From Minisyncoccota bacterium (lineage in GTDB: Bacteria > Patescibacteriota > Minisyncoccia > Phycocordibacterales > PALSA-1337), in NCBI GenBank assembly GCA_041671485.1, contig JBAZBL010000002.1, forward strand, positions 9,320 to 73,319: a stretch of 64,000 nt of DNA. The letters are read 5' to 3'. Made by a program: the position numbers and the translations under genes. Below are positions 1 to 64,000 of this stretch, piece by piece (positions within the stretch are counted from its first letter, which is position 1; each line of letters begins with the position of its first letter). Under the pieces are notes generated by a model that saw nothing but the letters and a program-made list of their open reading frames with translations, did no database searches and had not been told where the DNA came from.

Positions 1-969
1 ACTATGAATTGTAGATGATATTTTGTCTCCTCTTCGAGATTTTTCCATTTTGGTAATGTCTATTTTTTGTGTTTCAAGTATTTCACTAAATAGTTTATAT
101 GCTCTATGATACATTGCTCCTATTTGACGATATTTTGGATTGTCTGATATTTCTACTTTGAATTCTTCTGCCAATTGATTTCTGATAGGAATACTAGAAT
201 CGCATAGATAAGCAATATTTCTGAAAGCAATAAGTTGACTCATTATCTCATCTAATACTATTGACTTGATTGGATGTTTTGCAAGTACATCTCTTGCAAT
301 CTCTTTTATAGATACATTTGGATTTGATTTGATAGCATTGACTAGAGTATCAGCAAAATCAGCAACTGCTTCTCCGTCTGCACCTATAATTACTTTTGCA
401 ATCCACATATTGCGTGTTTTACCTTTATCAGGGAATTCTCCGTATTTTACTGAAGGGGAATACCCTCTGACTATACTATCTCTCAGTGTATCTCCAAGTT
501 TCTTACTAGCATCTTCTGCTTTGCTACAGAAATCAAATGCCAAACCAAATATATTTCTTCGAATATTATCTGGCCTTTCTATATTTGGATCTTCTGGTCC
601 GGCAGCAACAATAAGGTCTACTTTCCTCACAAAGTCATCATATTGAGAAGGTATTATGACTTCTGTACCTTCTCCGAACATATCTCCATTTATAATACTA
701 TGAGTAAATATTGCTTCAGTTATTTTGCCATTTTCTTGTGCCTTAAGTTCTTCCGGACTCATGCGTCTCAACTTCTCTTCGAATAACTGCTTTAGATGAG
801 CAACCTTCTCTAAATCTCTATCTATCTCTTCATTACTAAATCTAGGATCATTCCTGAAACTCTCCAATTTGATGCGCTTGGCCTCCAAGACCTTTATATA
901 ATCCTCAAAAAACTTCTTTATATCTTCGAAGCGATCGGCTCCTGATGTCTGTGGTGCATGTTCTATCAT
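1..969 (-). CDS. Hypothetical protein, N-terminal 323 codons; gene continues beyond the window start
   Basis: Reverse-complement of 967-969 is ATG. An uninterrupted minus-strand frame (MIEHAPQTSGADRFEDIKKFFEDYIKVLEAKRIKLESF...) runs to position 1. It is absent from the ORF track only because no stop lies in the window. No family recognised. Confidence 0.45.
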   Translation of the reverse strand, partial: MIEHAPQTSGADRFEDIKKFFEDYIKVLEAKRIKLESFRNDPRFSNEEIDRDLEKVAHLKQLFEEKLRRMSPEELKAQENGKITEAIFTHSIINGDMFGEGTEVIIPSQYDDFVRKVDLIVAAGPEDPNIERPDNIRRNIFGLAFDFCSKAEDASKKLGDTLRDSIVRGYSPSVKYGEFPDKGKTRNMWIAKVIIGADGEAVADFADTLVNAIKSNPNVSIKEIARDVLAKHPIKSIVLDEIMSQLIAFRNIAYLCDSSIPIRNQLAEEFKVEISDNPKYRQIGAMYHRAYKLFSEILETQKIDITKMEKSRRGDKISSTIHS

Positions 970-1131
970 ATATATTATAAATAATTCAATAGTTTAATAT
1001 TTTTCACTTGTCTATTTTATATCACATATTACTATTCTTCTCAATATATATTAATAACCATTTTCCACAAATTGAAAATCCCCAACCTTTCGGCCGGGGA
1101 ATGAGGATGTCTAATCACTGATTGACGTTGA

Positions 1132-1533
1132 TCAATCAGTGGTCTCAAAATCGAATGGTACAGGTTCTGCTTCAAACGTCTCACCACGGTTCAGAGATAA
1201 GTTATGAAAAACTCTCTCTCCTTTAATGGCATGCTCCTCATCACCTGTGATGGGCTGATGACATTTCTGGCAGATTGAGTCAGGTGATGGTAACAAGCCA
1301 CCCGGTAAATCTCTCTCTGGATCAAATGGTGGTGGATTGGTTTGAACTGATTCACCTTGAAGTCCTGGAATCACTTCGAGCTGTGTTGGATGCTTCATCC
1401 GCCACAGCACTACTTCTTCAATTTCCCACACTTCGGGACTAGACAATTGTCTAGTCCTAAGAACAGTCAGTTTCAAACAACAAAGCAGTTGTTCTGGTGA
1501 CACTCTGGCATATTTCAATTGTGTTTCGGTCAT
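1132..1533 (-). CDS. Small hypothetical protein with a Cys/His cluster (CQKCH...H...H)
   Basis: 133-aa ORF with moderate GC. A 9-bp-arm stem-loop (cactgattg/caatcagtg) overlaps its stop at about 1117-1142. Confidence 0.35.
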   Translation of the reverse strand: MTETQLKYARVSPEQLLCCLKLTVLRTRQLSSPEVWEIEEVVLWRMKHPTQLEVIPGLQGESVQTNPPPFDPERDLPGGLLPSPDSICQKCHQPITGDEEHAIKGERVFHNLSLNRGETFEAEPVPFDFETTD

Positions 1534-1595
1534 AATATTCCTTTCTCCTTTAATAAACTAACATTTCTTGCAAGATTATAATAGGTACAATAACA

Positions 1596-1624
1596 TTGAC
1601 AACATAATCATTGTATGCTTAAAT
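1596..1624 (+). promoter_or_regulatory. Candidate sigma70-like promoter (TTGACA-17-TTAAAT) upstream of the 1705 cassette
   Basis: TTGACA at 1596-1601, 17-nt spacer, TTAAAT at 1619-1624. It sits about 80 nt upstream of the GTG start at 1705, which has an AGGAG SD at 1694-1698. Confidence 0.3.
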
Positions 1625-1704
1625 TAAACAGAATTTCATTTGGCATTAAATGATGCTGAATAATAGTGAACATTGACAATAACCCCAAAACCCAGGAGTA
1701 ATAG

Positions 1705-2940
1705 GTGCAGATAAACTATCCCAGAGAAAGACACGGACTACCACCGGAACATGAAGTGCGAGATATCATTTTGGTCTTATGCCACGAGTGTGGTTGGAAC
1801 CATGATAATGTCAGACTTCAATACATTGGTGGTGATCGACGCAAATATTTCCCCAAACAGGGAATCAAACTTATGCGTGGTTGCCAGTTTACTGTGCAAT
1901 TATATGTAGGTTGCGACAACGAAACGGTTGAGACTCACTTCCAGCTTATAAACGGAAACGGACGAGCGCGTCCGGGTCATGAGCTTTACCAAGAAATGAT
2001 CGGAATCTTCAGCGGCCGAATGATGATCGTCACCGACGAAATGATCCGTGAATTGCGCACTGGCATCAGTGGAAACGTTGTTCGCAGTCAACAACCTGAA
2101 CAACCGACGGTTGTCGTATCTGACGACACTGTATCTGATGGTAGTGTGGACCAAAATGAAATCGTTGACGATGCTTCGTCCACAACTCCAGCACCAAAGT
2201 CATCAGAGCCATCACCGGAGCCACAAGCTCCATTAGCTGATCCGGTACATTACAAAAAGTACTTTGATGATCCCTCCAAACTGCATTTAGGTGTCTGTGC
2301 TCTCGTCGCCATGTGCGACGAAGATACACAAAAACCGTTCAGTTTCGGAGACTTCGAAAAAGTCATCGCCGAATTGGATGTCCCCACGGGTAACATATCG
2401 CCGATGGTGTTCATCAGAGTCTTCACGACAAGAGGATTTGTAATTCGGCTCAACCCGGAAAGCAAACCTTCTCGTTATGCGATCACCGCAGCCGCAGTAG
2501 ACTTTGCGCTCGGTCCGATACCGAATTCTTTGATAAAAACCAAAATGCAAATCGAAGCGGAAGCTAACCGAAAACGAACACCTTCCGCCAAACCGAAAGC
2601 AGACATCCCAAAAACAGACATCAAGCAATCATTGCTTGAACTGAGAGCCAAGGCGGATGAACACAAAGTCCTCGAGGGTAAGTTGACTGCCGTTAAAAAT
2701 CGGTTGGCCAAATTGCAGGAAGTGGACATTACTGCCGAGGAAAAAAACGCCAAGGCAGAAATCACTTCGCACCAAAAGCGAATCGATGACCTCCGTGTGT
2801 TTCTCGATGACCTCGAGAAACGGAAAGGGGAAATACAAGCTACAGAAAAGGAAAGCGAGCACCTGAACAAGGCACTTAGTGATCCTCATCTTCTGCAAGC
2901 ACTCAGTCAACTCGAAGAATTCAAGAAACTGCTGTCCTAA
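1705..2940 (+). CDS. Hypothetical protein with an N-terminal Cys-rich region (CHECGW...C...C) and a C-terminal coiled coil
   Basis: 411-aa ORF with GTG start 6 nt after an AGGAG SD. The C-terminal about 120 aa are K/E/L-rich heptad-like. A rho-independent terminator follows. Higher GC than the genome background. Confidence 0.5.
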   Translation: MQINYPRERHGLPPEHEVRDIILVLCHECGWNHDNVRLQYIGGDRRKYFPKQGIKLMRGCQFTVQLYVGCDNETVETHFQLINGNGRARPGHELYQEMIGIFSGRMMIVTDEMIRELRTGISGNVVRSQQPEQPTVVVSDDTVSDGSVDQNEIVDDASSTTPAPKSSEPSPEPQAPLADPVHYKKYFDDPSKLHLGVCALVAMCDEDTQKPFSFGDFEKVIAELDVPTGNISPMVFIRVFTTRGFVIRLNPESKPSRYAITAAAVDFALGPIPNSLIKTKMQIEAEANRKRTPSAKPKADIPKTDIKQSLLELRAKADEHKVLEGKLTAVKNRLAKLQEVDITAEEKNAKAEITSHQKRIDDLRVFLDDLEKRKGEIQATEKESEHLNKALSDPHLLQALSQLEEFKKLLS

Positions 2941-2966
2941 GTCTTGAATTTGCTGAAAAGAATCAC

Positions 2967-2992
2967 AGGCGCACAAAAGTGCGCCTTTTTTA
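2967..2992 (+). terminator. Rho-independent terminator
   Basis: aggcgcac-aaaa-gtgcgcct stem-loop followed by TTTTTT. Confidence 0.6.
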
Positions 2993-3037
2993 TATTTTTT
3001 CAAAATAATTAAAGATTTTAAGCATAAAAAAGTAGTC

Positions 3038-3066
3038 TTGACATTAAATCAAATATATGTAATATA
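3038..3066 (+). promoter_or_regulatory. Candidate promoter (TTGACA, about 17-nt spacer, TGtAATATA extended -10)
   Basis: TTGACA at 3038-3043 and a TG-extended AT-rich -10 at about 3058-3066. It lies about 45 nt upstream of the ATG at 3114. Confidence 0.35.
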
Positions 3067-3113
3067 TATACAAGATCTTCCACACAACAACAATTGACCA
3101 TTGACAATATGAA

Positions 3114-3782
3114 ATGAAGACCGCAAAAACAATGAAAACTAAGGATTGCATGGCGGATTTCTTTAGGCGTTTCGGTAAATCCGAAGCCCTGATTGAGTTC
3201 GCGGAGGTACAATCCGACACTGAAAGAATGTGGCGCAAACACGGCATTATGCCGACAGGAGAAGTTCTTCTTCGGGTGTGTTATTTTCTGGATCTGATCG
3301 GATACAAAGTTGAAGAGCTTATGCGGGTCCACCCTGACATATTCACGGTTGGACAATGTATAGCTTTCAACCTGATGACTCCACGTATCGTGGAGAGAGC
3401 CATCGGTACGACCGACCGAAAAGCCCTATATCGATATTTTCGAGAAGGCATCGGAGTAACCAGAGAGCGTCTGAATGAATTCAAACTCATTGCAGATTCT
3501 CGTCGGTCTCAACTGACCGAAATGGTAAAACAGAAGCGTCTCGGTTTGAAACAGTTGCTCGGTAATTCACCAAGCCACAGTAACAAACCAGACGATTCAT
3601 TGATAGGCGAATTTGCTGCAGCTTGTTCGAGCGTAAGAACACTAGGAGGGAAACTCTTGGAGGGTCCTGTTGAAAATCGAATACGGATGCGGCAAAAAAT
3701 GGTTGAAGGGCCAGAACCGGCTCTTCATCTGACTTGGGAAACACTGAACAACCTGTTAAGCGAAAAGAAAGGAATCATATGA
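3114..3782 (+). CDS. Hypothetical protein (222 aa), middle gene of the three-gene cassette
   Basis: ORF with no recognisable motifs. Its stop TGA overlaps the downstream ATG (ATGA), indicating translational coupling. Confidence 0.45.
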   Translation: MKTAKTMKTKDCMADFFRRFGKSEALIEFAEVQSDTERMWRKHGIMPTGEVLLRVCYFLDLIGYKVEELMRVHPDIFTVGQCIAFNLMTPRIVERAIGTTDRKALYRYFREGIGVTRERLNEFKLIADSRRSQLTEMVKQKRLGLKQLLGNSPSHSNKPDDSLIGEFAAACSSVRTLGGKLLEGPVENRIRMRQKMVEGPEPALHLTWETLNNLLSEKKGII

Positions 3783-5416
3783 ATGCAATTAATGTTGCAC
3801 TACATCAGGGTAAAGTCATGTATAGGTTGGCGAAAAACTATGCCGATCTATCAGCAGTAATCAAGGAGGTCGTGCAGAATTCTGTCGACTCTTGTGCCAA
3901 ACGAATCGCTATTCAAATAAGTGTGCCACAGCGCACCTTTACTGTGTATGACAATGGTTCGGGGGCTAGCCGTGAGAAAATCACGCAAGCCCTTCAATCC
4001 ATTGGTAATACCCTTAAGGATGTTGGCAAGTATGGGCAGTTTGGACTCGGTCTGATCTCTCCTATTTCCATTGCCCGAGAATTCACCCTGACTTCGTGTC
4101 CGGCACCACGCCGAAGCGATTTCATGGAGTATCGATTCGTAACCGCGACCATCATCAAGCAAAAGCAGGTCTCAATTCCCAGTAGTCCTGTGAGTGGTCT
4201 CGAACACGATCCCAATGGAAAAACTTGGTGGCGCACGAAAGTTAATGTGGGCGGAATCACTAAAGACCGTCGCACCTCGCATCTAGACCCCGCTGAACTG
4301 ACAAGCGATATCGCACTCAAGTTTGGCGATGCCATCAGGGAAAGGCAAATTGACATTACCATCGACATTACCAATGACGATGGACACCAGTCAATCCTCA
4401 AGGTTGAGGCCCCCCAATTCTCCGGAAGAAAGATTGATGTCTTTAAGGAGGAAATGCCCGAGAGCGGCAAGGTAAAGGTTGAGCTCTACATTGCTCCTTT
4501 GGGACGTCGCGGTCGTCAAGGAAAAGTCGTCTTTGGCACAATGAACAACCCATCGCGCCTTTCACCGAAGCAATTCGTTGATTGCACCGTGACATTGCTC
4601 GATCAGCCGGTCGCTAAAGCACTCCTCTCTGGGGTTTTTGAGGGTCAAGTGCTCTGTGAGAAGGTTGCTCTACATGCTGACCGTACCAAATTCGAGGAGA
4701 ACGACGCACTCTTTGTGCTTTGTGAAGTTCTTGGGTTCTGGCATAAGAAGGTCGGTAAGAAAATCATTATTGAGGTGGAAGAACAGGCCTCCGACGATCG
4801 ATTCCAACGAATCGGTGTACAAGTGATGCCATATGCCGAGCTCCTGCTAAAACAGGTGGAGTTCGAATCAGTGGCGAGATTGATCACAGTCGGGTCTGTT
4901 GGTCCTGAACATGTCAAAGTTTCTCGAAAACAGATCATTGGTCAGGATGATGGCACTTCAGTATCAATTGGGGGTAAACCTTTTGAAGAAAAGGAAATAT
5001 GCAAAGGAGGATCTGGCAGTGGTGGTAAAACAATCCCAAAGATAGACCATCCACTTCATAAACCAGGACTCGTCTACGGCCCTCGCGGTCGCAAACGGAC
5101 TGATGTCAGAAGCAGTTCTACAGGTCTCCGGTTTGAACACGTCGAGATGGAAGACTTCAGGGTTCCTTTCGTCTTTGAACCACGGACCGGCATGTTGTCA
5201 TTCAACATCAACAATCCCAACTGGGGATTGTGCCAAGAAAATGACACTTTCCTGTCGGACTATCACATGGCGGTAATCAATACCGCCCTGTCTGCTGAAT
5301 TGTTCAGAGATACGGGTGGAATGATTCACCCCGAAGTGACCAAGTTTGCTCACGAGAATCTGTCTCATCAGGTCTTTGCTATCAGGAACGGCAAAGCCAT
5401 CCAAGTGAAGCACTAA
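3779..5416 (+). CDS. GHKL (Bergerat-fold, HATPase_c/MORC-MutL-Hsp90-like) ATPase with a large uncharacterised C-terminal region
   Basis: N-box E-VVQNSVDS, G1 box DNGSG, G2 box GQFGLGL within the first ~110 aa. A GAAAGGAA SD precedes the ATG at 3779. An alternative in-frame start at 3734 overlaps the upstream gene. Confidence 0.6.
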   Translation: MNAINVALHQGKVMYRLAKNYADLSAVIKEVVQNSVDSCAKRIAIQISVPQRTFTVYDNGSGASREKITQALQSIGNTLKDVGKYGQFGLGLISPISIAREFTLTSCPAPRRSDFMEYRFVTATIIKQKQVSIPSSPVSGLEHDPNGKTWWRTKVNVGGITKDRRTSHLDPAELTSDIALKFGDAIRERQIDITIDITNDDGHQSILKVEAPQFSGRKIDVFKEEMPESGKVKVELYIAPLGRRGRQGKVVFGTMNNPSRLSPKQFVDCTVTLLDQPVAKALLSGVFEGQVLCEKVALHADRTKFEENDALFVLCEVLGFWHKKVGKKIIIEVEEQASDDRFQRIGVQVMPYAELLLKQVEFESVARLITVGSVGPEHVKVSRKQIIGQDDGTSVSIGGKPFEEKEICKGGSGSGGKTIPKIDHPLHKPGLVYGPRGRKRTDVRSSSTGLRFEHVEMEDFRVPFVFEPRTGMLSFNINNPNWGLCQENDTFLSDYHMAVINTALSAELFRDTGGMIHPEVTKFAHENLSHQVFAIRNGKAIQVKH

Positions 5417-5436
5417 AGAACAAATTATGTGTACAC

Positions 5437-5471
5437 ATCACCACGGACATCATGTCTGTGGTGATTTTTTA
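5437..5471 (+). terminator. Rho-independent terminator
   Basis: atcaccacgga...tctgtggtgat stem followed by TTTTTTATT. Confidence 0.55.
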
Positions 5472-5611
5472 TTAAAATATATCTTAACTTCTATATTTCT
5501 TTGCTATTCATTTCGTCGCTGAGTAAAGTTACCTAGCGTGGCGTACTGTGTGGTTTGGTGCGGAGCGATTGATCGTAAGGTCAGTCGCTTTTTATATACA
5601 CCAAAGATTTT

Positions 5612-6259
5612 ATGATACAATTCTCGAACATGATTTATATTTTTCTTGATGAAAGTGGAGATTTGGGATTTGGTGAGCGTTCTACTCGCTGGTTTGTGAT
5701 TGCTACTATTATAACTACAAATTTCAGACCAATAGAGAAAGCTGTGACAAAGATATGGTGTTCGATGTCAAAAAAATATCAGAAACACGGAGAACTTCAC
5801 GCCAATTTTCATAATAGTTCAATACGAAGAAGATTTGTAAAAGCTATATCTAAAATAGAAAATTTAAATATAGCTTATGTGGTAGTAAATAAGCGAAATA
5901 CACCACATAACATAAAATATGAACATGAAAATCTGTATACATATGCGACCTATGTTTTATTGGAGAAGATTCAGTCACTTGGAATAATTACTCATGACAA
6001 TCAAGTGACACTTTGTGCGGATAAAAGATCCACAAATAAGATATTGAACAAGCATTTTACAGAATATATCACTAAATTGACAGAAAAGAATAGAGATGAG
6101 CCAATAAAGGTTGAGTTAATCAATTCGAGTAATAGCAAATCATTACAAGCAGTAGATTTTGTGTCATGGGCAATCTTTAGGAAATACGAAAGAAATGATC
6201 ACGAATTGTATGATTTGATAAGAGAACAGATCTGTAGTGAACAGATTTTATATCAATAA
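5612..6259 (+). CDS. DUF3800 family protein
   Basis: N-terminal IYIFLDESGDLGF motif typical of DUF3800. Very low GC compared with both flanks. Confidence 0.6.
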   Translation: MIQFSNMIYIFLDESGDLGFGERSTRWFVIATIITTNFRPIEKAVTKIWCSMSKKYQKHGELHANFHNSSIRRRFVKAISKIENLNIAYVVVNKRNTPHNIKYEHENLYTYATYVLLEKIQSLGIITHDNQVTLCADKRSTNKILNKHFTEYITKLTEKNRDEPIKVELINSSNSKSLQAVDFVSWAIFRKYERNDHELYDLIREQICSEQILYQ

Positions 6260-6363
6260 TAAATAAGAAAGCCCCTCCACTTTAACGAAGCACCAAGTGC
6301 ATCAACATGGAAGGGTCTTACTCCTTAATGAGAATAATAACAAACAAAAAAATAAATACAATA

Positions 6364-6392
6364 TTGACAATACTTATTAGCTGTGATAGTGT
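6364..6392 (+). promoter_or_regulatory. Candidate promoter (TTGACA-17-TAGTGT)
   Basis: TTGACA at 6364-6369 with a weak -10. Sits just upstream of the ORF starting at 6407. Confidence 0.25.
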
Positions 6393-6406
6393 GATATTGG
6401 ATTAGC

Positions 6407-7072
6407 ATGTTGCTAAAACCCGATCTAAATAACAGATCGTTTGACAACTTTCAACTCATGAGAACATTGACTTTACGTATTCTTGGTACAACACCGTTAA
6501 TTTTACATCGCATTTCCAGGCATGAATTGCGTGAACAGATTGCCTCGGATGCCAGTAAGGGCATACTGTTCGAACAAGAAGCCTTGGAAAATATGAGCAA
6601 AGACGACGACGGTAACCCTGTCGTTCCCGTCTCTTGGCTCTGGGACGCAATCCGCAAAGGTTGCTCCAAGATAACTGTTGACGGAGGCAGTCAATTGAGC
6701 TTCGTCAGATTACAGCAAGTACTTCATCTGCCTAGTGGATCTATTCCGCTCCGCAAAAGGAATCAACATCTGGATAGGGAATGGGAGGTATACACTAGTG
6801 TCCAACATGCTTCACCGGGATCAAAGAAAATGATTACCGTGGTTGCTCCAATGTTTCGGCACTGGATGCTTGAGGGATCAGTGGCCGTTGATGGAAATCA
6901 ATACGATGATTACCTACTTCAGAGAGTTTTCAATGAAGCGGGCAAAGTCGGTATGGGTCTCTTCCATCCACCCAAGAAGCAGTTTGGGAAGTTCACGACT
7001 TTTGTTACGCCAAGCGACGTGCGCCTCTCCCAAGTCAAGTTAGGTGCCGTCCGGTCTAGTCTGGAGCGTTGA
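6407..7072 (+). CDS. Hypothetical protein (221 aa)
   Basis: ORF in a higher-GC segment. No family recognised. Confidence 0.4.
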   Translation: MLLKPDLNNRSFDNFQLMRTLTLRILGTTPLILHRISRHELREQIASDASKGILFEQEALENMSKDDDGNPVVPVSWLWDAIRKGCSKITVDGGSQLSFVRLQQVLHLPSGSIPLRKRNQHLDREWEVYTSVQHASPGSKKMITVVAPMFRHWMLEGSVAVDGNQYDDYLLQRVFNEAGKVGMGLFHPPKKQFGKFTTFVTPSDVRLSQVKLGAVRSSLER

Positions 7073-7124
7073 GATGTTTTTTTGACGCTATTCAGCGCAC
7101 GATCTTCTACAGGACTGTGCGCTT

Positions 7125-8966
7125 TTACTTTCTATCAGAAATCTCTCTCTGTAACTTCTCCAATATTTCCGCGGTTGGTAATTGTCCCACCTGCCCATTG
7201 TCCCTACTTTCCAACGTAACCTTGTTTGCCTCCACATCTTTGTCGCCAATAATTATAAAATAGGGGATTTTTGCTGTTTTCGCATTTCTGACTTTTTTGC
7301 CGAATCCATCATTTGAAATATCGAGTTCGGAGCGAATGAATGAGTCGTGTAATGATTCATGGACTTTTCTAGCAGTATCAAAATGAGTTTCTCCGATTGG
7401 TATGACTTTCACTTGAATAGGTGCAAGCCATAGAGGGAAGTTGCCACCATAATGTTCGATCAAAAATCCGATGAAGCGTTCATGTGTGCCGAGAGGAGCG
7501 CGGTGAATGCAGAGCGGAGTTTTCTTTGTGCCATCTTTATCGGTATATTCAAGATCAAATCTTTTTGGTACAGCAAAGTCAACTTGATTGGTTGCTAGGG
7601 TAAATTCTTTGCCAATAGCAGACCATACTTGTACATCTATCTTTGGTCCATAGAATGCGGCTTCATTGGCTACTTCTACGAAAGGTATTTTGGAATCAAC
7701 TAGTACTTTGCGTACCATATCTTCTGTTTTCTTCCATAATTCTGGCTCATCTACAAACTTTTTGCCAAGCTTCTTTGGATCGTGTGTAGAGAAACGCATT
7801 ATGTATTTGTCTATGCCAAATATCTTGAAATATTTTATATACATATCATTTACAGCCTGGAATTCACTGGCAAACTGTTCTTCTGTGCAATAGATATGTG
7901 CATCATTCATAGAAAGCATACGGACACGCATAAGGCCAAATAGTTCACCAGACTTTTCGTGGCGATAATTTGTGCCATATTCGGCTAAGCGCAAAGGTAG
8001 ATCGCGATAGCTTCTCATTCTAGAAGCAAAGATTTTGTGATGATGTGGACAATTCATGGCCTTGAGATAGTATTTGCCACCTTCATACTCCATAGGAGGG
8101 AACATAGATTCTTCATAATATGGCAAATGACCACTCTTCAGATACATAGAATCTTTGGCTATATGAGGAGTCCTAACCCTCTTATAATTCATCATGAATT
8201 CTGTTTCCTTTGCAAGTTTTTCCAATTCCTCTATCATAGCTGCGCCATTGGGTAACCATAGTGGAAGTCCTGGTCCAACATCATCATCAAATTCAAATAT
8301 ATCCATCTCTTTACCTATCTTGCGATGGTCTCTCTTTTCCGCTTCTTTCATCATGGTCTCATATTCAGATAGCTCTTTTTTATTTTCAAAAGCAAGTCCA
8401 TATATGCGAGTAAGCATTTTGTTTTTCTCATCACCACGCCAATATGCACCAGCTATGCGAGAAAGTTTCCACGAATCGGGCTTTATTTCTTTTGCAGGAT
8501 TTTCGACATGACCACCGCGACAGAGGTCGGTGAATGAAACCGCAACCTCCTCGGCGCGACGAAATGCCTTCGTTGGCTTCGCCAAGTCGCCATTTGTCGC
8601 CGCCTCAACGGTTGCGGTTTCGCTTTTATTTCCAACAGTGTAAAAAGTAATTATTTCTCCCGACTTTTCCAAGTCTTCTATCAATTCTAGTTTATAAGTA
8701 TTATCCTTGAATGAATCTTTAGCCTCCTCTGGACTCACTTCTTTATGCGAAAATGCTTGCCACTTTGGCAAAAGCTCTTTCATCTTTTTCTCTATCTTCG
8801 GCAAATCTTCATCAGTAATTTTCAAATCATCAAAGTCGTAATAAAAACCATTATCAATAGCAGGACCAATAGTGTTTTTTGCTTCTGGATATAGCTCCAA
8901 AACTGCTGCCGCTAGTAGGTGCGCGAGAGTATGTCTTTTCTTTGATAATTCTTCTGAAGGATTCAT
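7125..8966 (-). CDS. thrS: Threonyl-tRNA synthetase, short form lacking N-terminal TGS/editing domains
   Basis: Class II aaRS core plus C-terminal anticodon-binding domain. Strong similarity to ThrRS catalytic region (e.g. LAEYGTNYRHEKSGELFGLMRVR, HRAPLGTHERFIGFLIEHYGG, IIIGDKDVE). Confidence 0.88.
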   Translation of the reverse strand: MNPSEELSKKRHTLAHLLAAAVLELYPEAKNTIGPAIDNGFYYDFDDLKITDEDLPKIEKKMKELLPKWQAFSHKEVSPEEAKDSFKDNTYKLELIEDLEKSGEIITFYTVGNKSETATVEAATNGDLAKPTKAFRRAEEVAVSFTDLCRGGHVENPAKEIKPDSWKLSRIAGAYWRGDEKNKMLTRIYGLAFENKKELSEYETMMKEAEKRDHRKIGKEMDIFEFDDDVGPGLPLWLPNGAAMIEELEKLAKETEFMMNYKRVRTPHIAKDSMYLKSGHLPYYEESMFPPMEYEGGKYYLKAMNCPHHHKIFASRMRSYRDLPLRLAEYGTNYRHEKSGELFGLMRVRMLSMNDAHIYCTEEQFASEFQAVNDMYIKYFKIFGIDKYIMRFSTHDPKKLGKKFVDEPELWKKTEDMVRKVLVDSKIPFVEVANEAAFYGPKIDVQVWSAIGKEFTLATNQVDFAVPKRFDLEYTDKDGTKKTPLCIHRAPLGTHERFIGFLIEHYGGNFPLWLAPIQVKVIPIGETHFDTARKVHESLHDSFIRSELDISNDGFGKKVRNAKTAKIPYFIIIGDKDVEANKVTLESRDNGQVGQLPTAEILEKLQREISDRK

Positions 8967-9011
8967 GAGTAAAATATAACATTTTATTGTTTTCCTTGCT
9001 ATATAGTCCTT

Positions 9012-9032
9012 TACCGAAATCGGATCTCGGTA
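9012..9032. repeat. Palindrome family A copy 1 (taCCGAaATCgGATCTCGGta)
   Basis: Near-perfect 10-nt arms. Lies in the divergent intergenic region between thrS and the cupin gene. Related copies at 32895-32915 and 50103-50121. Confidence 0.6.
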
Positions 9033-9096
9033 GTGATTATCTGGTATAATAAATATACAGTCTTGAAAATAGGAATTAATAAATAATTATAATAAT

Positions 9097-9492
9097 ATGA
9101 ATAAAGAGCCACATATATCGAATATCGAGAAATTAACAGTAGAAAATGACTATTTCCGCCAAGTGATCTATACAGCTCCGCATAGCCAACTTGTCTTAAT
9201 GTCTCTTTTGCCCGGTGAAGAGATAGGATCTGAAACACATCTGAAAGTCGATCAATTCTTCCGTTTCGAGAAAGGGGAGGGTAAAGCTATAGTAAATGGT
9301 GTCGAATACAAAGTCGAAGATGGTATAGCGCTTCTGGTTCCTGCAGGATCCGAGCACAATATCATAAATACTGGTAATGAAGCACTCAAATTGTATACAG
9401 TGTATTCTCCAGCAAATCACATAGATGGACGCATCCACAAGACCAAAGATGAAGCTTTACAGGATATTGAAGATGAAAAGTTTGGGGAGTAA
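9097..9492 (+). CDS. Cupin-domain protein
   Basis: 131 aa with cupin-2-like motifs (G-x5-H-xH...E...G...P-x-G-x2-H-x3-N). Confidence 0.6.
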   Translation: MNKEPHISNIEKLTVENDYFRQVIYTAPHSQLVLMSLLPGEEIGSETHLKVDQFFRFEKGEGKAIVNGVEYKVEDGIALLVPAGSEHNIINTGNEALKLYTVYSPANHIDGRIHKTKDEALQDIEDEKFGE

Positions 9493-9567
9493 ATCTTGAT
9501 ATTAAAAGACTCCAGTACATGTGGTACTGGAGGTAATCTGACATGTAGTTAGTAGAGGATGTGCTCT

Positions 9568-10242
9568 CTAGATCACTCCACTGACGATCTCTTTGATCCC
9601 AGATAGGAGGTCATATTGACCTACAAATTCATGGAACGATCCAGGTCTCTGATTTGCAAAGCTGATTGCAGCTTTCATTGCTTCTGGGTAGCGTCGAGCA
9701 GGTTTGGTCTGGCAATTCGGCTGTTGGTCTTTGGACTTGTTTCTCGTATCAGATGATAGCCTTTCCTGCATGCTTTCCCAGAACATGTGTTCTGCTTCTT
9801 CTGCCACGTATAGGAGACGCACATTCACAAACTCCTTCAGGAACATATGAACTTGGTCTTTGTGTAGTGGCAATCCAAAAGCGATGATATGATTGTAATC
9901 ACCAACATCTTTCCTTGTAACATGGCGAACAAACTTGACAAAAGCAGTTGCAACCAACCTGACAGGCAATGTATCGCTACTTCTGTGATGATCTGAGATT
10001 TTCAAGATCTTAACCCCCGTTGGTGTTTCCGCATGAAGATTCCATGATACAGCATGCCCCAAACTGGTGATAAGAGTGCCGTTGCGATCAAAATCATTCT
10101 GGACTGATTCCACCATTGATTTGATCAGAAAGCCACTTTCTGAATTGTTTGTTGATGCCGTTATGAATGTTACTGGAATCGTCAACTTTCCTGTCTGTTT
10201 TGCTTGCTCCGAATGTCTCTTTTGCAACATAATGTGCTCCAA
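9568..10242 (-). CDS. Hypothetical protein (224 aa)
   Basis: ORF in a slightly higher-GC segment. No family recognised. Confidence 0.35.
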   Translation of the reverse strand: MEHIMLQKRHSEQAKQTGKLTIPVTFITASTNNSESGFLIKSMVESVQNDFDRNGTLITSLGHAVSWNLHAETPTGVKILKISDHHRSSDTLPVRLVATAFVKFVRHVTRKDVGDYNHIIAFGLPLHKDQVHMFLKEFVNVRLLYVAEEAEHMFWESMQERLSSDTRNKSKDQQPNCQTKPARRYPEAMKAAISFANQRPGSFHEFVGQYDLLSGIKEIVSGVI

Positions 10243-10393
10243 TCTGTTTTTTTGTCGAGATTCCTCCTAATCCATTATTTAGAAAGAACCATTACTAGTC
10301 AAAGACGATATCATACTTTTTGAATATTAGCAAGCGAAAACTATAAGGATTAATATTGATGAGCTCAAGGTAATTCTTCGATTATTTTAGATT

Positions 10394-10589
10394 TTAAGAA
10401 AACAATATGTTATTTCATGTCCGAGGACTGTCTGAACGAGTATAAATTTCTTGGTAAAATGCGTAGGTTGTGGGAATTGCTACGAAACTGAGGCATGTAA
10501 TGCCGAAGTATCGAGCAATTCAATAGCATTTTACCTAGAAATTTACCGAGTGAGTTCCGCAGGACATGAAATAACATATTGTTTTCTTA
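10394..10589. repeat. Long imperfect palindrome / MITE-like element (~196 nt)
   Basis: Perfect 29-nt terminal inverted repeats (ttaagaaaacaatatgttatttcatgtcc at 10394-10422; its reverse complement at 10561-10589). Internal nested inverted repeats include ggtaaaatgc/gcattttacc. Confidence 0.6.
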
Positions 10590-10681
10590 AAGCATAGATT
10601 TTATCATTTCTTCAGCGAAATTTTATCAAAATTTTAGGAGAATTTTATCAGGATTTTATCTCTCTCTGATACGATGCTCGT

Positions 10682-11818
10682 ATGATTACGATAAAAGACT
10701 TGTCACTACAGAAGATAACATCTTTTCCAATGATGCCAGGAACAGCGTTTGAAGCTATAGATGATATTCTATGGTATGCAACTTCTATGAAAGCATCAGA
10801 TATCCATATAGATCCACGCATTTCTGACATACTAATAAGATTGCGAATAGATGGTCATATAGAAGAAGTAGGAATTTGGGAAAAAAGATTGCATGAAGAA
10901 ATTATTGCCAGATTGAAGATATTGGCTTGTGTAAGGACAGATCTTCATGCAGTACCACAAGACGGTAGATGGAAAGCATCAATTCGAAATGAAGAATTCA
11001 ATATACGAGTTTCATTTATGCTCACTTATCATGGTGAAAATGCTGTTATACGTCTACTACCAGCACGAGTGCCAAAACATATTTCTTTTTCCAAATTGGG
11101 ATTTACACCAGACCATGTAAGGATGATAGACCATGCTCTGAAGCGACCAAATGGCCTCATCCTTGCTACTGGTCCAACAGGTTGTGGCAAAACCACCACT
11201 CTCCATACTTGTCTATCATTCAAGGCCAGAGAACCACTATCTATCATCACTCTCGAAGATCCAGTCGAATATGAGATAGATGGTGTGAGACAAGTACATA
11301 TCAAACACAATCTAGGCATCACTTTTCCTATAGGACTTCGTGCTGCATTACGCCAAGATCCAGATGTCATCATGGTTGGAGAGATAAGAGACAATGAAAC
11401 TGCTAGAGTTGCAATCCATACAGCTCTCACTGGACATTTGGTATTTTCTACGCTTCATACAAATTCCGCACTCGAATCCATATTGCGTTTGGTTGATATG
11501 AATGTCGATAACTATCTTCTCGCTTCTACTTTGCGATTGGTCATTTCACAAAGATTGGTCAGAAATATCTGTCATGAATGTTCGCTAGCAGGATGTAGCA
11601 GTTGTAGAGGAACTGGATATGTAGGTAGATCTGTCATAGCCGAAGTGTGTGAGATTGATTCAGGATTGTCTCAATTGATTGCAAATAAAGAAGCACCGTC
11701 TGTGATTCGAGACTATGTGATATCAAAAGGATTTAGACCAATAAGTGAAGATGGAGCCGAAAAAGTCGAATGGGGAGTAACTACAAAAGAAGAGATTCTG
11801 CGCGTCTTGGCCGAATAA
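10682..11818 (+). CDS. pilB: Type IV pilus / type II secretion assembly ATPase (PilB/GspE family)
   Basis: Walker A GPTGCGKTTT, Asp box ITLEDPVEY, VGEIRD, His box TLHTN, and the tetracysteine motif CHEC...CSSC. Confidence 0.85.
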   Translation: MITIKDLSLQKITSFPMMPGTAFEAIDDILWYATSMKASDIHIDPRISDILIRLRIDGHIEEVGIWEKRLHEEIIARLKILACVRTDLHAVPQDGRWKASIRNEEFNIRVSFMLTYHGENAVIRLLPARVPKHISFSKLGFTPDHVRMIDHALKRPNGLILATGPTGCGKTTTLHTCLSFKAREPLSIITLEDPVEYEIDGVRQVHIKHNLGITFPIGLRAALRQDPDVIMVGEIRDNETARVAIHTALTGHLVFSTLHTNSALESILRLVDMNVDNYLLASTLRLVISQRLVRNICHECSLAGCSSCRGTGYVGRSVIAEVCEIDSGLSQLIANKEAPSVIRDYVISKGFRPISEDGAEKVEWGVTTKEEILRVLAE

Positions 11819-11840
11819 TAAGATCAAACTGAATATCAAT

Positions 11841-12902
11841 GTGATAAAAAATATATTTCAAAAAAGAAAATGGAAAAGGCGCGAACTTATTTTATTTCTA
11901 GAAAGACTAGAATTGTATATTTCTTCTGGTTTACCACTCGACATGTGTCTCCAAATCTCAAGTGATGGTGTTACAAAGAGACAAAAGAAAATAGTTCTTG
12001 ATATTAGGTCTGCAGTTCTCTTGGGAAGTCAATTATCGAAAGCAATGGTTGTAAATATGAATTTATCAAATACAATTGCTGGTCTTATAAGGCACGGTGA
12101 GACTTCTGGTCAACTAGGAAAAGCGCTTGTTTATGCAAAAGAACTCTTGGAAAGGGAAGAAGATCTAATAAAAAAATGTATCTCTGCACTTATTTATCCT
12201 ACTGTGATAGGAATATTTGCAATAATCCTCACATTTGCACTTGTGAAAGGCGTTATGCCACAGATCATCCCTATGCTTCGTAGTCTGAATGTACAATTGC
12301 TACTCATTACTAGAATTATTATGTTCATATCAGAGAATCTAATGAAATATAGTATTCATTTGATAGTCTTTGGTATTTTATCGACAGTAGGCCTTTTGAT
12401 TTTATATAAAAAGGTTGAGACTTTTCGGAATAAATGTCAGTCTTTTATTTCAAGATTGCCTATTATAGGTCGTTTGATAAATCTGTATTATATATCTCTA
12501 TTTACCCAATCACTCGGTTCACTCATAGAATCTGGTACATCACTTACGATTGCTTATTCAAATACAGTCTCTTCTTTGTCTTTTGCTCCAATAAAGCTTT
12601 TATGTAAAAAACAAGAAGATAATGTAAAAAATGGTTATTCACTAGGTTTAGTTTTTGCAAAAATTCATAGATTGCCACCATATATTGCACCACTTATATC
12701 TGCAGGCGAAATGGCTGGTACTCTCGGTAATTCTCTCATCCGCACAGCAAAGATTGCTGATAGTGATCTAGAATACTCTCTCAAGAAGATTACCTCTCTC
12801 ATAGAGCCAGTAATGATGGCTGGTATGGGACTTGTAGTTGGAGCGATCGCACTTTCTATAGTTTTACCAATATATGATGTATCAAAAGTTCTACAACAGT
12901 GA
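11841..12902 (+). CDS. pilC: Type IV pilus platform protein (PilC/GspF family)
   Basis: 353-aa polytopic membrane protein with GspF-like repeats. Immediately downstream of pilB. Confidence 0.75.
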   Translation: MIKNIFQKRKWKRRELILFLERLELYISSGLPLDMCLQISSDGVTKRQKKIVLDIRSAVLLGSQLSKAMVVNMNLSNTIAGLIRHGETSGQLGKALVYAKELLEREEDLIKKCISALIYPTVIGIFAIILTFALVKGVMPQIIPMLRSLNVQLLLITRIIMFISENLMKYSIHLIVFGILSTVGLLILYKKVETFRNKCQSFISRLPIIGRLINLYYISLFTQSLGSLIESGTSLTIAYSNTVSSLSFAPIKLLCKKQEDNVKNGYSLGLVFAKIHRLPPYIAPLISAGEMAGTLGNSLIRTAKIADSDLEYSLKKITSLIEPVMMAGMGLVVGAIALSIVLPIYDVSKVLQQ

Positions 12903-14287
12903 TTACAAATATTTCCAAAAACAAAGGAATATTACTCATTGATATTATGATTGCTCTTTCTTTGTCACTTCTATTTATTGTTGCAATTACCGAATCGTCT
13001 CTTATTGGTCGAAAAGTTTTTGATGGAGCAAAAAATAGGAATGATCTATTGGATGCATTCTCAGGAATTGTTTCAACTACGACTATTGATATAGTTAGTT
13101 TTTCAAGACCTTTTGGTAATGATCGAATAGAGATCATTACAAAGATAAAGAGTTTCTATGATGAGGTTACATTTCATGAAGTAATTTCATCAAATTCTAC
13201 TATCAATGCGAGTACACCTATTTGTTCTCCATTTTTTGCAAATAAAAATGTTATTGGTAATTATCAATATATAAAAGAATTTGATTCGAATAATATTGCT
13301 GACGTAGATTCAATTGAAATAAAACAAATAACATTACCAATAGATCCACTCTTACTACTCACAGATATTGAAGTTAGGAATAATATAGCATATGTCTCAA
13401 CAGATTCTGCTAGAGCATCTGATCCTGATATATTGATATTTGATATCCATGAAGTACAAAATCCAATACTTCTTTCATCTGTAAACACTGGTCCTGGAAT
13501 AGCTTCGGTATCTATCTTTGGTAATAAAATATATGGATCGGCAAGTAGTCGCATTGGACAATTACACATTATCAAATTGAATAGTCCAAATGATATATCT
13601 CTTATCAATAAATTTCGTTTGCCTCTACCATATGCAACAGCAACGGCACCACTTGGTAGTTCTGTATTCTACGATAATAATTTTGTATATCTTGGCACAG
13701 ATAAATGGGATGGCAGTGAATTGTCTATTATAGATATTGACGATCCGATGAATCCAGAAGTAGTTGGCAATTTTGAAACTGGAAGTAAGATAAATGATAT
13801 ATTTGTCCACAATAATATTGCTTATATTGTTGCTTCAGATCAGAATCAACTCCGTACTATTCACGTATTCGATCATTCAAATCCTTTATTAATAAGTTCA
13901 TTTTCTCCTACAGGTTGGCAGAGGCAAGAAGGTAAAAGTATTTCTATATTTGAAGATGGTTTGTCACTCGGACGTACTCCTGGTGGTTTCAATATTATTC
14001 AGGATCATGAAATATTCCATTGGGCTAGCACTTCAAATGGAGTACTAAATAATATGACTTCAAAAGATATTTCTGGTGGTGTATATGGCATTGTTCTCGA
14101 TAAAAACAATATTTATTTTATTACTAGAACAATTGATAAAGAGTTGATAATAGGAAACAATGATCTATCTTCTCTAGAATATAAATATTATTCACTACCT
14201 ATAGCTCCAAAAACTATTACATGTGATAGTGATCGACTTTACATTCTCGCCAATTCGGCGCCAATCATATATGAAATCACTTTCTAA
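12899..14287 (+). CDS. Pilin-like N-terminus fused to an LVIVD-type beta-propeller repeat domain (candidate minor pilin / tip adhesin)
   Basis: N-terminal KNKG/ILLIDIMIALSL resembles a prepilin cleavage site followed by a hydrophobic helix. At least four repeats of the form NIAYV..D....I.D...P..v follow. Start overlaps the pilC stop. Confidence 0.5.
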   Translation: MITNISKNKGILLIDIMIALSLSLLFIVAITESSLIGRKVFDGAKNRNDLLDAFSGIVSTTTIDIVSFSRPFGNDRIEIITKIKSFYDEVTFHEVISSNSTINASTPICSPFFANKNVIGNYQYIKEFDSNNIADVDSIEIKQITLPIDPLLLLTDIEVRNNIAYVSTDSARASDPDILIFDIHEVQNPILLSSVNTGPGIASVSIFGNKIYGSASSRIGQLHIIKLNSPNDISLINKFRLPLPYATATAPLGSSVFYDNNFVYLGTDKWDGSELSIIDIDDPMNPEVVGNFETGSKINDIFVHNNIAYIVASDQNQLRTIHVFDHSNPLLISSFSPTGWQRQEGKSISIFEDGLSLGRTPGGFNIIQDHEIFHWASTSNGVLNNMTSKDISGGVYGIVLDKNNIYFITRTIDKELIIGNNDLSSLEYKYYSLPIAPKTITCDSDRLYILANSAPIIYEITF

Positions 14288-14459
14288 ATACATAAAGACT
14301 CATTCATATTGCCAAAATAAAGGCATGACACTTATTGAAGTCATATTATATTCAATGCTTCTGTCTATGTTATTGGCCGGATTTATAAAATATGTCTATG
14401 ATATTCATTCAAATGAAATCAAACTCGATCTTGATATCAAAGATGCGCAGTTCAGATAA
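14271..14459 (+). CDS. Type IV prepilin-like small protein (leader ending KG / MTLIEV)
   Basis: Classic G/MTLIE prepilin peptidase site followed by a hydrophobic helix. An alternative longer ORF starts at 14223. Confidence 0.5.
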   Translation: MKSLSKYIKTHSYCQNKGMTLIEVILYSMLLSMLLAGFIKYVYDIHSNEIKLDLDIKDAQFR

Positions 14460-14462
14460 AAT

Positions 14463-14816
14463 ATGAAAGAGAATCCAAATAAATACAGTCAAGGTTTTAT
14501 AGCACTTATTGCTGTTATTCTACTTGCATTTGGGACAACTGCATTTTCTCTCGCAACACTTTCATCTGCTTTCTCTTATGCTGATACTGTAGCAAAAATG
14601 GAAATTCGTATTCAGGCACGTCTCAATCTGAACGCCTGTTTGGATACTTTGACCCTCATGATTTCTAGAGACTATTTCCTGAATGGTAATGTGACAATCC
14701 GAGAATTTGCCTGCGAAGCAAAAATATCAAATGATTTTGTAAATCCAATCCTACTAGAAGTGAAAACGATGCTGAATGAGGTTTCTGTTTATGATAGTCG
14801 TATTATTTACAGATAA
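14463..14816 (+). CDS. Pseudopilin-like protein (QG/FIALIAVILLAF N-terminus)
   Basis: Pilin-like N-terminal hydrophobic segment. Located within the pilus cluster. Confidence 0.45.
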   Translation: MKENPNKYSQGFIALIAVILLAFGTTAFSLATLSSAFSYADTVAKMEIRIQARLNLNACLDTLTLMISRDYFLNGNVTIREFACEAKISNDFVNPILLEVKTMLNEVSVYDSRIIYR

Positions 14817-14879
14817 GAAAAATCTCATTGACATTCTTTTTCAAAAGACTATCCTTAGAGGTCAGAAGGAGATAGAACA

Positions 14880-15212
14880 ATGAATGAAAAAAATCAATGC
14901 ACATGGTTTATTGACCCCATGGGTGATACCCATGTGAATCGGGTACTTGCGGGTAACTCGGATCCAGAAGATGAATGCTTTGGCCAGCTCTGTTCTGATG
15001 GATTGAAACGAAATCTATGGCGTTGTAGTCATGACCTGATCACACGCCTCAACAGAGCAGCAACAGAGAACAAAATGCATTTTCGGATCTATCGGAAACG
15101 TGGTAACAATGGTGAGATCGAACCGTGGAGATTTGAGACACTTCCACATCCAGTGGTGCCGAGAAGGAATGAATCAATCTTCACACTGATTCTTACCAGC
15201 CAACCAATATGA
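14880..15212 (+). CDS. Hypothetical protein (110 aa)
   Basis: ORF with higher GC, followed by a terminator. No family recognised. Confidence 0.3.
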   Translation: MNEKNQCTWFIDPMGDTHVNRVLAGNSDPEDECFGQLCSDGLKRNLWRCSHDLITRLNRAATENKMHFRIYRKRGNNGEIEPWRFETLPHPVVPRRNESIFTLILTSQPI

Positions 15213-15213
15213 T

Positions 15214-15259
15214 CCATACAAAGCCGTACATCTAGACCTCCTTCGGGAGATCCGGATGT
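15214..15259 (+). terminator. Rho-independent terminator (likely bidirectional)
   Basis: ccgtacatctagacctcc-ttcg-ggagatccggatgtacgg followed by TTTTTT. Confidence 0.55.
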
Positions 15260-15284
15260 ACGGTTTTTTAAAGATATTTATAAT

Positions 15285-15503
15285 TTATTTTTCAGAAAAC
15301 TTATTACGAGATATTTTCGATTGTTTCACAATTGCGAGAAATGTCCCTATTGGAATCACTTTGTTACTACCATGACAAGGAACTGGTACAGATACTCCGG
15401 TTTCTTCATTATAAAAAATATGGTGACTGCCTTTCTGACGAGATAGAACGAATCCATTCATTTCAAGAATGGTGATAATTCGCTTAGCAGTTAGCGGTCG
15501 CAT
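15285..15503 (-). CDS. hicA: HicA-family mRNA interferase toxin
   Basis: LTAKRIITILEMNGFVLSRQKGSHHIF...PIGTFLAIVKQ matches the HicA signature (KGSHH). Start taken at an internal Met of the 87-aa ORF. Confidence 0.6.
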   Translation of the reverse strand: MRPLTAKRIITILEMNGFVLSRQKGSHHIFYNEETGVSVPVPCHGSNKVIPIGTFLAIVKQSKISRNKFSEK

Positions 15504-15771
15504 ATGAAGTTTTTGTCCGGCGGGGTATAGGAGATAAATTTCTCCCAATTACATATTCAATAGACACAGACATTATTTTTTGTCCGTGTTCCGTAAGTTC
15601 TTCAATCCATAACTGAAGAACCTCCTTGGCTTTTCTTTTTGCCTCTGCGAAAGTTCTGCCGAAAGTGACGCAACCTGGAAAGTCAGGAAAAGAGACTTCG
15701 TAACAACCTTTTTTATACGGTTTGAAAATGGCATTATAAGTCATAGTTGTTTTTGGTCCAATTAATTTCAT
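15484..15771 (-). CDS. hicB: HicB-family antitoxin (N-terminal UPF0150-like domain)
   Basis: YEVSFPDFPGCVTFGRTFAEAKRKAKEVLQLWIEEL is typical of HicB. Overlaps the hicA start by about 20 nt. Confidence 0.5.
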   Translation of the reverse strand: MKLIGPKTTMTYNAIFKPYKKGCYEVSFPDFPGCVTFGRTFAEAKRKAKEVLQLWIEELTEHGQKIMSVSIEYVIGRNLSPIPRRTKTSYATANC

Positions 15772-16034
15772 AGATTAATTCTACCTTGGATATTTCAAAA
15801 AAGTCAAGGTTCTGATACATATCCAAGAAAATAATAAGCTTCAACAATATGGTACTTGTCTTTGAGGTATATGCGCATTTTTTTCAGATCTACTTTCCAG
15901 TTATCTTGAGTGGTCCCAAGATGCAGATCTTGACCATTTATAAATACAATGTCTGATACTTTTACTTTATCAATAAGAACATTATTGCATGAGAACCAAG
16001 AGCGGGATTGCTAACCAATCAGTCCTAGTTATTT

Positions 16035-16727
16035 CTATGACAAAAACGGATTGTAGCTGATACTTCGATCATACACATCAATACCCTCCGCTTTTTTGAG
16101 TCTATTCACAATCACATATGTAACCGGTGTAAGAATTACCTCATAGACAACTTTTGCAATGTAACCTGATAAGATAAGTATTAGGAGACTTGAGAAAGGT
16201 ATAGTTCCGGCAAATGCAATAATGCCAAAAATAAGGCTATCTACTCCTTCACCCACAATTGTTGATCCAATAGTCCTCATCCATAGATGTTTACCATTGC
16301 TCCAAATCTTCATTCTTGAAAGGACATAGGAGTTACTAAATTCTCCTACAAAATAGGCGATGATTGATCCGAATACAATTCTTGGCACTGTTCCCAAAAT
16401 CATTTCATATGCAGTCTGATTTTGCCAAAACGCTGGAGCTGGAAGTGCTTGAACTAGCCAATAACAAAGAGCCATGAAAACTAGTGCAACAAATCCTGAC
16501 CAGATTATTTTTCGAGAAGCCTTATATCCGTAGACCTCGGTTAAAATATCACCGAAAATATAACTAATCGGAAAGATAAATATTGCACCAGCAAACACAA
16601 ACGGTCCTATCTGCACAAGTTTTACAGCAACAGTATTTGAAATCATAAGAACGACGACAAACAAAATTGCTATGTAAATAAAGTACTTGCTATTGCGAGA
16701 AATGTCTGTATGTGGTTCCGTTTTCAT
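16035..16727 (-). CDS. Queuosine-precursor transporter family membrane protein (YhhQ/DUF165-like)
   Basis: Polytopic protein with the FPISYIFGDILTEVYGYK motif characteristic of the YhhQ/VUT family. Confidence 0.6.
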   Translation of the reverse strand: MKTEPHTDISRNSKYFIYIAILFVVVLMISNTVAVKLVQIGPFVFAGAIFIFPISYIFGDILTEVYGYKASRKIIWSGFVALVFMALCYWLVQALPAPAFWQNQTAYEMILGTVPRIVFGSIIAYFVGEFSNSYVLSRMKIWSNGKHLWMRTIGSTIVGEGVDSLIFGIIAFAGTIPFSSLLILILSGYIAKVVYEVILTPVTYVIVNRLKKAEGIDVYDRSISYNPFLS

Positions 16728-16790
16728 ATTTTTTGTATAATTTTGTATAATGACTATATGGTACAATAAGATTAGCCTTTTTACAAAATA

Positions 16791-17507
16791 ATGACTTTAA
16801 ACAATTATGATAAATTGGCGGCGACTTACAAAAAATCAGATATCAAGCCTGATAAGCAATTTTCTATTCTCCCCACAGTATTAGGCATAATCGGCTACCC
16901 ATGCGGTAAAGTCATTTTAGATCTTGGTTGTGGTGATGGATTTTTCACTCATGCACTAGCTTCTCTCGGAGCAAGGCATGTTATAGGGATTGATAATTCA
17001 AAAGAACAAATAAGGCTGGCAAATGCTAACCCTAGCGAACATGTCACCTTTCAATACGGAGATATATTCAAAGACATGTTATCACCAGCTGATATTATCC
17101 TTTCACCGTTTGTGGTTAATTATGCCAATTCTGTACAGGATATCGAATTTCTGTTCGGAAATATCATGCGCGTTTTGTCTGAAAGAGGAAAGGTAATACT
17201 AGTTGTCGATTTACCAAAAGGCGAAAATCTGAAAAAATTCGGAAGCGTAAAAATACTACAAGGACCACCAATAGATGGTACAAAAATCAAGATCGATTTA
17301 TATAATTCCGATGAATTGATTTGTACTCTCTTCTCACATTACTTTACACCAGCTACTTTAGAAAACGCCCTGAAAAAAGTTGGATTCAAAAATATTATTT
17401 GGCATAAGACAATCATTTCGGAAGAAGGTATAGAAAAATTTGGAATAGAATTCTGGAAAGACTACTGTGATAATTCTGAACTTGGATATGTAAGTGCTGA
17501 GAACTAG
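16791..17507 (+). CDS. Class I SAM-dependent methyltransferase
   Basis: Motif I VILDLGCGDGFFT. Confidence 0.6.
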   Translation: MTLNNYDKLAATYKKSDIKPDKQFSILPTVLGIIGYPCGKVILDLGCGDGFFTHALASLGARHVIGIDNSKEQIRLANANPSEHVTFQYGDIFKDMLSPADIILSPFVVNYANSVQDIEFLFGNIMRVLSERGKVILVVDLPKGENLKKFGSVKILQGPPIDGTKIKIDLYNSDELICTLFSHYFTPATLENALKKVGFKNIIWHKTIISEEGIEKFGIEFWKDYCDNSELGYVSAEN

Positions 17508-17512
17508 TTTTC

Positions 17513-18190
17513 CTACACTGTATTAGGTTTGATTCTGTACATTCTCCATAGATGTCCTATGTCTTCGATTTCAATAAATCTTTCAATTTTATACCCATAT
17601 TTTGAAACCATCTTTTCAAACTTTTCAAAATCACTTGTACCCTTGAAATTAATATGAGTCATAATTATGATGCCAGTACTGGTCAAATGCTTTCCAACCT
17701 CAGCAAAAAATCGCCTATGAAGTCTATATTCTGGATCATACAAAGATGACTCAACAATTCCTTCAATAGGATAATCAGTAATCGGTAAATTGGCTATTAC
17801 TATGTCGAATTTTTCATCTAGTTTTAGAGCCGAAAATAGATCACTTTGCAAAATAGTCGCCTCAGATTTAACACAATTCAATTCGATATTTTCTTTAGCA
17901 CACGAGACTGCTTCTGGATTTATATCTAAACCAACAGCTTTACGCGCCCCCCTTATAACAGCCTGAATCGTTTGGACACCGGTACCAGTTCCGACATCGA
18001 GAACCGCCAATCCTTTAAGGTCACCAAAAATTATATGGAGCTTTTCCGATGTTCTAGAGAAATTACTTCTCGGTGGAAAAACATTCTTGCAAGTTTTTAT
18101 CTTAACCCCATCGATGTCAACAATCTCACTTTTCTGATTTTTTATTTCTTTAAGAAATTTTTGGCTTAATTCTGGATTTATTTTTTTCAT
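17513..18190 (-). CDS. SAM-dependent methyltransferase (small-domain MTS/HemK-like)
   Basis: VLDVGTGTGVQTI motif I. FDIVIANLPI resembles the N/D-PP-Y/F motif of N-methyltransferases. Confidence 0.55.
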   Translation of the reverse strand: MKKINPELSQKFLKEIKNQKSEIVDIDGVKIKTCKNVFPPRSNFSRTSEKLHIIFGDLKGLAVLDVGTGTGVQTIQAVIRGARKAVGLDINPEAVSCAKENIELNCVKSEATILQSDLFSALKLDEKFDIVIANLPITDYPIEGIVESSLYDPEYRLHRRFFAEVGKHLTSTGIIIMTHINFKGTSDFEKFEKMVSKYGYKIERFIEIEDIGHLWRMYRIKPNTV

Positions 18191-18348
18191 AAGATTTTTA
18201 CTAATCTTTACGGAATTCTACCATGATAAATATAATATATCATAACTTATTTGCCCCAAGTAAAATATATTATTTCATTAACATTCTTGCTCAAAAAGCT
18301 ATCTTTAATAGTTAGAAGGAGATGAAATGATGAAAATAGAGATATTTA

Positions 18349-19539
18349 TTATTTAACCCTAGACCTCCTCAAAAATGCAGGTATTGCTCCCCAATCATCG
18401 TCATCTTTCGTTTCTTTCTTTGGATCTGTCTTGATAGAAGTATCAGTTGAATCTGTCTTTTTTGATTCAGATATAGAGTTGAATATTTTGCCACGCTCTT
18501 TTTCTTTTCCTTGCGTAAGTGAAGAGATAGATGGATCGGTATCGGTAATGTTCTTTGTTTGTGCCTTTATAGTTGATAAGGCATTTTCAGGAAAACCAGT
18601 TGCAATGACTGTAATCTTGATCTCATTTTTCTTTAACTTATCATCACGAACTGTTCCAAATATGATCTTTGCTTCAGGATCAATAGATTCTGTGATCACT
18701 TTGGCTGCATCTTGGATTTCGAACATTGTTAGATCTTCGCCACCTGCGATAGAGAAGAGAACACCTTTTGCTCCTGCTATAGATACATCTAATAATGGGG
18801 AATTGATGGCTTGCTTGGCTGCTTCTATGGCTCTATTTTCACCAGAAGCAGAGCCAATGCCCATGAGAGCAGAGCCGGCATTTTCCATTACTGTTCTTAT
18901 GTCTGCAAAGTCTATATTTATGAGCCCAGGAGTTGTAATAAGATCTGATATACCTTCGACTGCTTGGCGCAATATTTCATCACACATACCAAAAGCATTT
19001 CTGACCGTTGTTGCTTTGTCTACTACTGTAAGTAGTTTGTCATTTGGTATTACAATGATTGCATCAACTTCTTTTCTCAAATCATCCAATGATGCATCTG
19101 CAATGCGTGATCTCTGTCTACCCTCAAAATAAAATGGTTTTGTTACTACTGCTACAGTGAGGCAACCAAGTTCTTTGGCAGTACGTGCTATGAGCGGACT
19201 AGCACCACTCCCTGTGCCACCACCTAGGCCACATGTTACAAAGACCATATCTGCACCCTTTACTACTTCTTGGATTTCATCTTTTGTTTCTTCTACTGCT
19301 CTTTTGCCTAGATCAGCATTCATGCCTGTACCCAATCCACGGGTTAGATTCTTGCCTATATGGATACGCTTCTTTGTTAGGGATCGATGCAAATCTTGTG
19401 AATCTGTATTGACAGCAATAAAATCGACTCCTTTGACTTTGCAATTAATCATATGATTTACTGCATTACCACCGGATCCTCCTATACCCAATACTTTGAT
19501 TCTTGCAAATGCTTCGATTTCTGGTGTTATATTTGGCAT
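18349..19539 (-). CDS. ftsZ: Cell division GTPase FtsZ
   Basis: Tubulin signature GLGGGTGSGASP, T7 loop, and an acidic C-terminal tail. Confidence 0.9.
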   Translation of the reverse strand: MPNITPEIEAFARIKVLGIGGSGGNAVNHMINCKVKGVDFIAVNTDSQDLHRSLTKKRIHIGKNLTRGLGTGMNADLGKRAVEETKDEIQEVVKGADMVFVTCGLGGGTGSGASPLIARTAKELGCLTVAVVTKPFYFEGRQRSRIADASLDDLRKEVDAIIVIPNDKLLTVVDKATTVRNAFGMCDEILRQAVEGISDLITTPGLINIDFADIRTVMENAGSALMGIGSASGENRAIEAAKQAINSPLLDVSIAGAKGVLFSIAGGEDLTMFEIQDAAKVITESIDPEAKIIFGTVRDDKLKKNEIKITVIATGFPENALSTIKAQTKNITDTDPSISSLTQGKEKERGKIFNSISESKKTDSTDTSIKTDPKKETKDDDDWGAIPAFLRRSRVK

Positions 19540-19640
19540 AAATGGAAATTGTATTTATAAGTCCAATACTATCATATGATTTTTTTGACGCAAGAAGTGC
19601 GCCCGAGGTCTACTCCGTGCAACTGAAACGAGGCTTCGAA

Positions 19641-20828
19641 TTATGGTAAAAACTGTTTTGTCCAGTCGGATATCTTTTTCCAAGTCCTTTTCAGAAGTGA
19701 ATTGAAAGTTGTCTCCAAACTGTTTGTATCTTGATCTGTATGAAGTCCCCAAATACAGAGTCCATATGCAACAGCCCAAGTTGCATCCTTGAATGAAGAC
19801 TTGCCATCGATCAGTCCCAAAGTACCAATGCGTGAAGGTAGTTTGAGAGCAGCACGAGCCATAGTATCGATAGAGTTGAGTGCCGATCCACCACCAGTAA
19901 TTATGATACCAGCAGGTAGAAGACCGTTTCTGCCAATTTTCTTCAAATGAACTTCGATGAGTTCAAATATGTCAGACAGACGAGCTCCAACAATCTCTTC
20001 GAGTTTCTTTCTCGGGAAAGTGCTTCCCGTGATTGCACCAATCTTGATTTGCTCGGCTTCTTCGAGTGGTACTTTGAGACCGAGAGCAATATCATTTGTA
20101 ATATCTGTTGAACCGATAGGGAATACTTCTAGAGATGTTGGTATATTGTTTTCGAATACTGCTATAGATACTGTTTCTGCACCAATATTTGCAAGAACAC
20201 AGCCAGCAATCTTTTGAGTTTTTGATAATGTTACAAATCCTGCTGCAACTGGTGCTGCCATAATATCTTCTACTTCTATACCAGCTTCGTTCACTGCTTG
20301 GATCAGATCAGAAAAATGATGATCGAGACAAGTTATAAATAGCATTTTGAGCTCGAGTTTATTACCTTTCATACCTTCTGGTTTGCCCAAGACTGGGTTG
20401 CCATCTATCTTATAGAGAAGTGGTATTGCATATATTATCCTTCTATTTGCAATGAGGGCATGAGGAATGTCTTTTTCGCATTGACTCTGCAATCTTTGTA
20501 TATCCAATGATGTTATCTCTGCATCAGCCCTAGAAGTAACTATAAAACTCGAAAGAGATGTGCTAGATAAACCTATGCCACCTATGCCTATAAAAGCTCT
20601 TCGAATCTTTTGATTTGCCTTTTCTTCTGCAATAGATATTGCTTTCTTGATACTATATACAACATCTTCGACATTGGTTACATAGCCATGTCGTAGACCA
20701 CGAGTCTCGGCCATACCAGTCCCAAGGATCTTTGGGAATCCCTTTTCATTTTTTTCTCGGGTATCAGTTATGACAACTTTCGTTTGATAAGTTCCTATAT
20801 CTATTCCTGTAATGATATTGCGCGACAT
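19641..20828 (-). CDS. ftsA: Cell division protein FtsA (actin-like ATPase)
   Basis: N-terminal IITGIDIGTYQTKVV and an actin-fold ATPase. Immediately upstream of ftsZ. Confidence 0.85.
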   Translation of the reverse strand: MSRNIITGIDIGTYQTKVVITDTREKNEKGFPKILGTGMAETRGLRHGYVTNVEDVVYSIKKAISIAEEKANQKIRRAFIGIGGIGLSSTSLSSFIVTSRADAEITSLDIQRLQSQCEKDIPHALIANRRIIYAIPLLYKIDGNPVLGKPEGMKGNKLELKMLFITCLDHHFSDLIQAVNEAGIEVEDIMAAPVAAGFVTLSKTQKIAGCVLANIGAETVSIAVFENNIPTSLEVFPIGSTDITNDIALGLKVPLEEAEQIKIGAITGSTFPRKKLEEIVGARLSDIFELIEVHLKKIGRNGLLPAGIIITGGGSALNSIDTMARAALKLPSRIGTLGLIDGKSSFKDATWAVAYGLCIWGLHTDQDTNSLETTFNSLLKRTWKKISDWTKQFLP

Positions 20829-21184
20829 ATTTTCTTTTCGAATACATCCATTCTACTGCCATGATCATATCCTTTCAAGTGAGCACAACCGTGGATAAAT
20901 AGATATACAAAAAAATTATTGTAACTTCGTCCAAATTGTTTTGCCTGTTTCCTAGATTCACTCGTGCATATATATATCTCACCTTGACTTTTGGAGAGTG
21001 GAAAACTCAATATATCTGTTGGCTTATCTTTGCCACGATATATCTTGTTTAGGAGCTTGATCCTGGAAGGTGTGGTTACAATCAGATTGAGATCGTATGA
21101 TTTTCCGAGGACGAGATTTCTAATAACATCAAAATCAACCTTAGGCATGGTTGATTTAGTTTCATTTATTATTGTTATAGACAT
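20801..21184 (-). CDS. ybeY: Endoribonuclease YbeY (rRNA maturation)
   Basis: HGCAHLKGYDHG matches the H-x3-H-L-x-G-x2-H zinc motif. Confidence 0.7.
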   Translation of the reverse strand: MSITIINETKSTMPKVDFDVIRNLVLGKSYDLNLIVTTPSRIKLLNKIYRGKDKPTDILSFPLSKSQGEIYICTSESRKQAKQFGRSYNNFFVYLFIHGCAHLKGYDHGSRMDVFEKKICRAISLQE

Positions 21185-21423
21185 TATCTCCTTTTGACTT
21201 TTATAGGGGCTTTGCCTTGCTTAATGAGTTCCGCTAGATTTGCTCTTTTTATGATCTTTTTTAGTGTACATTGTTTGATTTTGTAATGTGATTGGGTACG
21301 ACTACTATATCGGAGTGATCTCATACGAGGTATTACACCAGCACTTTGAACTTTCCTAGAAAAGCGTCGCAGTATGCCTAGATTGTTTTCGTTTGGATTC
21401 TTATTTATTTGTACGTTTAGCAT
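21184..21423 (-). CDS. rpsU: 30S ribosomal protein S21
   Basis: ILRRFSRKVQSAG plus a basic C-terminus. Start taken at an internal Met (MLNVQINK) of the 91-aa ORF. Confidence 0.55.
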   Translation of the reverse strand: MLNVQINKNPNENNLGILRRFSRKVQSAGVIPRMRSLRYSSRTQSHYKIKQCTLKKIIKRANLAELIKQGKAPIKVKRR

Positions 21424-21459
21424 GAAGAAAATATTAACACAAACATTATATGTATGCAA

Positions 21460-22710
21460 TTATTGTTTTGACCAGAATTTTGTCTCTATCTTTTTCATAT
21501 ATTTTGCCAATTCATCTAAGGAAACAGTCTCTTGGGAACGAGTATCTGTATCTCTTACAATTGCAGTGTGTTCTACGGCTTCTTTCTTGCCAATAACTAT
21601 AGTATATGGAGTATGATATCTTTCGATAGATGAAACTTGTGCTCCAAGACGGTCTTTTGCGAGTGATACATATAAAGGTACTTTTATTTGACGTAATCTC
21701 TCTATAATATCTAGGCATAAAAGTTTCGATTCGACACCGAGCTGAACAAATGAAGCTATTGGTCTTTTGATCTTTTTGACTATTTTTCTATTGTCAATAT
21801 TATTTGGTTTTACAACTATCGAAATACCTACACCAATAATATCTCTTTTCATACCTAGACGTTTCGCAAGACCACTATATCGCATACCTACTGCAAGTAT
21901 CTTTTGATCTTTTTTTGATTGGTTACGGTTGTTGTTTACAATAGAAAAGATTGTTTCGGTTGCATATTTACGATTTGCAATAAGAGAATTGTTGATAGTG
22001 TATGAAATATTTAGAGCTTCAAAGTATTCTAGAAGTTCTTCTAGATGTTGACGGCTATCCTCTGTCAAGAAATCAAGTGACTTTGGTGCCTGTTCATTTA
22101 GTGCTCTGCATGATTCATTGTTTGATGAGAGCAATTCGAAAGGATCTTTCTTGAATAATTGTCTACATTCTGGAGACATATTGTTTATATTTTTGCGATA
22201 GTATGCGGTGAGTTCTCGAGTAAATTTTGCAATTGAATCACGGTCTCCTGTACTATTTATCTCTACGACCGTATCTTTGTATCCTTCTTCGGAAAGTATA
22301 AGTCTAGCAACGTGGATAAGTGTTGCCTCGGCTATGCTACCAGAGGGACCCAATATTTCTAGATCTGCATAACGATGATATGCACTTTTTTTGCTTCCTC
22401 GAGAAGGATCTTTGAAATAGAGCATCACTGGTTGCAATAAAGTGTGCATATTTTGTTCATTGTATGTACGCAGTAATGCAGCTTTTTCTTCTACATGGAG
22501 TGGCAGTCGGCCGTGATATTCTGTTTCATCATCAATAGAATCATTTTCCAAAATGTCTTTTGTATAGTCCATATCAGTTTTTGTTATGGATACACTTTTT
22601 GTCGGTGTAAAACCATAATAAACAGCGATCTCTCCGATCTTGTCTAGGTTATCGCAAGCTATGAATTTTGTTTCTTTCTTTTTGTTCATAGATTTATTTG
22701 TCCTGGCCAT
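21460..22710 (-). CDS. hisS: Histidyl-tRNA synthetase-like class IIa aaRS
   Basis: Class IIa C-terminal anticodon-binding domain (YTIVIGKKEAVEHTAIVRD). VGMRYSGL resembles the HisRS GGRYDGL motif. Size 416 aa. Assignment to His is moderate. Confidence 0.55.
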   Translation of the reverse strand: MARTNKSMNKKKETKFIACDNLDKIGEIAVYYGFTPTKSVSITKTDMDYTKDILENDSIDDETEYHGRLPLHVEEKAALLRTYNEQNMHTLLQPVMLYFKDPSRGSKKSAYHRYADLEILGPSGSIAEATLIHVARLILSEEGYKDTVVEINSTGDRDSIAKFTRELTAYYRKNINNMSPECRQLFKKDPFELLSSNNESCRALNEQAPKSLDFLTEDSRQHLEELLEYFEALNISYTINNSLIANRKYATETIFSIVNNNRNQSKKDQKILAVGMRYSGLAKRLGMKRDIIGVGISIVVKPNNIDNRKIVKKIKRPIASFVQLGVESKLLCLDIIERLRQIKVPLYVSLAKDRLGAQVSSIERYHTPYTIVIGKKEAVEHTAIVRDTDTRSQETVSLDELAKYMKKIETKFWSKQ

Positions 22711-23309
22711 AAGGATATATTCGAAAATGGAAATAGTCGAAGTATTGGTCTACCTACAATGAGATTTTGGTCTAAGAGACCCCAAGCACGAGAATCGGAA
22801 CTTTGTATACGATTGTCTCCCATTACAAAATATTGTTCTGATCCGAGTTGTATAGTACTTGTGTCGTGTGATAATCGTGATTCGGAAATGAAAGATTCAT
22901 CTAGTACAAAACCATCTTTATTTTCTTCATTTATGATTGTGATTTTTCCATCCTGAATTTTTACAGTTTCATTGGGAAGGCCGATAATACGCTTGATATA
23001 ATATACTTTTTGATTGAAAGGATATTTAAAGACTATTACATCATCTCTTTGTGGTTCTTGAAATCTATATGATAGGCGATCTATTATGAGGAAATTTCCT
23101 GAATCAAATGTTGGGTCCATAGAAGCGCCATTTACGATGAATGGTTCGGCTATGAAGAATCTTATGGGTAGAGCAATCAAAAGAGCTATAATGATCGTTT
23201 TGGCCCATTCACGAGCAGAATTTCGCCAATTTAGGTCTTTTTTCTCTTCAATCTCTGGATTCATTTTACTATTGTAATACACTTTTCGGGTATTTGCAAA
23301 TTGATACAT
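22686..23309 (-). CDS. lepB: Signal peptidase I
   Basis: Box B GASMDPTF and VMGDNRIQSSDSR motifs. N-terminal TM helix. Confidence 0.8.
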   Translation of the reverse strand: MYQFANTRKVYYNSKMNPEIEEKKDLNWRNSAREWAKTIIIALLIALPIRFFIAEPFIVNGASMDPTFDSGNFLIIDRLSYRFQEPQRDDVIVFKYPFNQKVYYIKRIIGLPNETVKIQDGKITIINEENKDGFVLDESFISESRLSHDTSTIQLGSEQYFVMGDNRIQSSDSRAWGLLDQNLIVGRPILRLFPFSNISLWPGQINL

Positions 23310-23350
23310 ATTTCCATGAATGAGTTGATTTTATGTCAGTTTTCATTTAA

Positions 23351-23447
23351 TCTGGCTACAGAGTCGATTTAATCGGCAAAGCCAAAAGCACGGCTTAGTG
23401 TGCTCATTTGAACGTTGAAATAGACATATAAACTGGAGGATTTTCTC
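23351..23447 (+). promoter_or_regulatory. Conserved ~90-nt leader, copy 1 (upstream of pyrD)
   Basis: Shares agagtcgaYttaatcgRcaaag...tgaacRttgaaa with 25519-25598. Hairpin agcac/gtgct here; swapped arms in copy 2. Confidence 0.45.
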
Positions 23448-24347
23448 ATGATTACTCTCTCAAACGGCCATGCTTTCAAATACATGGTCGCTAGTGGTGC
23501 TCTAGCATTTGATGGCAAAGGCTGGTTTTGGGAACGACCACTGGTGTGGCTTGGTCTTATCAAGCCCGAACTTTTCACTGTCGTCATAAAATCTCTAACA
23601 CGTAACCCGCGTGCCGGAAATCTACGCTGGTGGAAACCATGGAATTGTGTTCGTCTGATTCCTGGTGGTTCGGTCAACAAAGTTGGTCTTACCAATCCTG
23701 GAATCGAATGGTGGTGCCGAGGAGTCGGTCCCAAACTCGATTTTAAGAAGTTCCCTACAGCCGGATCAATTTTCGGTGATGAAAAGGAACTGGTGGAAAT
23801 GGCGGAGATGCTCAATCGCTTCAGTCTCGTCGCGCTTGAAGTCAATGTCTCATGCCCGAATACCGGCCATGCAATCGAGCAGGCAGAGATGGTGGTAAAC
23901 AGCATGAAGGCGGTCAAACATGTTTCGTGTCATCCTGTCATCGTCAAAGTCTCGGCTGATCAAGACTATCTGATCATTGCACGCGAACTTGTTGGAGTCG
24001 CAGAAGCGGTCTCTCTCAACAGCGTGCCGTGGAAAACAGTCTTCACCAATGGCGAGCAAACGCCTTTGGCTAAGCTCGAGAAACAAGTCGGTGGTGGAGG
24101 CGGAGGCGTCTCTGGCAAACCAGCACAGAAACACAACTGGGCGGCAGTCGAGAGCTTATCCAAACAAGGATCGCTCCCCATGATCGGTCCAAGCGTCATG
24201 GAATTCGAAGACATGAAAAAGCTCAGGAGACTCGGCGCAAAAGCAATCAGCTTCGGTGCGATTCATCTTCCAACAAAAGGGAAACCATGGACCCTATTTA
24301 CAAATCCATGCAAGCCAACATTGTTCATCGAAAAGGAAAACATGTGA
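23448..24347 (+). CDS. pyrD: Dihydroorotate dehydrogenase (class 1-like)
   Basis: ASGAL.FDG.G N-terminus, NPGIE, EVNVSCPNT active-site region. About 300 aa. GC much higher than the genome. Confidence 0.7.
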   Translation: MITLSNGHAFKYMVASGALAFDGKGWFWERPLVWLGLIKPELFTVVIKSLTRNPRAGNLRWWKPWNCVRLIPGGSVNKVGLTNPGIEWWCRGVGPKLDFKKFPTAGSIFGDEKELVEMAEMLNRFSLVALEVNVSCPNTGHAIEQAEMVVNSMKAVKHVSCHPVIVKVSADQDYLIIARELVGVAEAVSLNSVPWKTVFTNGEQTPLAKLEKQVGGGGGGVSGKPAQKHNWAAVESLSKQGSLPMIGPSVMEFEDMKKLRRLGAKAISFGAIHLPTKGKPWTLFTNPCKPTLFIEKENM

Positions 24348-25426
24348 AAGAAAACTCTGTAACTATCCCTCGATGGTTTGACCGCCATCTCCATATTCGC
24401 GATGGCGACATGCTCAAAATCGTTCTTCCGTTCACGCTCAAACAGCGTGCGACAGGAGCTATCATCATGCCTAACCTTACTGATCCGATCTCGGATATCG
24501 AAAAGGCGAGGGCCTATCGCAATCGGATAGAACACTTCCTTAGAAGGATTCTACCGTTAGGTTGTGGCTTCATTCCGTGCATGACGCTGTATTTGACGGA
24601 TCACACTGATCCTGAAGAAGTTGTGCGCGGATTCGAAGAAGGTGTTTGGAGGGCGGTGAAGCTCTACATGGCCAATCAAAAAGGCCAAGGCGGAACTACC
24701 GGTTCTGCGCACGGCGTGAAGAATCTTTTCGGTCGCTATCCGGTGTTCAAGGCAATGGAGAAACACAAAATCCCGTTGCTCGGACACTTCGAAGCAGTCG
24801 AAGAAGATGTTGACGAATTCGATCGAGAGATCGTCTCCGTCGAGCGTGACCTCATGCCCATCCTCAAGTCCTTCCCAGGACTGCCGGTGGTCTTCGAGCA
24901 TATCACGGACGGACGCGCGGCCGACTTCGTCGCAGAAGTCGATCACGACATCCATGCGACCGTGACTGCCCATCATCTGATGATCAATCGCAATGCCATG
25001 TTCTGGGGCGGTATGAATCCTGGCCACTACTGCAAGCCTGTGCCGAAGCGCGAAACGCATCGTGCAAAGGTCCGGCAGTATGTGACTTCGGGTAATCGTC
25101 GCTTCGGGGCGGGAACTGATTCCGCTCCTCACGATGAAAGTGTTAAGTCTCGTTGCTATGGTTGCGCGGCTGGCATCTTCACTGCTCTATCGGCCGTCGA
25201 GCTCTACACGATGACCTTCGACGAAGACGATGCACTCGAACATCTCGGTCCATTCCTTTCCGAAAACTTCCTCGACATCTATGGTATGGAAGTGAGTTCG
25301 AATACGATGACGATCGAACGGCAAGGTTGGCATCTTCCGGAAAGTGTTTCGAGTCAGCTTATCGGCACACCGACCGTCAAAGTTTTCAAAGGAGGTGCAG
25401 ATCTTCCGTGGAAACTCGTTGGTTGA
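24308..25426 (+). CDS. pyrC: Dihydroorotase, E. coli PyrC-type (class II)
   Basis: Near-colinear similarity to E. coli PyrC (DRHLHIRDGDMLK, IIMPNL, LYLTD, VVFEHIT, GTDSAPH, CAAG). Confidence 0.85.
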   Translation: MQANIVHRKGKHVKENSVTIPRWFDRHLHIRDGDMLKIVLPFTLKQRATGAIIMPNLTDPISDIEKARAYRNRIEHFLRRILPLGCGFIPCMTLYLTDHTDPEEVVRGFEEGVWRAVKLYMANQKGQGGTTGSAHGVKNLFGRYPVFKAMEKHKIPLLGHFEAVEEDVDEFDREIVSVERDLMPILKSFPGLPVVFEHITDGRAADFVAEVDHDIHATVTAHHLMINRNAMFWGGMNPGHYCKPVPKRETHRAKVRQYVTSGNRRFGAGTDSAPHDESVKSRCYGCAAGIFTALSAVELYTMTFDEDDALEHLGPFLSENFLDIYGMEVSSNTMTIERQGWHLPESVSSQLIGTPTVKVFKGGADLPWKLVG

Positions 25427-25449
25427 AATCAAAAACAAGAACCTTAACC

Positions 25450-25485
25450 CAGCCCTGACATTAATTTGTCAGGGCTGATTTTTTG
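25450..25485 (+). terminator. Rho-independent terminator
   Basis: cagccctgaca-ttaatt-tgtcagggctg followed by TTTTTT. Confidence 0.6.
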
Positions 25486-25518
25486 TGTGCTTTACATTTT
25501 AATAAAATTATAGTAATG

Positions 25519-25598
25519 TTCCGCTTAGAGTCGACTTAATCGACAAAGGCTAAAGTGCTGCCTTAAAGCATACAACTGAACATTGAAAGGAAAATACC
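25519..25598 (+). promoter_or_regulatory. Conserved leader, copy 2 (upstream of putative pyrE)
   Basis: See 23351-23447. Confidence 0.45.
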
Positions 25599-26315
25599 AT
25601 GAAGCCAATCATTCCATTGCCAGGGGAAGATCTCCTGGAACTTGGGAAGCGTTGCAACGCAGTCTATGTCTGTCCGAAAGTCGGCTCTGAACGCAAGGGA
25701 CCTCTGGTCGCCTACGCAGGAAAGGATAAATACGGGAGGAATCTCGTCGGAGACATTTACTTCAACTTCCGGCGGATCGAGGTTCACCCAAAAGTGGTCG
25801 AGGCATTCGCCGAAGCCGCATGCCAGAAACTCCGCGATCAAGGTCTCATCGATGTGTTTGATACTGTCTGCGGAATTCCGCAAGGCGGTCGGACGTTCGG
25901 TCAGATGCTTGCGCTCGTCGCTGGTAAGCGGTTCGCATATGCGGACAAGAAGCCGAAACCGACGGAGGCGGGCAAGAAACAGGAATACACCTGGGACCTC
26001 TCGCAGTTCGATTTCGAGCAAGGCGAACGCGTTGCGGTTGCGGAAGATGTTTTTAACAACTTCCAGAATACCGACAATACTCTCGCAGAAATCGCCGTCA
26101 CTGGTGCGAACATCGTGCTTCTCGTCGGGGCGCTTAACCGCTCTCCGATCTACAGCACGTCCTACAAGGGTCTGCCGGTAATTGCTTCCATTCGTGAAGC
26201 GTATCCGGAATTCGAACAGGATGATCCTGCGGTTGCGAACGATATCGCTGCCGGCAAGCTCGAACTCGAAGTGAAAAAGAACTGGGCACGTCTCTGCGCA
26301 GCAATGCAACAGTAA
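25599..26315 (+). CDS. pyrE: Type I phosphoribosyltransferase, probable orotate phosphoribosyltransferase
   Basis: PRTase-fold motifs (VCGIPQGGRTFG; VAVAEDVFNNFQNT matching the PRPP-binding acidic patch). Sits between pyrC and pyrF. Product assignment rests on context. Confidence 0.45.
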   Translation: MKPIIPLPGEDLLELGKRCNAVYVCPKVGSERKGPLVAYAGKDKYGRNLVGDIYFNFRRIEVHPKVVEAFAEAACQKLRDQGLIDVFDTVCGIPQGGRTFGQMLALVAGKRFAYADKKPKPTEAGKKQEYTWDLSQFDFEQGERVAVAEDVFNNFQNTDNTLAEIAVTGANIVLLVGALNRSPIYSTSYKGLPVIASIREAYPEFEQDDPAVANDIAAGKLELEVKKNWARLCAAMQQ

Positions 26316-26345
26316 CTCTCAAACAAAACGAAAGGAAAACAGAAC

Positions 26346-27086
26346 ATGCAAAAGACACTGACACCGGAGGAACGATTGATCGTTGCCGCCGACTTCAAGC
26401 CAACGGCTCCCAACGGAAAGGACTGGGTGAAAGCCCGAGTTCTCGCACTGGCCGACAGCCTCAAAGGGACCGGAGTCTACCTCAAGGTGAACTCCGCCCT
26501 TCGAGCTTGCGGCTACAATCTGATCGGCGAAATCCAGTCGCGCGGTTTGCGGGTCTTCGCGGACCTCAAACTCTTCGACATCAGCGAGACTCTGTCCACA
26601 GACGGCGTCTTGCTGAAGGAAGCGAAACCGGAACTGCTCACCACTGTCTGCGTCGCGGGAGTTACCGCAATGCAGGCTTTGAAAGCCGAACTGCCCGACA
26701 CGGAAGTGCTCGGTGTGACGGTTCTTACGAGCCTCAAGGATGCCGATACGCAAGCGATGTTCACCTGCTCAACTGAGGAAGCCGTCATGCGGTTCGCCCA
26801 AGTCGCGGCAGATGCGAAGATCGATGGACTCATCTCGTCTCCCAAAGAGGCGGAAGTGCTCCGTGCGAAATTCGGCATCGTCTTGTCGCTCAACACACCG
26901 GCTATTCGGCCGACGTGGGCGATCGTTCCTGGCGATGATCAGAATCCCGAGCGGATCATGACTCCCGCAAAGGCCATCAAGGCCGGTGCGGATCGTATCG
27001 TGGTCGGACGTCCGATCGTGAAGGCCGAAAAGCCCTACGACGCGGTCATGCGGACCATCGAGGAAATCGCTTCGGCTATGGTGTAG
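26346..27086 (+). CDS. pyrF: Orotidine-5'-phosphate decarboxylase
   Basis: LIVAAD, DLKLFDI, and IVVGRPI motifs. Confidence 0.8.
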   Translation: MQKTLTPEERLIVAADFKPTAPNGKDWVKARVLALADSLKGTGVYLKVNSALRACGYNLIGEIQSRGLRVFADLKLFDISETLSTDGVLLKEAKPELLTTVCVAGVTAMQALKAELPDTEVLGVTVLTSLKDADTQAMFTCSTEEAVMRFAQVAADAKIDGLISSPKEAEVLRAKFGIVLSLNTPAIRPTWAIVPGDDQNPERIMTPAKAIKAGADRIVVGRPIVKAEKPYDAVMRTIEEIASAMV

Positions 27087-27104
27087 CCAAGTCCTCAGCA
27101 ACAA

Positions 27105-27138
27105 TTAGCTCGTTCACTCCGGTGGCGAGCTAATTTTT
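27105..27138 (+). terminator. Rho-independent terminator after pyrF
   Basis: ttagctcg...cgagctaa stem followed by TTTTT. A second hairpin (aaaacccca-agt-ggggtttt) lies at about 27175-27197. Confidence 0.55.
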
Positions 27139-27363
27139 CATAATTAACTTTTTTAGTGTTTATGATAAATAACAAAAACCCCAAGTGGGGTTTTTGTGCG
27201 TTTCTGTGACATCATATGATACACAGAGTGTTTGCCTGCCATCAACACGCTGTCGATAGAATCATCTTGGTCGCAACTCCAATGACTCGCAGGCTTAACT
27301 ACAAGATAGTATAGACAAAAAATCTTACTTGTCAAGTATTTGTTTTAGACTTATAATCGCATC

Positions 27364-27960
27364 ATGTCATATACAATAGTTGGTCTAGGCAATCCGGGTG
27401 CAGAGTATGAAAATACACGTCACAATACTGGTCGTATTGTTTTGAATGTGATTGCAGATGAATTCTCGAAAAAAGACTTTGAATCAGATAAGAAAATAAA
27501 TGCATTGATAGTAGAAGGGAAGATAGGCAAAGAAAAAGTAGTTTTTGTGGTACCCGATACATTCATGAATAATTCTGGCAAAGCAGTTGGAGTATTGATC
27601 AAAAGCAAAAAGGCAGCAGAAAGACTTGTCGTTATCTATGATGATTTCAATTTACCACTCGGAAGAATCAAAATCTCTTTCAATAGAAGTTCTGGTGGGC
27701 ACAATGGTATAGAATCTATAATCAAAGCAATAAAGACTGAAAGCTTTATCCGTATTCGTATTGGCACTGCTCCAGAGAATGCAAAAGGAGAAGCAAAAGT
27801 ACCACACGGTGATGAGAAAATAGAGAAATTCATTCTTGGATCATTCAAACCAGATGAATTGAAAACATTAAAAAAGGTTGCAAATAAATGTACTGAAGCC
27901 GTAGAGATGATAGTGAGAGAAGGAAGGCAAAAAGCCATGAGCGTTTTTAACGCTATTTAG
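27364..27960 (+). CDS. pth: Peptidyl-tRNA hydrolase
   Basis: N-terminal IVGLGNPGAEYENTRHNTG and GHNG motifs. Confidence 0.85.
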   Translation: MSYTIVGLGNPGAEYENTRHNTGRIVLNVIADEFSKKDFESDKKINALIVEGKIGKEKVVFVVPDTFMNNSGKAVGVLIKSKKAAERLVVIYDDFNLPLGRIKISFNRSSGGHNGIESIIKAIKTESFIRIRIGTAPENAKGEAKVPHGDEKIEKFILGSFKPDELKTLKKVANKCTEAVEMIVREGRQKAMSVFNAI

Positions 27961-27998
27961 TATTTTTTATACCCAAAATATCTGTCTCAAAAATAGAT

Positions 27999-29225
27999 TT
28001 ATTTTTTCTCCCCAGAAAAACTCAATGCCATTTTTTGTTCCTTTGGTTCGAATAGTGTTATCTTGAAATCATAAGTTTTACCCAATTCGAGAGTTTTCCT
28101 CAATTTTTCTTCAGAGCCAAATTCAGAAACATGAACCAAGCCTGCTACACCTTCTTCGATAGAAGCCAATGCACCATGCTTATTGAATTTGATAATAACT
28201 CCAGATATAGGCATATCCTTTTTGTATTTTTTACCTGCTTCTACCCATGGATTTGGCTTCAGTTGTTTTATCGATAGAGATATCTTGCCATCTTTGATCT
28301 CTATGATCTTGGCTTTGACTTTTTGTCCAACTTTTACAAAATTGCTTGGATTGTCTACGAGACCCCAGTCAATTTCTGATATATGTACCAAACCTTCCAT
28401 GCCTTCTTCTAGCTTTATGAATGCACCAAATTCTACGACACCTGTTATAGTACCCTCGACCTCATTGCCCACTTCGTATTTACTTGCTATTTCTTCTTTT
28501 TCTTTGAGTTCAGAACCCTTTTCAGAGAAAATAAGTTTGCCTTCCTTTGGGTCGGCGGTGATGATAGAAACCTGTAGTCTTGTACCAACGAGCTTCTTCA
28601 ATTCCTCGAGGATTTTGTCTTTGTCTCCGTCTGCTACTTTGGGATAATGTTCTGGTTTCAATTGTGATGCTGGAAGAAATCCAGTTATTCCTTGCCAATC
28701 GATAAGAAGTCCTCCTTTATTTGCTTCTTTTATCTGGAGATCGAGCATTTTCCTATCTTTGATTGCAGATTCTGCTTCATTCCATATGAGAGCTTGCCTT
28801 GCTTCCTTTAGAGACAGTTCGTAATAGCCTTCTTTATGTGCATTGTCTACTATCTTTGCTGCTACGATATCTCCAACATTGATCTTTTTTATAATATCGC
28901 GTGCAGTCAAAAACTCTTTACCATATATGATACCTGTACCAAATGGTGCAAGATCTATAAATACAGAAGACTTTTCTGTTGCTATCACTGGTCCCTCGAC
29001 CAAGTCACCAATCATCGGAGGGTTTTTGATCTGTGCAATAAGTTTACCCATTACGGTTGCCTTCTTTTCTTCGGCAATCCTCATTGCTTTGTCTTTTATC
29101 TTTTCCTTATCATCAGACTTTTTGTCAGAAACTTTTTTTGGAGCCTTTATCTCTATCTCTTTTTCTTTTGTCACTTTACTATCATCTTTCGAACCAGTCA
29201 GAGTTTCTCTTAATTTTTTGAACAT
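27999..29225 (-). CDS. rpsA: 30S ribosomal protein S1 (four S1 domains)
   Basis: Repeated S1 OB-fold motifs (G.V..I...GAFV.L..G..GL.H.SE). Confidence 0.75.
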   Translation of the reverse strand: MFKKLRETLTGSKDDSKVTKEKEIEIKAPKKVSDKKSDDKEKIKDKAMRIAEEKKATVMGKLIAQIKNPPMIGDLVEGPVIATEKSSVFIDLAPFGTGIIYGKEFLTARDIIKKINVGDIVAAKIVDNAHKEGYYELSLKEARQALIWNEAESAIKDRKMLDLQIKEANKGGLLIDWQGITGFLPASQLKPEHYPKVADGDKDKILEELKKLVGTRLQVSIITADPKEGKLIFSEKGSELKEKEEIASKYEVGNEVEGTITGVVEFGAFIKLEEGMEGLVHISEIDWGLVDNPSNFVKVGQKVKAKIIEIKDGKISLSIKQLKPNPWVEAGKKYKKDMPISGVIIKFNKHGALASIEEGVAGLVHVSEFGSEEKLRKTLELGKTYDFKITLFEPKEQKMALSFSGEKK

Positions 29226-29428
29226 TTTGTTTTGCCCATCTTTATAGCATTTATGATTGATGGGGCGTTCCGCTTTTTAGGCTATTAATATTTGTTGCGG
29301 GATTACGCTATTTCTAAACTTATAAAAATGGCTTATAGCCATCTTTTTCTTTTTGTAATTTAACATGGATAGGTGAAATAATCAATGTTTGGCTATTTAT
29401 CCACATTTTTGGTAATATTTAAGTAATT

Positions 29429-29818
29429 ATGAACTACAAAGGCGTAATAATTGAAGAAAGTTTAGAAAAGAAAGACATTCTCAAAGATGTCAAAATTTTA
29501 GATACAAAAGTTGAGGAAGTTGTGGAGGAGCATAAAACCCCTTGGATAAAACAATGGACTTTACATACTGTTGAGATTCTAGAAAATCAAGCAAGAGATG
29601 TCGCGGAAAAAATAAGTAAAGTATTGGATTCAAAACATGATTGGTATGCCGATTTCAAAAACGGAACCCATCATTACATTATTTTTCGCGACAAAGTTTT
29701 TTATATAGACAGAAAAAGTAAGGAGCAATATAATGAAGCAAAACATTACGGCATCTCTCTTGGCATACCTGAATATCAAGTTGATTTTGCTCCTGACGAT
29801 ACGATTTGGGAAAGATAA
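29429..29818 (+). CDS. Hypothetical protein (129 aa)
   Basis: ORF only. Confidence 0.35.
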   Translation: MNYKGVIIEESLEKKDILKDVKILDTKVEEVVEEHKTPWIKQWTLHTVEILENQARDVAEKISKVLDSKHDWYADFKNGTHHYIIFRDKVFYIDRKSKEQYNEAKHYGISLGIPEYQVDFAPDDTIWER

Positions 29819-29820
29819 TT

Positions 29821-30522
29821 ATGACAACAATTAACAAGAAAGTTTGGAGAGAATATTTTGAGAAAATCATTTCCGGTAAGAAAAAGCTGGAATTACGTCT
29901 TGCCGATTTTGAAGTGAACGAAGGAGATACTTTGGTTTTGGAAGAATGGGACAAAGACAAGAAAGAACACACCGGAAGAAAAGTTGAAGTTATCGCTACC
30001 TATATTCTCAAAACAAAAGGTCAAACTTTTTGGTCAACGGAGGAAGTTGAAAAATGCGGTTTTCAGATTATTCAGTTTGAGCCAAAAGATAGCCCTGCCC
30101 AATGTCCGAAAGTTGGTGTTGGTGTAATGATTTTGAAAGACAATAAAGTTTTGTTAGGAAAACGCAAAGGTTCACATGGCGAGGGCGAGTACGCCTTCCC
30201 CGGTGGTCATTTGGAATACATGGAATCCTTTGAGGATTGTGCTCGGCGCGAAGTAAGTGAGGAGTGCGGAATAGAAATTGATAATATTCGTTTTCAGTAT
30301 TTGGCGAATATTACCAAGTACGCACCGAAGCACTATACGCATATCGGTCTTGTGGCAGATTGGAAAAGTGTCGAGCCAAAAGTTTTAGAACCAGAAAAAT
30401 CAGAATTGTGGGGTTGGTATGAAATAGACGACTTGCCTCAACCAATTTTTGAAATGTGCAAGTTGGCTGTTCAGTGCCACAAGACAGGAAAGAACTATTT
30501 GGATGTTTCAGATTTGAAATAG
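29821..30522 (+). CDS. ASCH/PUA-like domain fused to a NUDIX hydrolase
   Basis: Nudix box GGHLEYMESFEDCARREVSEECGI. The N-terminal ~90 aa are ASCH-like. An alternative start at 29806 overlaps the upstream ORF. Confidence 0.6.
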   Translation: MTTINKKVWREYFEKIISGKKKLELRLADFEVNEGDTLVLEEWDKDKKEHTGRKVEVIATYILKTKGQTFWSTEEVEKCGFQIIQFEPKDSPAQCPKVGVGVMILKDNKVLLGKRKGSHGEGEYAFPGGHLEYMESFEDCARREVSEECGIEIDNIRFQYLANITKYAPKHYTHIGLVADWKSVEPKVLEPEKSELWGWYEIDDLPQPIFEMCKLAVQCHKTGKNYLDVSDLK

Positions 30523-30655
30523 CCACCGATTTATTTAAGAAAAGAAAGCCGAAGTCCCTACAAATTCCTCCGCAGACTTCTCAGTTTGCGAAGGTTTTAA
30601 TTCGGGAGGTTAGTCCTTATTTGAAAAATGAAAGTTTTCTTGCTATATTAATCCC

Positions 30656-31300
30656 ATGATAATCACTTACCTAGGTGGAGAATTCGTAAAAGTACAATTT
30701 GGTGATACAACGATTGCACTCAATCCTATTTCCAAAGAGTCAAATCTAAAGACATCAAAGTTTGGTGCCAGCATCGTATTGTCTAGTATCAATCATCCAG
30801 ACACAAATGGTGTCGATCAAGTCACTTTTGGCGAGAAGAAACCATTTGTCATAAATGGCCCCGGAGAATATGAAGTCGGTGGTGTATTCGTAAAAGGCTT
30901 CAAATCATTATCAAATTTTGATTACGGAGGTCAGACCTCCGTAAGGATCAATACCATCTTTACTGTAACTTTAGAAGGCATGAATATATGTTATCTCGGA
31001 GCTATAAATCAGATAGAATTACCAATAGAGGCAGATGAAGCAATAGATGATGTTGATATATTATTTGTTCCAATAGGTGGTGATGGAGTATTGGATGCAG
31101 TAAAGGCTTATAAATTGGCTATAGAAATAGGTCCCAAAATAATCATACCAATACACTACGGTGATATTGGCAATCCCAATGCATTGAAGATATTCCTAAA
31201 AGAGGCTGGCGAAAATCCTAGTCCTATGTCAAAATTAACATTGAAGAAGAAAGATCTAGATGGTAAGGAGGCAGAGGTGGTCGTGCTTGAGAAGGAGTAA
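30656..31300 (+). CDS. MBL-fold metal-dependent hydrolase (UPF0173-like)
   Basis: IPIHYGD metal-binding motif and an N-terminal beta-lactamase-fold pattern. Contains a 21-nt palindrome (family B) at 30923-30943. Confidence 0.6.
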   Translation: MIITYLGGEFVKVQFGDTTIALNPISKESNLKTSKFGASIVLSSINHPDTNGVDQVTFGEKKPFVINGPGEYEVGGVFVKGFKSLSNFDYGGQTSVRINTIFTVTLEGMNICYLGAINQIELPIEADEAIDDVDILFVPIGGDGVLDAVKAYKLAIEIGPKIIIPIHYGDIGNPNALKIFLKEAGENPSPMSKLTLKKKDLDGKEAEVVVLEKE

Positions 31301-31339
31301 TGTGGATTCCCGCTTTCGCGGGAATGACACAAAAAACAA

Positions 31340-31639
31340 ATGAGCATACAATCATATATAGAAAATTTGCGTACGAAGCCCGAACATGTTCGCAGGAGGC
31401 ATGCATTCTGGTATTCTTTTGGTGTAACTTTTGTGATATTTGCATTCTGGATATCTTCTTGGACCACTTTAGGAAATACAACCAAGGGTGTTGTAACAAA
31501 AGCTGTAGACAAAGTAGAGACTCCTGCTCAATCTCTAATTGCAGGAGTAGGTTCATTTTTCGTAGATATAAAAGATATTGTCTTTGGTCCCAAAAAGATC
31601 ATCTATTCCGAGGTTGAGGCTGTTCCGGGGAATCGATAG
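31340..31639 (+). CDS. Small membrane protein (99 aa)
   Basis: ORF with one TM helix. A hairpin attcccgctttcgcgggaat precedes it. Confidence 0.3.
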   Translation: MSIQSYIENLRTKPEHVRRRHAFWYSFGVTFVIFAFWISSWTTLGNTTKGVVTKAVDKVETPAQSLIAGVGSFFVDIKDIVFGPKKIIYSEVEAVPGNR

Positions 31640-31673
31640 GGTACTAGTATACTTGCTATTTTAGATATATATA

Positions 31674-32825
31674 TTGTATACTATACCCATGAATTATAAT
31701 AGAATAATAAGCAAGGCTTTACTTGAAAATATAGGCAAAAAACCTATATTGGTACTTTATGGTGCGAGACAGGTCGGTAAAACAACATTGATAAAATCCA
31801 TTTTGGAAAAGTTTACAAAGACATTGTATTTACAAGGAGATGACCCGAAGGATGCTTTACTACTTGAACATAGATCAACAGATGAGCTTAGAGATCTCGT
31901 GTCAGGTTACGATCTCGTTGTTATTGATGAGGCTCAGAGAGTGAAAGATATCGGTACGACGCTCAAGTTGATCGCTGATAATGTAAAAGATGTGAGAGTC
32001 ATTGCATCAGGGTCGTCTGCATTTGAATTGGCTAATAGGTTGAGTGAGCCTCTGACAGGTAGAAATCGTAAATTTTATCTTTACCCACTGTCCATGTCGG
32101 AACTGATAGAGGCATACGGGAAAATAAATACGAGCAAAGAACTCGAGACATATATGTCCTTTGGCATGTATCCAAAGATCGTATCCGCAGAGTCTAGAGA
32201 GGAAAAAGCACTTCTAGTAAAAGAGTTGGCAGGGGATTATCTATTCAAGGACTTGTTCATGTTCGGAGACATTCGAAACTCATTTGCTTTTGAAAAACTC
32301 ATAAAACTCCTGGCACTTCGCATAGGTGGCGAGATTTCTTACTCAGAATTGGCAAAAGAAGTCGGAATAAGTAGAGATACGGTGTTGAATTATATCAAAT
32401 TACTTGAACAAGCGTTCATAATATTCCGATTGACACCTCTATACACCAATAAGTCCAAGGAGATAAACAAAAGCCACAAGATATATTTCTATGATGTTGG
32501 TATCAGAAATGCTCTCATCAATAATACCGATCCAATGGAATTGCGTCTAGATAAAGGTGCGATTTTTGAGAATTTCTTTATCGCAGAAAAAGTGAAAGAA
32601 AAAGAATATTCTGGTCGTACAAGTGAAATCCATTTCTGGAAGAGTCGCAGTGGAAGTGAGGTCGATTTTGTCGAAGTCTCTGGTGGTTCTATCAATGCTT
32701 TTGAATGTAAATGGAAGGAAGTGGTTAAGGCTCCGAAGACGTGGTTAGAAACATATCCAAAATCAAGCTTTGAATGTGTCACAACAGAAAATATACTCGA
32801 TTCATTTGCTGTCAAAACTTTATAA
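31674..32825 (+). CDS. AAA-family ATPase with DUF4143-like C-terminal domain
   Basis: Walker A GARQVGKTTL and Walker B DLVVIDEAQRV. Confidence 0.65.
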   Translation: MYTIPMNYNRIISKALLENIGKKPILVLYGARQVGKTTLIKSILEKFTKTLYLQGDDPKDALLLEHRSTDELRDLVSGYDLVVIDEAQRVKDIGTTLKLIADNVKDVRVIASGSSAFELANRLSEPLTGRNRKFYLYPLSMSELIEAYGKINTSKELETYMSFGMYPKIVSAESREEKALLVKELAGDYLFKDLFMFGDIRNSFAFEKLIKLLALRIGGEISYSELAKEVGISRDTVLNYIKLLEQAFIIFRLTPLYTNKSKEINKSHKIYFYDVGIRNALINNTDPMELRLDKGAIFENFFIAEKVKEKEYSGRTSEIHFWKSRSGSEVDFVEVSGGSINAFECKWKEVVKAPKTWLETYPKSSFECVTTENILDSFAVKTL

Positions 32826-32894
32826 AGTATAAGAGTCAAAACAGATATTTCCTTGATGACAAACACTCTTTTTCTTGCTAGAATGATATAGTAA

Positions 32895-32915
32895 TACCGA
32901 GATCGGATCTCGGTA
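32895..32915. repeat. Palindrome family A copy 2 (taCCGAGATCgGATCTCGGta)
   Basis: Perfect 10-nt arms. Sits 13 nt upstream of the gyrA start. Confidence 0.6.
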
Positions 32916-32927
32916 AAAGTATTAAAA

Positions 32928-35414
32928 ATGGCAAAAAAGAATGAAAATAATGAAATGAAGATAAGGCCGGTAAATACGGCCGGAGTTGTTTCGCGGTCTA
33001 TAACAACAGAGATGCGTGAGTCATTCCTCGACTATGCAATGTCAGTTATCACAGATAGGGCATTGCCAGATGTAAGAGATGGTTTGAAGCCAGTGCATCG
33101 TCGTATCTTATACGCAATGCATGAAAAAGGTTTGACGGCTTCGGTCAAATTTCGCAAATCTGCTGTCGTAGTCGGTGATGTACTCGGTAATTATCATCCT
33201 CATGGTGATGTAGCTGTTTATGATTCTTTGGTAAAGATGGCTCAAGACTTTACCATGCGATATCCTCTGGTACAAGGTCAAGGAAACTTTGGTACGGTAG
33301 ATGGCGACAATGCCGCTGCTATGCGTTATACAGAGTCCAGAATGTCCAAGATCGCAGCAGAACTCTTGCGAGATATAGATAAAGATACAGTTAACTTTCG
33401 TCCGAACTACGATGGTACCAAGAAAGAACCGATAGTCTTGCCAACTGCTGTACCAAACTTGCTCCTGAATGGAACGCTGGGCATAGCAGTCGGTATGGCA
33501 ACGAATATACCACCACACAATCTTCGTGAAGTTCTAGATGCAACTATGCATCTCGTAGAAGATTCGGGTGCAAGTACAGAAGATTTGCTCAAATTTATAA
33601 AGGGTCCTGATTTTCCTACAGGGGCCATCATGTATGGAGAAAAAGATATTCAACATGCATATTCTACTGGACGTGGTGGTATCGTTGTCCGTGGTGAAGC
33701 AGAGATAGTAGAAGACAAAAAAGGACAATTCCAGATCATCATAAGTTCTATCCCTTATAGAGTGAATAAATCATCACTTATTATGCGTATTGCTGATCTT
33801 GTCCGTGAAAAGTCTATAGAAGGTGTAAAAGCACTACGTGATGAATCTGATAAAGAATTGAGGATAGCGATAGACCTAAAACAAGGTTCATTCCCGGAAA
33901 AGATCTTGAATCAGCTTTACAAACATACACAACTCGAAGAGACATTTCATGTAAATATAGTTGCTCTAGTAGACGGTGTTCCTCACACTTTGGGCCTAAA
34001 GACAATATTAGAAGAATTTGTAGATCATAGGATAGAGGTTATACGTCGAAGAACAAAGTTTGACCTCAACAAAGCCGAAGAACGCGAGCATATACTTCTA
34101 GGCCTGAAAAAAGCACTCGATCATATAGATGAAATAATTACTCTTATACGTGCATCGAAAGATGTCCTAGAAGCTCATGCTGGCCTCATGAAGAAATTCA
34201 AGTTTAGTGATAGACAAGCAACAGCAATATTAGAAATGAAATTGCAAAGATTGGCAGGACTTGAGAGAAAGAAAGTTCTAGACGAATTGGAACAAGTACA
34301 AAAACTCATTATCGAACTCAAAAGTATTCTTGACAGTGATAAGAAAGTCCGTGGCATCATAAAGACAGAACTTTCAGATATTAGAGAAAAGTATGGTGAT
34401 GATAGGAGGACAAAACTGGTCAAACATGGTGTCAAAGAATTTAGTGCAGAAGACCTTATCGCTGATGAAGAATCTGTTTTGGTTTTGACAAAGGGTGGCT
34501 ATATAAAGAGAACTGATCCTTCGGAATATAGAAAACAAAAGAGGGGTGGTGTAGGTGTTATAGACCTAGATACAAAAGAAGAAGATTTCATAACTCATCT
34601 CGTATATGCAACAACTCACAATGATATTTTATTCTTTACCGACAAAGGCAAAGCTTATCAGATAAGGATGTTCGAAATACCAGAAGGCAAACGTGCCACA
34701 AAAGGCAAATCAATAATGAATTTTCTTTCTCTAGCAGATGGAGAAAGAGTGACTTCTATATTGCCTATGCCAAAAGACAAAAAAGTAGCAGAAGGTCTAT
34801 CACTCATGATGGTGACAAAGAATGGCACAGGCAAAAAGAGCTCGGCAAAATATTTTCGAGATGTACGAAGGTCAGGACTCATCGCTATCACTCTAGATGA
34901 AAAAGACGAATTGATCCAAGCATCATTTGTCACAAAGAGTGATGATATAGTCCTAGCTACAAAACAAGGTCAGTCAATACGATTCAAAGAAAGCGATGTT
35001 CGTGAAATGGGTAGAAATGCTTCTGGAGTGAGAGTTATCAAGCTCGATAAATCTGGCAAATCTGAAAGTGATGAAGTAATTTCTGCAGATATCGTTTCCA
35101 AGGATGCAAAAGATCCAGCATTGTTTGTCATGAGTGCAAATGGTTATGGCAAGAAGACAGAACTTTCTGAATACAAAACACAAAAGCGTGGTGGTTCTGG
35201 CATACTCACCATGAAAGTCACAACAAAGACTGGTCCACTAATATCTGCAAAAGCAATTGTAGAAGGAGATGAAGAGATAGTTGCTATGTCGAAGAAAAGC
35301 CAAGTAATAAGAGTTGATATCAAAGAAATTCCAACTCTAAGTAGAGCTACACAAGGAGTCCGTGTTATGAAGCTTCGAGAAGGGGATACTTTGGCGAGTT
35401 TGATTTGTTTGTAA
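32928..35414 (+). CDS. gyrA: DNA gyrase subunit A
   Basis: Active-site region AAMRYTE, QRR region, and C-terminal beta-pinwheel repeats. 828 aa. Confidence 0.9.
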
Positions 35415-35439
35415 ATTATTATTGAGCTATAATTAGCAT

Positions 35440-35958
35440 ATGTTTTCTGACCCTACTCAAAATATAGGAAAGTTGGGACTAATACATGGAATGAAAGTAG
35501 TGGATCTTGGTGCAGGATCTGGTTTTTATACATTGGAAGCTGCAAGAAGAGTTGGAGCTGACGGAAGAGTATATGCAGTAGATGTACAAAAGAATTTGCT
35601 TGAACGCATAAGGACAAATGGAGCGCAAGAGGGACTCCGAAATATCGAAGTTGTTTGGGGCAATGCAGAGAAGATAGGCGGAACAAAGTTGCGTGAATCT
35701 ATAGCAGACATGGTTATTGCTTCAAATGTATTGTTTCAGATAGAAAAGCCAGATGAATTTGCTCTGGAGACAAAAAGATTATTGAAGCAAGGAGGCAAAG
35801 TATTGATAATAGATTGGAGTGAATTGAGCCCTATGGGACCACAAAATATTTTTACAGCCAATAAAGCACAAATGTTATTTGAGAAATCTGGATTCAAACT
35901 AGAGCAATCTTTCTCTGCTGGTGACCATCATTATGGGCTAATATTTATAAGACCATGA
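35440..35958 (+). CDS. Class I SAM-dependent methyltransferase
   Basis: Motif I VVDLGAGSGFYT. Confidence 0.6.
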   Translation: MFSDPTQNIGKLGLIHGMKVVDLGAGSGFYTLEAARRVGADGRVYAVDVQKNLLERIRTNGAQEGLRNIEVVWGNAEKIGGTKLRESIADMVIASNVLFQIEKPDEFALETKRLLKQGGKVLIIDWSELSPMGPQNIFTANKAQMLFEKSGFKLEQSFSAGDHHYGLIFIRP

Positions 35959-37250
35959 GTAAATTCCAAATAATAGTATTGGGAGTATTTGTTCTGGCTA
36001 TAATTGTCGGAGTAGCTACTTTTGCTACATACAAAGGTAGAGGAGGATCTAGTACACAATTACCACCTATCACAATCTGGGGTACATTTCCTGCAGAAAC
36101 TTTCAATAGTTATATATCCAAGATCAATCAAACTTTTTCTTTGCCATTAAGTATTTCTTATACAGAGATAAATCCAAATTCTTTTTCCAAACAATTTATC
36201 GCTGCTCTAGCTAGAGGGACTGGACCAGACGCCATATTGATATCGGCTGATATGATATTGCCACATTTGGATAAAATAACTCCTATACCATATGAAGCAT
36301 TACCACAGAGAACATTTATGGATTCTTATATAAATGAAGCACAGATATATGTAGGAGATGGTGGTATCCTAGCAATTCCTTTTGTAGTAGATCCATTACT
36401 TATGTATTGGAATAAAGACATGTTTGCTTCCGCCAATATAGCAACATATCCAAAATATTGGGATGATTTTACTGAATTGAATAAAAAGCTAACAGTCAAA
36501 GACAATAATGGAAATATAAGAAAGTCTGCTATTGCAATGGGAGACTTTGTAAATATAGCAAATGCAAGAGAGATCCTAGGAACACTCATACTTCAATTGG
36601 GGAATCCAGTTACAGTGAAAAATCAAGATGGATATATTTCAAGTACTATCAATACTTCTAATTCGACGAATCCAATCTCTGCTGTCCAATACTTTACTCA
36701 ATTTGTAAATCCAAATAGTTCAAATTATTCTTGGAATAGAGGAATGCAAAATTCCAAAACTGCTTTCTTATCTGGTACACTCGCTACATATTTTGGCTTT
36801 GCATCTGAACTCAAAGATATTCGTTCCAAGAATTCAAATCTCAATTTTGATGTTGCAGTCTTGCCACAGATGAAAGTTGGTGGTATGAAAGCTAGTTATG
36901 GCAAACTATACGGCTTCTCTGTAGTAAAGGCCTCAACAAATCAAAATGCTGCATATCAAACTTTTACCATGATAACAAATCCAAATAGTTTGAGAGTTTT
37001 GTCGGAAATGACATATTTGCCATCCGTTAGTATCGATCTTATTGCCCAAGGTTCAAAAGATCCATATATAACAGTATTCAATGGCGTTGCACTTATCGCC
37101 AAGACTTGGCTTGATGCAGATCCCATACAATCCAATAGGATATTTGGCAATATGGTAGATGCTATAACTAGTGGAGCGAAGAATATTTCGGAAGCCATAA
37201 ATGATACTGGAGACCAGTATGATGTATTGTTGTATCAAGCGACACAATAA
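35955..37250 (+). CDS. Extracellular solute-binding protein (ABC transporter SBP-like)
   Basis: N-terminal TM/signal anchor and periplasmic SBP-like composition. Family-level call only. Confidence 0.4.
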   Translation: MSKFQIIVLGVFVLAIIVGVATFATYKGRGGSSTQLPPITIWGTFPAETFNSYISKINQTFSLPLSISYTEINPNSFSKQFIAALARGTGPDAILISADMILPHLDKITPIPYEALPQRTFMDSYINEAQIYVGDGGILAIPFVVDPLLMYWNKDMFASANIATYPKYWDDFTELNKKLTVKDNNGNIRKSAIAMGDFVNIANAREILGTLILQLGNPVTVKNQDGYISSTINTSNSTNPISAVQYFTQFVNPNSSNYSWNRGMQNSKTAFLSGTLATYFGFASELKDIRSKNSNLNFDVAVLPQMKVGGMKASYGKLYGFSVVKASTNQNAAYQTFTMITNPNSLRVLSEMTYLPSVSIDLIAQGSKDPYITVFNGVALIAKTWLDADPIQSNRIFGNMVDAITSGAKNISEAINDTGDQYDVLLYQATQ

Positions 37251-37304
37251 TAGATTACAAATGTTCCGCCTTCGCCAAGGCTTCGGTGGACAAGCAAAAT
37301 CCAG

Positions 37305-37766
37305 ATGACAAATCAATTTCAAAATCCAAAGTATCTAATTATTATTGTTCTTTTGGTCATGGTATTGACTCCGATGCTAGTCAATGCAGCCAATCCTATA
37401 ACAGATGTATTCAATAGTAATTTCAAACTTTCTGTTTGCGATGGCCCTGCCAAGAATCCAAATGCAAATGCAACGAACTATCCCAATGGTTATGTAGCAT
37501 GCGACTTCAATGGTCTCATGTTACAAGCACAGCATCTTATTAATGTTTTTATAATATTTGGTGTTTTGGCGGCGATAGTAAGTTTTAGTTATGCTGGGTA
37601 TCTATATATTACTGGTGTAGAGAAAAATATAAGTCATGCAAGAGAGATCTTCCGTAAAACTGGCATAGGTCTTATAATGATGTTGACTGCATGGTTTGTT
37701 GTTTATCAGATACTGGACTGGCTAGTCGCAGATCCGGGGGTAAAGACACTTTTGGGGACACCATAA
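37305..37766 (+). CDS. Small secreted 2-TM protein, paralog 1 (VirB2/TrbC-pilin-like topology)
   Basis: Signal peptide plus two hydrophobic helices. First of six tandem paralogs. Confidence 0.5.
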   Translation: MTNQFQNPKYLIIIVLLVMVLTPMLVNAANPITDVFNSNFKLSVCDGPAKNPNANATNYPNGYVACDFNGLMLQAQHLINVFIIFGVLAAIVSFSYAGYLYITGVEKNISHAREIFRKTGIGLIMMLTAWFVVYQILDWLVADPGVKTLLGTP

Positions 37767-37783
37767 TTGTTGAATAAATATAT

Positions 37784-38272
37784 ATGAGAAAAATTATTTT
37801 TATAACTATAATTGCAGTCTTAATTGCTACTGGACCATTATCTGTATTTGCACAGAATTTATCAAATCAGACAGGTGGATCAACGTCAGGACAGACCGGA
37901 GGATCAACATCAGGACAAACTGGTGGTCCAAGTAATTCAAACACGAATACAATAACTCTAAAGAATCCACTAAAACCAGAAATAAACTCTGTTGGTGCAA
38001 TAGTGAGTGAAGGAGTGAAAATCTTTAGTTATGTTGTTGTCTTATTTGCTGTAATTGTACTTATATGGGTTGGCTTGCAATTTATTCTTGCAAGAGGTAA
38101 TGCAGAAGAATTGAAAAAGCTCAAACTATGGCTTACATGGGTAGTTGTTGGTGTTGCTATAGTCATAGGTGCTAGGATAATCATAGAATTGGTCATAAAC
38201 ACTTTGAGCTCTACGAATCTGGTCGATCAAAATGTTATTCAAAGTGCAGGTCAAGCTATAAGGAGTCAATAA
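37784..38272 (+). CDS. Small secreted 2-TM protein, paralog 2 (with GGSTSGQT repeats)
   Basis: Same architecture. Carries a tandem GGSTSGQT x3 low-complexity insert. Confidence 0.5.
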   Translation: MRKIIFITIIAVLIATGPLSVFAQNLSNQTGGSTSGQTGGSTSGQTGGPSNSNTNTITLKNPLKPEINSVGAIVSEGVKIFSYVVVLFAVIVLIWVGLQFILARGNAEELKKLKLWLTWVVVGVAIVIGARIIIELVINTLSSTNLVDQNVIQSAGQAIRSQ

Positions 38273-38293
38273 AATATTTATAAATAAAATAAT

Positions 38294-38689
38294 ATGAATA
38301 AAAAAATATATATAACAATATCGTCACTTGCTCTAGTATGTTTGCCACTATTTGCATTTGCTCAACAAAAGAAAGATTTGAATTATCTCATTTCTTTGTT
38401 TACAGATTATCTCAATAAAATACTATTGGTGATGATGGGTGTGGCCGTAGTTTTGTTCGTCTATTACATAATCAAATTCTTCTTAAGGCCAAGTGACAAA
38501 AGAGAAGAAGGTGCAAAATATCTCATGTGGAGTATTATTGGTTTCTTCATCATCTTATCATTTTGGGGTGTAGTGAATGTTCTGAAAAATACTTTCAATC
38601 TCGATAGTGAACGTCCTGCTTCATGGAGCGATTTCTTCAATATTTTTCCTAGAAATACTAATTCTGGAGGTACGACCTTAACTAGATAA
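38294..38689 (+). CDS. Small secreted 2-TM protein, paralog 3
   Basis: Shared motif W.I.G..I..S.WG.VN.L.NTF. Confidence 0.5.
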   Translation: MNKKIYITISSLALVCLPLFAFAQQKKDLNYLISLFTDYLNKILLVMMGVAVVLFVYYIIKFFLRPSDKREEGAKYLMWSIIGFFIILSFWGVVNVLKNTFNLDSERPASWSDFFNIFPRNTNSGGTTLTR

Positions 38690-38700
38690 ACTGATAGGCA

Positions 38701-39123
38701 ATGAATCAAACAGTATTCAATACAATAAATAATGCGAATGACCTATTTGGAAGATTGATGTATCTTGGCAATCTCATAATATATCTACTAATAGCTCTCG
38801 GTGTTGTATATATAGTATGGAATATAGTTATATATTTTATCAAAGGCAAAGAGGGCGATGAGAATCGTAGAGAGTCTGGCAAACATATTATGTGGGGTAT
38901 AGTTGGTCTGGCGATAATATTATCAGTTTGGGGCTTGGTCAATATTTTGGTCAATACATTTAGGACAAATCCTAATGAACCAAGAGATCGTTTCCCAAAT
39001 GCTGACTTCGTCAATTCTCAATCAGGACAAACTAATTCAGGCCAATACTATGATCGTAATATAGATAATCGTATGATTGACGCCCCTCAAGGCTGGGAGA
39101 GACAATATGAGAATATGATCTGA
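38701..39123 (+). CDS. Small secreted 2-TM protein, paralog 4
   Basis: IMWGIVGLAIILSVWGLVNILVNTF. Confidence 0.5.
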   Translation: MNQTVFNTINNANDLFGRLMYLGNLIIYLLIALGVVYIVWNIVIYFIKGKEGDENRRESGKHIMWGIVGLAIILSVWGLVNILVNTFRTNPNEPRDRFPNADFVNSQSGQTNSGQYYDRNIDNRMIDAPQGWERQYENMI

Positions 39124-39223
39124 TATATTACAATCCACAGCTAGTGTTGCTATATCTGTGTATAAACATATATAATTAGATTACATAATGTACGTTTATT
39201 TATTAGGTTAATATTAATTAAAA

Positions 39224-39592
39224 ATGAAAAAGACTTTTCTAACAGTTTTATTGACATCTTCGCCTATACTCGCTTTGGCGCAGACCAACCTTGTTACAGA
39301 TGCAAATTCTCTAACACAAAAGTTGATTGACATTAGCAATGTAGTCATATATCTTCTCATTGCTCTTGCAGTCATATTTATAATTTGGAATATAGTCATG
39401 TTCCTCATAAAGTCAGGCGAGGAAGATGCGAGAACAAAAGCGAGAAGTTCGATATTGTGGGGAATAGTAGGTTTGGCTATCATCTTGTCCATCTGGGGCT
39501 TGGTCAATATACTCATCAATACATTCAGGACAACTCCACCGGTTACTCCAAATCCAAATATAAGCAATACTGGTGTACCATTGATCAGATAA
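39224..39592 (+). CDS. Small secreted 2-TM protein, paralog 5
   Basis: ILWGIVGLAIILSIWGLVNILINTF, nearly identical to the core of paralog 4. Confidence 0.5.
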   Translation: MKKTFLTVLLTSSPILALAQTNLVTDANSLTQKLIDISNVVIYLLIALAVIFIIWNIVMFLIKSGEEDARTKARSSILWGIVGLAIILSIWGLVNILINTFRTTPPVTPNPNISNTGVPLIR

Positions 39593-39601
39593 TATTCAAA
39601 G

Positions 39602-39889
39602 ATGTTTTCGATCATATCATATGCTCATGCAGAAGTGAATGCAGTTACTTTTGGTAAAGTAATAGATCCTATAATTGCAAATGTGGTCAATCCGATAATC
39701 CAGATACTTTTTGCAATTGGTATATTTGTTTTTGCTTTGGGTGTAGTAGAGATGATAGTAAAAGGTGATGATGCTACAGCTAGAGAAAAGGGGAAGTTGC
39801 ATATGCTATATGGGGCGATAGGAATGTTCATAATGGTATCTGCATGGGGTATCATATATCTTATAGCAAATACGATAAAAGGGATTTAG
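39602..39889 (+). CDS. Small secreted 2-TM protein, paralog 6
   Basis: LYGAIGMFIMVSAWGIIYLIANTIKG. Confidence 0.45.
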   Translation: MFSIISYAHAEVNAVTFGKVIDPIIANVVNPIIQILFAIGIFVFALGVVEMIVKGDDATAREKGKLHMLYGAIGMFIMVSAWGIIYLIANTIKGI

Positions 39890-39905
39890 TCTAGAAAAGA
39901 TATTG

Positions 39906-39940
39906 AAAAAGGCCGTGAGAGTATCACGGCCTTTGCGTTT
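39906..39940. terminator. Bidirectional rho-independent terminator
   Basis: aaaaa-ggccgtga-gagta-tcacggcc-tttgcgttt, lying between convergent genes. Confidence 0.5.
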
Positions 39941-39951
39941 GAAATCCATAT

Positions 39952-40344
39952 TTACTGGGTCCAAATCTTTACGACTAAAGGACCGTTCAACAGATTTATC
40001 TTTTCTGCGAGCATCTGAAATCTTTTGATGCCAGCGGTGTTGAAGTGTTTCCCAGGTTCTATGGAATGTCTCTCAGATGGATGGTCGAGGTCAATGACTC
40101 TGATTTCCTCTGCCCATCCCCTAACGATTTCAAAGAACCAATCTTGATTTGTCCCAACATGGAATACCTGAGAAGGATTTGCAGTTAGGGTAATAACTGC
40201 AGAATTTCCATTAACACCAGTTTGTGTATTGGATGAACTTTGATCGCGATTGCTGTAAACACGCCATCCCCAACCAGCTATTGCGACTACGGCCGCAATC
40301 AGTATGATTGTCGTTGCGATTTTCCAACCTTGTTTGGTGTCCAT
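39952..40344 (-). CDS. Membrane-anchored hypothetical protein (possible NfeD-like partner of the SPFH protein)
   Basis: N-terminal TM helix. Located immediately downstream of the SPFH gene on the same strand. Confidence 0.4.
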   Translation of the reverse strand: MDTKQGWKIATTIILIAAVVAIAGWGWRVYSNRDQSSSNTQTGVNGNSAVITLTANPSQVFHVGTNQDWFFEIVRGWAEEIRVIDLDHPSERHSIEPGKHFNTAGIKRFQMLAEKINLLNGPLVVKIWTQ

Positions 40345-41367
40345 TTACTTTCCTCCTTTCTTTTCTCCACCCTTTCCACCAAATTTGATGTCGGGGTTTA
40401 CAAGATTTATGTTTTGGCCACTACCGCCACTCTCGATACGTGCAACCATATTGTCTCTTACGAGACGTTGGACACGGATAGTTTCGAGACATTCAGTAAG
40501 ACCAGGAATAGTCTTTGCTTGAACCAGAGCTCTCATTTGAGCTAGGAATTGATCTTCTGAAAGATTGGTCGGTAAGTATTGTCGTGCCAGTGCCACTTGC
40601 AGTTCTTGGGCTGCAATTCGCATTGTCTGGTACTCCATCCGTTCTGCCTCACGTTGGAATTTCTCTCTCTCGACTTGTCTCATGTCATCATGGATATCTT
40701 TGTCGAGAGTAAAGTTGACTCTGACTTTGATCAGTTCAATTCCAAATGCTTGACGCTGAAACAGATTGTTTTTGATCTTTGCATGCAGTAGATTTGCAAT
40801 CTTATTGCCTTCTCTGCTGATAGCAAGGACATCCATTTTTTGTTCTGGATCCATCACAATCTCCTGTACTTCTTGAAATACTGGATCTGCTAGTTGGGTA
40901 AATACCTGTTCTATGTCATTGCCTGCCTGAACAAAGTCTTCTAGGTCAGCAATATCTGGACAAGCAGTTACCGAGACTTTTCCTGATATCGGAACTTTAT
41001 TCCATGAGATAATAGTCATAGGAAAGTCGCGATCCTTATTGTCCATGGCGATCTTGATGCTTCCTAGTTTGAATGGGAAGTAGTCGGCAAGTATCGTAGT
41101 ACCTCCAACGACCACACATTGCCCGTAGATCTTGATCGGTGCGTCCCAGAGAGTGAGCAAGCCCGCTTCTCGAGGTTTTGATGGCGAATGTTTGGTAAGA
41201 CCAAATCCAAATGCAAATGCACCAATTGCTGTGATTAAAATCCCGACCAACCCTATCACGAATGACAGAATTAATCCGATAATGATGAAGCTACCAACGA
41301 TGATTGCTATCAATATCGTAACTGGATTTCCGAATGGAACTAACTTTGGAGCAACTCTTTCTTCCAT
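40345..41367 (-). CDS. SPFH/Band-7 (stomatin/prohibitin/flotillin-like) domain membrane protein
   Basis: N-terminal TM segments followed by an SPFH-like domain and a coiled-coil tail. Confidence 0.65.
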   Translation of the reverse strand: MEERVAPKLVPFGNPVTILIAIIVGSFIIIGLILSFVIGLVGILITAIGAFAFGFGLTKHSPSKPREAGLLTLWDAPIKIYGQCVVVGGTTILADYFPFKLGSIKIAMDNKDRDFPMTIISWNKVPISGKVSVTACPDIADLEDFVQAGNDIEQVFTQLADPVFQEVQEIVMDPEQKMDVLAISREGNKIANLLHAKIKNNLFQRQAFGIELIKVRVNFTLDKDIHDDMRQVEREKFQREAERMEYQTMRIAAQELQVALARQYLPTNLSEDQFLAQMRALVQAKTIPGLTECLETIRVQRLVRDNMVARIESGGSGQNINLVNPDIKFGGKGGEKKGGK

Positions 41368-41506
41368 ATTTCCTTTCTAACCTCCCACAGTAGGGAAGTA
41401 TTGTTTCTTTTGTTGTTGTCAACGCAATACTCACAAGAGTACTACTAACTAAATTCCTATAAATGGTAGCATTTAAAGGATACTTTGTCAAGATTAGGAA
41501 GTCATA

Positions 41507-41531
41507 CGGATGTTTTCATACGGAGGTCTGA
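41507..41531. repeat. Palindrome family B copy (cataCGGAGGTCtGACCTCCGtatg)
   Basis: Perfect 12-nt arms. Related copies at 30923-30943, 50293-50311, and 50978-50996. Confidence 0.6.
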
Positions 41532-41544
41532 CCTCCGTATGTCC

Positions 41545-41588
41545 GTAGGTGTATAAAAAAGAGCGCGACCACATGTATTGCTACACAT
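41545..41588 (-). terminator. Rho-independent terminator for the 41618-43765 gene
   Basis: On the minus strand, gagcgcgaacatgtgtagcaatacatgtggtcgcgctc is followed by TTTTTT. Confidence 0.55.
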
Positions 41589-41617
41589 GTTCGCGCTCCG
41601 TGAATCTGGAAACAGTT

Positions 41618-43765
41618 CTACCTCATTCGGTAGAATGTGAACTCGAGGCTTGTTTCCTGAATGCCTACGAGTCGCAGTTTCCACTCATGTTGCTGGAGTG
41701 GATCTGCCGCAACTTTGACCTGACCGGAATGTTTGGTGGACAGCTTTCCGTCTATTACACATTCGATCTGATCACTGTTTGCTGGAGTGTAACAGGACAT
41801 GTTCCAGCCATCTGGAATAATGACCTGAAGCAACTCTCCAGCCTTGATCCATCTTGAATCGGTGAAGCTCTTGCAACAGTTATTAGCTGGCACACAGAGC
41901 CGTCCGTCGAGGATTTGTGTCGGAGGTAGTTCCCACCAATTGGGAACCTTAACCTCGACAGGCTTCTCCTGTGGCACTGATGCCGTCCGAGGAGAAGTCG
42001 CCGTGACGTCTGTTGGCTTTGCCGTCGTTGGACAGCAACCGCCTATAACGACATTGCTTTTGCCAACAGCATTGCCGTTGCCGATCACAATGTTGATGAC
42101 ATTATTGTCACCAACACCGTCACGAGTTACCCTTTGTAAGAGGGCGTTCGTCAGGTCGGACACGTTGGTCACGACTGGTGGCACAATTACCGACCGCTGA
42201 CCCAGTCCATCCACCGACTTTTGTAGTCCTTGGATGGCTGACAGGAACGGAGTCGTGTCAGTAACCGGCGGAGTTGTCGCTGTTGGCACTGTGGACTTTT
42301 TGAAGAGCACGGCCTGCCACACAAACCACACCGCTCCGATGATCATGAGGACGACCAGGAGTGGCAACCACTGCAAGTCGCGATCATACCAGGACCCCTT
42401 CTTTGCAGGAGGAGTTGGTGGCACCACGGGCGGAGGTGTCGGAGTGACCAACTTGCCACGAAGTTCATCAAGTTCCTTTCGGAGTTTGGTTACTTCATCA
42501 CTTGTTGTCACCACTGGTGCTGGCGGAGTCTGTGCCACTTTCGTGGCAGTTCCTACAGCCAACTCACGAATGAGATCGATCTGGCTCTGAAGCGCAGAGA
42601 TCTCATCTTTCGCAACTTTCAGTTCCTGTTGTGCCAGAGCCGAATGGTCATCGAATGATCCGGCCGGGAGTTTCTCCTCGGCGGGTTTCGATGGCTCTGC
42701 TGTTGCTGACCCAACCTTTTCCTCGGCAGGCTTCGGAGCCAGCGTCGGAGGAGGCGGGACCACTTTCGGTTCCTCGACCACGGGGGTCGGAGGTGGAGCC
42801 GGAGGAACGGCATGACCGACAGGTGGTGTTGTCACTGGTGCTGGTGTGTCAATGACCGCGGGGGTCGGAGCTGGTTTTTCCTTCGCCATTTCGGTGGCGA
42901 GGTTGGCGCAGGCGACACTGTGGTGTTGCTCCAGCTCGTCGATGATCTTTGTAAGCTCGTCCCATCCTCCTTGGAACTTGCTATACAGAGATTTGAGTTG
43001 GATGACTTGTCTCCTCATTTGGTTCAATGCGAGTCCCATGTTTCTCAACATGGAAGTGTCTGGAGTGATTTGTTTGGCCTCGACTCCCACAAGGTCGTTC
43101 TTGATCCTCTCCAATCGCCGGACCATCGTCACATACCCAGGCGGGACCCTCTCCTTCTTTTCTGACCCATCCGCTTTTGGCGTTGGGGGCAGAGTCGGAG
43201 GAGGAGTGATCACTTTTGGTTCCTCGGCCATGGTGGCCGTGGGAACTGGAGGAGTCACCACAGCAGGCGGTGTTGCCACTGCCGGTGTCTCGGTCGCAGG
43301 GGTCGGAGGAAGTGGAAGCTTAATCGCAAGTGCAGATAACTTTCCGTTTTCTTTGCACGAGAGCTTTTCCTTCCACGGTTCACTTCGATCGAGGTTAGGT
43401 GCCATGAGAGCACATACCTGAAGACCATAGAAGATCGTATCGTTTGGATGTCCGGGAGCCCAACTGAGACCCTCGTTGATATCCATGATGAGCCGATCAT
43501 TTGAAAGTATCGGTTCAAGCGTTCTCACGTTTGTTACGATACTTTCTTTGTCATAGTCAATCACGACGATGACAAATGAAGACTCACCAGTCTTCGGCAT
43601 GATCGTGAGCGTATTACCACTCAGTTCACATGTCGGGGCAAGAGCCCGTTTTGTTTTCTTAGCCATTTTCTGTTTTCTCCGTTTGTTGCGACCCCTTTTA
43701 TAGGGCCTTTGTTTTGCGAGAATCCATTGAAGGATCCTTGCGGTTTTTGTCTTTTTGATTGTCAA
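41618..43765 (-). CDS. Large Pro/Thr-rich repeat membrane protein with coiled-coil segments and a Cys-rich C-terminal domain
   Basis: 715-aa ORF (the start may be an internal Met at 43666). One TM helix (LPLLVVLMIIGAVWFVWQAVLF). Two copies of a ~150-aa repeat (EEPKV.TPPPTL...). About 55% GC in a ~35% GC genome. Confidence 0.5.
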   Translation of the reverse strand: MTIKKTKTARILQWILAKQRPYKRGRNKRRKQKMAKKTKRALAPTCELSGNTLTIMPKTGESSFVIVVIDYDKESIVTNVRTLEPILSNDRLIMDINEGLSWAPGHPNDTIFYGLQVCALMAPNLDRSEPWKEKLSCKENGKLSALAIKLPLPPTPATETPAVATPPAVVTPPVPTATMAEEPKVITPPPTLPPTPKADGSEKKERVPPGYVTMVRRLERIKNDLVGVEAKQITPDTSMLRNMGLALNQMRRQVIQLKSLYSKFQGGWDELTKIIDELEQHHSVACANLATEMAKEKPAPTPAVIDTPAPVTTPPVGHAVPPAPPPTPVVEEPKVVPPPPTLAPKPAEEKVGSATAEPSKPAEEKLPAGSFDDHSALAQQELKVAKDEISALQSQIDLIRELAVGTATKVAQTPPAPVVTTSDEVTKLRKELDELRGKLVTPTPPPVVPPTPPAKKGSWYDRDLQWLPLLVVLMIIGAVWFVWQAVLFKKSTVPTATTPPVTDTTPFLSAIQGLQKSVDGLGQRSVIVPPVVTNVSDLTNALLQRVTRDGVGDNNVINIVIGNGNAVGKSNVVIGGCCPTTAKPTDVTATSPRTASVPQEKPVEVKVPNWWELPPTQILDGRLCVPANNCCKSFTDSRWIKAGELLQVIIPDGWNMSCYTPANSDQIECVIDGKLSTKHSGQVKVAADPLQQHEWKLRLVGIQETSLEFTFYRMR

Positions 43766-43915
43766 AATTCACTACCTATACATTATACTCTGTTTTACGA
43801 AAATGTCAAGTATTTTATTGGTTTCTACGCAGGTCTACCCTGCGTAAATCCCAAAAATGATATCCACACAATATTTCAATTAGTTTTCTCTAATAGTGTT
43901 ATAATTACTGCATAA

Positions 43916-44188
43916 ATGGAAAAAAATGTAAAAATGGTATTACTTGTATTGATAATTATCCTTTCATGTGTATTTATCTTCTTCTATTCCTTTCAATCAA
44001 AATCTTCGCTACCATCTCAATCACCTCAACCCAATAAAGAAAAGACAGAAGAGCAGATTATGCAGGTTTTTACCGACTCTATTGCTCCAACGACTGCAAC
44101 AACCTCATTAGACATACAGGAGTCAAAGGAGCTTATAGATTCTATTGCACCACGAGATAATAAAATAATTAAAACTATTAATAATTAA
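43916..44188 (+). CDS. Small secreted protein (90 aa)
   Basis: N-terminal hydrophobic helix. ORF only. Confidence 0.3.
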   Translation: MEKNVKMVLLVLIIILSCVFIFFYSFQSKSSLPSQSPQPNKEKTEEQIMQVFTDSIAPTTATTSLDIQESKELIDSIAPRDNKIIKTINN

Positions 44189-44199
44189 TTAAAATATTT

Positions 44200-45108
44200 A
44201 TGAAACAACAAAAAATCCTTAATATAACAGGAATTATTGTACTGGGTCTTGTTATTAGTTTTGGCGCCAACTATGCTTTTGCTGTGTGGACAAATCCTCC
44301 CGGAAATCCTCCAACATGTCCGGATACGATAGAGGGTTGCAATACACCACTCAATGTATCAGGTACAACTCAGAATAAAGTTGGAGGACTTACTTTGGGT
44401 GGAGGAATTATTGTCGGAACACAAAATCCTGTAAATGGCCTTATCGTCCAGACGGGAAAGGTTGGTATTGGGACAATTACACCTAGCAACAAATTGACTA
44501 TAAATGGTGGTGGATTAACCGGCAGCGGAATTAATAATGTTTTGCGTCTTTCTGGCGGGGCTATGTCAACCGTGAATGATGCTACGAGTTTGCTCTTTAT
44601 TCAGTGGGATGTCCACAATGCCTACGGGGCGGCCATCCGTTTGGTAAACACGCAATCAACTCCGCAGGTTCTTAATCCGCGCCTGGATTTTGCTGTTCAA
44701 AACACGGGTACGAGCGCGCAAGCAGATATTGGAGTAAAGATGAGTATATTGGGGAATGGCAATATTGGTGTTGGTACAATCAATCCAACACAGAAACTAG
44801 AAGTAGTAGGAACAGTAAAGACTACAGGTCTTCAAGTTACAGGTGGAACTCCTGGCGCTGGCAAAGTTTTGACTTCTGATGCGAATGGAGTAGGAACATG
44901 GCAGATATCTACTGGTGGAAGTGGTGGTAGTAGTCCTAAAATAATCTCAGGTGTTGCGAATATTCCTATAAGTATTTGTCTGGCATCGGGTGGTGTATGT
45001 ACACATGATGTTACTTTTCCTTCAGGATCGTTTTCCTTGACACCAAATGTGGTTATTACACCCAAATGGGTTGCCTTTCATGCGAATTCAGAAGAAGCTT
45101 CTATGTAG
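44200..45108 (+). CDS. Secreted protein with tail-fibre-like VGIGT..P..KL.V repeats
   Basis: Signal peptide. Repeats KVGIGTITPSNKLTINGG and NIGVGTINPTQKLEVVG resemble the repeat found in phage tail-fibre / fibre-like proteins. Confidence 0.45.
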   Translation: MKQQKILNITGIIVLGLVISFGANYAFAVWTNPPGNPPTCPDTIEGCNTPLNVSGTTQNKVGGLTLGGGIIVGTQNPVNGLIVQTGKVGIGTITPSNKLTINGGGLTGSGINNVLRLSGGAMSTVNDATSLLFIQWDVHNAYGAAIRLVNTQSTPQVLNPRLDFAVQNTGTSAQADIGVKMSILGNGNIGVGTINPTQKLEVVGTVKTTGLQVTGGTPGAGKVLTSDANGVGTWQISTGGSGGSSPKIISGVANIPISICLASGGVCTHDVTFPSGSFSLTPNVVITPKWVAFHANSEEASM

Positions 45109-45265
45109 TGGATTACTAACATTACAAAAAATGGTTTTAAGATTAATTGGCGTACACCATCTTTCGATAGAGATACACAAGGAGAGAATGGAGTAATGTG
45201 GATAGCAACATCTCCATAAATATTATTAAGTTTTATAAGGACAATTCTTATGGAAGGATAAAATA

Positions 45266-46486
45266 ATGAAAATTTCTTTTCAAAAAATTATTTTTACACT
45301 AGTTTTTCTTTTATTACCATTTATTGTTTCTGCAGGAACTGAACATAATATATTTGGTTATGCTTGGTCATCGAATGTCGGTTGGATCAGTTTCAATGGT
45401 GTAAACAAAGACGCAAGTGGCAATCTAATAGGTTATGCGTGGTCTTCTAATGTTGGTTGGATACAGTTCGGTGGACTCTCGGGTTTTCCTTCTGGAACTG
45501 GAACACAAGCTCAAAATGCAAAAATAAGTGGCAACAATCTAAAAGGTTGGGCCAAGGCTCTTTCTGCTGATGGCAATGGTTGGGATGGTTGGATTTCACT
45601 TTCTGGTGCTGGATATGGCGTGACTCTCTCGGGGACGAGTCTTACAGGATATGGTTGGGGTTCGACTGTTATTGGATGGGTTGATTTTAATCTTGTTACT
45701 ATTGTGCCATCTATTCCAACAGAAATAACAGGGGCGTGTTCATTGAATAACATTCCATACAGTGATTTAAATCCAGTAACCATCTTTTCATTAGGAGATA
45801 TAGTAACATTCAAATTGTCTAATATTGGTGGCGGTACGAATCCAACAGGTTATACATATGAACTTACTGTGGGTAGTGGATGGACCCCTATATCTCTGAA
45901 TGCAAATAGTTCATATATACATACATTTATCATAACAACAGGTGTCGGATTTCCTACAGTTATCAAGGTTACCAATGCTGGTATTACAAAAGATATACAA
46001 TGTGGCAAGATCACAGTTTTAGATCCGACTCCGCCAGCAACGGTTCCTCCGGGTCCATTGCTTTGGTTTAAAGATAGAGGTCAGCCAAATAGTAATGTTA
46101 AAGCAGTATGGGATCAACAAGCAAAGACAGTGAGGGAAGGAACAGATGTGGAAGTTGTATATGATAGAGATAGTCTTTTGTGTTATGGATATTCCATTCC
46201 CTCAGTCATTCCTGGAGATTCAAATTGGGGAAATCAAGGATTTATTACCCAAAATTCAAATTATTATATCAATCCTGATCATCAAATATACAAATTTACC
46301 AATTTAGTAAAAGGTAAGTATGTTTTAATCTTGACATGTGATGACTCATTAGCAATAAAAATCCAATATTCATGGCTTGCTAATATTATTAACTCGTTCT
46401 CTCAAATCTTCGCTCAAAGTCCTTCCACTATCGATAGCAATAGAATAACAATCAATGTAGTAAAGCCAACCATAGAAGAGATATAG
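45266..46486 (+). CDS. Secreted protein with GYAWSSNVGWI(S/Q)F repeats
   Basis: Signal peptide and tandem W-rich repeats. No family assigned. Confidence 0.45.
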   Translation: MKISFQKIIFTLVFLLLPFIVSAGTEHNIFGYAWSSNVGWISFNGVNKDASGNLIGYAWSSNVGWIQFGGLSGFPSGTGTQAQNAKISGNNLKGWAKALSADGNGWDGWISLSGAGYGVTLSGTSLTGYGWGSTVIGWVDFNLVTIVPSIPTEITGACSLNNIPYSDLNPVTIFSLGDIVTFKLSNIGGGTNPTGYTYELTVGSGWTPISLNANSSYIHTFIITTGVGFPTVIKVTNAGITKDIQCGKITVLDPTPPATVPPGPLLWFKDRGQPNSNVKAVWDQQAKTVREGTDVEVVYDRDSLLCYGYSIPSVIPGDSNWGNQGFITQNSNYYINPDHQIYKFTNLVKGKYVLILTCDDSLAIKIQYSWLANIINSFSQIFAQSPSTIDSNRITINVVKPTIEEI

Positions 46487-46500
46487 AGTTATTTATGTAT

Positions 46501-46540
46501 AAAAAAAGTGAGGCCGAGCGATTGCATCGCCGGCCTCTTG
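46501..46540 (-). terminator. Rho-independent terminator for the 46561-47550 gene (hairpin shared with the convergent + gene)
   Basis: gaggccg-agcgattgcatcgc-cggcctc hairpin with a T-run on the minus strand. Confidence 0.5.
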
Positions 46541-46560
46541 TTGTCTCGAAATGATACGTC

Positions 46561-47550
46561 TCAATACGGCGACACATTGGTCGTCACCGTACGGAAAAAC
46601 ATTTGATTTGTTTTCCCAATAACGAAGGACCGTGAAGCCCCACTGGGGAAGTAATGTGACAATGGCGAAACAATGTTCACCTCTCCAACATTCGTCCAGC
46701 TCTTGAGATTCTGTGACTTTTGTAGGAAGTACGCTCTACCAGAGTCTCCACCTCTCACTGTTACGGTAACGGAACTCCCAGAGGAAGCAATGCCAGTTCT
46801 CATAGGAGTTTCGGGAAGCAGTTTCCCGTCTCCATTGAAGCTTTGGAAGCCAGCACTAGAGAAGATAGACACCTTGAGCTGGTACGTACCAGTCGCAATT
46901 GACGAATCTGTGATTACATCAACAGGGAGGTAGATGAAACCGTCAGAATGGAGTATGTCCGTGGAAGGATCCAGTCTCCGATCATCCACCTCAAATGGAA
47001 ATGGATCTCCCCAGTATCCGATCTCCATCCTTACCCAAGAAGTTCCTGGGATGTACATGGGCAGATCGCTGGCCATGGTTGTCTTGAACCATGACAAGTC
47101 CGGGACAGAGTACACACCACCTACCTTGTTTGGGGTGATGTAGATGTAGGGGGTTGCGAATGAGGCTTGGGCAAGTTGCCAATTTGCTGCCATACGACAT
47201 TGTACATACACTTTAATCCCCATATCCTTGTTTATGATCGGATTTGCATTGGCCAATAAATTGCTAAGGATGTTAGACAACTGAGTGGCAATGATTTGAT
47301 CCATTTGCACCTTGTTTGTCATGGGCGTAGAAGGATACATCCCACTTGTCATGTATCCTTTCCAACTACCATTGGTATTGAAATAGTACGTCCAGATTCC
47401 AATTACATACACATTTGACACCGCGTACTGTTCCACTTTCGCCATATTCCCAAAGGGGAGCGAAGGAACTTCACCCACTGCATGTTGTGCAATGAGTGTA
47501 TTCGTGGCAATCAGGAAGACCGCCACGATCAAACTGCTGATCTTTTTCAT
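46561..47550 (-). CDS. Secreted hypothetical protein (higher GC)
   Basis: Signal peptide MKKISSLIVAVFLIATNTLIA. ORF only. Confidence 0.4.
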   Translation of the reverse strand: MKKISSLIVAVFLIATNTLIAQHAVGEVPSLPFGNMAKVEQYAVSNVYVIGIWTYYFNTNGSWKGYMTSGMYPSTPMTNKVQMDQIIATQLSNILSNLLANANPIINKDMGIKVYVQCRMAANWQLAQASFATPYIYITPNKVGGVYSVPDLSWFKTTMASDLPMYIPGTSWVRMEIGYWGDPFPFEVDDRRLDPSTDILHSDGFIYLPVDVITDSSIATGTYQLKVSIFSSAGFQSFNGDGKLLPETPMRTGIASSGSSVTVTVRGGDSGRAYFLQKSQNLKSWTNVGEVNIVSPLSHYFPSGASRSFVIGKTNQMFFRTVTTNVSPY

Positions 47551-47770
47551 GACGATTCTTTCTGATCTACCAATACTCCAACACACGTCAGGGTAATAGC
47601 AGACCTTTTGTTGCGCCTAGGTTTTACCCTTGGCTTTGTTTATCTGTGAAATTATTAGAATGCTGTACTTCGTTATCATTTCGATGTCAACGAACGAGCA
47701 GTCTAGAGTATATATAGCATGTTTTGGAGGGGAAGTAAAGGGGGTAAGAAGTACATTCAATCTTTTATTT

Positions 47771-48436
47771 TTATGATATAAACAATGACGCATCAGCAGA
47801 TGCAAGTTTTGAAGCGCTAGTTTCAGGATGATTATGTAAATATGCTGCAACAAGATCATATCCTAATGTATACCCTGTCCAACGCGGAATGATATCTGGC
47901 TTTGAACCGAAGAACCAGAGATCGTTATCATATGTTGGCTTTTTCCATTCCTCCGAAGCCTTTTTAAAAAATATTTTCTTCTGTTCAGGAGTTAATGCAC
48001 AAGAATATAATGAAGGTTTACTTCTTCCAGTCACTTCTTGAGCAAAATGATCGGCGAGGCCTTCGAAAACCATAGCTTCAAGTAATGTGTCACCTTCAAC
48101 TTGTTTTTGCCAACGAATAGTGTGATGTAATTCATGTGCAAGTGTAAAAAATAGCTCATGTTTAAGGGAATCCTTAAACTTTGGATGGCGCGGATCAAGC
48201 GAGATAAAGATGGTGTGGGCATTTGGTGCAAACCCTCCAATACCGCCAATCTCATCTTCTTTAAATGTCGCTACTGGGTTATCGTAAAAAACTATATCCA
48301 CATCTTTTATCGGCAAGAATTTCTTAACTGAAGCGATAGTGTCTTCAGCAATAGATTTTATCTCCTTAGAATATGGTCTGATATCCTTTGAAGCGGACAG
48401 AATGTGGATGTTTACGGACATGTTAGCATTATACAA
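47771..48436 (-). CDS. Predicted Zn-dependent protease (DUF2268-like, HEXXH)
   Basis: LAHELHHTIRW zincin motif. Confidence 0.5.
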   Translation of the reverse strand: MYNANMSVNIHILSASKDIRPYSKEIKSIAEDTIASVKKFLPIKDVDIVFYDNPVATFKEDEIGGIGGFAPNAHTIFISLDPRHPKFKDSLKHELFFTLAHELHHTIRWQKQVEGDTLLEAMVFEGLADHFAQEVTGRSKPSLYSCALTPEQKKIFFKKASEEWKKPTYDNDLWFFGSKPDIIPRWTGYTLGYDLVAAYLHNHPETSASKLASADASLFIS

Positions 48437-48657
48437 TATTATTTAGAAATAAAAAAATTCGCGATAGTCATCTGGTGATAACGAAAGAGGATTACTGTAA
48501 ATATATTGATGACTTTTATTCAGTTCACGAAAAAGAGATGAAGAAAATCTTAAATGAAACTATTAAATGTTTTGATGATGTAAAAGATATCTTGTTTTCT
48601 GAGTTGTTTAAATATTTCAGTCATGATTATAGTAAGGAAGATTACAAATGCTATTTA

Positions 48658-49173
48658 TCAATTTTTGGCTTGTAAACTTTTCTCGACAATTTTCTTATAT
48701 TCTGCAAAACTCTCCATACTGTATTCTGCGCGTCTTTTTTCTAGATCTTCCGGTTGCTCAATATCGATATATTTTATGATACCATCTTTGTCAATATTAT
48801 ATTGAGTACCATATAGTTGAGGTAACTTTTGAATGACCCTAGCTTTATCTATCATGTAAGCAATATCTCTTTTTTGTATTGAAATAGGATCTGCATCCTG
48901 CAAATTCTTAATTGATTTGTTTAGAAGATCAACATCTCCAGAATGTAACACTACTAGTACAGCCCCCTTATAAGCTTTTTGTGAGGTTAGATTTATTGTT
49001 GGAAATCCGATTTCAGTAATAATATTTTTAACGATGCTGACATTCTTTTTATTTATTTCCATGAAATCAGATTCTGTAATTTTTCTAGTCTTAAAATCCT
49101 TTATTGCTTGTTGGTCTGTTTCCAGAATTGTTTCCAGCGTAATGGTATCCTTTTTGATTAAAGTTGAATCCAT
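48658..49173 (-). CDS. Hypothetical protein (171 aa)
   Basis: ORF only. Confidence 0.35.
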   Translation of the reverse strand: MDSTLIKKDTITLETILETDQQAIKDFKTRKITESDFMEINKKNVSIVKNIITEIGFPTINLTSQKAYKGAVLVVLHSGDVDLLNKSIKNLQDADPISIQKRDIAYMIDKARVIQKLPQLYGTQYNIDKDGIIKYIDIEQPEDLEKRRAEYSMESFAEYKKIVEKSLQAKN

Positions 49174-49197
49174 AGCAATACTATACTATATTATCAT

Positions 49198-49407
49198 ATG
49201 AAAAAGATTTCACTAAAAAGTCTAGTATGGAAAGAGGGAAAGTATTTTGTTTCCCATGCCCTTAACGTGGATGTTTCAAGTTTTGGAAAAACACGAGGTG
49301 AAGCTTTGAAGAATCTAGTTGAAGCAATTAAACTATATATGGAGGATCTTCCTAAATTCAAGATTAGGGAAGTCACACGGCCAGCCATTGTCAACAATGC
49401 TTTGTAA
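49198..49407 (+). CDS. HicB-like (UPF0150) small protein, orphan
   Basis: WKEGKYFVSHALNVDVSSFGKTRGEALKNLVEAIKLYMED follows the HicB N-domain pattern. No hicA partner lies adjacent. Confidence 0.4.
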   Translation: MKKISLKSLVWKEGKYFVSHALNVDVSSFGKTRGEALKNLVEAIKLYMEDLPKFKIREVTRPAIVNNAL

Positions 49408-49408
49408 T

Positions 49409-49441
49409 TAAAAACCGCCACTTCCTTTCGAAAGTGGCGGG
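49409..49441 (-). terminator. Rho-independent terminator for the 49461-50003 gene
   Basis: ccgccactt-cctttcga-aagtggcgg hairpin with a T-run on the minus strand. Confidence 0.5.
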
Positions 49442-49460
49442 CGAAACTGTTTGGTGGATC

Positions 49461-50003
49461 TTATCGGCGTCCACCACCGTGGCCACCACCACCATGGGTG
49501 CTGTACGACGGGTACACTGCTCCCGGAGGCGAGCTGTATTGATTCCCGTACCGAGTGTAAACACTCGGCCCCGGTTGCTGGTAAACAGCACCGGGCGGGT
49601 ATGAGATCTGGTCGGGGTACCTCACATACGACGATCCTCCGTTGTAGTATGTTGGGACGGAATTGTACGTTGGTGCGTATCCACCGGAGTACCCGACACT
49701 ACCGGATCCGGTCCAGTAATGAGTTTGCCCACTGCTATTCATCGGGGTGATGGAGACATTGTTCTCCGCCCCGACAGGGATCTGCGACCAGTACTTGCGG
49801 TTGTAGGACTGACTCCCAACGAGAGCCCACCCCTTCGAGTGGTCTTCATAGGTGGACAAGTCCACCGTGTTACCACAGGCGTCCTTGGTGATGTGATTGC
49901 GTTTGACCACATCGTTCTTCTGGTACGTTGCACAACCAGTGCCGACGACCGACACTGCGATGAGACCAACCGTCAGGACAACCAACGAAACTAAATTCTT
50001 CAT
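49461..50003 (-). CDS. Gly/Tyr/Pro-rich putative lipoprotein (higher GC)
   Basis: Signal peptide with lipobox-like VGTGC. The C-terminal half is low-complexity G/Y/P/S. Confidence 0.45.
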   Translation of the reverse strand: MKNLVSLVVLTVGLIAVSVVGTGCATYQKNDVVKRNHITKDACGNTVDLSTYEDHSKGWALVGSQSYNRKYWSQIPVGAENNVSITPMNSSGQTHYWTGSGSVGYSGGYAPTYNSVPTYYNGGSSYVRYPDQISYPPGAVYQQPGPSVYTRYGNQYSSPPGAVYPSYSTHGGGGHGGGRR

Positions 50004-50102
50004 AATTCAAAGTTCTATCTATCTGTAGTTTGTTTTCTTTTTTACCCAGAGACGTTCCAGGTAATTCCCTAGAAGTCTAGCATACTAGAGCTAAATTGTC
50101 AA

Positions 50103-50121
50103 GCGAGATCAGATCTCGGTA
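50103..50121. repeat. Palindrome family A copy 3 (gCGAGATCaGATCTCGgta)
   Basis: See 9012-9032. Confidence 0.55.
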
Positions 50122-50128
50122 AAAATGC

Positions 50129-50286
50129 GCATAGCTTGATGAGATATGCTCTTGAGCCGACACGCAATGCGATCTGAGCCATGAACAAATTGCTCGTATT
50201 TGCTGAATCCTTGTAAGCAAATACGATTGCAATTTGGAATGGCGACCTTGCGTGGAGGCGAGGGAGCATATCTCATCAAGCTATGC
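50129..50286. repeat. Long inverted-repeat / MITE-like element (~158 nt)
   Basis: Perfect 23-nt terminal inverted repeats (gcatagcttgatgagatatgctc at 50129-50151; its reverse complement at 50264-50286). Nested inner inverted repeat ttgctcgtatttgct / agcaaatacgattgcaa. Confidence 0.6.
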
Positions 50287-50475
50287 TGAGAATCGGAGGT
50301 GCGACCTCCGATATTGGCACTATCCCAGAGTTATCCACAGGTCGCCTTGTGGTGTGGATAGCGAGAAGTGTTGTAGAATAGCAGTAAGTGGGAAGAAGTG
50401 GGATAAGTAAAAAACGTACATATGTTCATCATTTGAATACGTCATACAAACTGCTTCAATACCCGCAAAATTTAT

Positions 50476-50919
50476 ATGCTCATTGGCGAATACAAGCACA
50501 CTATCGACGGCAAGAATCGCCTCTCCATACCTGTCAAATTTCGACAGGAAATGGGGAATAAGGTGATCATAACGAGCGGGCTCGATAACTGTCTCTTCAT
50601 CTTTACGATGATAGAGTGGGAAAGAGTCACAGCACGTTTGTCGGCTTCGGAAGCGTCAATGTTGCAGGCGGACAATCGAGGCTTCAACCGTTATCTCCTC
50701 GGAGGAGCGGTTGAAGTCGAGATTGATACAGTAGGTCGTATGCTCATACCACAATATTTGCGTGATAGGGGCAATCTAATAAAAAGTAAGGTTGTGATAG
50801 TAGGCGTGAGAGATCGTGCCGAAATATGGGATGAAGAAAATTGGGAAAAGTATAGGAGTGGGGTCGAACAAAATGTCGATGCATTGGCAGAGAAGCTGGG
50901 ACAGAGTAGTGAAAAGTAA
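50476..50919 (+). CDS. mraZ: Transcriptional regulator MraZ
   Basis: N-terminal GEYKHTIDGKNRLSIP and duplicated MraZ half-domains. First gene of the dcw cluster. Confidence 0.8.
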   Translation: MLIGEYKHTIDGKNRLSIPVKFRQEMGNKVIITSGLDNCLFIFTMIEWERVTARLSASEASMLQADNRGFNRYLLGGAVEVEIDTVGRMLIPQYLRDRGNLIKSKVVIVGVRDRAEIWDEENWEKYRSGVEQNVDALAEKLGQSSEK

Positions 50920-50923
50920 GAGT

Positions 50924-51826
50924 ATGGAAAGTATTCATAAAGCAGTTCTTTTACATGAAGTAGTAAGTGGACTAGTCACGAGGTCGGACCTCGTGGGTTG
51001 TGTGAATTATCTAGATTGCACTATAGGTGGTTGCGGGCATGCTCTCGCTATAGCCGAAGCACTAAAAGGCAATCTCAATATAATAGGTCTTGATCGTGAT
51101 CCGAGATCAATAGAGAGAGCAAAAGTCTTATTGAGTGGTAAAGCAGAGAAAGTAATATTGGAAAATGAAGACTTTCGCAATCTTGATAAGGTATTAGACA
51201 AAAATGAGATAAAAAATGTTGATCTTATTCTCATGGATCTAGGGCTATCTAGTGATCAGCTACAAGATTCTATGCGAGGCTTTTCATTCCAGGCAGATGA
51301 ACCACTACTTATGACTATGAATGATCCAACGAAACATTTATTCAATGCAGGAAGTATAGTCAACAATTGGAAGGAAGAAGATATTGCAAATGTAATATTT
51401 GCTTATGGAGAAGAGAGATTTGCAAGGAGGATAGCAAAGGGGATCGTAGAATATAGAGAGAAGAAAGAGATAGAAACTTCTGGAGAACTCGTAGAAATAA
51501 TAAAGATGAGAGTGCCAGCATTTTATAGGAGGGGGAAGATTCATCCGGCAACAAAGACTTTCCAAGCATTACGGATAGCAGTAAACGATGAATTGAATTC
51601 CTTGAAAGAAGGACTAGAGAAGAGTTATGAAAGACTAAATATAGGAGGCAGGATGGCAGTGATTTCATTTCATAGTTTGGAAGATAGAATAGTCAAAAAT
51701 TTTTATAAAGAAAAAGCAAATACAAAAGAATCTATTGTTACCAAGAAACCAGTCTGTGCGAGTTTGGAAGAAGTGAGAGATAACCCTAGGTCTAGAAGTG
51801 CAAAATTGAGAATTTTTCAAAAATGA
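50924..51826 (+). CDS. rsmH: 16S rRNA (cytosine1402-N4)-methyltransferase RsmH
   Basis: HKAVLLHEV N-terminus and the SAM-binding motif DCTIGGCGHA. Start taken at an internal Met of the listed ORF. Confidence 0.8.
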   Translation: MESIHKAVLLHEVVSGLVTRSDLVGCVNYLDCTIGGCGHALAIAEALKGNLNIIGLDRDPRSIERAKVLLSGKAEKVILENEDFRNLDKVLDKNEIKNVDLILMDLGLSSDQLQDSMRGFSFQADEPLLMTMNDPTKHLFNAGSIVNNWKEEDIANVIFAYGEERFARRIAKGIVEYREKKEIETSGELVEIIKMRVPAFYRRGKIHPATKTFQALRIAVNDELNSLKEGLEKSYERLNIGGRMAVISFHSLEDRIVKNFYKEKANTKESIVTKKPVCASLEEVRDNPRSRSAKLRIFQK

Positions 51827-52158
51827 ATAAAGCAATAATAAAGATATATAATATAGTTTCTAGAGATCAATCGAAGTTTGTATACTTATTGATTGCTATT
51901 TGTATCTGTGTATCTTTTGTATACGGTTTGTTCGTCTATAGAACAATAGAATACACTATTGCCATCCGAGACAATGAAACAAAGATAGCAGACCTTGGAA
52001 GTCTTGTTGGTGAACTAGATACACAATATATTGCCAAATCATCCAAGATTACTTCAGAATTGGCAAAAGAATATGGTCTCTATGAGACAAAAGTAAGTGC
52101 ATATATCAATCGTACAACTTCTCTCGGAAGTGTAGCGCGAGCGCGGTTGGAGTTGTGA
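51823..52158 (+). CDS. ftsL: FtsL-like small membrane protein
   Basis: Single TM helix followed by a coiled-coil region. Lies between rsmH and ftsI. Call rests on position. Confidence 0.4.
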   Translation: MNKAIIKIYNIVSRDQSKFVYLLIAICICVSFVYGLFVYRTIEYTIAIRDNETKIADLGSLVGELDTQYIAKSSKITSELAKEYGLYETKVSAYINRTTSLGSVARARLEL

Positions 52159-53882
52159 TGAATCATATACAAAAGATCAAAACAAGGACCGCTCTTATCG
52201 GCATTATATTGTTTGCTCTTATTCTATGCATAACTCTATATTCGCGACAAATAGTAAAAGGGGAAATATATGCTATAAAAGCTGATAAACAATATGCTCG
52301 TCCTGGGGCGCAAGTATTCGATCGTGGAAGTATATATTTCAAATCAAAAGATGGAACAAAGATCGCCGCAGCAACGATAGAGCGTGGTTATGTTGCATTT
52401 GTAAATCCCAAACTCATAAATGATGCAGAGGAAGTTTTTAATGTTGTTTCTCAATTCTTGAAAATAGATAATGCTACGTTTCTGAAAATTGCATCGAAGA
52501 AAGATGATCCATATGAAGAGATTGCACATAGATTGGATCAAAGTACAATGCAATCATTGTTATCTCTATCTATGCCCAGTGTTGGTGTTACTAGTGAAGC
52601 TTGGCGATCATACCCTGGAGGAGTCTTATCTGCACATTTGCTTGGTCTTACTGGACAAAATAAAGATTCATCTCTAATCGAAGGTAAATATGGTCTGGAG
52701 AGATCGTATCAAGATATTCTGGATCGTTCTCGAGAAAGTAATAGTTCTATTGAAATCTTTGCTCAATTATTTGTTGATGTGAGGGATAGCCTTATCGGAG
52801 AAAAAGAAGTTGTAGGTGATATAGTAACAACTATAGAACCTACCGTTGAAGCATATTTAGAAAAAACTTTAAGTGAGACAAATGCAATATGGCATCCCGA
52901 TGAAATAGGAGGTATCATAATTGATCCAAAAACTGGTGATATTATAGCGATGGCATCTCTACCCACATTCAATCCAAATGATACTTCTCTTATAAATAAC
53001 GCTTCTATATTCTCAAATCCATTGGTTGAACATGTATATGAGATGGGTTCAATCATGAAGCCACTCACTATAGCAATGGGATTGGATTCTGGAGCAATAG
53101 GTTTGGATTTTACCTATGATGATCCTGGTTGCATCACTCTCGACACAAAGAAGATATGCAATTCTGATAAACTTCCACGCAATCGAGTAGATATTCAAAC
53201 AGTGTTGGATCATTCCTTGAATGTGGGAGCGGCTACAATTGCCATAAAAACTGGTAGTGAAAAAGTAATCAATTATTTTTCTGATAGATATAATTTTGGC
53301 AGAAAGACTGGTATTGATTTGCCCAATGAAGCTACGAATCTACTAGGCAATATGAAACGGGGTCGTGATATAGAGATAGCTACTGCAGCATATGGACAAG
53401 GTATAGCAGTGTCCCCGATCGCCATGACAAGAGCTCTTTCAATCCTTGCAAATGATGGATATGGGATTGTACCTCATGTAGTAAGTGAAGTCATCTATTC
53501 CGATGGAACGAGAGAAGACATGAAGGTAGAACAAGTCAAGATAAGATCATTGAATAAAATTACTGTTGATGAAGTGACCAAGATATTGGTGTCTATTGTA
53601 GACAAAACACTGAAGGGTGGTGCTATCAAAATGCCAAATCATTCTATTGCTGCGAAGACTGGTACTGCACAAATACCGGATCCGAAGAATGGTGGCTACT
53701 ATACTGATAGATATTTGCATTCATTCTTCGGGTATTTCCCTGCATACAATCCAAAATTTTTGATTTTCATCTATCAAGTGCATCCAAAGGGTGCTCAATA
53801 TGCATCGGAGACTTTGACAGATCCGTTTGCCAATATGACCAAGTTTCTGATAAATTACTACAATGTGCCTCCGGACAGATAG
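52155..53882 (+). CDS. ftsI: Penicillin-binding protein transpeptidase (FtsI/PBP2-like)
   Basis: N-terminal TM anchor, SxxK (GSIMKP), SxN (HSLN), and KTGT motifs. Confidence 0.75.
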   Translation: MMNHIQKIKTRTALIGIILFALILCITLYSRQIVKGEIYAIKADKQYARPGAQVFDRGSIYFKSKDGTKIAAATIERGYVAFVNPKLINDAEEVFNVVSQFLKIDNATFLKIASKKDDPYEEIAHRLDQSTMQSLLSLSMPSVGVTSEAWRSYPGGVLSAHLLGLTGQNKDSSLIEGKYGLERSYQDILDRSRESNSSIEIFAQLFVDVRDSLIGEKEVVGDIVTTIEPTVEAYLEKTLSETNAIWHPDEIGGIIIDPKTGDIIAMASLPTFNPNDTSLINNASIFSNPLVEHVYEMGSIMKPLTIAMGLDSGAIGLDFTYDDPGCITLDTKKICNSDKLPRNRVDIQTVLDHSLNVGAATIAIKTGSEKVINYFSDRYNFGRKTGIDLPNEATNLLGNMKRGRDIEIATAAYGQGIAVSPIAMTRALSILANDGYGIVPHVVSEVIYSDGTREDMKVEQVKIRSLNKITVDEVTKILVSIVDKTLKGGAIKMPNHSIAAKTGTAQIPDPKNGGYYTDRYLHSFFGYFPAYNPKFLIFIYQVHPKGAQYASETLTDPFANMTKFLINYYNVPPDR

Positions 53883-53893
53883 GTTGCACAATT

Positions 53894-55195
53894 ATGAGAT
53901 TTATAAAGAAAATTCTTGTTTCAATACTTACTCTAGAGTCCAAAGCTATCCTAAAGAAGTATAGGCCATTTGTAATAGCTGTGACTGGAAGTGTAGGCAA
54001 AACTTCTACAAAAGATGCTATATATGCAATGCTTCGGAATAGTGGTGGCTTTGTAAGGAAAAGTGAAAAGAGTCTAAATAGTGATATCGGCTTGCCTCTC
54101 ACTATCATTGGAGTTCCGAATGCTTGGTATAGTATTTCTCTATGGGTACAGAATATTATTCAAGGATTATCTCTTATATTAATTAACCAAGAATATCCAA
54201 ATCTATTGATCCTAGAAGTTGGTGCAGATCATCCAGGTGATATAAAGAAGATTACAAAATGGCTTCATCCAGATATTGCAGTTATTACAAAGATAAGTGA
54301 TATGCCAGTACATGTAGAATTTTTCAAATCACCAGAGCAAGTTTTCGAAGAAAAGATGGCTTTGGGGGAAGCCCTGAAAGATGGTGGAACACTATTACTA
54401 TTTGCAGATGACAATAAGGTTGCATCTATAGGCAATATAATAAAAAAGAATTCAAAGAAGAAATTTGAAGTACTGACTTTCGGTACAGCAGAAAATGCAA
54501 ATATAAGAGGTTTTGACTATGAAGTAAAAGGTATGAATGAAGGATTTACTTTCAAGATGAATTTCTCTGGTCGCATAGAGACGGTGAAGATAGATAGGGT
54601 GTTAGGGAAGCAACAGATGTATCCACTACTTGCTGCTATAGCTGTCGGCAAAGTCAGAGGACTTTCTGTCGATGATATGATGAGAGGCTTGTATGAATAT
54701 GAATCACCTAGGGGGCGTATGAATGTATTGGATGGAGTGAATGGTTCTCAAATAATTGATGATACTTACAATTCATCACCAGATGCGGTAGTCTCTGCCC
54801 TCGAAACTCTCAAAGAATCGAAGTGTAGAGGTAGAAGAATAGCTATATTGGGGGATATGATGGAGCTTGGAAAATATTCTACGGAAGAACATAGGAAGGT
54901 AGGAAAAGTTGTTTCGAAGATTTCTGATATTTTGATAACAGTTGGACCTAGAGCAAGGATGATAGGAGAAGAAGCATTGGCAAATGGTATGGAAAAAGAA
55001 AGGATAATATCCTTTGACTGCTCAATAGATGCTATACCTTATGTCAAATCTTTGATTCAAACTGGTGATGTTGTACTTATAAAAGGATCACAGAGTCCTA
55101 GACTAGAGCGTATAACAAAAGCTCTCTTGAAAAATCCCGAGAAAGCAGATAAACTCCTTGTGCGACAAGAGAAAGAATGGTTGGAGAAGAAGTGA
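53894..55195 (+). CDS. murF: UDP-N-acetylmuramoyl-tripeptide--D-alanyl-D-alanine ligase
   Basis: Mur ligase P-loop AVTGSVGKTSTKD and Mur ligase middle and C-terminal domains. Confidence 0.75.
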   Translation: MRFIKKILVSILTLESKAILKKYRPFVIAVTGSVGKTSTKDAIYAMLRNSGGFVRKSEKSLNSDIGLPLTIIGVPNAWYSISLWVQNIIQGLSLILINQEYPNLLILEVGADHPGDIKKITKWLHPDIAVITKISDMPVHVEFFKSPEQVFEEKMALGEALKDGGTLLLFADDNKVASIGNIIKKNSKKKFEVLTFGTAENANIRGFDYEVKGMNEGFTFKMNFSGRIETVKIDRVLGKQQMYPLLAAIAVGKVRGLSVDDMMRGLYEYESPRGRMNVLDGVNGSQIIDDTYNSSPDAVVSALETLKESKCRGRRIAILGDMMELGKYSTEEHRKVGKVVSKISDILITVGPRARMIGEEALANGMEKERIISFDCSIDAIPYVKSLIQTGDVVLIKGSQSPRLERITKALLKNPEKADKLLVRQEKEWLEKK

Positions 55196-55208
55196 TTGTG
55201 GTACTAAG

Positions 55209-55280
55209 GGCCCTATCGTCTAACGGTTAGGACATTGCCTTCTCAAGGCAGTAATCCGGGTTCGATTCCCGGTAGGGTCA
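55209..55280 (+). tRNA. tRNA-Glu (anticodon CUC)
   Basis: Hand-folded cloverleaf: acceptor ggcccta/tagggtc (one G-U pair), D arm gtc..gac, anticodon stem ttgcc/ggcag with loop ttCTCaa (U33, A37), T arm ccggg-ttcgatt-cccgg, discriminator A. No encoded CCA. Confidence 0.65.
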
Positions 55281-55286
55281 CTCGGT

Positions 55287-55322
55287 CAAAAAAGACTGGA
55301 TTATTCCAGTCTTTTTTGACCG
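55287..55322. terminator. Perfect 15-bp hairpin (gtcaaaaaagactgg / ccagtcttttttgac), bidirectional terminator-like
   Basis: Perfect inverted repeat with internal A/T runs, immediately 3' of the tRNA. Confidence 0.5.
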
Positions 55323-55762
55323 TAGGGAGGCTCTGGGAATCGAAGCCCGATTGAGATTTTATCGAGTCCGCAGGACGAAGAGAAAATCCAATTGGGGTAC
55401 TGGTCCTGTAAGGACCGATTCCCGGTAGGGTCACCAAGAGAAACATTGTAGGATTTAAGATAGCAGAGCGATTTTGTGGAAGCCAAAATCGTTCCAAAAT
55501 GCAGAAACTGAAGAAGTTTCTCTTGGTGATGTAATTGTATCATTTGCTCGAATTTTCTTCCAAAGGAATTCTTGAAGCACCCCGCCACTTTTTTATCTGG
55601 AGAAAGTGAAGCGGGGTGCTCTACTCGCCCGCACGCAGGAGTGGTTTGGAGAGGAATGCGTGCGGGCTCCCATTCTTTTTTGGCAGGGGGAATCCTTAAA
55701 TACAGAATATCATAATATCTAAACTTTGGATATTGATTATTTAGATAGATGATAGTATCATT

Positions 55763-55984
55763 ATGACTAAGTCAATCAGAACCAAAGAATATGCTTATTT
55801 TGTTGAGCGATTGCGTAAAGCTCGCGAGGAGAAAGGATTGACACAGATACAAGTTGCAAAAAAATTGAGGCGTCCACAATCGCATATTTCTAATATCGAA
55901 TCAGGACAGCAGAGAGTTGATGTTGTTGAACTTCAGACTTTTGCGAAGATTTATGGGAAGGATATTGGGTATTTTATTAAATAA
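55763..55984 (+). CDS. XRE-family HTH transcriptional regulator
   Basis: Cro/C1-type HTH (GLTQIQVAKKLRRPQSHISNIESGQQ). Confidence 0.7.
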   Translation: MTKSIRTKEYAYFVERLRKAREEKGLTQIQVAKKLRRPQSHISNIESGQQRVDVVELQTFAKIYGKDIGYFIK

Positions 55985-55995
55985 CTTTAAATGAT

Positions 55996-56502
55996 ATGAA
56001 TTGGTCAAAGGAAAATGCTTTAAAAATACTAATCCTAATAGCTCTAACAGTAGGAGCAACAGTTTTTGTTTTGAATAGCAACGGTAAAGATATCAAATTA
56101 ACTAATGTTCTAGACAAAGAAATAGAGTTACCTAAACTGGTAGAGACAAAAATTGTTAAAATTGGTCGTTATGGTCTAGATTGTCAAACTACTTACTATT
56201 CAGCCATTGTTACAGGAGATTTTTTAATTGATGAATCTTATGTAAAAATAGCTGAAGGTCATGAAAAACAAGTACTCTATGTAGAAGATAAAACTGCTAA
56301 ATTTTTTGGGGCTGACTATGCTGTAATACAAGATGACGAAAGCTATCTTGTTATCGTGCGAACCTATCCCGTTAGTGGTTTAATTGAGACAGTAACAATT
56401 AACAAGGAAAAGGGGATTGGTTTTGATACAAAGACAATGGGTATGGGTATAAGTGGAGGACCACAGTCGGATACCTATATTCTGAAGTGTTTAGAAATAT
56501 AA
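55996..56502 (+). CDS. Hypothetical membrane-anchored protein (168 aa)
   Basis: N-terminal TM helix. ORF only. Confidence 0.35.
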   Translation: MNWSKENALKILILIALTVGATVFVLNSNGKDIKLTNVLDKEIELPKLVETKIVKIGRYGLDCQTTYYSAIVTGDFLIDESYVKIAEGHEKQVLYVEDKTAKFFGADYAVIQDDESYLVIVRTYPVSGLIETVTINKEKGIGFDTKTMGMGISGGPQSDTYILKCLEI

Positions 56503-56511
56503 AACAATTAT

Positions 56512-57006
56512 ATGAAATTAAAAGAAAATTGGTTTATGATTTTACTGCTATTGCTCATAGGTATATTTGTTATTTTTTCCCTTACTAAAAAAAGTAGCGA
56601 CTCAACCGAGATAAAAAAATCATTTTCTGAAACAAATGTTTCTTCTGCTGTTCAAATAACTTGTACTTATCCTCAAGTTTTGAATGCTAATTATTTAAAT
56701 AGTGAAATTTCTCACAACATATCGCAACCTGAAACAAATCCTATAATTTTTACTTTTTCAAAACTTGAGGATCCTAAAGTGGGACAATTGAGTTATATAG
56801 ATTCAACGCGATCTATAACAAATGTTCCGATCTATAAAATAATTGATGATTCTGAAAAATTTGTCTATCTTGATGGAACTGGTGAAAATTATTTATCAAC
56901 TCATACTATCTACAAAAAAACTGGTGTTTCTACATATACAAAAACTGTGAGCATACTCGGTATTCCATCGGGAACTTTAGCCATGGGAAGCTGTGTCGGG
57001 TATTAG
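56512..57006 (+). CDS. Hypothetical secreted/membrane-anchored protein (164 aa)
   Basis: N-terminal TM helix. ORF only. Confidence 0.35.
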   Translation: MKLKENWFMILLLLLIGIFVIFSLTKKSSDSTEIKKSFSETNVSSAVQITCTYPQVLNANYLNSEISHNISQPETNPIIFTFSKLEDPKVGQLSYIDSTRSITNVPIYKIIDDSEKFVYLDGTGENYLSTHTIYKKTGVSTYTKTVSILGIPSGTLAMGSCVGY

Positions 57007-57327
57007 ACCTATGGAAAATTCAAGTAAAAAAAGCCAAGAGGAGTAGGTAGAAATTCGGAATAGTTCGACAATTAATTCTGAGGAATATCAAAGAGCAAAA
57101 GATCATATTCGAGATATACAGGGTAATGTAAATAATATTTAAATTGCTAATTTAACTGATTTTATTAGGGCATATAAAATTGAAACCGAGAAAAACATTG
57201 AAAGTAATCGTAATCTGTCACTTGTAGCTATTGGTGTTGCCATACTAATGCCTTTAATTCCAATGATAATTGATTTAATATTAAAATATTGTTCATAAAA
57301 TTATGAACAAATTAAAGAAAAAACAAT

Positions 57328-57618
57328 ATGAAATATAAAGGTGTAATTATTATTGTTCTTATTGTCGCTGGGATTTACTTCTTTTGGGGTGGAAAAGAAA
57401 CATGGCTCGGATTTTACTATCCTAATGGTTGTTTAACTTGCACAGACCAATATATTTATAGCCCACAATTTGATAATCGTGCTTCATGCCTCGCTTGGGC
57501 TACAAACACCAAGCAGCGACGAAATAATCCCAATGACGATTTTGAGTGTGGAAAAAATTGTAAAGTACCAAATAGTCCAGACGGGTTGTATGTGTGTGAT
57601 GAGACTGTAGATTACTAA
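57328..57618 (+). CDS. Small Cys-rich secreted protein (96 aa)
   Basis: Signal anchor and 7 Cys. A 10-bp-arm palindrome (ttgttcataa aa ttatgaacaa) lies just upstream. Confidence 0.35.
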   Translation: MKYKGVIIIVLIVAGIYFFWGGKETWLGFYYPNGCLTCTDQYIYSPQFDNRASCLAWATNTKQRRNNPNDDFECGKNCKVPNSPDGLYVCDETVDY

Positions 57619-57623
57619 TTCGT

Positions 57624-58022
57624 ATGACGACTGATTCTCTCATCACTCTACATCGTTATTATACTTGGGCTAACAAACTGCGTGTAGATTTTCAGAATAT
57701 TCTGGAAAATAAGAATAAAACTTCTAAAGATGAATTTGAAATAACATCTATAATGTATATGTCGTTGTGGTATGGAATGTTATATGTAGTAATCGAAGGG
57801 TGGCGAGAATTAAAATTTAAAGATCAAGTTATTGACGATTTATTGAGATCAAAATATACCAATTTACTTAGACAATACAGAAATGGAGTTTTTCATTTTC
57901 AGAAAAAATATAAAGATGAAAGATTTGAGGATTTAGATAAAGAAAAAGATGCAGTTAAATGGATAATTGATTTAAACAAAGAATTTGGGAGATTTTTTCT
58001 GGAAAAATTGAAAATGCGATGA
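57624..58022 (+). CDS. Hypothetical protein with a HEPN-like R-x4-H motif (RNGVFH)
   Basis: 132 aa, alpha-helical composition, R-x4-H near the C-terminus. The HEPN assignment is tentative. Confidence 0.35.
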   Translation: MTTDSLITLHRYYTWANKLRVDFQNILENKNKTSKDEFEITSIMYMSLWYGMLYVVIEGWRELKFKDQVIDDLLRSKYTNLLRQYRNGVFHFQKKYKDERFEDLDKEKDAVKWIIDLNKEFGRFFLEKLKMR

Positions 58023-58098
58023 TCTTTACAATACTCTGATATACGATAATCTTCACCAATTTTATTTTCTATACTATAAAATCTGAACAAATGATATA

Positions 58099-58938
58099 AT
58101 GCTATCTAATAATATGGCTGAAATAAACAAAAAAATCATAGTTTCAGGCACAAAAATATCAGTTGTCTCAAAAGACGGCCAAGATTACCTGTCTCTCACA
58201 GAAATGCTCAAGGCAAAAGATGGTGATTTTTTTATTGCTGATTGGCTCAGAAATAGGAATACTGTTGAATTTCTGGGAATATGGGAGAGTATAAACAACC
58301 CCGATTTTAATTATGGCGAATTCGCCACAATTAAAAGCCAAGCAGGGCTTAACAGCTTCAAAATCAGCGCTAAAGAATGGGTGCAAAAGACTAGGGCGAT
58401 AGGTCTCAAGGCTACTGCTGGTAGGTATGGAGGCACATTTGCACATAAAGACATCGCTTTTGAATTTGGCATGTGGATCAGTCCTCAATTTAAACTTTAC
58501 TTAATCAAAGAGTTCCAAAGGTTAAAAGATGAAGAAAAGATAAGAATAGAAACGGGCTGGGATGTAAAAAGATTACTAGCAAAAGTTAATTATCGTATTC
58601 ATACAGATGCTATCAAGGCACATCTGATACCTCCCAAGATAAGCCATATTTCCTCAACTATTTTATATGCCAATGAAGCGGATATTTTAAATGTCGCTCT
58701 ATTCGGTTTAAGCGCAAAAGAGTGGCGAGATAAAAATAAAGATAAACAAGGAAATGTGAGAGATTATGCAACTGTTGAGCAACTTGTAGTGCTTGTAAAT
58801 CTAGAATCACTCAATGCACAATACATTATTGAGGGAGTTTCTCAACCCTTGAGACTCGCCAAACTCAATGAAATAGCGATATCACAAATGAGATCTTTGA
58901 TAAATAATCCATCAATTAAGAAATTAGAAATAAAATAA
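58099..58938 (+). CDS. KilA-N domain protein (phage-associated)
   Basis: GGTFAHKDIAFEFGMWISPQFKLYLIKEFQRL closely matches the KilA-N core. Confidence 0.6.
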   Translation: MLSNNMAEINKKIIVSGTKISVVSKDGQDYLSLTEMLKAKDGDFFIADWLRNRNTVEFLGIWESINNPDFNYGEFATIKSQAGLNSFKISAKEWVQKTRAIGLKATAGRYGGTFAHKDIAFEFGMWISPQFKLYLIKEFQRLKDEEKIRIETGWDVKRLLAKVNYRIHTDAIKAHLIPPKISHISSTILYANEADILNVALFGLSAKEWRDKNKDKQGNVRDYATVEQLVVLVNLESLNAQYIIEGVSQPLRLAKLNEIAISQMRSLINNPSIKKLEIK

Positions 58939-59221
58939 CAAGGTTTGTAGTCCTCCCAAATCCCGCCAAAAAAATGGGAGCCCGCACGCATTCCTCTTCA
59001 GACCACTCCTGTGTGCGGGCGAGCAGAGCACTCTTACAGGGTCAGTACACCTTTTGGATATTTTCATTCGCTTCGCTCTGAAAATCTCAATTGTGGTACT
59101 GGTCCTGTAAGGACCGATTCCCGGTAGGGTCACATTCAAACTTTATAAGAATTTAGTATTTTGCATAACTTTATAAAGTTTGGTAATATGTTTATATTCG
59201 GTATTTAGGCCGTTTACCAAC

Positions 59222-60154
59222 ATGACCACTCGTCAAAAGCTCGAGATTATTCAGAAAATGCTGGGACTAACCCAAACCAAATTAGCCGAACGGGTTGGCG
59301 TGTCTTTTGCTGCATTCAACAGTTGGTGGACTGGCAAGTCGGAACCGAGAGCAAAAGCACTAGCCGTTATAGACGAGCTATTCATGGAGATAACTGGGCA
59401 GAAAGTTATTCCAGCTGATCAACTTACTGCAAAGAAAAAAGCTATTGAGCAAAAATCTAGCGAGCACAAGAATGTGATCCAAGAAATTTTGAATAACCCT
59501 GATATCCGTGACCAATTCATCCTCAAGCTTACATATCATAGCAACAGCATTGAGGGTAGCACCCTTACCGAGCCTGATACTGCTGCTATTCTTTTTGATA
59601 ATGCGGCATTGCCTGACAAGAGTCTGACAGAACAGCTTGAAGCAAAGAATCACCAAACAGCGTTGAATTATCTGTTTGGACATATCCTGAAAGACGAGAA
59701 AATTGATGAAAATCTAATCTTGAAATTACACAGTATTCTCATGAACGGAATCCGTCCAGATGCAGGTGCTTACAGAAATCATGGTGTTCGGATCACCGGA
59801 GTCAATCTGCCAACAGCTAATCATATGAGCATTCGTAAGCTCATTGGAGAAGTCTTTGCTCGGGTATCGGAAGACACAAAGGATATTATCAGCTTGTCTT
59901 CTTCGGTTCATGCCAAATTTGAGCAGATCCACCCATTCTCCGATGGCAATGGACGCATCGGCCGACTGTTCATGAATGCAATGCTACTCAAAGAAAATAT
60001 TGCGCCTGCAATTATTCGTCAGGAACAGAAGCGACTTTATTATATGTATCTCTATAAGGCGCAGACTAAAGACGATATGAGTCAGCTCGAGGACTTTCTA
60101 TGTGAAGCAGTTATAGATGGTTTTATGATCTTGGAGAGAAAGGATAAGAGATAG
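59222..60154 (+). CDS. Fic/Doc-family (Fido) protein with an N-terminal HTH
   Basis: Canonical Fic motif HPFSDGNGRIGRL. The N-terminus has an XRE-like HTH (LGLTQTKLAERVGVS). The ORF track starts at TTG 59180; ATG 59222 is preferred. Confidence 0.8.
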   Translation: MTTRQKLEIIQKMLGLTQTKLAERVGVSFAAFNSWWTGKSEPRAKALAVIDELFMEITGQKVIPADQLTAKKKAIEQKSSEHKNVIQEILNNPDIRDQFILKLTYHSNSIEGSTLTEPDTAAILFDNAALPDKSLTEQLEAKNHQTALNYLFGHILKDEKIDENLILKLHSILMNGIRPDAGAYRNHGVRITGVNLPTANHMSIRKLIGEVFARVSEDTKDIISLSSSVHAKFEQIHPFSDGNGRIGRLFMNAMLLKENIAPAIIRQEQKRLYYMYLYKAQTKDDMSQLEDFLCEAVIDGFMILERKDKR

Positions 60155-60532
60155 TTTATTACATTTTTATGAATATATATCTACGATTAAAGAGTCGATA
60201 AGTCAAGCTAGAAATAATAAAAGCCCTGCTGCAACGAAGTGCGCAGCAGGGCTGTCGGAAGACGGGGTAATCTCTGTTCCACGGAGCTAAACATCATCTC
60301 CAAGGTATGGAACTGGACGAGGCGTTTAAACGTCCTCTCATTCTTCGCTGTGAATGGTCAAGGCAATAGGTCGCCCATCTAGGCATTGGTTACGACCTTC
60401 GCGTATGAACGATCCAACGAGTGTACCCACATCTAGAGATAATATTAGATATATAAGATTCATTTGTAAAGCTTTACCTGTGTATATCTATCGGCCTCGC
60501 CTCGGACTTTCTTTTCTGATACCATTTAGCTT

Positions 60533-62776
60533 ATGAATAAGAAAATAGATAAAGAAATAAAGGACGACAATGTACACCCTAAATTTTTGAAGCCGTACGA
60601 TCCTCTTGCGACAGAGGATAAGATATACAAAATGTGGGAAGATAGTGGATATTTCAATCCCGACAAATTGCCAGAGAGACACCAGAAGGGTGAACCATTT
60701 TCTATCGTTCTGCCACCACCAAATGTTACTGGAACGCTACATATGGGACATGCTGCTATGCTTGCTATCGAAGACATAATGATACGATACAAAAGAATGA
60801 AAGGTTATAAGACTCTCTGGTTGCCCGGTACAGACCATGCAGCTATTGCCACACAATCCAAAGTAGAGAAAGAGCTTGAGAAAAAAGAGAAAAAGCACAG
60901 GAAAGATCTTGGTCGTGAAGAATTTTTGAAAAGAGTTGATGCCTTCGCAAAGGAGAGTCACGATACTATAGTCAATCAAATACGCAAGATGGGTGCATCT
61001 ATAGATTGGTCTCGAGAAGCTTTTACATTGGATGAAAAGAGAACATTTGCTGTAAATACTGCATTCAAAAAAATGTATGATATGGGTCTCATATATCGTG
61101 GACATAGAATAGTCAATTGGGATCCAAAGGGTCAGACGACTATATCGGATGATGAAATCGAGTACAAAGAAGAAAAAGCCAAGTTTTATTATTTCAAATA
61201 CGGGCCCTTCACTATCGGTACAGCAAGACCAGAGACAAAGTTTGGTGATAAATATGTTGTCATGCATCCGAGTGATAAAAGATATGCAGAGTATAAACAT
61301 GGTCAAAAGATTGACCTTGAATGGATAAATGGCCCGATAACTGCAACTGTCATAAAAGATGAATCTATCGATATGGAATTTGGTACAGGAGTTATGACTA
61401 TCACCCCTTGGCACAGTACTGTCGACTTTGAAATAGCTGAAAGACATGGACTGGACAAAGAACAAATAATTGACTTTCATGGAAGACTTTTACCTATTGC
61501 AGGCGAATTTGCTGGACTCAAGATAGGGGATGCAAGGTCAAAGGTTGTGGAGAAATTGCGTGTAAAAGGTCTCATCGCAAAAGAAGAAGATTATATTCAC
61601 AATATTGCGATTGCTGATCGATCTTCTGGCATGATCGAACCACAAATAATGAATCAATGGTTCGTTGCTGTTAATAAGCAGTTCAAGCTAGAACACTCTA
61701 ACATTTCTGGGATAAATAGTGGACAAGAAACAACTTTGAAAGAGATTATGAAGAAAGGTGTCGAAGGTGGTGCGATAAAGATCATTCCAGAGAGATTCGA
61801 AAAGACATATTTTCACTGGATAGAAAATCTGCATGATTGGTGTATATCGAGACAAATATGGTATGGGCATAGGGTGCCGGTGTGGTATAAGATCAAAGAT
61901 AAAAAATCAAAGATCAAAGATAGGGAAGAAATTTTTGTTGGGGATGAGAGACCAGAGGGGGAAGGGTGGACGCAAGATGAAGATACACTCGACACATGGT
62001 TTTCTTCTGGACTATGGACATTTTCGACTTTGGGCTGGCCAGAAGAGACAGATGATTTGAAAGTTTTTCACCCTACAAGTGTCTTGGAAACTGGCTATGA
62101 CATACTCTTCTTCTGGATCGCAAGGATGATCCTCATGACAGGATGTCTCTTGGGTGAAGTTCCATTCAGGACTGTATATCTACATGGCCTAGTACGAGAC
62201 GGCAAGGGCAGGAAGATGTCCAAGTCACTCGATAATATAATTGATCCATTGGATATGATCGCGAAGTATGGAGGAGATGCAACTCGTCTTTCTCTCATCA
62301 TTGGTACTGGGCCTGGAAATGATATGAAACTTTCTCCAGACAAGGTGAAGGGATATAAGAATTTTTCCAATAAGATATGGAATATAGCGAGGTTTGTAAT
62401 TGCTTCTACAGATGGAATAGAAATAATAAAAGGTTTTAATGATTATACAGAAATAGATGCTGGATATTGTGCAGAGAGAGACAATATGCTTATTGATATA
62501 ACTTATGATATTGAGAATTTCCGATATTATCTCGCTGGTGAGAAACTATATCATTATATCTGGCACAAGTTTGCTGATGTTATACTCGAGAGTAGTAAAA
62601 AAATATTTGAGGAAGGGAATAGTGAAGAGATAATGTCACGCAAACAAATATTATTAGTTTCATTGAATAAAATATTGCGTGCATTGCATCCATTTATGCC
62701 ATATGTAACTGAAGAGATTTGGCAAGAATTGTATAAAGGGAAGTCATTGCTCATGGTCGAAGAGTGGCCAGTTTGA
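60533..62776 (+). CDS. valS: Valyl-tRNA synthetase (short form, 747 aa)
   Basis: PPPNVTGTLHMGHA (HIGH region typical of ValRS), KMSKS, and the editing-domain region. Lacks the long C-terminal coiled coil. Confidence 0.8.
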   Translation: MNKKIDKEIKDDNVHPKFLKPYDPLATEDKIYKMWEDSGYFNPDKLPERHQKGEPFSIVLPPPNVTGTLHMGHAAMLAIEDIMIRYKRMKGYKTLWLPGTDHAAIATQSKVEKELEKKEKKHRKDLGREEFLKRVDAFAKESHDTIVNQIRKMGASIDWSREAFTLDEKRTFAVNTAFKKMYDMGLIYRGHRIVNWDPKGQTTISDDEIEYKEEKAKFYYFKYGPFTIGTARPETKFGDKYVVMHPSDKRYAEYKHGQKIDLEWINGPITATVIKDESIDMEFGTGVMTITPWHSTVDFEIAERHGLDKEQIIDFHGRLLPIAGEFAGLKIGDARSKVVEKLRVKGLIAKEEDYIHNIAIADRSSGMIEPQIMNQWFVAVNKQFKLEHSNISGINSGQETTLKEIMKKGVEGGAIKIIPERFEKTYFHWIENLHDWCISRQIWYGHRVPVWYKIKDKKSKIKDREEIFVGDERPEGEGWTQDEDTLDTWFSSGLWTFSTLGWPEETDDLKVFHPTSVLETGYDILFFWIARMILMTGCLLGEVPFRTVYLHGLVRDGKGRKMSKSLDNIIDPLDMIAKYGGDATRLSLIIGTGPGNDMKLSPDKVKGYKNFSNKIWNIARFVIASTDGIEIIKGFNDYTEIDAGYCAERDNMLIDITYDIENFRYYLAGEKLYHYIWHKFADVILESSKKIFEEGNSEEIMSRKQILLVSLNKILRALHPFMPYVTEEIWQELYKGKSLLMVEEWPV

Positions 62777-62806
62777 TTTCGTAACAACGGAAGGTTAGTC
62801 CTCCCG

Positions 62807-62844
62807 TTGGACAATTGAAAAAGGGCGGTACTGATATCAGCCGC
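62807..62844. terminator. Bidirectional rho-independent terminator
   Basis: aaaaa-gggcgg-tactgatatcag-ccgccc-tcttttt. Confidence 0.6.
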
Positions 62845-62889
62845 CCTCTTTTTCTCACACGGAAGTCCCTTTGGCTTACGTGTACAGTG

Positions 62890-63117
62890 TTATCCTCGAT
62901 CTTCGGGTGGCAAACACTGTCTGCCACGCTGGACTCGAGACTCTAAACTTTCTGGTTTATTCCTAGTTACAGGTTTTGACCAGAAGTTTGTACTCTTTCC
63001 GCTACTCGTCACGATCTGATCGTTCACTATTTGAACCTTGCCACTAGTGACAAGTCTCAGCAATGTAAACCAACCGTGCGGGCTACACGGAACCGCCCTT
63101 CTTAGGTTTATGGTCAT
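62890..63117 (-). CDS. Small basic protein (75 aa) or structured ncRNA, expressed from a consensus promoter
   Basis: A minus-strand TTGACA-18-TATAAT promoter (63169-63140) is followed about 20 nt downstream by a GGAG SD, then ATG at 63117. The ORF ends 40 nt before the bidirectional terminator. The region is GC-rich, and its 5' and 3' ends can pair (cacggag / cttccgtg). Confidence 0.3.
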   Translation of the reverse strand: MTINLRRAVPCSPHGWFTLLRLVTSGKVQIVNDQIVTSSGKSTNFWSKPVTRNKPESLESRVQRGRQCLPPEDRG

Positions 63118-63139
63118 ACTGTTCTCCGTCTCCGTGGCT

Positions 63140-63169
63140 ATTATATCACCTAAATTAGTGATCTGTCAA
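63140..63169 (-). promoter_or_regulatory. Near-consensus sigma70 promoter (TTGACA-18-TATAAT) on the minus strand
   Basis: Reverse complement of 63164-63169 is TTGACA and of 63140-63145 is TATAAT, with an 18-nt spacer. Confidence 0.5.
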
Positions 63170-63180
63170 ATACGAAATAT

Positions 63181-63648
63181 TTAGCCTTTCTTTATCGCCT
63201 CTTTCTCTTCATTTGATAGTTCAAATTCGGATGCATGCTTCTTGATCGGCTTTGAGAAGACGCTTATATGGTCACGAGAATACAAACTTGAAATGACTAC
63301 ACCATCGCCACTTTGGTCTAAGAAAGATGTAGCGAAACTCTGATTACCACCACCACCAGTTCCTTTGAATGGATTGAATCGAACTGTTTTGACCGTTTGA
63401 ACACTTTTCTGCAATCTCTTTTCTACGCTAGATAAATATTTTTCAAGTTCATTTTTAAATGTTTTCAATTCATTCAATTCTGAAGAAACGAAATTGAGCG
63501 AATCACCAACATGTTTCGAATCAAATCCTATAAGAAAACGACGCATACGAAATAAAAGCCAAAGGACGATGCCAAGTAATATGAGTGTTGCAACAGTAAG
63601 GATAATAAAACCCAAAAGTAGGGGATCTATATTTGAAAATATATTCAT
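63181..63648 (-). CDS. Membrane protein (DUF4446-like)
   Basis: N-terminal TM helix followed by a coiled-coil region. Family call tentative. Confidence 0.35.
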   Translation of the reverse strand: MNIFSNIDPLLLGFIILTVATLILLGIVLWLLFRMRRFLIGFDSKHVGDSLNFVSSELNELKTFKNELEKYLSSVEKRLQKSVQTVKTVRFNPFKGTGGGGNQSFATSFLDQSGDGVVISSLYSRDHISVFSKPIKKHASEFELSNEEKEAIKKG

Positions 63649-63686
63649 ATAAATATTATTGCATATTTGTGCTAATATCTCTAATT

Positions 63687-64000
63687 ATGAAACGTATATA
63701 TCTAGACTATGCATCTCTAACGCCTATGGACAGGCGGGTTTTGCGAGAATATAAGAAGTATTCCAAAGCAAAGTATGCAAATCCTTCTTCTTGGTATAAA
63801 GAAGGTGTTTTGGCCAAGAATGCATTGGTTGAAGCCAGAAAGACTATTGCTAACTTTATCTCTTCACATCCTGATGAGGTCGTATTTACTTCTGGTGGAA
63901 CAGAAGCGAACAATATGGGAATACTTGGAACAGTCGAAGCTTTGCACAGTACAGGAGTAGATTATAAAGATATGCATATTGTGAAAAGTGCAATTGAACA
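63687..64000 (+). CDS. Class-V aminotransferase (cysteine desulfurase-like), N-terminal fragment, continues past the window end
   Basis: MKRIYLDYASLTP...FTSGGTEANN matches the NifS/IscS N-terminal motifs. Absent from the ORF track because no stop lies in the window. Confidence 0.7.
   Translation, partial: MKRIYLDYASLTPMDRRVLREYKKYSKAKYANPSSWYKEGVLAKNALVEARKTIANFISSHPDEVVFTSGGTEANNMGILGTVEALHSTGVDYKDMHIVKSAIE

Follow-up and report, generated by a model that had tools for sequence, protein, structure and literature searches.

A duplicated, covarying pseudoknot leader RNA before the pyrimidine biosynthesis operons of a Patescibacteria gene cassette

In the window, by which we mean the whole 64-kb stretch of DNA analysed here, the pyrD-pyrC and pyrE-pyrF operons are each preceded by a look-alike leader, both copies lying on the + strand. 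We are highly confident that these two leaders are paralogous copies of one conserved structured 5'-leader RNA. The family appears to be undescribed so far, is absent from Rfam and has been found only in Patescibacteria to date. Its role is much less certain. Our preferred reading, to which we give a probability of about 0.45, is that the leader is a riboswitch-type sensor of a pyrimidine-pathway metabolite that acts after transcription initiation. The duplication, the three covarying helices, the sense polarity, the promoter geometry, the lack of a terminator and the restriction to pyr genes in the DNA examined were observed directly, while regulation, an OFF polarity and the class of ligand are inferred, without binding data.

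The duplication is not a product of chance. A 22-nt box, AGAGTCGAYTTAATCGRCAAAG, is found at only two places in the window, 23360-23381 and 25527-25548, each time on the + strand, and 100 dinucleotide shuffles gave no match with up to three mismatches (chance expectation 0). The original prediction had placed this box before both pyrD and pyrE, together with a common downstream box, TGAACNTTGAAA, and both were confirmed at the two sites. The downstream element, TGAACRTTGAAA at 23409-23420 and 25577-25588, is not above chance by itself (3 matches with one mismatch permitted, 3.5 expected), so its significance rests on its position and its conservation in homologues rather than on sequence alone. 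A covariance model built from the homologues and run over the whole window with filters off recovered the two copies only, with scores of 85 and 67 bits; the best of the other matches reached 17 bits. The features of both copies and of the genes that follow them are given in Table 1; the gene assignments stand, subject to the reservations noted there.

Table 1. Features of the two leaders and the pyr cassette, in window positions.
Feature	Position	Strand	Details
Predicted promoter, pyrD-pyrC	23325..23353	+	-35 TTGATT 23325-23330; 17-nt spacer; -10 TAATCT 23348-23353; AGAG 6 nt on
pyrD copy, 5' AGAG	23360-23363	+	
pyrD copy, hairpin P1	23360..23377	+	GUCGA 23363-23367 with UCGGC 23373-23377; loop UUUAA
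pyrD copy, H-type pseudoknot	23379..23404	+	
pyrD copy, S1		+	AAGCC 23379-23383 with GGCUU 23392-23396
pyrD copy, S2		+	AGCAC 23387-23391 with GUGCU 23400-23404
pyrD copy, loops			L1 AAA; L3 AGU; 0 nt between S2a and S1b
pyrD copy, single-stranded conserved box	23407..23420	+	UUUGAACGUUGAAA
pyrD Shine-Dalgarno (SD)	23435-23440	+	GGAGGA
pyrD start codon	23448-23450	+	ATG
pyr cassette	23448..27086	+	pyrD-like, pyrC, pyrE-like phosphoribosyltransferase (PRTase), pyrF
pyrD-like	23448-24347	+	divergent class-1 dihydroorotate dehydrogenase
pyrC	24287/24344-25426	+	probably from GTG 24344; passes TIGR00856
Intrinsic terminator after pyrC	25450..25487	+	11-bp stem, then T-run; divides the two transcription units
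Predicted promoter, pyrE-like/pyrF	25491..25519	+	-35 TTTACA 25491-25496; 17-nt spacer; -10 TAATGT 25514-25519; AGAG 7 nt on
pyrE copy, 5' AGAG	25527-25530	+	
pyrE copy, hairpin P1	25527..25544	+	GUCGA 25530-25534 with UCGAC 25540-25544; loop CUUAA
pyrE copy, H-type pseudoknot	25546..25571	+	
pyrE copy, S1		+	AAGGC 25546-25550 with GCCUU 25560-25564
pyrE copy, S2		+	GUGCU 25555-25559 with AGCAU 25567-25571
pyrE copy, loops			L1 UAAA; L3 AA
pyrE copy, conserved box	25576-25588	+	CUGAACAUUGAAA; runs into SD
pyrE SD	25588-25591	+	AGGA
pyrE start codon	25599-25601	+	ATG
pyrE-like	25599-26315	+	divergent phosphoribosyltransferase; structural neighbours are orotate phosphoribosyltransferases
pyrF	26346-27086	+	

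Across the family, a 5-bp hairpin (P1) at the 5' end is followed, after a junction of 0-2 nt, by an H-type pseudoknot in which S1 (AAGSC/GSCUU in the two window copies) has 4-5 bp and S2 about 5 bp, the 5' arm of S2 abutting the 3' arm of S1 without a spacer in 28 of 29 leaders. L1 is A-rich and typically 3-4 nt long (range 2-5 nt, across the 5-bp S2); L3 is mostly YAA (2-6 nt, across the 4-5-bp S1). The loop nucleotides are only moderately conserved, and L1 also occurs as AAAA, UACC, UAUA or CGAA. The mean stem energies are weak, at -3.6 and -5.1 kcal/mol. Downstream lies a conserved single-stranded box, UUGAAC-NUU-GAAA, which adjoins the Shine-Dalgarno sequence and accounts for three of the four columns that are invariant in the MAFFT alignment; any function for it is an inference. 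From pseudoknot to ATG is about 27 nt in the pyrE class and about 43 nt in the pyrD class, whose leaders share a CA-rich spacer upstream of the SD (AAAUAAACCAACAAAC in homologues). The 5-bp helix with exchanged arms that had been proposed from the two copies alone is real, with four of its five pairs differing on both sides between the pyrD and pyrE copies; it is not a simple hairpin but stem S2 of the pseudoknot. Stem S1, also different between the copies, had been overlooked.

The structure is supported by compensatory change, assessed for 14 pairs over P1, S1 and S2 in at least 30 related leaders from other Patescibacteria. In a structure-blind MAFFT alignment 87.1% of the cells pair, compared with 22-40% when the partners are slid, and 12 of the 14 pairs show double-sided change; in the model-fitted alignment the values are 89.8%, 24-43% and 13 of 14, respectively. 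S1, which is absent from the covariance model, pairs at 86-88% with three of four pairs compensated, and S2 pairs at 95% with all five compensated. A curated parse found 265 standard pairs out of 266 in the pseudoknot, spread over 15 different S1 helices and 18 different S2 helices, and 141 out of 141 in P1 (7 of them G.U, 13 distinct helices). The leaders thus have what an H-type pseudoknot demands, namely two interlocked helices each with compensatory changes. G.U pairs make up about 9% of the paired cells in the model-fitted alignment, and because each of them would turn into an A.C mismatch on the opposite strand, they indicate that the structure is formed by RNA of the sense strand. Thermodynamics alone is uninformative here, with single-sequence folding z-scores of only -0.6 to -1.4, and RNAalifold recovers S2 only since pseudoknots are outside its model. 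In two homologues (L003 and L005) S1 and S2 have been re-wired into one continuous hairpin without pseudoknot loops, which argues that the two stems stack simultaneously rather than alternate, although alternating hairpins are not formally excluded.

Both copies are best explained as being transcribed from their own conserved sigma-70-type promoters. The consensus across leaders is a -35 of TTGAYT or TTTACW, 17 nt, TAnnGT and then AGAG after 6-7 nt, and the 17-nt spacer with a plausible -35 is present in 30 of 33 aligned leaders. Judging from this spacing, the transcript would begin at or beside the conserved AGAG, with its first A (23360 and 25527) as the predicted 5' end, a start that is inferred rather than measured. 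The stretch from each motif to the start codon after it holds no terminator; the sole one lies upstream, after pyrC, and a permissive Rfam scan gave a weak greA-leader match aligned solely to this terminator-like hairpin. Neither thermodynamic folds, in which the SD is mostly unpaired, nor a mutual-information scan revealed a conserved SD-sequestering helix, and the latter identified no pairing partner for the box, its only signals being those of S1, S2 and P1. A riboswitch expression platform, meaning a terminator or a conserved anti-SD pairing, is thus missing from what we could detect.

Several further elements were considered and rejected. Kissing between the UUCAA-like P1 loop and the UUGAA box was not above chance (mean best pairing 3.93, compared with 3.49 for shuffled loops). 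S1b (GCCUU) as an anti-SD shows no covariation with the SD, by inspection, where S1b differs (L010, L028, L035 and L037). Pairing of the sequence upstream of AGAG with GAAC was discarded because this region is the promoter -10 and discriminator and is probably untranscribed. No conserved small ORF for a leader peptide was seen on inspection of the aligned leaders.

Of 46 species-representative loci, about 23-27 carry a homologous leader before pyrE-like/pyrF, and such leaders are also found before pyrD-pyrC (in L004, L024, L168, L169-172 and L173/174). All are on the gene strand, and none lies elsewhere in the roughly 460 kb of loci examined, so that in this DNA the motif, present in many lineages of Patescibacteria, is known only from pyrE-like/pyrF and pyrD/pyrC. 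The original prediction would have fallen had there been no further copies and no structural conservation; both exist, with all three helices covarying, though the relatives expected in high-GC donor genomes turned up instead in other low-GC Patescibacteria. In a negative control, 570 kb of metagenome DNA unrelated to these loci, nothing reached significance (best 20 bits, E 0.23). A metagenome scan with the pattern GCCTTAAAGCGT-N(2-14)-GAAC, the sole unbiased search for other gene contexts, yielded chance matches, with no real instance among the 80 loci listed. Against Rfam 15, cmscan found nothing at the motif in the window, either at the gathering threshold or at a permissive E<=10, and 15 motif-bearing loci returned only tRNAs at the gathering threshold; the earlier remark that the leader does not resemble the PyrR binding loop is borne out by this. 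The literature that we searched held nothing relevant on structured RNAs or riboswitches in Patescibacteria/CPR, nor on a pyrE, pyrF or pyrD motif.

The cassette behind the leaders looks horizontally mobile among Patescibacteria. Its GC content is 52% compared with 39% for the genome and exceeds that of the flanks by 5-21 points in 14 loci, its proteins are 80-95% identical, and a syntenic genome carries it at a different insertion point. The association with pyr genes alone could reflect mere co-inheritance with this mobile cassette. The pyrE-like protein has no Pfam match, and no relative of it was found on viral contigs. In some leaders (L016, L019 pyrD, L167 pyrD and L173 pyrEF) P1 and the pseudoknot have been lost while the promoter, AGAG, box and SD are kept. 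Expression can thus do without the module, which suggests that it adds a negative control.

As a conserved structured 5' UTR element before genes of one pathway in divergent genomes, the leader has one of the hallmarks of a riboswitch. On this reading, both halves of the late pathway (pyrD-pyrC and pyrE-like/pyrF) would be under one cis-acting control after initiation, in which a pyrimidine-pathway metabolite would stabilise the marginally stable pseudoknot and its binding would lower expression through translation initiation or mRNA fate. Weak individual stems are as expected if a ligand, or a protein, locks the fold. As ligand, an end product such as UMP or UTP would be a better fit than orotate for control of both operons in the same direction. 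The closest likeness is to the small pseudoknot aptamers, preQ1-I (RF00522), SAM-II, guanidine-III and fluoride, which are likewise compact pseudoknots of about 25-30 nt in the 5' UTR near the ribosome-binding site, before a biosynthetic operon, with A-rich groove-crossing loops, marginally stable stems and no terminator, implying control of translation or mRNA fate. However, the pyr leader matches no family model of preQ1-I or the other Rfam pseudoknot riboswitches (cmscan), and it has an extra 5' P1 and a downstream single-stranded box, an SD that lies outside the pseudoknot, 17-31 nt further on, and less invariant loop nucleotides; the contexts of those riboswitches are queuosine, SAM, guanidine and fluoride rather than pyrimidine synthesis. 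In validated small aptamers the pocket nucleotides are usually invariant, and the moderately conserved loops seen here therefore count against the riboswitch reading, as does the L003/L005 variant, which lacks pocket-forming loops. Further, nothing links the pseudoknot mechanistically to expression, given that neither an SD-sequestering helix nor a pairing partner of the box was identified, and the distance from pseudoknot to ATG is too variable for simple steric control.

It is also possible, if on balance unlikely, that P1 and the coaxial pseudoknot helix, the UUGAAC box, or both form the operator of a trans-acting protein that binds RNA and signals pyrimidine status. Such a protein could be PyrR-like or autogenous, for example the PRTase-like PyrE, and when bound would block ribosome loading or alter mRNA decay. 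Helices whose shape is conserved while their sequence is tolerated to vary, few invariant loop nucleotides, a single-stranded box as the most invariant element and the retention of the helix but not the pseudoknot loops in L003 and L005 would all suit protein recognition. PyrR has a PRTase fold, and the pyrE-like protein, a divergent member of the PRTases, is unusually conserved (80-93% identity across lineages). As in the PyrR attenuator of Bacillota (RF00515), a leader RNA is repeated before successive pyr units, which would coordinate their control. However, the pyr leader does not resemble the PyrR binding loop family and has no antiterminator/terminator pair before the start codon, and it presents a pseudoknot where PyrR binds a binding-loop hairpin. 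A PyrR-like identity for the pyrE-like protein was rejected, as a fold search with its predicted model (medium confidence, pLDDT 69) returned orotate phosphoribosyltransferases, the closest folds, and adenine phosphoribosyltransferases, with no PyrR in the top 50. No RNA-binding domain was detected in any cassette protein, and in L173 the motif persists on pyrD even though the pyrE-pyrF there is of a different, fused type. No conserved regulator gene was found beside the cassette, so a protein partner, if there is one, would be encoded in the cassette or be a housekeeping protein. Ribosomal-protein mRNA operators such as E. coli rpsO/S15 also place a pseudoknot in the 5' UTR, recognised by shape, whose protein-bound form traps or excludes the ribosome, but their pseudoknot includes the SD or start codon, whereas the one described here lies upstream, before metabolic-enzyme genes, and has no identified partner protein.

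A constitutive element without any sensing seems improbable to us. The 5' hairpin and pseudoknot would in that case guard the mRNA against 5'-dependent decay of the RppH/RNase J type or serve as a translation or standby enhancer, duplicated along with the promoter, and their position before pyr genes only would be a by-product of the mobile cassette. The closeness of P1 to the inferred 5' end (about 3 nt), the apparent mobility of the cassette, the lineages that lack the module or have a plain hairpin instead and an SD predicted to be open regardless would be in keeping with this. Against it, a stabiliser needs no pseudoknot with tight loop limits kept through 15-18 independent helix sequences, the stems are too weak to be stabiliser-grade, and the module is retained before both transcription units of a single pathway but before none of the genes nearby. 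A hairpin a few nt from the transcription start is also found in the enterobacterial pyrC/pyrD leaders, where start-site switching includes or excludes a 5' hairpin that sequesters the SD and so controls translation. In the pyr leader, P1 does not touch the SD and is followed by a covarying pseudoknot, no Rfam family matches, and there is no evidence of alternative start sites.

The original prediction had left open a new cis-regulatory RNA or a DNA operator, which would coordinate the two pyr transcription units and travel with the island, and had noted the quasi-palindrome TCGAyTTAATCGr; the RNA is strongly supported (three covarying helices, sense-strand wobbles, pyr context), the quasi-palindrome stands as an element but as RNA hairpin P1, and the operator is all but excluded. 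A transcription-factor roadblock at TCGA-N5-TCGR, the TTGAAC box or both, just downstream of the promoter, would suit the +3 to +65 position, the P1 arms that are palindromic as DNA in many copies and the TTGAA-NN-TTCAA inverted repeat of a few loci (L010 and L032), but it is largely refuted and very hard to sustain: P1 changes wholly in sequence while complementarity is kept (GCUGA/UCAGC, GUCAG/CUGAC, GCAUC/GAUGC, UUGUUG/CAACAA), the opposite of how half-sites behave, G.U pairs break the DNA palindrome in P1 and the pseudoknot, the pseudoknot pattern is meaningless in duplex DNA, and most copies have the box as a direct repeat, so that the conserved half-site and duplex symmetry of an operator are lacking.

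Bacterial pyrimidine biosynthesis is known to be controlled either through proteins (PyrR, ATCase allostery) or through NTP-sensitive transcription mechanisms. To our knowledge no riboswitch has been validated for a precursor of pyrimidine nucleotides, and our literature search found none. With its covarying pseudoknot, present upstream of the two late-pathway operons, the leader is a concrete candidate that is short enough, at about 70 nt, to be synthesised. It comes from Patescibacteria, a group about whose gene regulation and acquisition of nucleotides little is known. A recent perspective calls for riboswitch-like tools for these bacteria (PMC11665869). The motif also marks a pyr cassette that is apparently spreading among these bacteria. 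More speculatively, the leader may represent the first riboswitch class devoted to pyrimidine biosynthesis, a minimal aptamer of P1 and an H-type pseudoknot that senses UMP/UTP or orotate, is confined to Patescibacteria and is carried in two copies on a GC-rich cassette that passes horizontally among these ultrasmall episymbionts, where it would tune a salvaged or late route to UMP to host supply.

The original prediction of a duplicated leader ahead of pyrD and pyrE was borne out: exactly two copies of the shared 22-mer AGAGTCGAYTTAATCGRCAAAG lie in the window with no chance occurrence expected, and the positions given for the TGAACRTTGAAA box and the arm-swapped 5-bp helix are correct. The quasi-palindrome of that prediction is a hairpin, P1, whose 5-bp stem (GUCGA/UCGGC in one copy, GUCGA/UCGAC in the other) closes a loop of 5 nt, and the A-to-G difference between the copies converts a U-A pair to U.G. 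The 5' arm of the arm-swapped helix, S2 (AGCAC/GUGCU versus GUGCU/AGCAU), lies in the loop of a second helix, S1, in which compensatory differences between the copies are seen as well (AAGCC/GGCUU versus AAGGC/GCCUU). The elements follow the order S1a-L1-S2a-S1b-L3-S2b (a and b, 5' and 3' arms; L, loops) with S2a directly abutting S1b, and the predicted topology is that of an H-type pseudoknot. The leader spans about 72 nt before pyrE and about 88 nt before pyrD. In pyrD-type leaders, both in the window and at the homologous loci L004, L019, L024, L168, L169 and L173, a further conserved element, a CA-rich spacer (GAAAUAAACCAACAAAC), separates the box from the Shine-Dalgarno sequence (SD); pyrE-type leaders do without it. 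The spacer is unstructured and G-poor, and so could enhance translation or serve for Rho loading.

Close homologs of the pyrE-like protein number in the hundreds, nearly all in Patescibacteria (79-92% identity among the 120 best homologs listed). A species-level scan with one genome per species gave 46 pyrE-like loci, most of which have a related leader upstream of the gene, and in L004 and L024 pyrD is also preceded by one. Contigs found through PyrD homologs added L168, L169-L172 and L173/L174, and two more pyrE-like contexts were examined. A covariance model of P1 and S2, built from 26 leaders with S1 left out, scored the leaders at 40-91 bits; its only matches in the loci examined stood directly before pyrE-like or pyrD-like genes, each on the same strand as the gene. 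With filters off it returned only the two copies in the window, and 570 kb of unrelated metagenome DNA gave no match.

In a structure-blind MAFFT alignment 87.1% of cells were paired (22-40% in slid controls) and 12 of 14 pairs had changed on both sides, and a model-fitted alignment gave 89.8% (24-43%) and 13 of 14; in neither did any of 500 shuffles match the observed pairing. S1 reached 86-88% though it was not in the model. Unpaired cells mostly reflect a one-nucleotide register difference between pyrD-type and pyrE-type leaders, along with a few misaligned P1 stems. In a hand-curated parse, descriptive only and with registers chosen by the analyst, 265 of 266 pseudoknot pairs are standard (15 different S1 helices and 18 different S2 helices), as are 141/141 pairs in P1 (13 different helices). 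Loop lengths are tightly bounded, and the S2a-S1b spacer is absent in 28 of 29 leaders. At the level of sequence comparison, both late-pyrimidine transcription units thus carry a covarying 5'-leader RNA conserved across many Patescibacteria.

A promoter was found in 30 of 33 aligned leaders (-35 TTGAYT or TTTACW, 17-nt spacer, -10 TAnnGT), with a conserved AGAG 6-7 nt past the -10. Judging from this conserved geometry, the RNA most likely begins at AGAG, which would place P1 about 3 nt from the 5' end. Outside the pseudoknot and beside the SD lies the single-stranded box UUGAAC-NUU-GAAA, where primary sequence is most invariant. A mutual-information scan of the alignment columns found no partner for it; neither the P1 loop nor the SD, which is mostly open in thermodynamic folds, was supported in that role. 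There is therefore a well-defined sensor-like module whose link to expression is undefined.

Natural variants bear on both parts. In the related genomes of L003 and L005 the pseudoknot helices are re-wired as one continuous nested hairpin of 8-9 bp (AGCU-CACG ... CGUG-U-GGCU) with P1 and the box kept. The L005 protein cluster has 112 member sequences, so this variant is not rare, and we read it as evidence that S1 and S2 may stack simultaneously in the normal form. Four leaders cleanly lack P1 and the pseudoknot while retaining promoter, AGAG, box and SD, and a fifth, L023, has lost only the pseudoknot, with a duplicated AAUUUUGAAC in its place. All five are likely constitutive derivatives.

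Features of the window and of variant leaders at homologous loci
Feature	Location	Coordinates	Description
pyr cassette	window	23448-27086	four genes: pyrD-like, pyrC, pyrE-like, pyrF
pyrD-like	window	23448-24347	divergent class-1 dihydroorotate dehydrogenase
pyrC	window	within 23448-27086	homodimeric-type dihydroorotase; passes TIGR00856
pyrE-like	window	25599-26315	divergent phosphoribosyltransferase (PRTase); weak orotate phosphoribosyltransferase similarity
pyrF	window	within 23448-27086	OMP decarboxylase
Shared 22-mer	window	23360; 25527	two copies
CA-rich spacer	window	23420-23434	pyrD-type leader
Intrinsic terminator	window	25450-25477	strong; divides pyrD-pyrC from pyrE-like/pyrF
Nested-hairpin leader	L003	3929-4003	
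Nested-hairpin leader	L005	16-90	
Deletion leader	L016	~3950-4003	P1 and pseudoknot missing
Deletion leader, pyrD	L019	122-190	P1 and pseudoknot missing
Deletion leader, pyrD	L167	~3940-4003	P1 and pseudoknot missing
Deletion leader, pyrEF	L173	~6240-6324	P1 and pseudoknot missing
Deletion leader	L023	3941-4003	pseudoknot missing

The PyrD-like protein scores far under NCBIfam cut-offs, and a 'Candidatus Paceibacterota' MAG encodes a protein with 100% identity to it. Between the longest pyrC ORF and pyrD there is a 61-nt overlap (24287-24347); since the family alignment begins at residue 25 and the overlap is 4 nt in homologous loci, the true start is probably GTG 24344, which would form GTGA with the pyrD stop and imply translational coupling. 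Pfam has no match for the pyrE-like PRTase, and the best structural neighbors of its medium-confidence AlphaFold model (pLDDT 69) are solved orotate phosphoribosyltransferases, with PyrR absent among the top 50. Its subfamily and that of PyrD-like are large, highly conserved and Patescibacteria-specific (313 and 1169 database proteins), and L173, in place of pyrE-like, encodes a PRTase-PyrF fusion of another type (437 aa). Most genomes have only pyrE-like/pyrF (orotate to UMP), and a minority also pyrD-pyrC.

The contig is low-GC (about 39%) and Patescibacterial. Cassette GC lies 5-21 points above the flanks (52% vs 39% in the window; 45-60% vs 36-50% at 14 other loci among the L001-L038 pyrE-pyrF regions), and cassette proteins are 80-95% identical between different Patescibacteria lineages. 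The leaders, unlike the cassette, are AT-rich as are the hosts. The cassette looks like one spreading horizontally within the radiation, and no donor of high GC was identified. L168 (1006-8870) shares the neighborhood of window 21460-29225 (HisRS, signal peptidase, Pth, S1 protein) with pyrDCEF after pth rather than before it, which means either independent insertion or local rearrangement. Two other GC-rich patches may be further acquired genes: a 715-aa ORF without a Pfam domain (41618-43765, minus strand; 56% GC at 42-43 kb) and 1705-5416 (43-49% GC at 2-5 kb), where one ORF only has a match, to a GHKL-type ATPase domain. A Trp-repressor-family gene (PF01371; 1166-1477 in the Taylorbacteria contigs L169-L172), ~2.5 kb upstream of a motif-bearing pyrD-pyrC, is not conserved in other loci and is probably unrelated.

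We infer that the leader is a regulatory sensor, and favor direct, riboswitch-type sensing (probability about 0.4-0.5). Stems this weak (about -3.6 and -5.1 kcal/mol) would fit a fold that a ligand or a protein must lock. A protein-mediated leader remains a possible if doubtful alternative. Less probable still is a constitutive stabilizer or enhancer riding on the cassette. A DNA operator, which the original prediction had also allowed, is very hard to sustain, as the common wobble pairs assign the structure to sense-strand RNA and not duplex DNA. For the inferred sensor, negative control of both operons in the same direction by the end product UMP or UTP would be simplest, because the natural deletion variants suggest that expression does not need the module and both operons bear the same module and box; orotate, which one operon makes and the other consumes, would be a less fitting signal. 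No terminator was found between motif and start codon, so control would act on translation initiation or mRNA fate, and an effect of Rho at the CA-rich spacer is possible too.

The leader resembles small H-type pseudoknot aptamers (preQ1-I, SAM-II, guanidine-III) in architecture and PyrR attenuators in pathway logic. It belongs to neither, because no Rfam 15 covariance model matches it and it lacks a terminator/antiterminator pair, has its SD outside the pseudoknot and possesses an additional 5' hairpin and downstream box. Searches of full texts turned up no description of it, which does not exclude a prior one. The proposal that a new cis-regulatory RNA coordinates the two pyr units is thus supported and sharpened by a covarying, duplicated and conserved leader; the RNA family is new, its general kind is known, and its function is inferred. 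It offers a concrete, small and experimentally tractable candidate for a riboswitch that responds to pyrimidines, from a bacterial radiation still poorly understood.

Follow-up and report, generated by a model that had tools for sequence, protein, structure and literature searches.

The pyrimidine genes at 23448-27086 of the window (the whole 64,000-nt stretch of DNA analysed) are organized as two self-contained units, each comprising a leader, two genes and a terminator, and the block as a whole is likely to represent patescibacterial pyr modules that were transferred, together with their candidate regulatory leaders, into a low-GC host. This organization is new relative to the original prediction, which read the block as a plain gene cluster and missed its two transcription units with a pseudoknot leader on each. 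A homologue search with the host GyrA matched proteins named Patescibacteria, Taylorbacteria, Parcubacteria or Paceibacterota, and on sequence grounds the host is a low-GC, small-genome Paceibacteria-type Patescibacterium.

Two transcription units and their boundaries

The features of the block and its flanks, in window positions, are:

22686..23309, - strand: lepB, signal peptidase I, left flank (PF10502, 146.9 bits; host-type GC 0.345, GC3 0.245)
23325..23353, + strand: putative module 1 promoter (-35 TTGATT, 17-nt spacer, -10 TAATCT)
23358..23447, + strand: leader RNA 1 (covariance model, 84.8 bits; direct repeat D3 with leader 2)
23363-23377, + strand: leader 1 hairpin P1
S1 23379-23383/23392-23396 and S2 23387-23391/23400-23404, + strand: leader 1 H-type pseudoknot
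23410-23420, + strand: leader 1 conserved box GAACGTTGAAA
23435-23440, + strand: leader 1 Shine-Dalgarno GGAGGA
23448..24347, + strand: pyrD-like, divergent class-1-like dihydroorotate dehydrogenase, 299 aa (PF01180 DHO_dh, 66 bits, cutoff 27)
24344..25426, + strand: pyrC, class II (E. coli-type, homodimeric) dihydroorotase, 360 aa (TIGR00856 pyrC_dimer, 305.7, cutoff 292.95)
25450..25487, + strand: module 1 intrinsic terminator (CAGCCCTGACA...TGTCAGGGCTG, then a T run; terminator scan)
25491..25519, + strand: putative module 2 promoter (-35 TTTACA, 17-nt spacer, -10 TAATGT; kept in L005)
25526..25598, + strand: leader RNA 2 (covariance model, 68.8 bits)
25530-25544, + strand: leader 2 hairpin P1
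S1 25546-25550/25560-25564 and S2 25555-25559/25567-25571, + strand: leader 2 pseudoknot
25578-25588, + strand: leader 2 box GAACATTGAAA, overlapping the AAGGA ribosome-binding site
25599..26315, + strand: non-canonical OPRT-like phosphoribosyltransferase in the pyrE position, 238 aa (fold and context)
26346..27086, + strand: pyrF, OMP decarboxylase, 246 aa (PF00215, 110.9 bits; TIGR01740, 99.4, cutoff 92.3)
27096..27140, + strand: module 2 terminator hairpin (AACAATTAGCTCG...CGAGCTAATTTTT; inverted repeat I16), putative right end of the transferred DNA
27329-27357, + strand: strong promoter of pth itself (promoter scan, 11/12 matches)
27364..27960, + strand: pth, peptidyl-tRNA hydrolase, right flank (PF01195, 179 bits; host-type GC3 0.28)

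Transcription of module 1 would start near 23359-23360 (AGAG), and a TAnnnT box lying 6-8 nt before AGAG is kept upstream of pyrD in other loci. Both putative promoters are weak matches to the consensus, and neither was listed by the sigma-70 scan. The module 1 terminator also stands behind pyrC in many other loci, regardless of the gene that follows, and that of module 2 behind pyrF in L084, L031, L042 and L063, where similarity ends after the T run. Across the compared loci, module 2 is often found alone, and terminators and leaders accompany each module. The long antisense ORFs described earlier are present and all overlap family-supported genes; besides these and the four pyr genes, the island and its spacers contain no ORF.

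The four pyr genes

Four consecutive pyrimidine genes had been predicted, and all are present on the + strand, but the 'pyrE' product is a non-canonical OPRT-like protein and that of 'pyrD' a very divergent class-1-like enzyme. The pyrD-like protein scores 82 bits against an NCBIfam model with a cutoff of 269; it carries NVSCPN, the catalytic Cys motif of class 1, which is conserved in the comparison with L. lactis PyrDB (1ep1, 48 bits), and patescibacterial copies are 58-89% identical. The assignment of pyrC to the E. coli-type class II holds, with TIGR00856 above its cutoff and a sequence colinear with the solved 4lfy and 1xge/1j79 (HxH, KLY, H, EH and DSAPH are kept in the alignment to 4lfy). 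Its true start is the GTG at 24344, which overlaps the pyrD stop (GTGA), rather than the ATG at 24287, and this 4-nt overlap recurs in homologues. The pyrF product aligns with 3ldv at 92 bits, with DLKxxDI kept. Values of dN/dS of ~0.07-0.1 indicate that the pyr genes are under purifying selection.

The phosphoribosyltransferase resembles PyrE (TIGR00336 / TIGR01367) in its predicted fold, in the acidic pair of the PRPP motif and in its slot beside pyrF, and the best PDB matches to its AF2 model (pLDDT 70.8) by Foldseek are OPRTases. Unlike PyrE, it lies far below the family cutoffs (26.8 bits against pyrE_Therm, cutoff 150), had zero matches in a Pfam scan, Pribosyltran included, and carries an atypical PRPP loop, AEDV[FY]NNFQNTD, in place of the usual D-D-x-x-T-T-G-G-S/T. 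The family counts ~313 proteins, whose named members are almost all patescibacterial; in L008, L020 and L012 the same slot is occupied by a canonical pyrE or a pyrF-pyrE fusion. We infer OPRT activity for this protein.

A conserved pseudoknot leader precedes each module

Both stems differ in sequence between the two leaders yet remain paired, each having changed on its two strands: S1 is AGCC/GGCT in leader 1 and AGGC/GCCT in leader 2, and S2 is AGCAC/GTGCT and GTGCT/AGCAT, respectively. Scanning 1.06 Mb with the leader model (R1) gave 62 matches, all on the + strand and all (62/62) directly upstream of pyrD, the phosphoribosyltransferase gene, a canonical pyrE, a pyrF-pyrE fusion or pyrC. In these alignments 90% of cells were paired, compared with 23-35% when the partners were slid, changes on both sides occurred in 15/15 pairs, and 0/500 shuffles reached the observed values. 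The A-rich loops are conserved as well, and the 3' box hardly varies among leaders. Nested folding energy does not stand out (z about -0.8 to -0.9), and the leaders matched no Rfam family at E up to 10, including the PyrR site.

As in Bacillus-type PyrR attenuation (RF00515), a conserved 5' leader is repeated on each pyr transcription unit, but here it consists of a hairpin and an H-type pseudoknot rather than an anti-antiterminator stem-loop, with no terminator/antiterminator after it, and no pyrR gene was seen in the window. In E. coli, pyrC and pyrD are under translational control without a dedicated regulator, through a switch of start site and a hairpin at the 5' end that occludes the ribosome-binding site. 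The leaders described here share with that system the same two genes, a hairpin right at the transcript 5' end and, putatively, translational control of this kind, whereas this hairpin excludes the Shine-Dalgarno sequence and is joined by an extra, covarying pseudoknot. In architecture the leaders resemble the small pseudoknot riboswitches preQ1-I, SAM-II/SAM-V and guanidine-III, sharing with them a size of ~26 nt, an H-type topology with directly abutting stems (L2 of 0 nt, or of 1 nt in a few of the leaders), conserved A-rich loops and a 5' UTR position near the ribosome-binding site; unlike these, they are associated exclusively with pyrD, pyrC, pyrE and pyrF and have a 3' stem free of the Shine-Dalgarno sequence.

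Taken together, the leader is an uncatalogued pseudoknot RNA and a candidate riboswitch or regulator site, which probably acts in cis to tune translation or transcript fate by pyrimidine status. The leaders have no evident expression platform. A metabolite-sensing riboswitch is a serious possibility, if somewhat short of an even chance, and the same holds for a protein-binding operator, with the remaining probability falling to a stability element or an element of another kind.

Base composition and insertion site

The island has a GC content of 0.522, against 0.386 in the rest of the window and 0.349/0.366 in the immediate flanks, bearing out the low-GC surroundings noted earlier (lepB and pth are at ~35-37%). 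That contrast, put at roughly 20 points, is real but averages 16-17 points and reaches 22 in pyrF. In gene order, GC3 is 0.50, 0.57, 0.60 and 0.70, the last being the window maximum, compared with 0.331 +/- 0.095 in the 57 other ORFs of the window (z = 1.8 to 3.9 for the four pyr genes). The next-highest 3.6-kb segment has a GC of at most 0.487, leaving the island alone above this level. As regards GC3, the island is the strongest rich patch of the window and not the sole one. Across the compared loci, pyr genes are GC-richer than their own flanks (62/63) and never clearly below the host, a one-sided excess that may owe something to fishing with high-GC alleles and that random exchange does not fully explain. 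Ameliorated copies nevertheless exist and are conserved (L024; L014 pyrD, GC3 0.25; range 0.25-0.30), indicating that high GC3 is not functionally required.

At the insertion site, lepB(-) and pth(+) of the relative L115 (GyrA 84.5%) are adjacent, 137 bp apart, with the pyr block absent, and L114 (GyrA 84%) has hisS-like, pth and S1 without pyr genes. L084, a family-level relative (GyrA 79%), has the four pyr genes beyond pth instead, between that gene and S1; the family may thus have carried the cassette ancestrally and later undergone loss, relocation and allele replacement, in place of a new acquisition. The genomic context of the cassette differs in almost every compared locus. Syntenic relatives of the host have 48-55% GC, and GC-matched hosts exist (L007, 0.54; L115, 0.55). 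In the window, the pyr insert has neither an integrase or transposase gene nor a tRNA or flanking repeats.

The borders are continuous in independent data. An ENA contig (L111, from ERZ27249449) is 100% identical to window positions 12686-33309 and crosses both, Logan contigs from two further runs (SRR18595301, SRR6484324) cover 15072-26242, 21244-24101 and 26948-29141 at 100% identity, and the junction of the pyrF 3' end with pth is contained in Logan contigs L109 and L110 at 100% identity. With lepB-pyrD and pyrF-pth crossed in assemblies from three samples, the artefact against which the original prediction had cautioned is excluded. Its statement that pyrB and carAB lie outside the window also held: among the 25 ORFs that reach 300 aa, none encodes ATCase or CPSase, 23 by direct scanning and the remaining 2 by their names in the precomputed L111 gene table (FtsZ, 18349-19539; a T2SSF gene, 11841-12902).

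Discordant divergence and a probable donor within the phylum

Comparing the window with L084, nine housekeeping genes have dS of 2 to >3 or undefined and a same-amino-acid codon identity of 0.43-0.51, against a dS of 0.93-1.08 and codon identity of 0.58-0.61 for pyrD, pyrC and the phosphoribosyltransferase gene (dS by NG86, which is crude where compositions differ). A lower pyr than housekeeping dS was also found against L010, L011 and L014; overall, pyr genes differ from other copies by an unsaturated dS of 0.36-1.1, whereas in these genome pairs the housekeeping genes have reached saturation. GyrA itself is 80-85% identical across many Patescibacteria; protein identity being insufficient by itself to discriminate, the argument for transfer rests on synonymous sites and composition.

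PyrC falls into >120 clusters at 66-90% identity, and the same pyr genes occur in hundreds of Patescibacteria. At 64-95% identity, the homologues with a phylum name (a few records have none) are patescibacterial, except for three contigs of 1.6-6 kb in Lentisphaerae, Gammaproteobacteria and Chloroflexota bins, and the nearest PyrC outside the phylum is ~43-50% identical (Proteobacteria; the Alpha- and Betaproteobacteria clusters are at 43-48%). The genes also form mosaics within loci, with pyrF at 90% and pyrC at 68% in L021, 95.5% and 83% in L029, and the low-GC3 pyrD of L014 lying beside a pyrC with GC3 0.50.

Recent horizontal acquisition from a high-GC donor had been proposed. Insertion and a GC-richer source stand, but with patescibacterial homologues a conventional outsider is very unlikely; the donor is most likely a GC-richer Patescibacterium, as far as we infer donor and direction. 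'Recent' applies in a relative sense, the closest sampled alleles still being at dS 0.36-0.57. The host is indeed a Patescibacterium, as had been supposed of a reduced-genome, CPR-like organism, but the gain is not peculiar to it given the hundreds that carry the same genes, and the island is one case of phylum-wide pyr gene exchange.

Alternative explanations

Vertical inheritance, with high GC kept by mRNA or codon selection or by GC-biased gene conversion in frequently recombining genes, would account for the one-sided GC excess and for the cassette in the L084 neighbourhood, and, judging by GyrA, 80-85% identity in Patescibacteria can arise by vertical descent. We consider it unlikely, as the block is missing from both of the nearest syntenic relatives that have long contigs, nine co-linear housekeeping genes of one genome pair have a far higher dS than its pyr genes, conserved copies tolerate low GC3, and both gene-by-gene mosaicism and shifting context mark the cassette. 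The donor outside the phylum implied by the original prediction, such as a proteobacterial or actinobacterial host cell, is very improbable for direct acquisition: outside relatives at 43-50% stand against hundreds of patescibacterial copies at 64-95%, the named phosphoribosyltransferase family is almost wholly patescibacterial, and leader, promoter and terminators are common to other patescibacterial loci. The E. coli/proteobacterial class II type of PyrC, its best solved relative in Burkholderia and its nearest outside clusters suggest instead an ancient origin beyond the phylum.

Carriage by a phage, integrative element or transposon would fit the variable location and the compact, self-contained units, yet it seems improbable: two protein-seeded scans found no relative in IMG/VR contigs, a distant DNA search found no match among 50,697 phage records, the island holds only pyr genes and antisense ORFs without flanking repeats, and among called genes the cassette neighbours in the L002-L004 and P0001 contigs include no integrase or transposase Pfam family. 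The sharp GC step at both borders, the Logan contigs that end or start within the island (24101, 26242, 26948) and the short cassette-only contigs mis-binned elsewhere might suggest a chimera of assembly or binning, but its probability is negligible given the border-crossing contigs from ERZ27249449, SRR18595301 and SRR6484324 and similar GC steps inside long contigs and complete patescibacterial genomes.

A model for modular pyr exchange

In the preferred reading, transfer of patescibacterial modules, a ~3.8-kb insert (about 23322-27140) would have entered the host chromosome between lepB and pth. Module 1 comprises a putative promoter, pseudoknot leader, pyrD-like gene, pyrC and terminator, and module 2 a putative promoter, pseudoknot leader, OPRT-like phosphoribosyltransferase gene, pyrF and terminator. 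Together the four enzymes could convert carbamoyl-aspartate, dihydroorotate or orotate to UMP, and because pyrB and carAB are not nearby, these precursors are presumably taken from a host or partner cell. The modules were probably drawn from a pool of late-pyrimidine units that circulates in Patescibacteria through exchange, shuffling and replacement, the source being most likely a member of the same phylum with ~50-58% GC, Kaiserbacteria-like or a close high-GC relative, and the island would since have drifted only partly towards host composition. As no mobility genes are present, integration was probably by DNA uptake and recombination.

Horizontal transfer of metabolic genes has been documented in groundwater Patescibacteria, including nucleotide-metabolism genes such as thyA, but not these pyr genes (PMC12455944). 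The present island shares with known transferred islands and operons a compositional step, absence from relatives, discordant divergence and a metabolic gain by a reduced genome. It differs from them in carrying no integrase, tRNA or repeat hallmarks, in that the unit of exchange appears to be one regulated two-gene transcription unit, and in that donor and recipient would belong to the same phylum.

Composition and contiguity of the pyr block

Coarse and fine GC profiles both revealed a plateau of 0.49-0.60 running from ~23500 to 27100, with an abrupt fall to 0.33-0.38 on either side. The four-gene block between lepB and pth (23448-27086; pyrD-like, pyrC, an OPRT-like PRTase and pyrF) has a GC content of 0.522, compared with 0.386 in the remainder of the window and 0.349 and 0.366 in the immediate flanking genes, and no other 3.6-kb stretch in the window exceeded 0.487. 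GC3 of the four pyr genes was 0.50, 0.57, 0.60 and 0.70, against 0.331 ± 0.095 in 57 other ORFs. By both measures, the GC-rich cluster in low-GC surroundings described in the original prediction is real; the contrast of roughly 20 points claimed for it was correct in direction and overstated in size, the mean difference being 16-17 points. The long antisense ORFs described across the island are also present, each overlapping a supported gene. The island and its spacers contain no ORF besides these and the four pyr genes, with nothing credible among small ORFs of the pyrF-pth spacer. As had further been claimed, pyrB and carAB are not in the window: neither an ATCase nor a CPSase turned up among its 25 ORFs of ≥300 aa, of which 23 were scanned directly and two, FtsZ and the T2SSF gene, were named from the gene table of L111, an ENA contig.

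GC3 values of 0.47-0.65, on a background of 0.25-0.35, also occur in ORFs at 1705-5416, 6407-7072, 41618-43765, 46561-47586 and 49461-50003, making the window a compositional mosaic. Of these additional ORFs, only that at 3734-5416 had a family match (a GHKL/HATPase_c_3 ATPase with weak resemblance to proteins of restriction or MutL type), the others having none in Pfam, NCBIfam or PADLOC. When compared with the closest relative (L108:7111-10662; GyrA 98% identical), the genes at 39952-43765 are GC3-rich and 53-65% identical, and their neighbours 77-98%, marking a hypervariable patch that includes a 715-aa protein without a known domain.

To exclude a chimeric contig, we recovered independent assemblies through exact-protein look-ups of Pth and LepB (exact-sequence look-ups of PyrF and the PRTase returned no record). 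An 89-kb ENA contig is 100% identical to window positions 12686-33309. The left border is additionally crossed by Logan contigs from two other runs (15072-26242 and 21244-24101), and the right border by Logan contigs covering 26948-29141 and 26948-28550, all 100% identical. Both junctions were therefore assembled independently and are not artefacts. These four Logan contigs (L109, L110, L112 and L113) end or begin within the island (24101, 26242 and 26948), two of them starting exactly at 26948, which suggests assembly-graph branching caused by co-occurring pyr alleles in those samples.

Two clear and two divergent predicted pyrimidine enzymes

The pyrC product passes the equivalog cutoff of TIGR00856 (pyrC_dimer; 305.7 bits, cutoff 292.95) over profile positions 2-340 of 341, and its residues 4-353 align colinearly with residues 33-371 of the solved structure 4lfy, where its motifs DRHLH, VKLY, GHFE, FEHIT and GTDSAPH are all matched. 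By analogy with the E. coli enzyme, we take these motifs to supply all ligands of the binuclear zinc centre (HxH, a carboxylated Lys, a pair of His and an Asp). The product is, as predicted, a genuine class II dihydroorotase of the E. coli (homodimeric) type. The gene begins with a GTG at 24344 that overlaps the pyrD stop, an arrangement shared by its homologues. The assignment of pyrF as OMP decarboxylase was likewise upheld, both by curated cutoffs (PF00215, 110.9 bits versus 27; TIGR01740, 99.4 versus 92.3) and by the D-x-K-x-x-D active-site motif, in which DLKLFDI aligns with DLKFHDI of 3ldv.

The remaining two genes are more divergent. Class 1 DHODHs carry their catalytic Cys in N-x-S-C-P-N, the equivalent residue being Ser in class 2. 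The pyrD-like protein scores 66 bits against PF01180 (cutoff 27) and keeps the FMN and catalytic motifs, its NVSCPN aligning to NISCPN of L. lactis PyrDB, in favour of the predicted class-1 DHODH; however, it lies far below every equivalog cutoff (best NCBIfam score 82 bits versus 269), the level needed to assign subclass 1A or 1B. The gene for the class 1B electron-transfer subunit, pyrK, does not adjoin pyrD here or at the three other loci for which a gene table was inspected. This very divergent DHODH is a candidate for biochemical study.

For the 238-aa PRTase, sequence similarity to pyrE is marginal: there is no Pfam match (Pribosyltran), the pyrE NCBIfam score is 26.8 bits versus 150.25, and a PDB sequence search gave E = 0.09. 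Its predicted fold is a type I PRT fold nearest to that of OPRTases. When an AlphaFold model (pLDDT 70.8, core confident) was compared with the PDB using Foldseek, the top 19 matches were OPRTases or UMP synthases (among them 4ohc, 4paw, 9e5g, 2wns, 2aee and 2ps1; E 6e-8 to 3e-6, TM ~0.5), followed by APRTs. In this family of ~313 proteins (79-92% identity among listed members), an invariant acidic pair, E149-D150, is followed by the atypical loop [FY]NNFQNTD, compared with an acidic pair followed by T-T-G-G-S/T in the canonical PRPP loop. At other loci the place of the PRTase behind the same leader is taken by a canonical pyrE (L008, L020) or a pyrF-pyrE fusion (L012), a context that would fit the conversion of orotate and PRPP to OMP. 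Since OPRTases rank first in the fold comparison and canonical pyrE fills the same slot elsewhere, we infer that the PRTase is a non-orthologous or highly divergent OPRT, and this predicted non-canonical enzyme is also a candidate for biochemical study. The pyrE/pyrF slot is highly plastic (L012:6116-7471, L008:10053-10721, L020:11332-11841, L046:3452-5031, L061/L093-L095), its contents including the fusion, the Thermus-type pyrE, a pyrD abutting the odd PRTase, and a second pyrF type preceding the PRTase.

Two self-contained transcription units

A direct repeat joins the regions 5' of pyrD and 5' of the PRTase gene. The block consists of two units of the same build, each with a TAnnnT box and a -35-like hexamer 17 nt upstream of it, a leader of ~70-90 nt, two genes and a terminator of its own.

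Organisation of the block at 23448-27086
Module 1: leader 1, pyrD-like gene, pyrC, terminator
Module 2: leader 2, PRTase gene, pyrF, terminator

Judging by their conservation, the TAnnnT and -35-like elements are putative promoters, although a sigma-70 consensus scan does not list them. The pyrC and pyrF terminators are conserved in other loci irrespective of what lies beyond, and the similarity between the window and L084, a relative with the same four genes, ends at the T run at ~27140. Across ~100 loci, module 2 mostly lacks a neighbouring module 1, module 1 is often alone, and the four-gene arrangement is found in only a handful. The unit of exchange is thus the regulated two-gene transcription unit. 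The island as such is of a fairly ordinary kind; its modular organisation and pseudoknot leader lift it above the ordinary.

A conserved pseudoknot leader associated with the pathway

From its presumed start (AGAG), each leader contains a hairpin (P1) and then a compact H-type pseudoknot with two stems (S1 and S2).

Pseudoknot stems of the two leaders
Leader 1: S1, AGCC/GGCU; S2, AGCAC/GUGCU
Leader 2: S1, AGGC/GCCU; S2, GUGCU/AGCAU

A nearly invariant UGAACAUUGAAA box lies 5-8 nt past the pseudoknot and overlaps the ribosome-binding site in module 2. Pairing of the P1 loop with the conserved GAACAUUGAAA box was rejected by eye, the loop being variable and the box constant. A close resemblance to the pyrD UTR past the pseudoknot (GAACATTGAAATAAACCAACAAACTGGAGGA...ATG) is seen at the 5' end of another GC-rich ORF, 1705-2940 (1668-1707; GAACATTGACAATAACCCCAAAACCCAGGAGTAATAGGTG). 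The GAACATTGA box may serve the donor lineage more generally, as an element of translation or regulation.

To define the motif, we built a covariance model (R1) on 21 leaders and searched 1.06 Mb on both strands. All 62 matches lay on the coding strand and directly 5' of pyr genes, which were of five kinds.

Genes found directly behind the leader
pyrD
PRTase gene
canonical Thermus-type pyrE (L008, L020)
pyrF-pyrE fusion (L012)
solitary pyrC (L015)

The motif precedes 16/24 pyrD and 39/69 PRTase genes (E ≤ 0.01), some of the misses being visible variants. In the leader alignment, 90% of cells pair, compared with 23-35% when partners are slid, and changes on both sides occur in 15/15 pairs (for example, S1 72:86 is CG in 25 and GC in 22 leaders; S2 80:109 is AU in 21, GC in 19 and GU in 11), with none of 500 shuffles reaching the observed values. 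The pseudoknot loops L1 and L3 are A-rich and conserved. Nested thermodynamic folding of the leaders was not significant (z -0.8 to -0.9), as expected for a pseudoknot, and we relied on covariation instead.

The association tracks the pathway and not any one gene, which points to the leader being a pathway-specific cis-regulator, be it a riboswitch or an operator bound by a protein. A PyrR-like role for the PRTase itself, acting on the leader, is disfavoured, as the leader is kept in loci that have canonical pyrE and no 238-aa PRTase nearby. Comparison with Rfam 15, including the PyrR site, preQ1 and SAM-II, gave nothing at gathering thresholds and, for each leader, only chance-level matches at E up to 10. 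Neither a riboswitch class for de novo pyrimidine genes nor a description of this leader was found in the literature or Rfam, and to our knowledge no such class has been described. It is conceivable, if on balance doubtful, that the leader represents a new riboswitch class which senses a pyrimidine-pathway metabolite and travels as the built-in regulator of each two-gene unit; candidate ligands would be UMP or UTP, orotate, dihydroorotate, OMP and PRPP. As to an expression platform, neither a terminator nor an obvious helix sequestering the Shine-Dalgarno sequence was seen in the leaders. Were the leader a riboswitch, a recipient Patescibacterium would gain a pathway segment already under feedback control. 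For RNA biologists, it is in any case a well-supported orphan motif with an unusually clean association with pyrD, pyrC, pyrE and pyrF.

Probable acquisition of the block within the Patescibacteria

The GyrA of the host (32928-35414) has a relative at 98% identity, followed by a wide plateau at 80-85% whose members are named as Patescibacteria, Taylorbacteria, Parcubacteria or Paceibacterota. Gene order in the GyrA-anchored loci is kept for ftsZ, ftsA, ybeY, a hisS-like gene, lepB, pth, S1, an MBL-fold gene and gyrA. The pyr block varies among these relatives in both presence and position. In L115 (GyrA 84.5%), lepB(-) and pth(+) adjoin, 137 bp apart, and in L114 (84%) the hisS-like gene, pth and S1 are consecutive, with the pyr genes absent from both places; in L084 (79%), the same four pyr genes lie between pth and S1. 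The syntenic relatives range from 40 to 55% in genomic GC and from 0.3 to 0.86 in GC3, so GC-rich donors exist very close to the host. In the syntenic ftsA-gyrA region, L114 and L115 have a GC3 of 0.5-0.86, compared with 0.25-0.32 in the window, at a GyrA identity of 84-85% and with the same gene order; within this family of Patescibacteria, the GC content of genomes has changed very rapidly. The 'hisS' gene beside lepB (21460-22710; 132 bits versus the TIGR00442 cutoff of 287, with a weak catalytic-domain match) encodes a divergent HisRS-like protein whose synteny is conserved across relatives.

GyrA failed as a control for housekeeping genes being less conserved, as it is 80-85% identical across the group, and the comparison was therefore moved to synonymous sites within syntenic genome pairs. 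In the key control, the syntenic pair formed by the window with L084, the dS of nine housekeeping genes was 2 to >3 or undefined and their same-amino-acid codon identity 0.43-0.51, compared with 0.93-1.08 and 0.58-0.61 for pyrD, pyrC and the PRTase gene; pyrF, at a dS of 1.77, was near saturation. The same contrast was seen in L010, L011 and L014. Relative to copies in many other loci, the dS of the window's pyr genes is unsaturated (0.36-0.57 for the closest copies, 0.5-1.1 for dozens), with a dN/dS of ~0.07-0.1. The block bears the marks of a horizontally acquired island: its composition is atypical, it is missing from close relatives, and its divergence does not match that of the host genes. 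Mobility hallmarks (integrase or transposase, tRNA target, flanking direct repeats) were not found: the window's only tRNA lies at 55209, the ORFs of the island and its spacers are limited to those named above, and flanking repeats were absent; direct and inverted repeats considered as att sites or target duplications were unconvincing, the one meaningful repeat being the leader pair.

We then considered where the genes came from. Databases contain >120 clusters of PyrC sequences that are 66-90% identical. All PyrC and PRTase homologues named to phylum are patescibacterial, except for short contigs in Lentisphaerae, Gammaproteobacteria and Chloroflexota bins. These pyr-cassette contigs (1.6-6 kb; L005, CAIQLG010000416.1; L026, CAZBWF010000115.1; P0348) are probably mis-binned owing to the atypical GC of their pyr genes. 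When cluster representatives were searched exhaustively, the PyrC clade of the Patescibacteria collapsed into one cluster, with the next full-length relatives 43-48% identical and, where named, from Alpha- or Betaproteobacteria; the best solved structure is a Burkholderia enzyme. An ancient root of proteobacterial type is therefore possible for the PyrC family, but the immediate source lies within the phylum. A phage source was not found, either in two scans of IMG/VR or when phage records were searched for distant DNA matches.

Some copies have a host-like GC3 of 0.25-0.30 (L024 and L014 pyrD), which shows that the genes can function without high GC3, and GC-matched hosts exist as well (e.g. 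L007, a Kaiserbacteria genome, 0.54). The pyr genes are GC-richer than their flanks in 62/63 loci (0.529 versus 0.427, slope 0.32), an excess that is not fully explained and may partly reflect fishing with high-GC alleles. Identities are mosaic: pyrF and pyrC are 90% and 68% identical in L021 and 95.5% and 83% in L029, and in L014 a low-GC pyrD adjoins a high-GC pyrC.

The dS contrast, the composition and the relatives without the block together support horizontal acquisition, as originally predicted; the donor was most likely GC-richer than the host and yet inside the same phylum; 'recent' holds in a relative sense, the closest copies standing at a dS of 0.36-0.57. The best reading is acquisition from a GC-richer Patescibacterium, with no donor among the sampled genomes, as part of an ongoing exchange of pyr genes. 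Given the arrangement in L084, the family may also have had the block earlier, and then lost it, moved it and replaced its alleles. Acquisition of pyr genes is a widespread phenomenon among Patescibacteria, and a literature search found nothing specific on a patescibacterial pyr cassette or a pyr-associated RNA motif.

The prevailing view is that Patescibacteria rely on partner cells for their nucleotides. Our analysis shows the final four steps to UMP passing between them in small, apparently self-regulated, exchangeable units, one insertion of which is documented here against syntenic relatives without the block. Such units offer a concrete picture of reduced genomes patching their metabolism, and explain GC-odd fragments that break assemblies and are mis-binned. 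The window also encodes a T2SSE ATPase and a T2SSF platform protein (10682-12902) and an array of T4SS_pilin-like paralogues (37305-39123), perhaps the machinery of DNA uptake or of a pilus, through which the inferred gene exchange could take place.

Follow-up and report, generated by a model that had tools for sequence, protein, structure and literature searches.

The DNA analysed here, a window of 64,000 nt, carries a set of short self-complementary sequences, two of which lie in frame within genes. Are these palindromes insertions of a small mobile element, recognition sites of a DNA-binding protein, or hairpins that serve the host?

The four palindromes originally assigned to family B all exist, although two of the coordinates were slightly off. 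The first (30922-30944, TTACGGAGGTC-A-GACCTCCGTAA, 11-nt arms) lies within an MBL-fold ORF (30656-31300, plus strand). The second, which had been placed at 41507-41531, is found at 41517-41541 (CATACGGAGGTC-T-GACCTCCGTATG, 12-nt arms) and is intergenic. The remaining two are variants, one at 50292-50312 (ATCGGAGGT-GCG-ACCTCCGAT, 9-nt arms and a 3-nt loop) and one at 50977-50995 (CACGAGGTC-G-GACCTCGTG) within rsmH (50924-51826, plus strand). The pattern GGAGGTC-N-GACCTCC, originally ascribed to the whole family, is exact in the first two copies. The variant at 50292-50312 corresponds to the family consensus except for one G.G mismatch beside the centre, which gives the 3-nt loop and accounts for its departure from the literal pattern, and the rsmH copy has the core CGAGGTC.

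Palindrome abundance in the window is far above chance. The exact pattern occurs twice compared to 0.00 expected from dinucleotide shuffles, and the looser core GAGRTC-N-GAYCTC, one mismatch allowed, occurs at 7 sites compared to 0.43 expected. Three of these sites belong to family A (TACCGAGATC-N-GATCTCGGTA): a copy at 32895-32915 (TACCGAGATC-G-GATCTCGGTA) located 13 nt 5' of the gyrA start codon (32928), a copy with one mismatch at 9012-9032 (TACCGAAATC-G-GATCTCGGTA) in the divergent intergenic region of thrS and a cupin gene, and a copy at 50102-50120 with degenerate outer arms around the perfect core CGAGATC-A-GATCTCG (50104-50118). Perfect palindromes with arms of at least 9 nt and loops of at most 3 nt number nine, compared to 1.2 in shuffles. 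Families A and B form one palindrome superfamily. The palindromes are symmetric and therefore give the same hairpin from both strands.

Both in-gene copies are read in frame, as predicted. The residues encoded by the MBL copy, YGGQTSV, form the tip of a beta-hairpin in the AlphaFold model, where strands 77-90 and 93-106 are joined by a turn at residues 91-92. The majority of orthologs are four residues shorter in this loop, and apart from the window, a 97%-identical relative alone carries the palindrome motif; a single mismatch interrupts the arms of the copy in relative L050 (GGAGATC / GACCTCC). The rsmH copy encodes TRSDLV in a hypervariable loop leading from helix 1 to the SAM-binding strand. 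The 90%-identical RsmH of L053 lacks this palindrome, and the difference between the two is an exchange of equally long sequences, not a clean insertion. The core of the window copy recurs in different palindromes at this loop in L054 (two copies) and L055. Both in-gene copies are recent, and the ortholog alignments, in which the palindrome-encoded residues are lineage-specific and fall in indel-prone loops, support the suggestion that a small palindromic element was inserted where loops tolerate it. The consensus TACGGAGGTC-N-GACCTCCGTA has a stop codon in some frame solely when N is T, so copies that land in loops can persist in frame.

The intergenic copies lie close to expression signals. 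The copy at 41517-41541 separates a canonical minus-strand terminator (41555-41598) from the -35/-10 elements (41491-41463) of the next gene on that strand. L059/L060 retain this copy, with one mismatch, at the orthologous position beside a protein that is only 65% identical. Partial arm duplications surround the window copy (41503-41548; CTACGGA and AAAACATCCGTATG, one on each side), and neither occurs in the relative. The variant at 50292-50312 lies upstream of the mraZ promoter region, adjoins a 158-nt inverted repeat and is identical in L053. The gyrA copy directly follows a promoter-like ATGACA-17-TAGAAT (32856-32884), and the copy at 50102-50120 adjoins a minus-strand TTGACA -35 box. Divergent regions hold two of the window copies. 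Crude ORF calls place copies between tandem (24), convergent (6) and divergent (5) genes, with many at ORF edges. For the copies at 41517 and 5' of mraZ, which are conserved at orthologous sites, a host function fits equally well as a passive element.

Copies are gained and lost among close relatives. L050 carries two copies in addition to those of the window, and the junction between the MBL gene and a 99-aa gene has a family-B copy in L050 and a different hairpin in the window. At 43842-43861, where the window has no copy, L059/L060 carry a second copy of the 50292-type variant. This is a clean indel, a net insertion of ~20 nt that amounts to a single (T)CGGAGGTGCGACCTCCGA copy. The neighbouring hairpin (43826-43846) has its loop inverted between relatives.

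The palindrome family is real and restricted to one lineage. A search of 185,579 species genomes with the strict pattern TACSGAGRTCNGAYCTCSGTA returned 53 sites on 49 stretches, all 53 perfectly symmetric, compared to a chance expectation of ~9 matches, ~2 of them symmetric. All but three of the 49 stretches are labelled as Patescibacteria/CPR lineages or simply as ‘uncultured bacterium’; six bear a Saccharibacteria label, and one of these six labels is apparently wrong. The same pattern had no match among 2.9 million viral contigs. As to the over-representation raised by the original prediction, the 21-mer is strongly enriched in Patescibacteria and essentially absent elsewhere. Copy density is modest: the window has 7 per 64 kb, and in CAYOYL01, the MAG with the most copies, the retrieved parts contain 15 by the strict pattern and 18 by the looser core. 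Extrapolating from the window, the genome would hold 50-90 superfamily copies if its size were ~0.8 Mb, an assumed figure.

The original prediction also proposed recognition by a DNA-binding or nicking protein and a search for an associated enzyme gene. Such a gene, encoding a Y1 (IS200-like, RAYT-like) transposase, lies beside the exact family-B palindrome in three other MAGs (L031, L019 and L024), and tblastn found none in the 64-kb window or the relatives' contigs. The L031 gene (3398-4060) encodes a Y1_Tnp protein (Pfam PF01797, 37.1 bits against a cut-off of 23) whose best NCBIfam match is REP_Tyr_transpos (NF047646), at 45.3 bits below the equivalog cut-off of 80. The exact palindrome occurs 5 nt 5' of its ATG, in frame within the gene (YGGRTSV) and twice just 3' of it. 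The L019 homologue has one copy ~40 nt upstream and another that begins directly after the stop codon, and the L024 homologue has two copies upstream. An HUH motif (LMPNHxHLL) and YIHLNP are conserved in the homologues. The enzyme profile matches ISDra2 TnpA (2XM3) and E. coli TnpA-REP (4ER8; E = 1e-3), and its tyrosine aligns with residue 132, the last aligned, of ISDra2 TnpA, which we take to be the catalytic tyrosine. Two homologues from CAYOYL01 (L031 and L018) are just 30% identical and are therefore no recent duplicates.

The association was confirmed reciprocally from the protein side, using 80 metagenomic homologues of the transposase. A perfect palindrome lies within 250 nt upstream in 37 of 74 homologues and within 250 nt downstream in 41 of 78, compared to ~0.06 predicted per 250-nt window from the background rate of 0.23 per kb. 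The two sides have a core in common in 24 of 72 homologues. An in-frame palindrome occurs within the transposase gene itself in 17 homologues (19 with relaxed criteria), ~10-30 codons before the HUH motif. The palindrome is physically associated with the Y1 transposase. Palindromes are specific to enzyme lineages, and the most similar ones accompany the closest enzymes.

We consider it likely that the palindromes are REP-type mobile hairpin elements served by a RAYT-like Y1 (HUH) transposase. The short GC-rich units would form hairpins in single-stranded DNA that this member of the IS200/IS605 superfamily probably recognises, nicks and re-joins, placing copies at new sites. Movement would then be enzyme-driven and may follow a single-strand ‘peel and paste’ route. 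The window would hold non-autonomous copies only, with the enzyme gene elsewhere in the genome or possibly lost. A copy that reached a permissive surface loop would persist as an in-frame insert of 6-8 residues, as in the MBL hydrolase and RsmH. Outside genes, copies are found beside stop codons, promoters and 5' leaders, where individual ones may have acquired host functions, some perhaps as RNA hairpins or regulatory sites. The evidence favours both the insertion and the recognition-site readings of the original prediction, as two sides of one system.

The positions of many copies, which begin 0-8 nt past a stop codon and ~10 nt before the next ribosome-binding site, raise the alternative that each is an independently selected RNA hairpin of non-mobile origin, acting as an intrinsic terminator, an intercistronic mRNA stabiliser or a 5' protective stem-loop. 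T-tracts accompany some copies in other genomes (L043, L013, L027), including one after a tRNA gene in L043; one side is T-rich in 30% of copies compared to 16% at random, and the MBL/99-aa junction, where the window has another hairpin in place of the family-B copy of L050, suits this reading. We nevertheless consider it improbable. Convergent selection for nothing but pairing cannot yield identical 21-mers across distant MAGs, and G.T occurs at the R/Y position in none of the 53 strict sites although the search pattern permitted it; in imperfect copies, A.C mismatches are as frequent as G.T. No window copy has the T-tract 3' of its GC stem that marks an intrinsic terminator, and none was called by a terminator scan. 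The 41517 copy lies 3' of a canonical terminator and 5' of the next -35 box, and in-gene copies would be harmful as terminators.

Perfect dyad symmetry would also suit operator sites of a dimeric DNA-binding regulator conserved in Paceibacteria, controlling the promoters of gyrA, mraZ and a Band-7-like gene. The gyrA copy just past the -10 box, the 50102 copy at a -35 box and the conserved 41517 copy, with a terminator on one side and a -35 box on the other, are placed as such sites might be. This explanation appears very unlikely given the recent inserts within coding regions, the rapid turnover of copies between 90%-identical genomes and the tight association with a transposase gene, which even has a copy within it. 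The ~40 bits of conserved sequence are far above what a regulator needs, and a protein site requires neither covarying arms nor palindromic extensions that differ from copy to copy.

Those extensions, and the fact that the copies are all perfect, would fit template switching at quasi-palindromes during replication, which could create, perfect and extend palindromes with no dedicated enzyme. A copy-specific palindromic flank extension of at least 2 bp is found in 57% of copies, compared to 7% at random. The same-length replacement in rsmH, the inverted loop at 43826-43846 and the partial arm duplications at 41503-41548 would fit as well. As the sole source of the palindromes, template switching is highly implausible: it can account neither for the recurrence of one 21-mer at unrelated sites in many genomes nor for the presence, around and inside the genes of each Y1 transposase lineage, of a palindrome particular to that lineage, and the L059 indel is a family consensus copy at a previously unrelated site. 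Simple transposition, for its part, leaves the copy-specific flanks unexplained, and the rsmH replacement and the exchange of one hairpin for another after the MBL gene weigh against it. Template switching may well act atop transposition, perfecting and extending the arms.

DNA uptake signals for natural competence, arranged as inverted pairs, would suit CPR bacteria, which scavenge the nucleotides they need and have genes for competence machinery, and inverted uptake sequences in Neisseria double as terminators. The idea is scarcely credible here, with lone half-sites scarce (ACGGAGGTC occurs five times in the window, four of them inside two palindromes), a density of ~1 per 9 kb that is far below known uptake sequences and the transposase association left unexplained.

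REP-type elements with RAYT transposases resemble the Patescibacteria palindromes in several respects. The ‘REPtrons’ of Gammaproteobacteria (E. coli REP/BIME with TnpA-REP (yafM), Pseudomonas REPINs and Stenotrophomonas SMAG) also comprise GC-rich palindromes of ~20-25 nt, frequently in close pairs, and they likewise include a Y1/HUH gene flanked by cognate palindromes, with one palindrome type per enzyme lineage. REPs lie mostly outside genes, 3' of ORFs and between unidirectional or convergent neighbours, and the Patescibacteria copies, too, appear to lie mainly in intergenic DNA. Stems in Stenotrophomonas are perfectly complementary (PMC2817692). Some REP copies are read in frame as part of genes, and the end of a unit can provide a stop codon (PMC3733652); with these and the Rickettsia palindromic elements (RPEs) as precedents, in-frame palindromes are not the oddity they were first taken for (PMC3733652). 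The window has the short GC-rich palindrome far above chance, L031, L019, L024 and other genomes have the flanked RAYT-like gene, and the enzyme combines HUH and tyrosine with a Y1_Tnp score above the gathering threshold. Unlike REPs, the family lacks an unpaired GTAG or CGTC head; TAC/GTA is paired in the stem, and one central base divides the unit into two fully symmetric halves. The position next outward from the strict 21-mer is also mostly complementary (T/A in 17, A/T in 10 and C/G in 7 of 53). Copy numbers also look modest beside the more than 100 per genome that REPs often reach, and the Patescibacteria enzyme is distant from RAYTs, as its NCBIfam score and its 4ER8 match indicate. The in-frame cognate palindrome in many of the enzyme genes is undescribed in the RAYT literature examined.

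Other systems have fewer features in common. The RPEs are also palindromic repeats of a reduced AT-rich genome that insert in frame at permissive surface positions. RPE-1 type elements measure 100-150 bp, and we know of no dedicated transposase for RPEs, whereas the units here are 19-25 nt, unrelated in sequence and accompanied by a candidate enzyme. IS200/IS605 elements (IS608, ISDra2) have the same transposase superfamily (HUH and tyrosine) and DNA hairpins flanking the gene, which suggests recognition of single-stranded DNA hairpins. Their ends are imperfect, asymmetric hairpins, distinct on the left and right, and what moves and multiplies is the complete IS. In the present system, one perfect palindrome serves as both flanks, and the dispersed unit is this short palindrome by itself. 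The TIRYT genes of ‘TIRtrons’ (Di Nocera et al. 2013) are RAYT-like, with headless flanking repeats (no GTAG) that are moderately repeated and in some cases self-complementary (PMC3733652). They resemble the Patescibacteria system in this combination, but they occur in Acidobacteria, Stenotrophomonas and others, have longer repeats and have no reported internal in-frame copy (PMC3733652). The surveys of REPs and RAYTs examined do not mention Patescibacteria as hosts (PMC5581495, PMC6006769), and the palindromes are best read as a REP/RAYT-type system in a lineage for which these surveys describe none.

A more far-reaching idea, which we regard as speculative and rather unlikely, is that Paceibacteria (CPR) have a distinct clade of RAYT-like transposases whose gene must hold an in-frame palindrome of its own target type just before the HUH motif. 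This internal copy would be a built-in feedback site, its hairpin being bound or cut by the enzyme in the gene that encodes it or in the mRNA. The dispersed copies would regularly give rise to lineage-specific loop insertions in CPR proteins, such as those of RsmH, where the palindrome at one loop position differs between lineages. If so, the system would be more than selfish DNA, having been domesticated to generate variation in protein loops and regulation.

All four palindromes expected from the original prediction, with arms GGAGGTC and GACCTCC around one central base, occur in the window, but only two fit that formula literally (0.00 expected). The copy at 30922-30944 reads TTACGGAGGTC-A-GACCTCCGTAA and lies in frame in a gene encoding an MBL-fold hydrolase (YGGQTSV). 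The second, CATACGGAGGTC-T-GACCTCCGTATG, is located at 41517-41541, 10 nt higher than first reported. The remaining two are variants: ATCGGAGGT-GCG-ACCTCCGAT (50292-50312), which has one mismatch and a 3-nt loop, and CACGAGGTC-G-GACCTCGTG (50977-50995), whose outer arms are compensated and which is in frame in rsmH (TRSDLV). Both in-frame placements agree with the original prediction; the gene context of the copies in general rests on crude ORF calls. Identical proteins on record carry names that assign the window to a Candidatus Paceibacterota MAG.

A related family A, TACCGAGATC-N-GATCTCGGTA, is present at 32895-32915, 9012-9032 and 50102-50120 and differs from family B at two symmetric positions. 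Allowing up to one mismatch, GAGRTC-N-GAYCTC occurs at seven window sites drawn from both families (0.43 expected), and perfect palindromes with arms of at least 9 and loops of up to 3 nt number nine, against 1.2 in shuffles. All frames of the consensus palindrome are open except when T is the central base. A promoter-like upstream context, CTTGCTA...TATAGT (9000-9011 and 32872-32894), is common to the two best family-A copies, so the repeated unit of this family may be longer than the palindrome itself. In the related locus L059, a TTGACA -35 box directly adjoins a family-A half-site, GATCTCGG, as one does the full copy at 50102.

The family is found well beyond this window. A scan with TACSGAGRTCNGAYCTCSGTA of one genome per species (185,579 species) returned 53 sites in 49 stretches, 46 of them labelled as Patescibacteria lineages or plain "uncultured bacterium". 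The labels include Paceibacterota, Parcubacteria, Nomura-, Kaiser-, Ryan-, Azam- and Giovannonibacteria and Saccharibacteria-labelled MAGs, and several MAGs carry 4-15 copies each. The matches outside the CPR (L015, L016, L048) are about as many as chance predicts for symmetric variants of the pattern. We treated the Saccharibacteria label of several matching MAGs with caution; that of CAYHFU01 (L035/L057) is probably wrong, judging by an RsmH 73% identical to the Paceibacterota RsmH of the window. The palindrome family may be confined to Paceibacteria. A 19-mer scan of 2.9 million viral contigs gave no match, and hence no sign of a phage-borne element.

The symmetry of the sites is strict. 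Four degenerate positions allow 16 combinations, and all 53 sites use only the four symmetric ones; 43 read TACGGAGGTC-N-GACCTCCGTA. The flanks extend the palindrome in a copy-specific manner by at least 1, 2 or 3 bp in 66, 57 and 38% of cases, versus 26, 7 and 2% at random. Other loci keep the core with outer arms that are different yet complementary, for example GGCAGAGGTC-T-GACCTCTGCC and CTACGAGGTC-C-GACCTCGTAG.

Ortholog alignments of the MBL hydrolase and RsmH support the proposal that the palindromes were inserted in tolerant loops. The best 120 hydrolase homologues are mostly 210 aa long and read ...YD--GE-KRINT, whereas the window protein reads FDYGGQTSVRINT and is 4 residues longer than most. 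Other homologues have independent indels at this site, and the motif is limited to the window and its 97% relative. An AlphaFold model (mean pLDDT 80) places the palindrome residues at the tip of a long beta-hairpin (strands 77-90 and 93-106). An exact look-up of this protein found a single record, on a 1.8-kb contig; those of the window RsmH and MraZ found none.

The rsmH copy falls in a hypervariable stretch between VLLHEV..GL and YLDGT that exceeds its counterpart in the T. maritima structure 1M6Y by 4 residues. The 90% identical RsmH of the relative L053 has the same loop length without the palindrome, L055 carries CTGAGGTC-G-GACCTCAG at the same loop position, L054 has TCCAAGGTC-G-GACCTTGGA twice, in two reading frames, and L057 and L058 bear other GC-rich hairpin inserts. 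This loop seems to receive palindromic DNA quite generally. Long imperfect GC-rich hairpins of 30-70 codons occupy it in these other Paceibacteria (L058 1560-1680, L057 1555-1760). The residues encoded by the in-gene copies are thus recent, specific to the lineage and situated in permissive loops.

Close relatives, which occur in samples SRR22216446/48/51 and SRR18595301, also differ in their palindromes. L050, about 90% identical to window 14.1-31.6 kb, retains the MBL copy with one mismatch and has two additional family-B copies, one directly 3' of the MBL stop codon and one after the following gene. Where L050 has the post-MBL copy, the window has a different hairpin, ATTCCCGCTTTCGCGGGAAT (31306-31325). 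In the related L059/L060 the 41517 copy is retained with one mismatch beside a protein just 65% identical, and a net insertion of ~20 nt consists of one CGGAGGTGCGACCTCCG copy, the window site (43842-43861) being empty. This is the cleanest comparison of a filled with an empty site.

Several further features were observed at these loci. The 31306-31325 palindrome belongs to a separate family, ATTCCCGC-TTTC-GCGGGAAT. Overlapping ORFs translate it into the spurious motifs IPAFAGMT, SRESGNP and IPAKAGI, and the metagenome locus L069 has comparable units (5139, 5182). The mismatch in both ortholog pairs (L050 10272/window 30922; L059 ~2330/window 41517) is at the same palindrome position, GGAGGTC vs GGAGATC. 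This position also divides sub-families, and the change creates a GATC site. The hairpin TACGCAGG-N5-CCTGCGTA (window 43826-43846, L059 195-215) has its 5-nt loop inverted, GTAGA (in gene orientation) vs TCTAC, the entire palindromic unit being flipped between the two.

The original prediction suggested a search for an associated enzyme gene. None lies within the window, and a Pfam scan there of 10 unassigned ORFs gave HATPase, DUF3800, KilA-N and Fic but no transposase, HNH or GIY-YIG domain. In other MAGs, a Y1 transposase gene stands beside the exact palindrome. The copy-richest MAG (locus L031) encodes a 220-aa protein that scores 37 bits against Pfam Y1_Tnp (cut-off 23); among NCBIfam models it fits the REP-associated tyrosine transposase best, at 45 bits and under the cut-off of 80. 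An exact family-B palindrome lies 5 nt 5' of the ATG and another is in frame inside the gene (YGGRTSV; 3563-3583), and the following gene, which encodes a type I dehydroquinase, has two more in frame in its N-terminal part. Homologues occur at three further palindrome loci. That of L019 has a copy ~40 nt upstream and a second that exactly fills the gap 3' of the stop codon, that of L024 has two upstream copies, and that of L018 is a diverged paralogue.

The transposases share YHxxNRG, LMPNHxHLL (the HUH motif), LFQGRY and YIHLNP. Queried singly against the PDB, the L031 protein gave no match; a 4-sequence profile was needed and matched ISDra2 TnpA (2XM3, E = 3e-4) and E. coli TnpA-REP (4ER8, E = 1e-3). 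In ISDra2 TnpA, the position aligned with the Tyr of YIHLNP is residue 132, the last one aligned, which we take to be the catalytic tyrosine.

The association also holds from the protein side. Scanned against metagenomes, the transposase alignment matched 573 relatives; we took the 80 best and searched them for palindromes with perfect arms of at least 8 and loops of up to 4 nt. Among these 80, a palindrome lies within 250 nt upstream in 37/74 and downstream in 41/78, against ~0.06 predicted per 250-nt window from a background of 0.23 per kb. The same core is on both flanks in 24/72 and within the gene in 17, in 16 of these at 124-201 nt from the match start. In at least 19 lineages, of which L031 is one, the gene contains the palindrome in frame and stop-free ~10-30 codons before the HUH motif, and this internal copy varies together with the flanking ones. 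Very often, then, a RAYT-like gene of this clade carries its own cognate palindrome in frame. The palindrome is specific to each enzyme lineage: the closest enzymes have similar ones (TACGAGGCT..., TACAAGGTC..., TACAAGGTT...) and distant enzymes unrelated ones, such as TTGAAGTC-G-GACTTCAA and ACAGGGTC-C-GACCCTGT. Such joint change of enzyme and repeat is the pattern known for REP/RAYT systems, in which short palindromes accompany a cognate tyrosine transposase.

The best explanation of the palindromes is that they are REP-type elements which a RAYT-like Y1 transposase disperses, and the comparative sequence evidence argues for their mobility. If the enzyme behaves like those of IS200/IS605 and like TnpA-REP, its substrate would be hairpins in single-stranded DNA. 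Other explanations cover part of the pattern. Pure template switching may yet explain why the arms are perfect and why their extension is specific to each copy. Independently selected RNA hairpins are another partial explanation, and the 41517 copy, with a canonical terminator (41555-41598) on one side and the next -35 box on the other, fits poorly with a role at the RNA level only. Terminator and promoter scans of the window did not call the palindromes as terminators, an Rfam gathering scan of the whole window matched only tRNA-Glu, and the imperfect copies, few and not oriented by transcription, show no enrichment of wobble (G.U-type) mismatches. Operator sites of a regulator likewise explain a part. 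None of these explains together the identical 21-mers in different genomes, the recent in-frame copies and the transposase association, and neither do DNA uptake sequences, a role we rejected because half-sites are rare outside the palindromes. Some copies may have been co-opted by the host. Possible candidates are a copy 13 nt before the gyrA start, the conserved 41517 copy, the conserved copy upstream of mraZ and, elsewhere, T-tract copies after genes.

The surroundings of the palindromes hold other features. Between the family-A copy at 50102-50120 and the family-B variant at 50292-50312 lies a 158-nt rod-like inverted repeat (50129-50286) that folds far better than shuffles (z = -13). Of its two strands, the + strand is the more stable by ~13 kcal/mol, a hint of G.U pairing in + strand RNA. 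The right half is kept in L053, and an Rfam E-value scan of 49990-50480 gave only noise; the repeat may represent a small RNA not yet described, or a further palindromic element. Further on, 5' of mraZ, a block (50325-50410) kept in L053, L057 and L058 and partly in L054 and L055 contains a perfect DnaA-box consensus TTATCCACA (50331-50339) facing an inverted TGTGGATAG, then TGTAGAAT and direct repeats GTGGGA-AGAA-GTGGGA (50388-50403) that resemble MraZ-binding boxes. Islands of raised G+C (0.44-0.51 vs ~0.37) span 24000-28000 and 40000-44000. The latter encodes a 715-aa Pro/Thr-rich protein and a rare Band-7-like protein with just 4 homologues in 5.8 billion proteins, and adjoins a T4SS-pilin-like gene cluster (37.3-39.1 kb).

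Work on REP/RAYT systems has, to our knowledge, been confined almost entirely to Proteobacteria. The REP/RAYT surveys and literature searched contained no CPR/Patescibacteria case, and searches for CPR with palindromes, terminators or REP found only CRISPR-related or unrelated work. REPs with perfectly complementary stems, REPtrons (a RAYT gene with flanking REPs), intragenic in-frame REPs and head-less repeats flanking RAYT-like genes are already described (PMC2817692, PMC3733652). The present case differs in its Patescibacteria (CPR) host lineage, a fully symmetric unit without GTAG or CGTC head, a distant enzyme clade and the recurrent cognate in-frame palindrome inside the enzyme gene. That palindrome, changing with the flanking copies, offers a testable handle on the regulation of RAYT-type enzymes. 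The palindromes could also be used to type strains and to flag spurious ORFs, and may account for some contig breaks in CPR assemblies. If our reading is correct, the ultra-small, streamlined CPR genomes maintain a REP/RAYT system too, which would account for hairpin gain and loss beside promoters and stop codons between close strains and would provide a concrete mechanism for some of the odd short inserts and hypervariable loops of CPR proteins.
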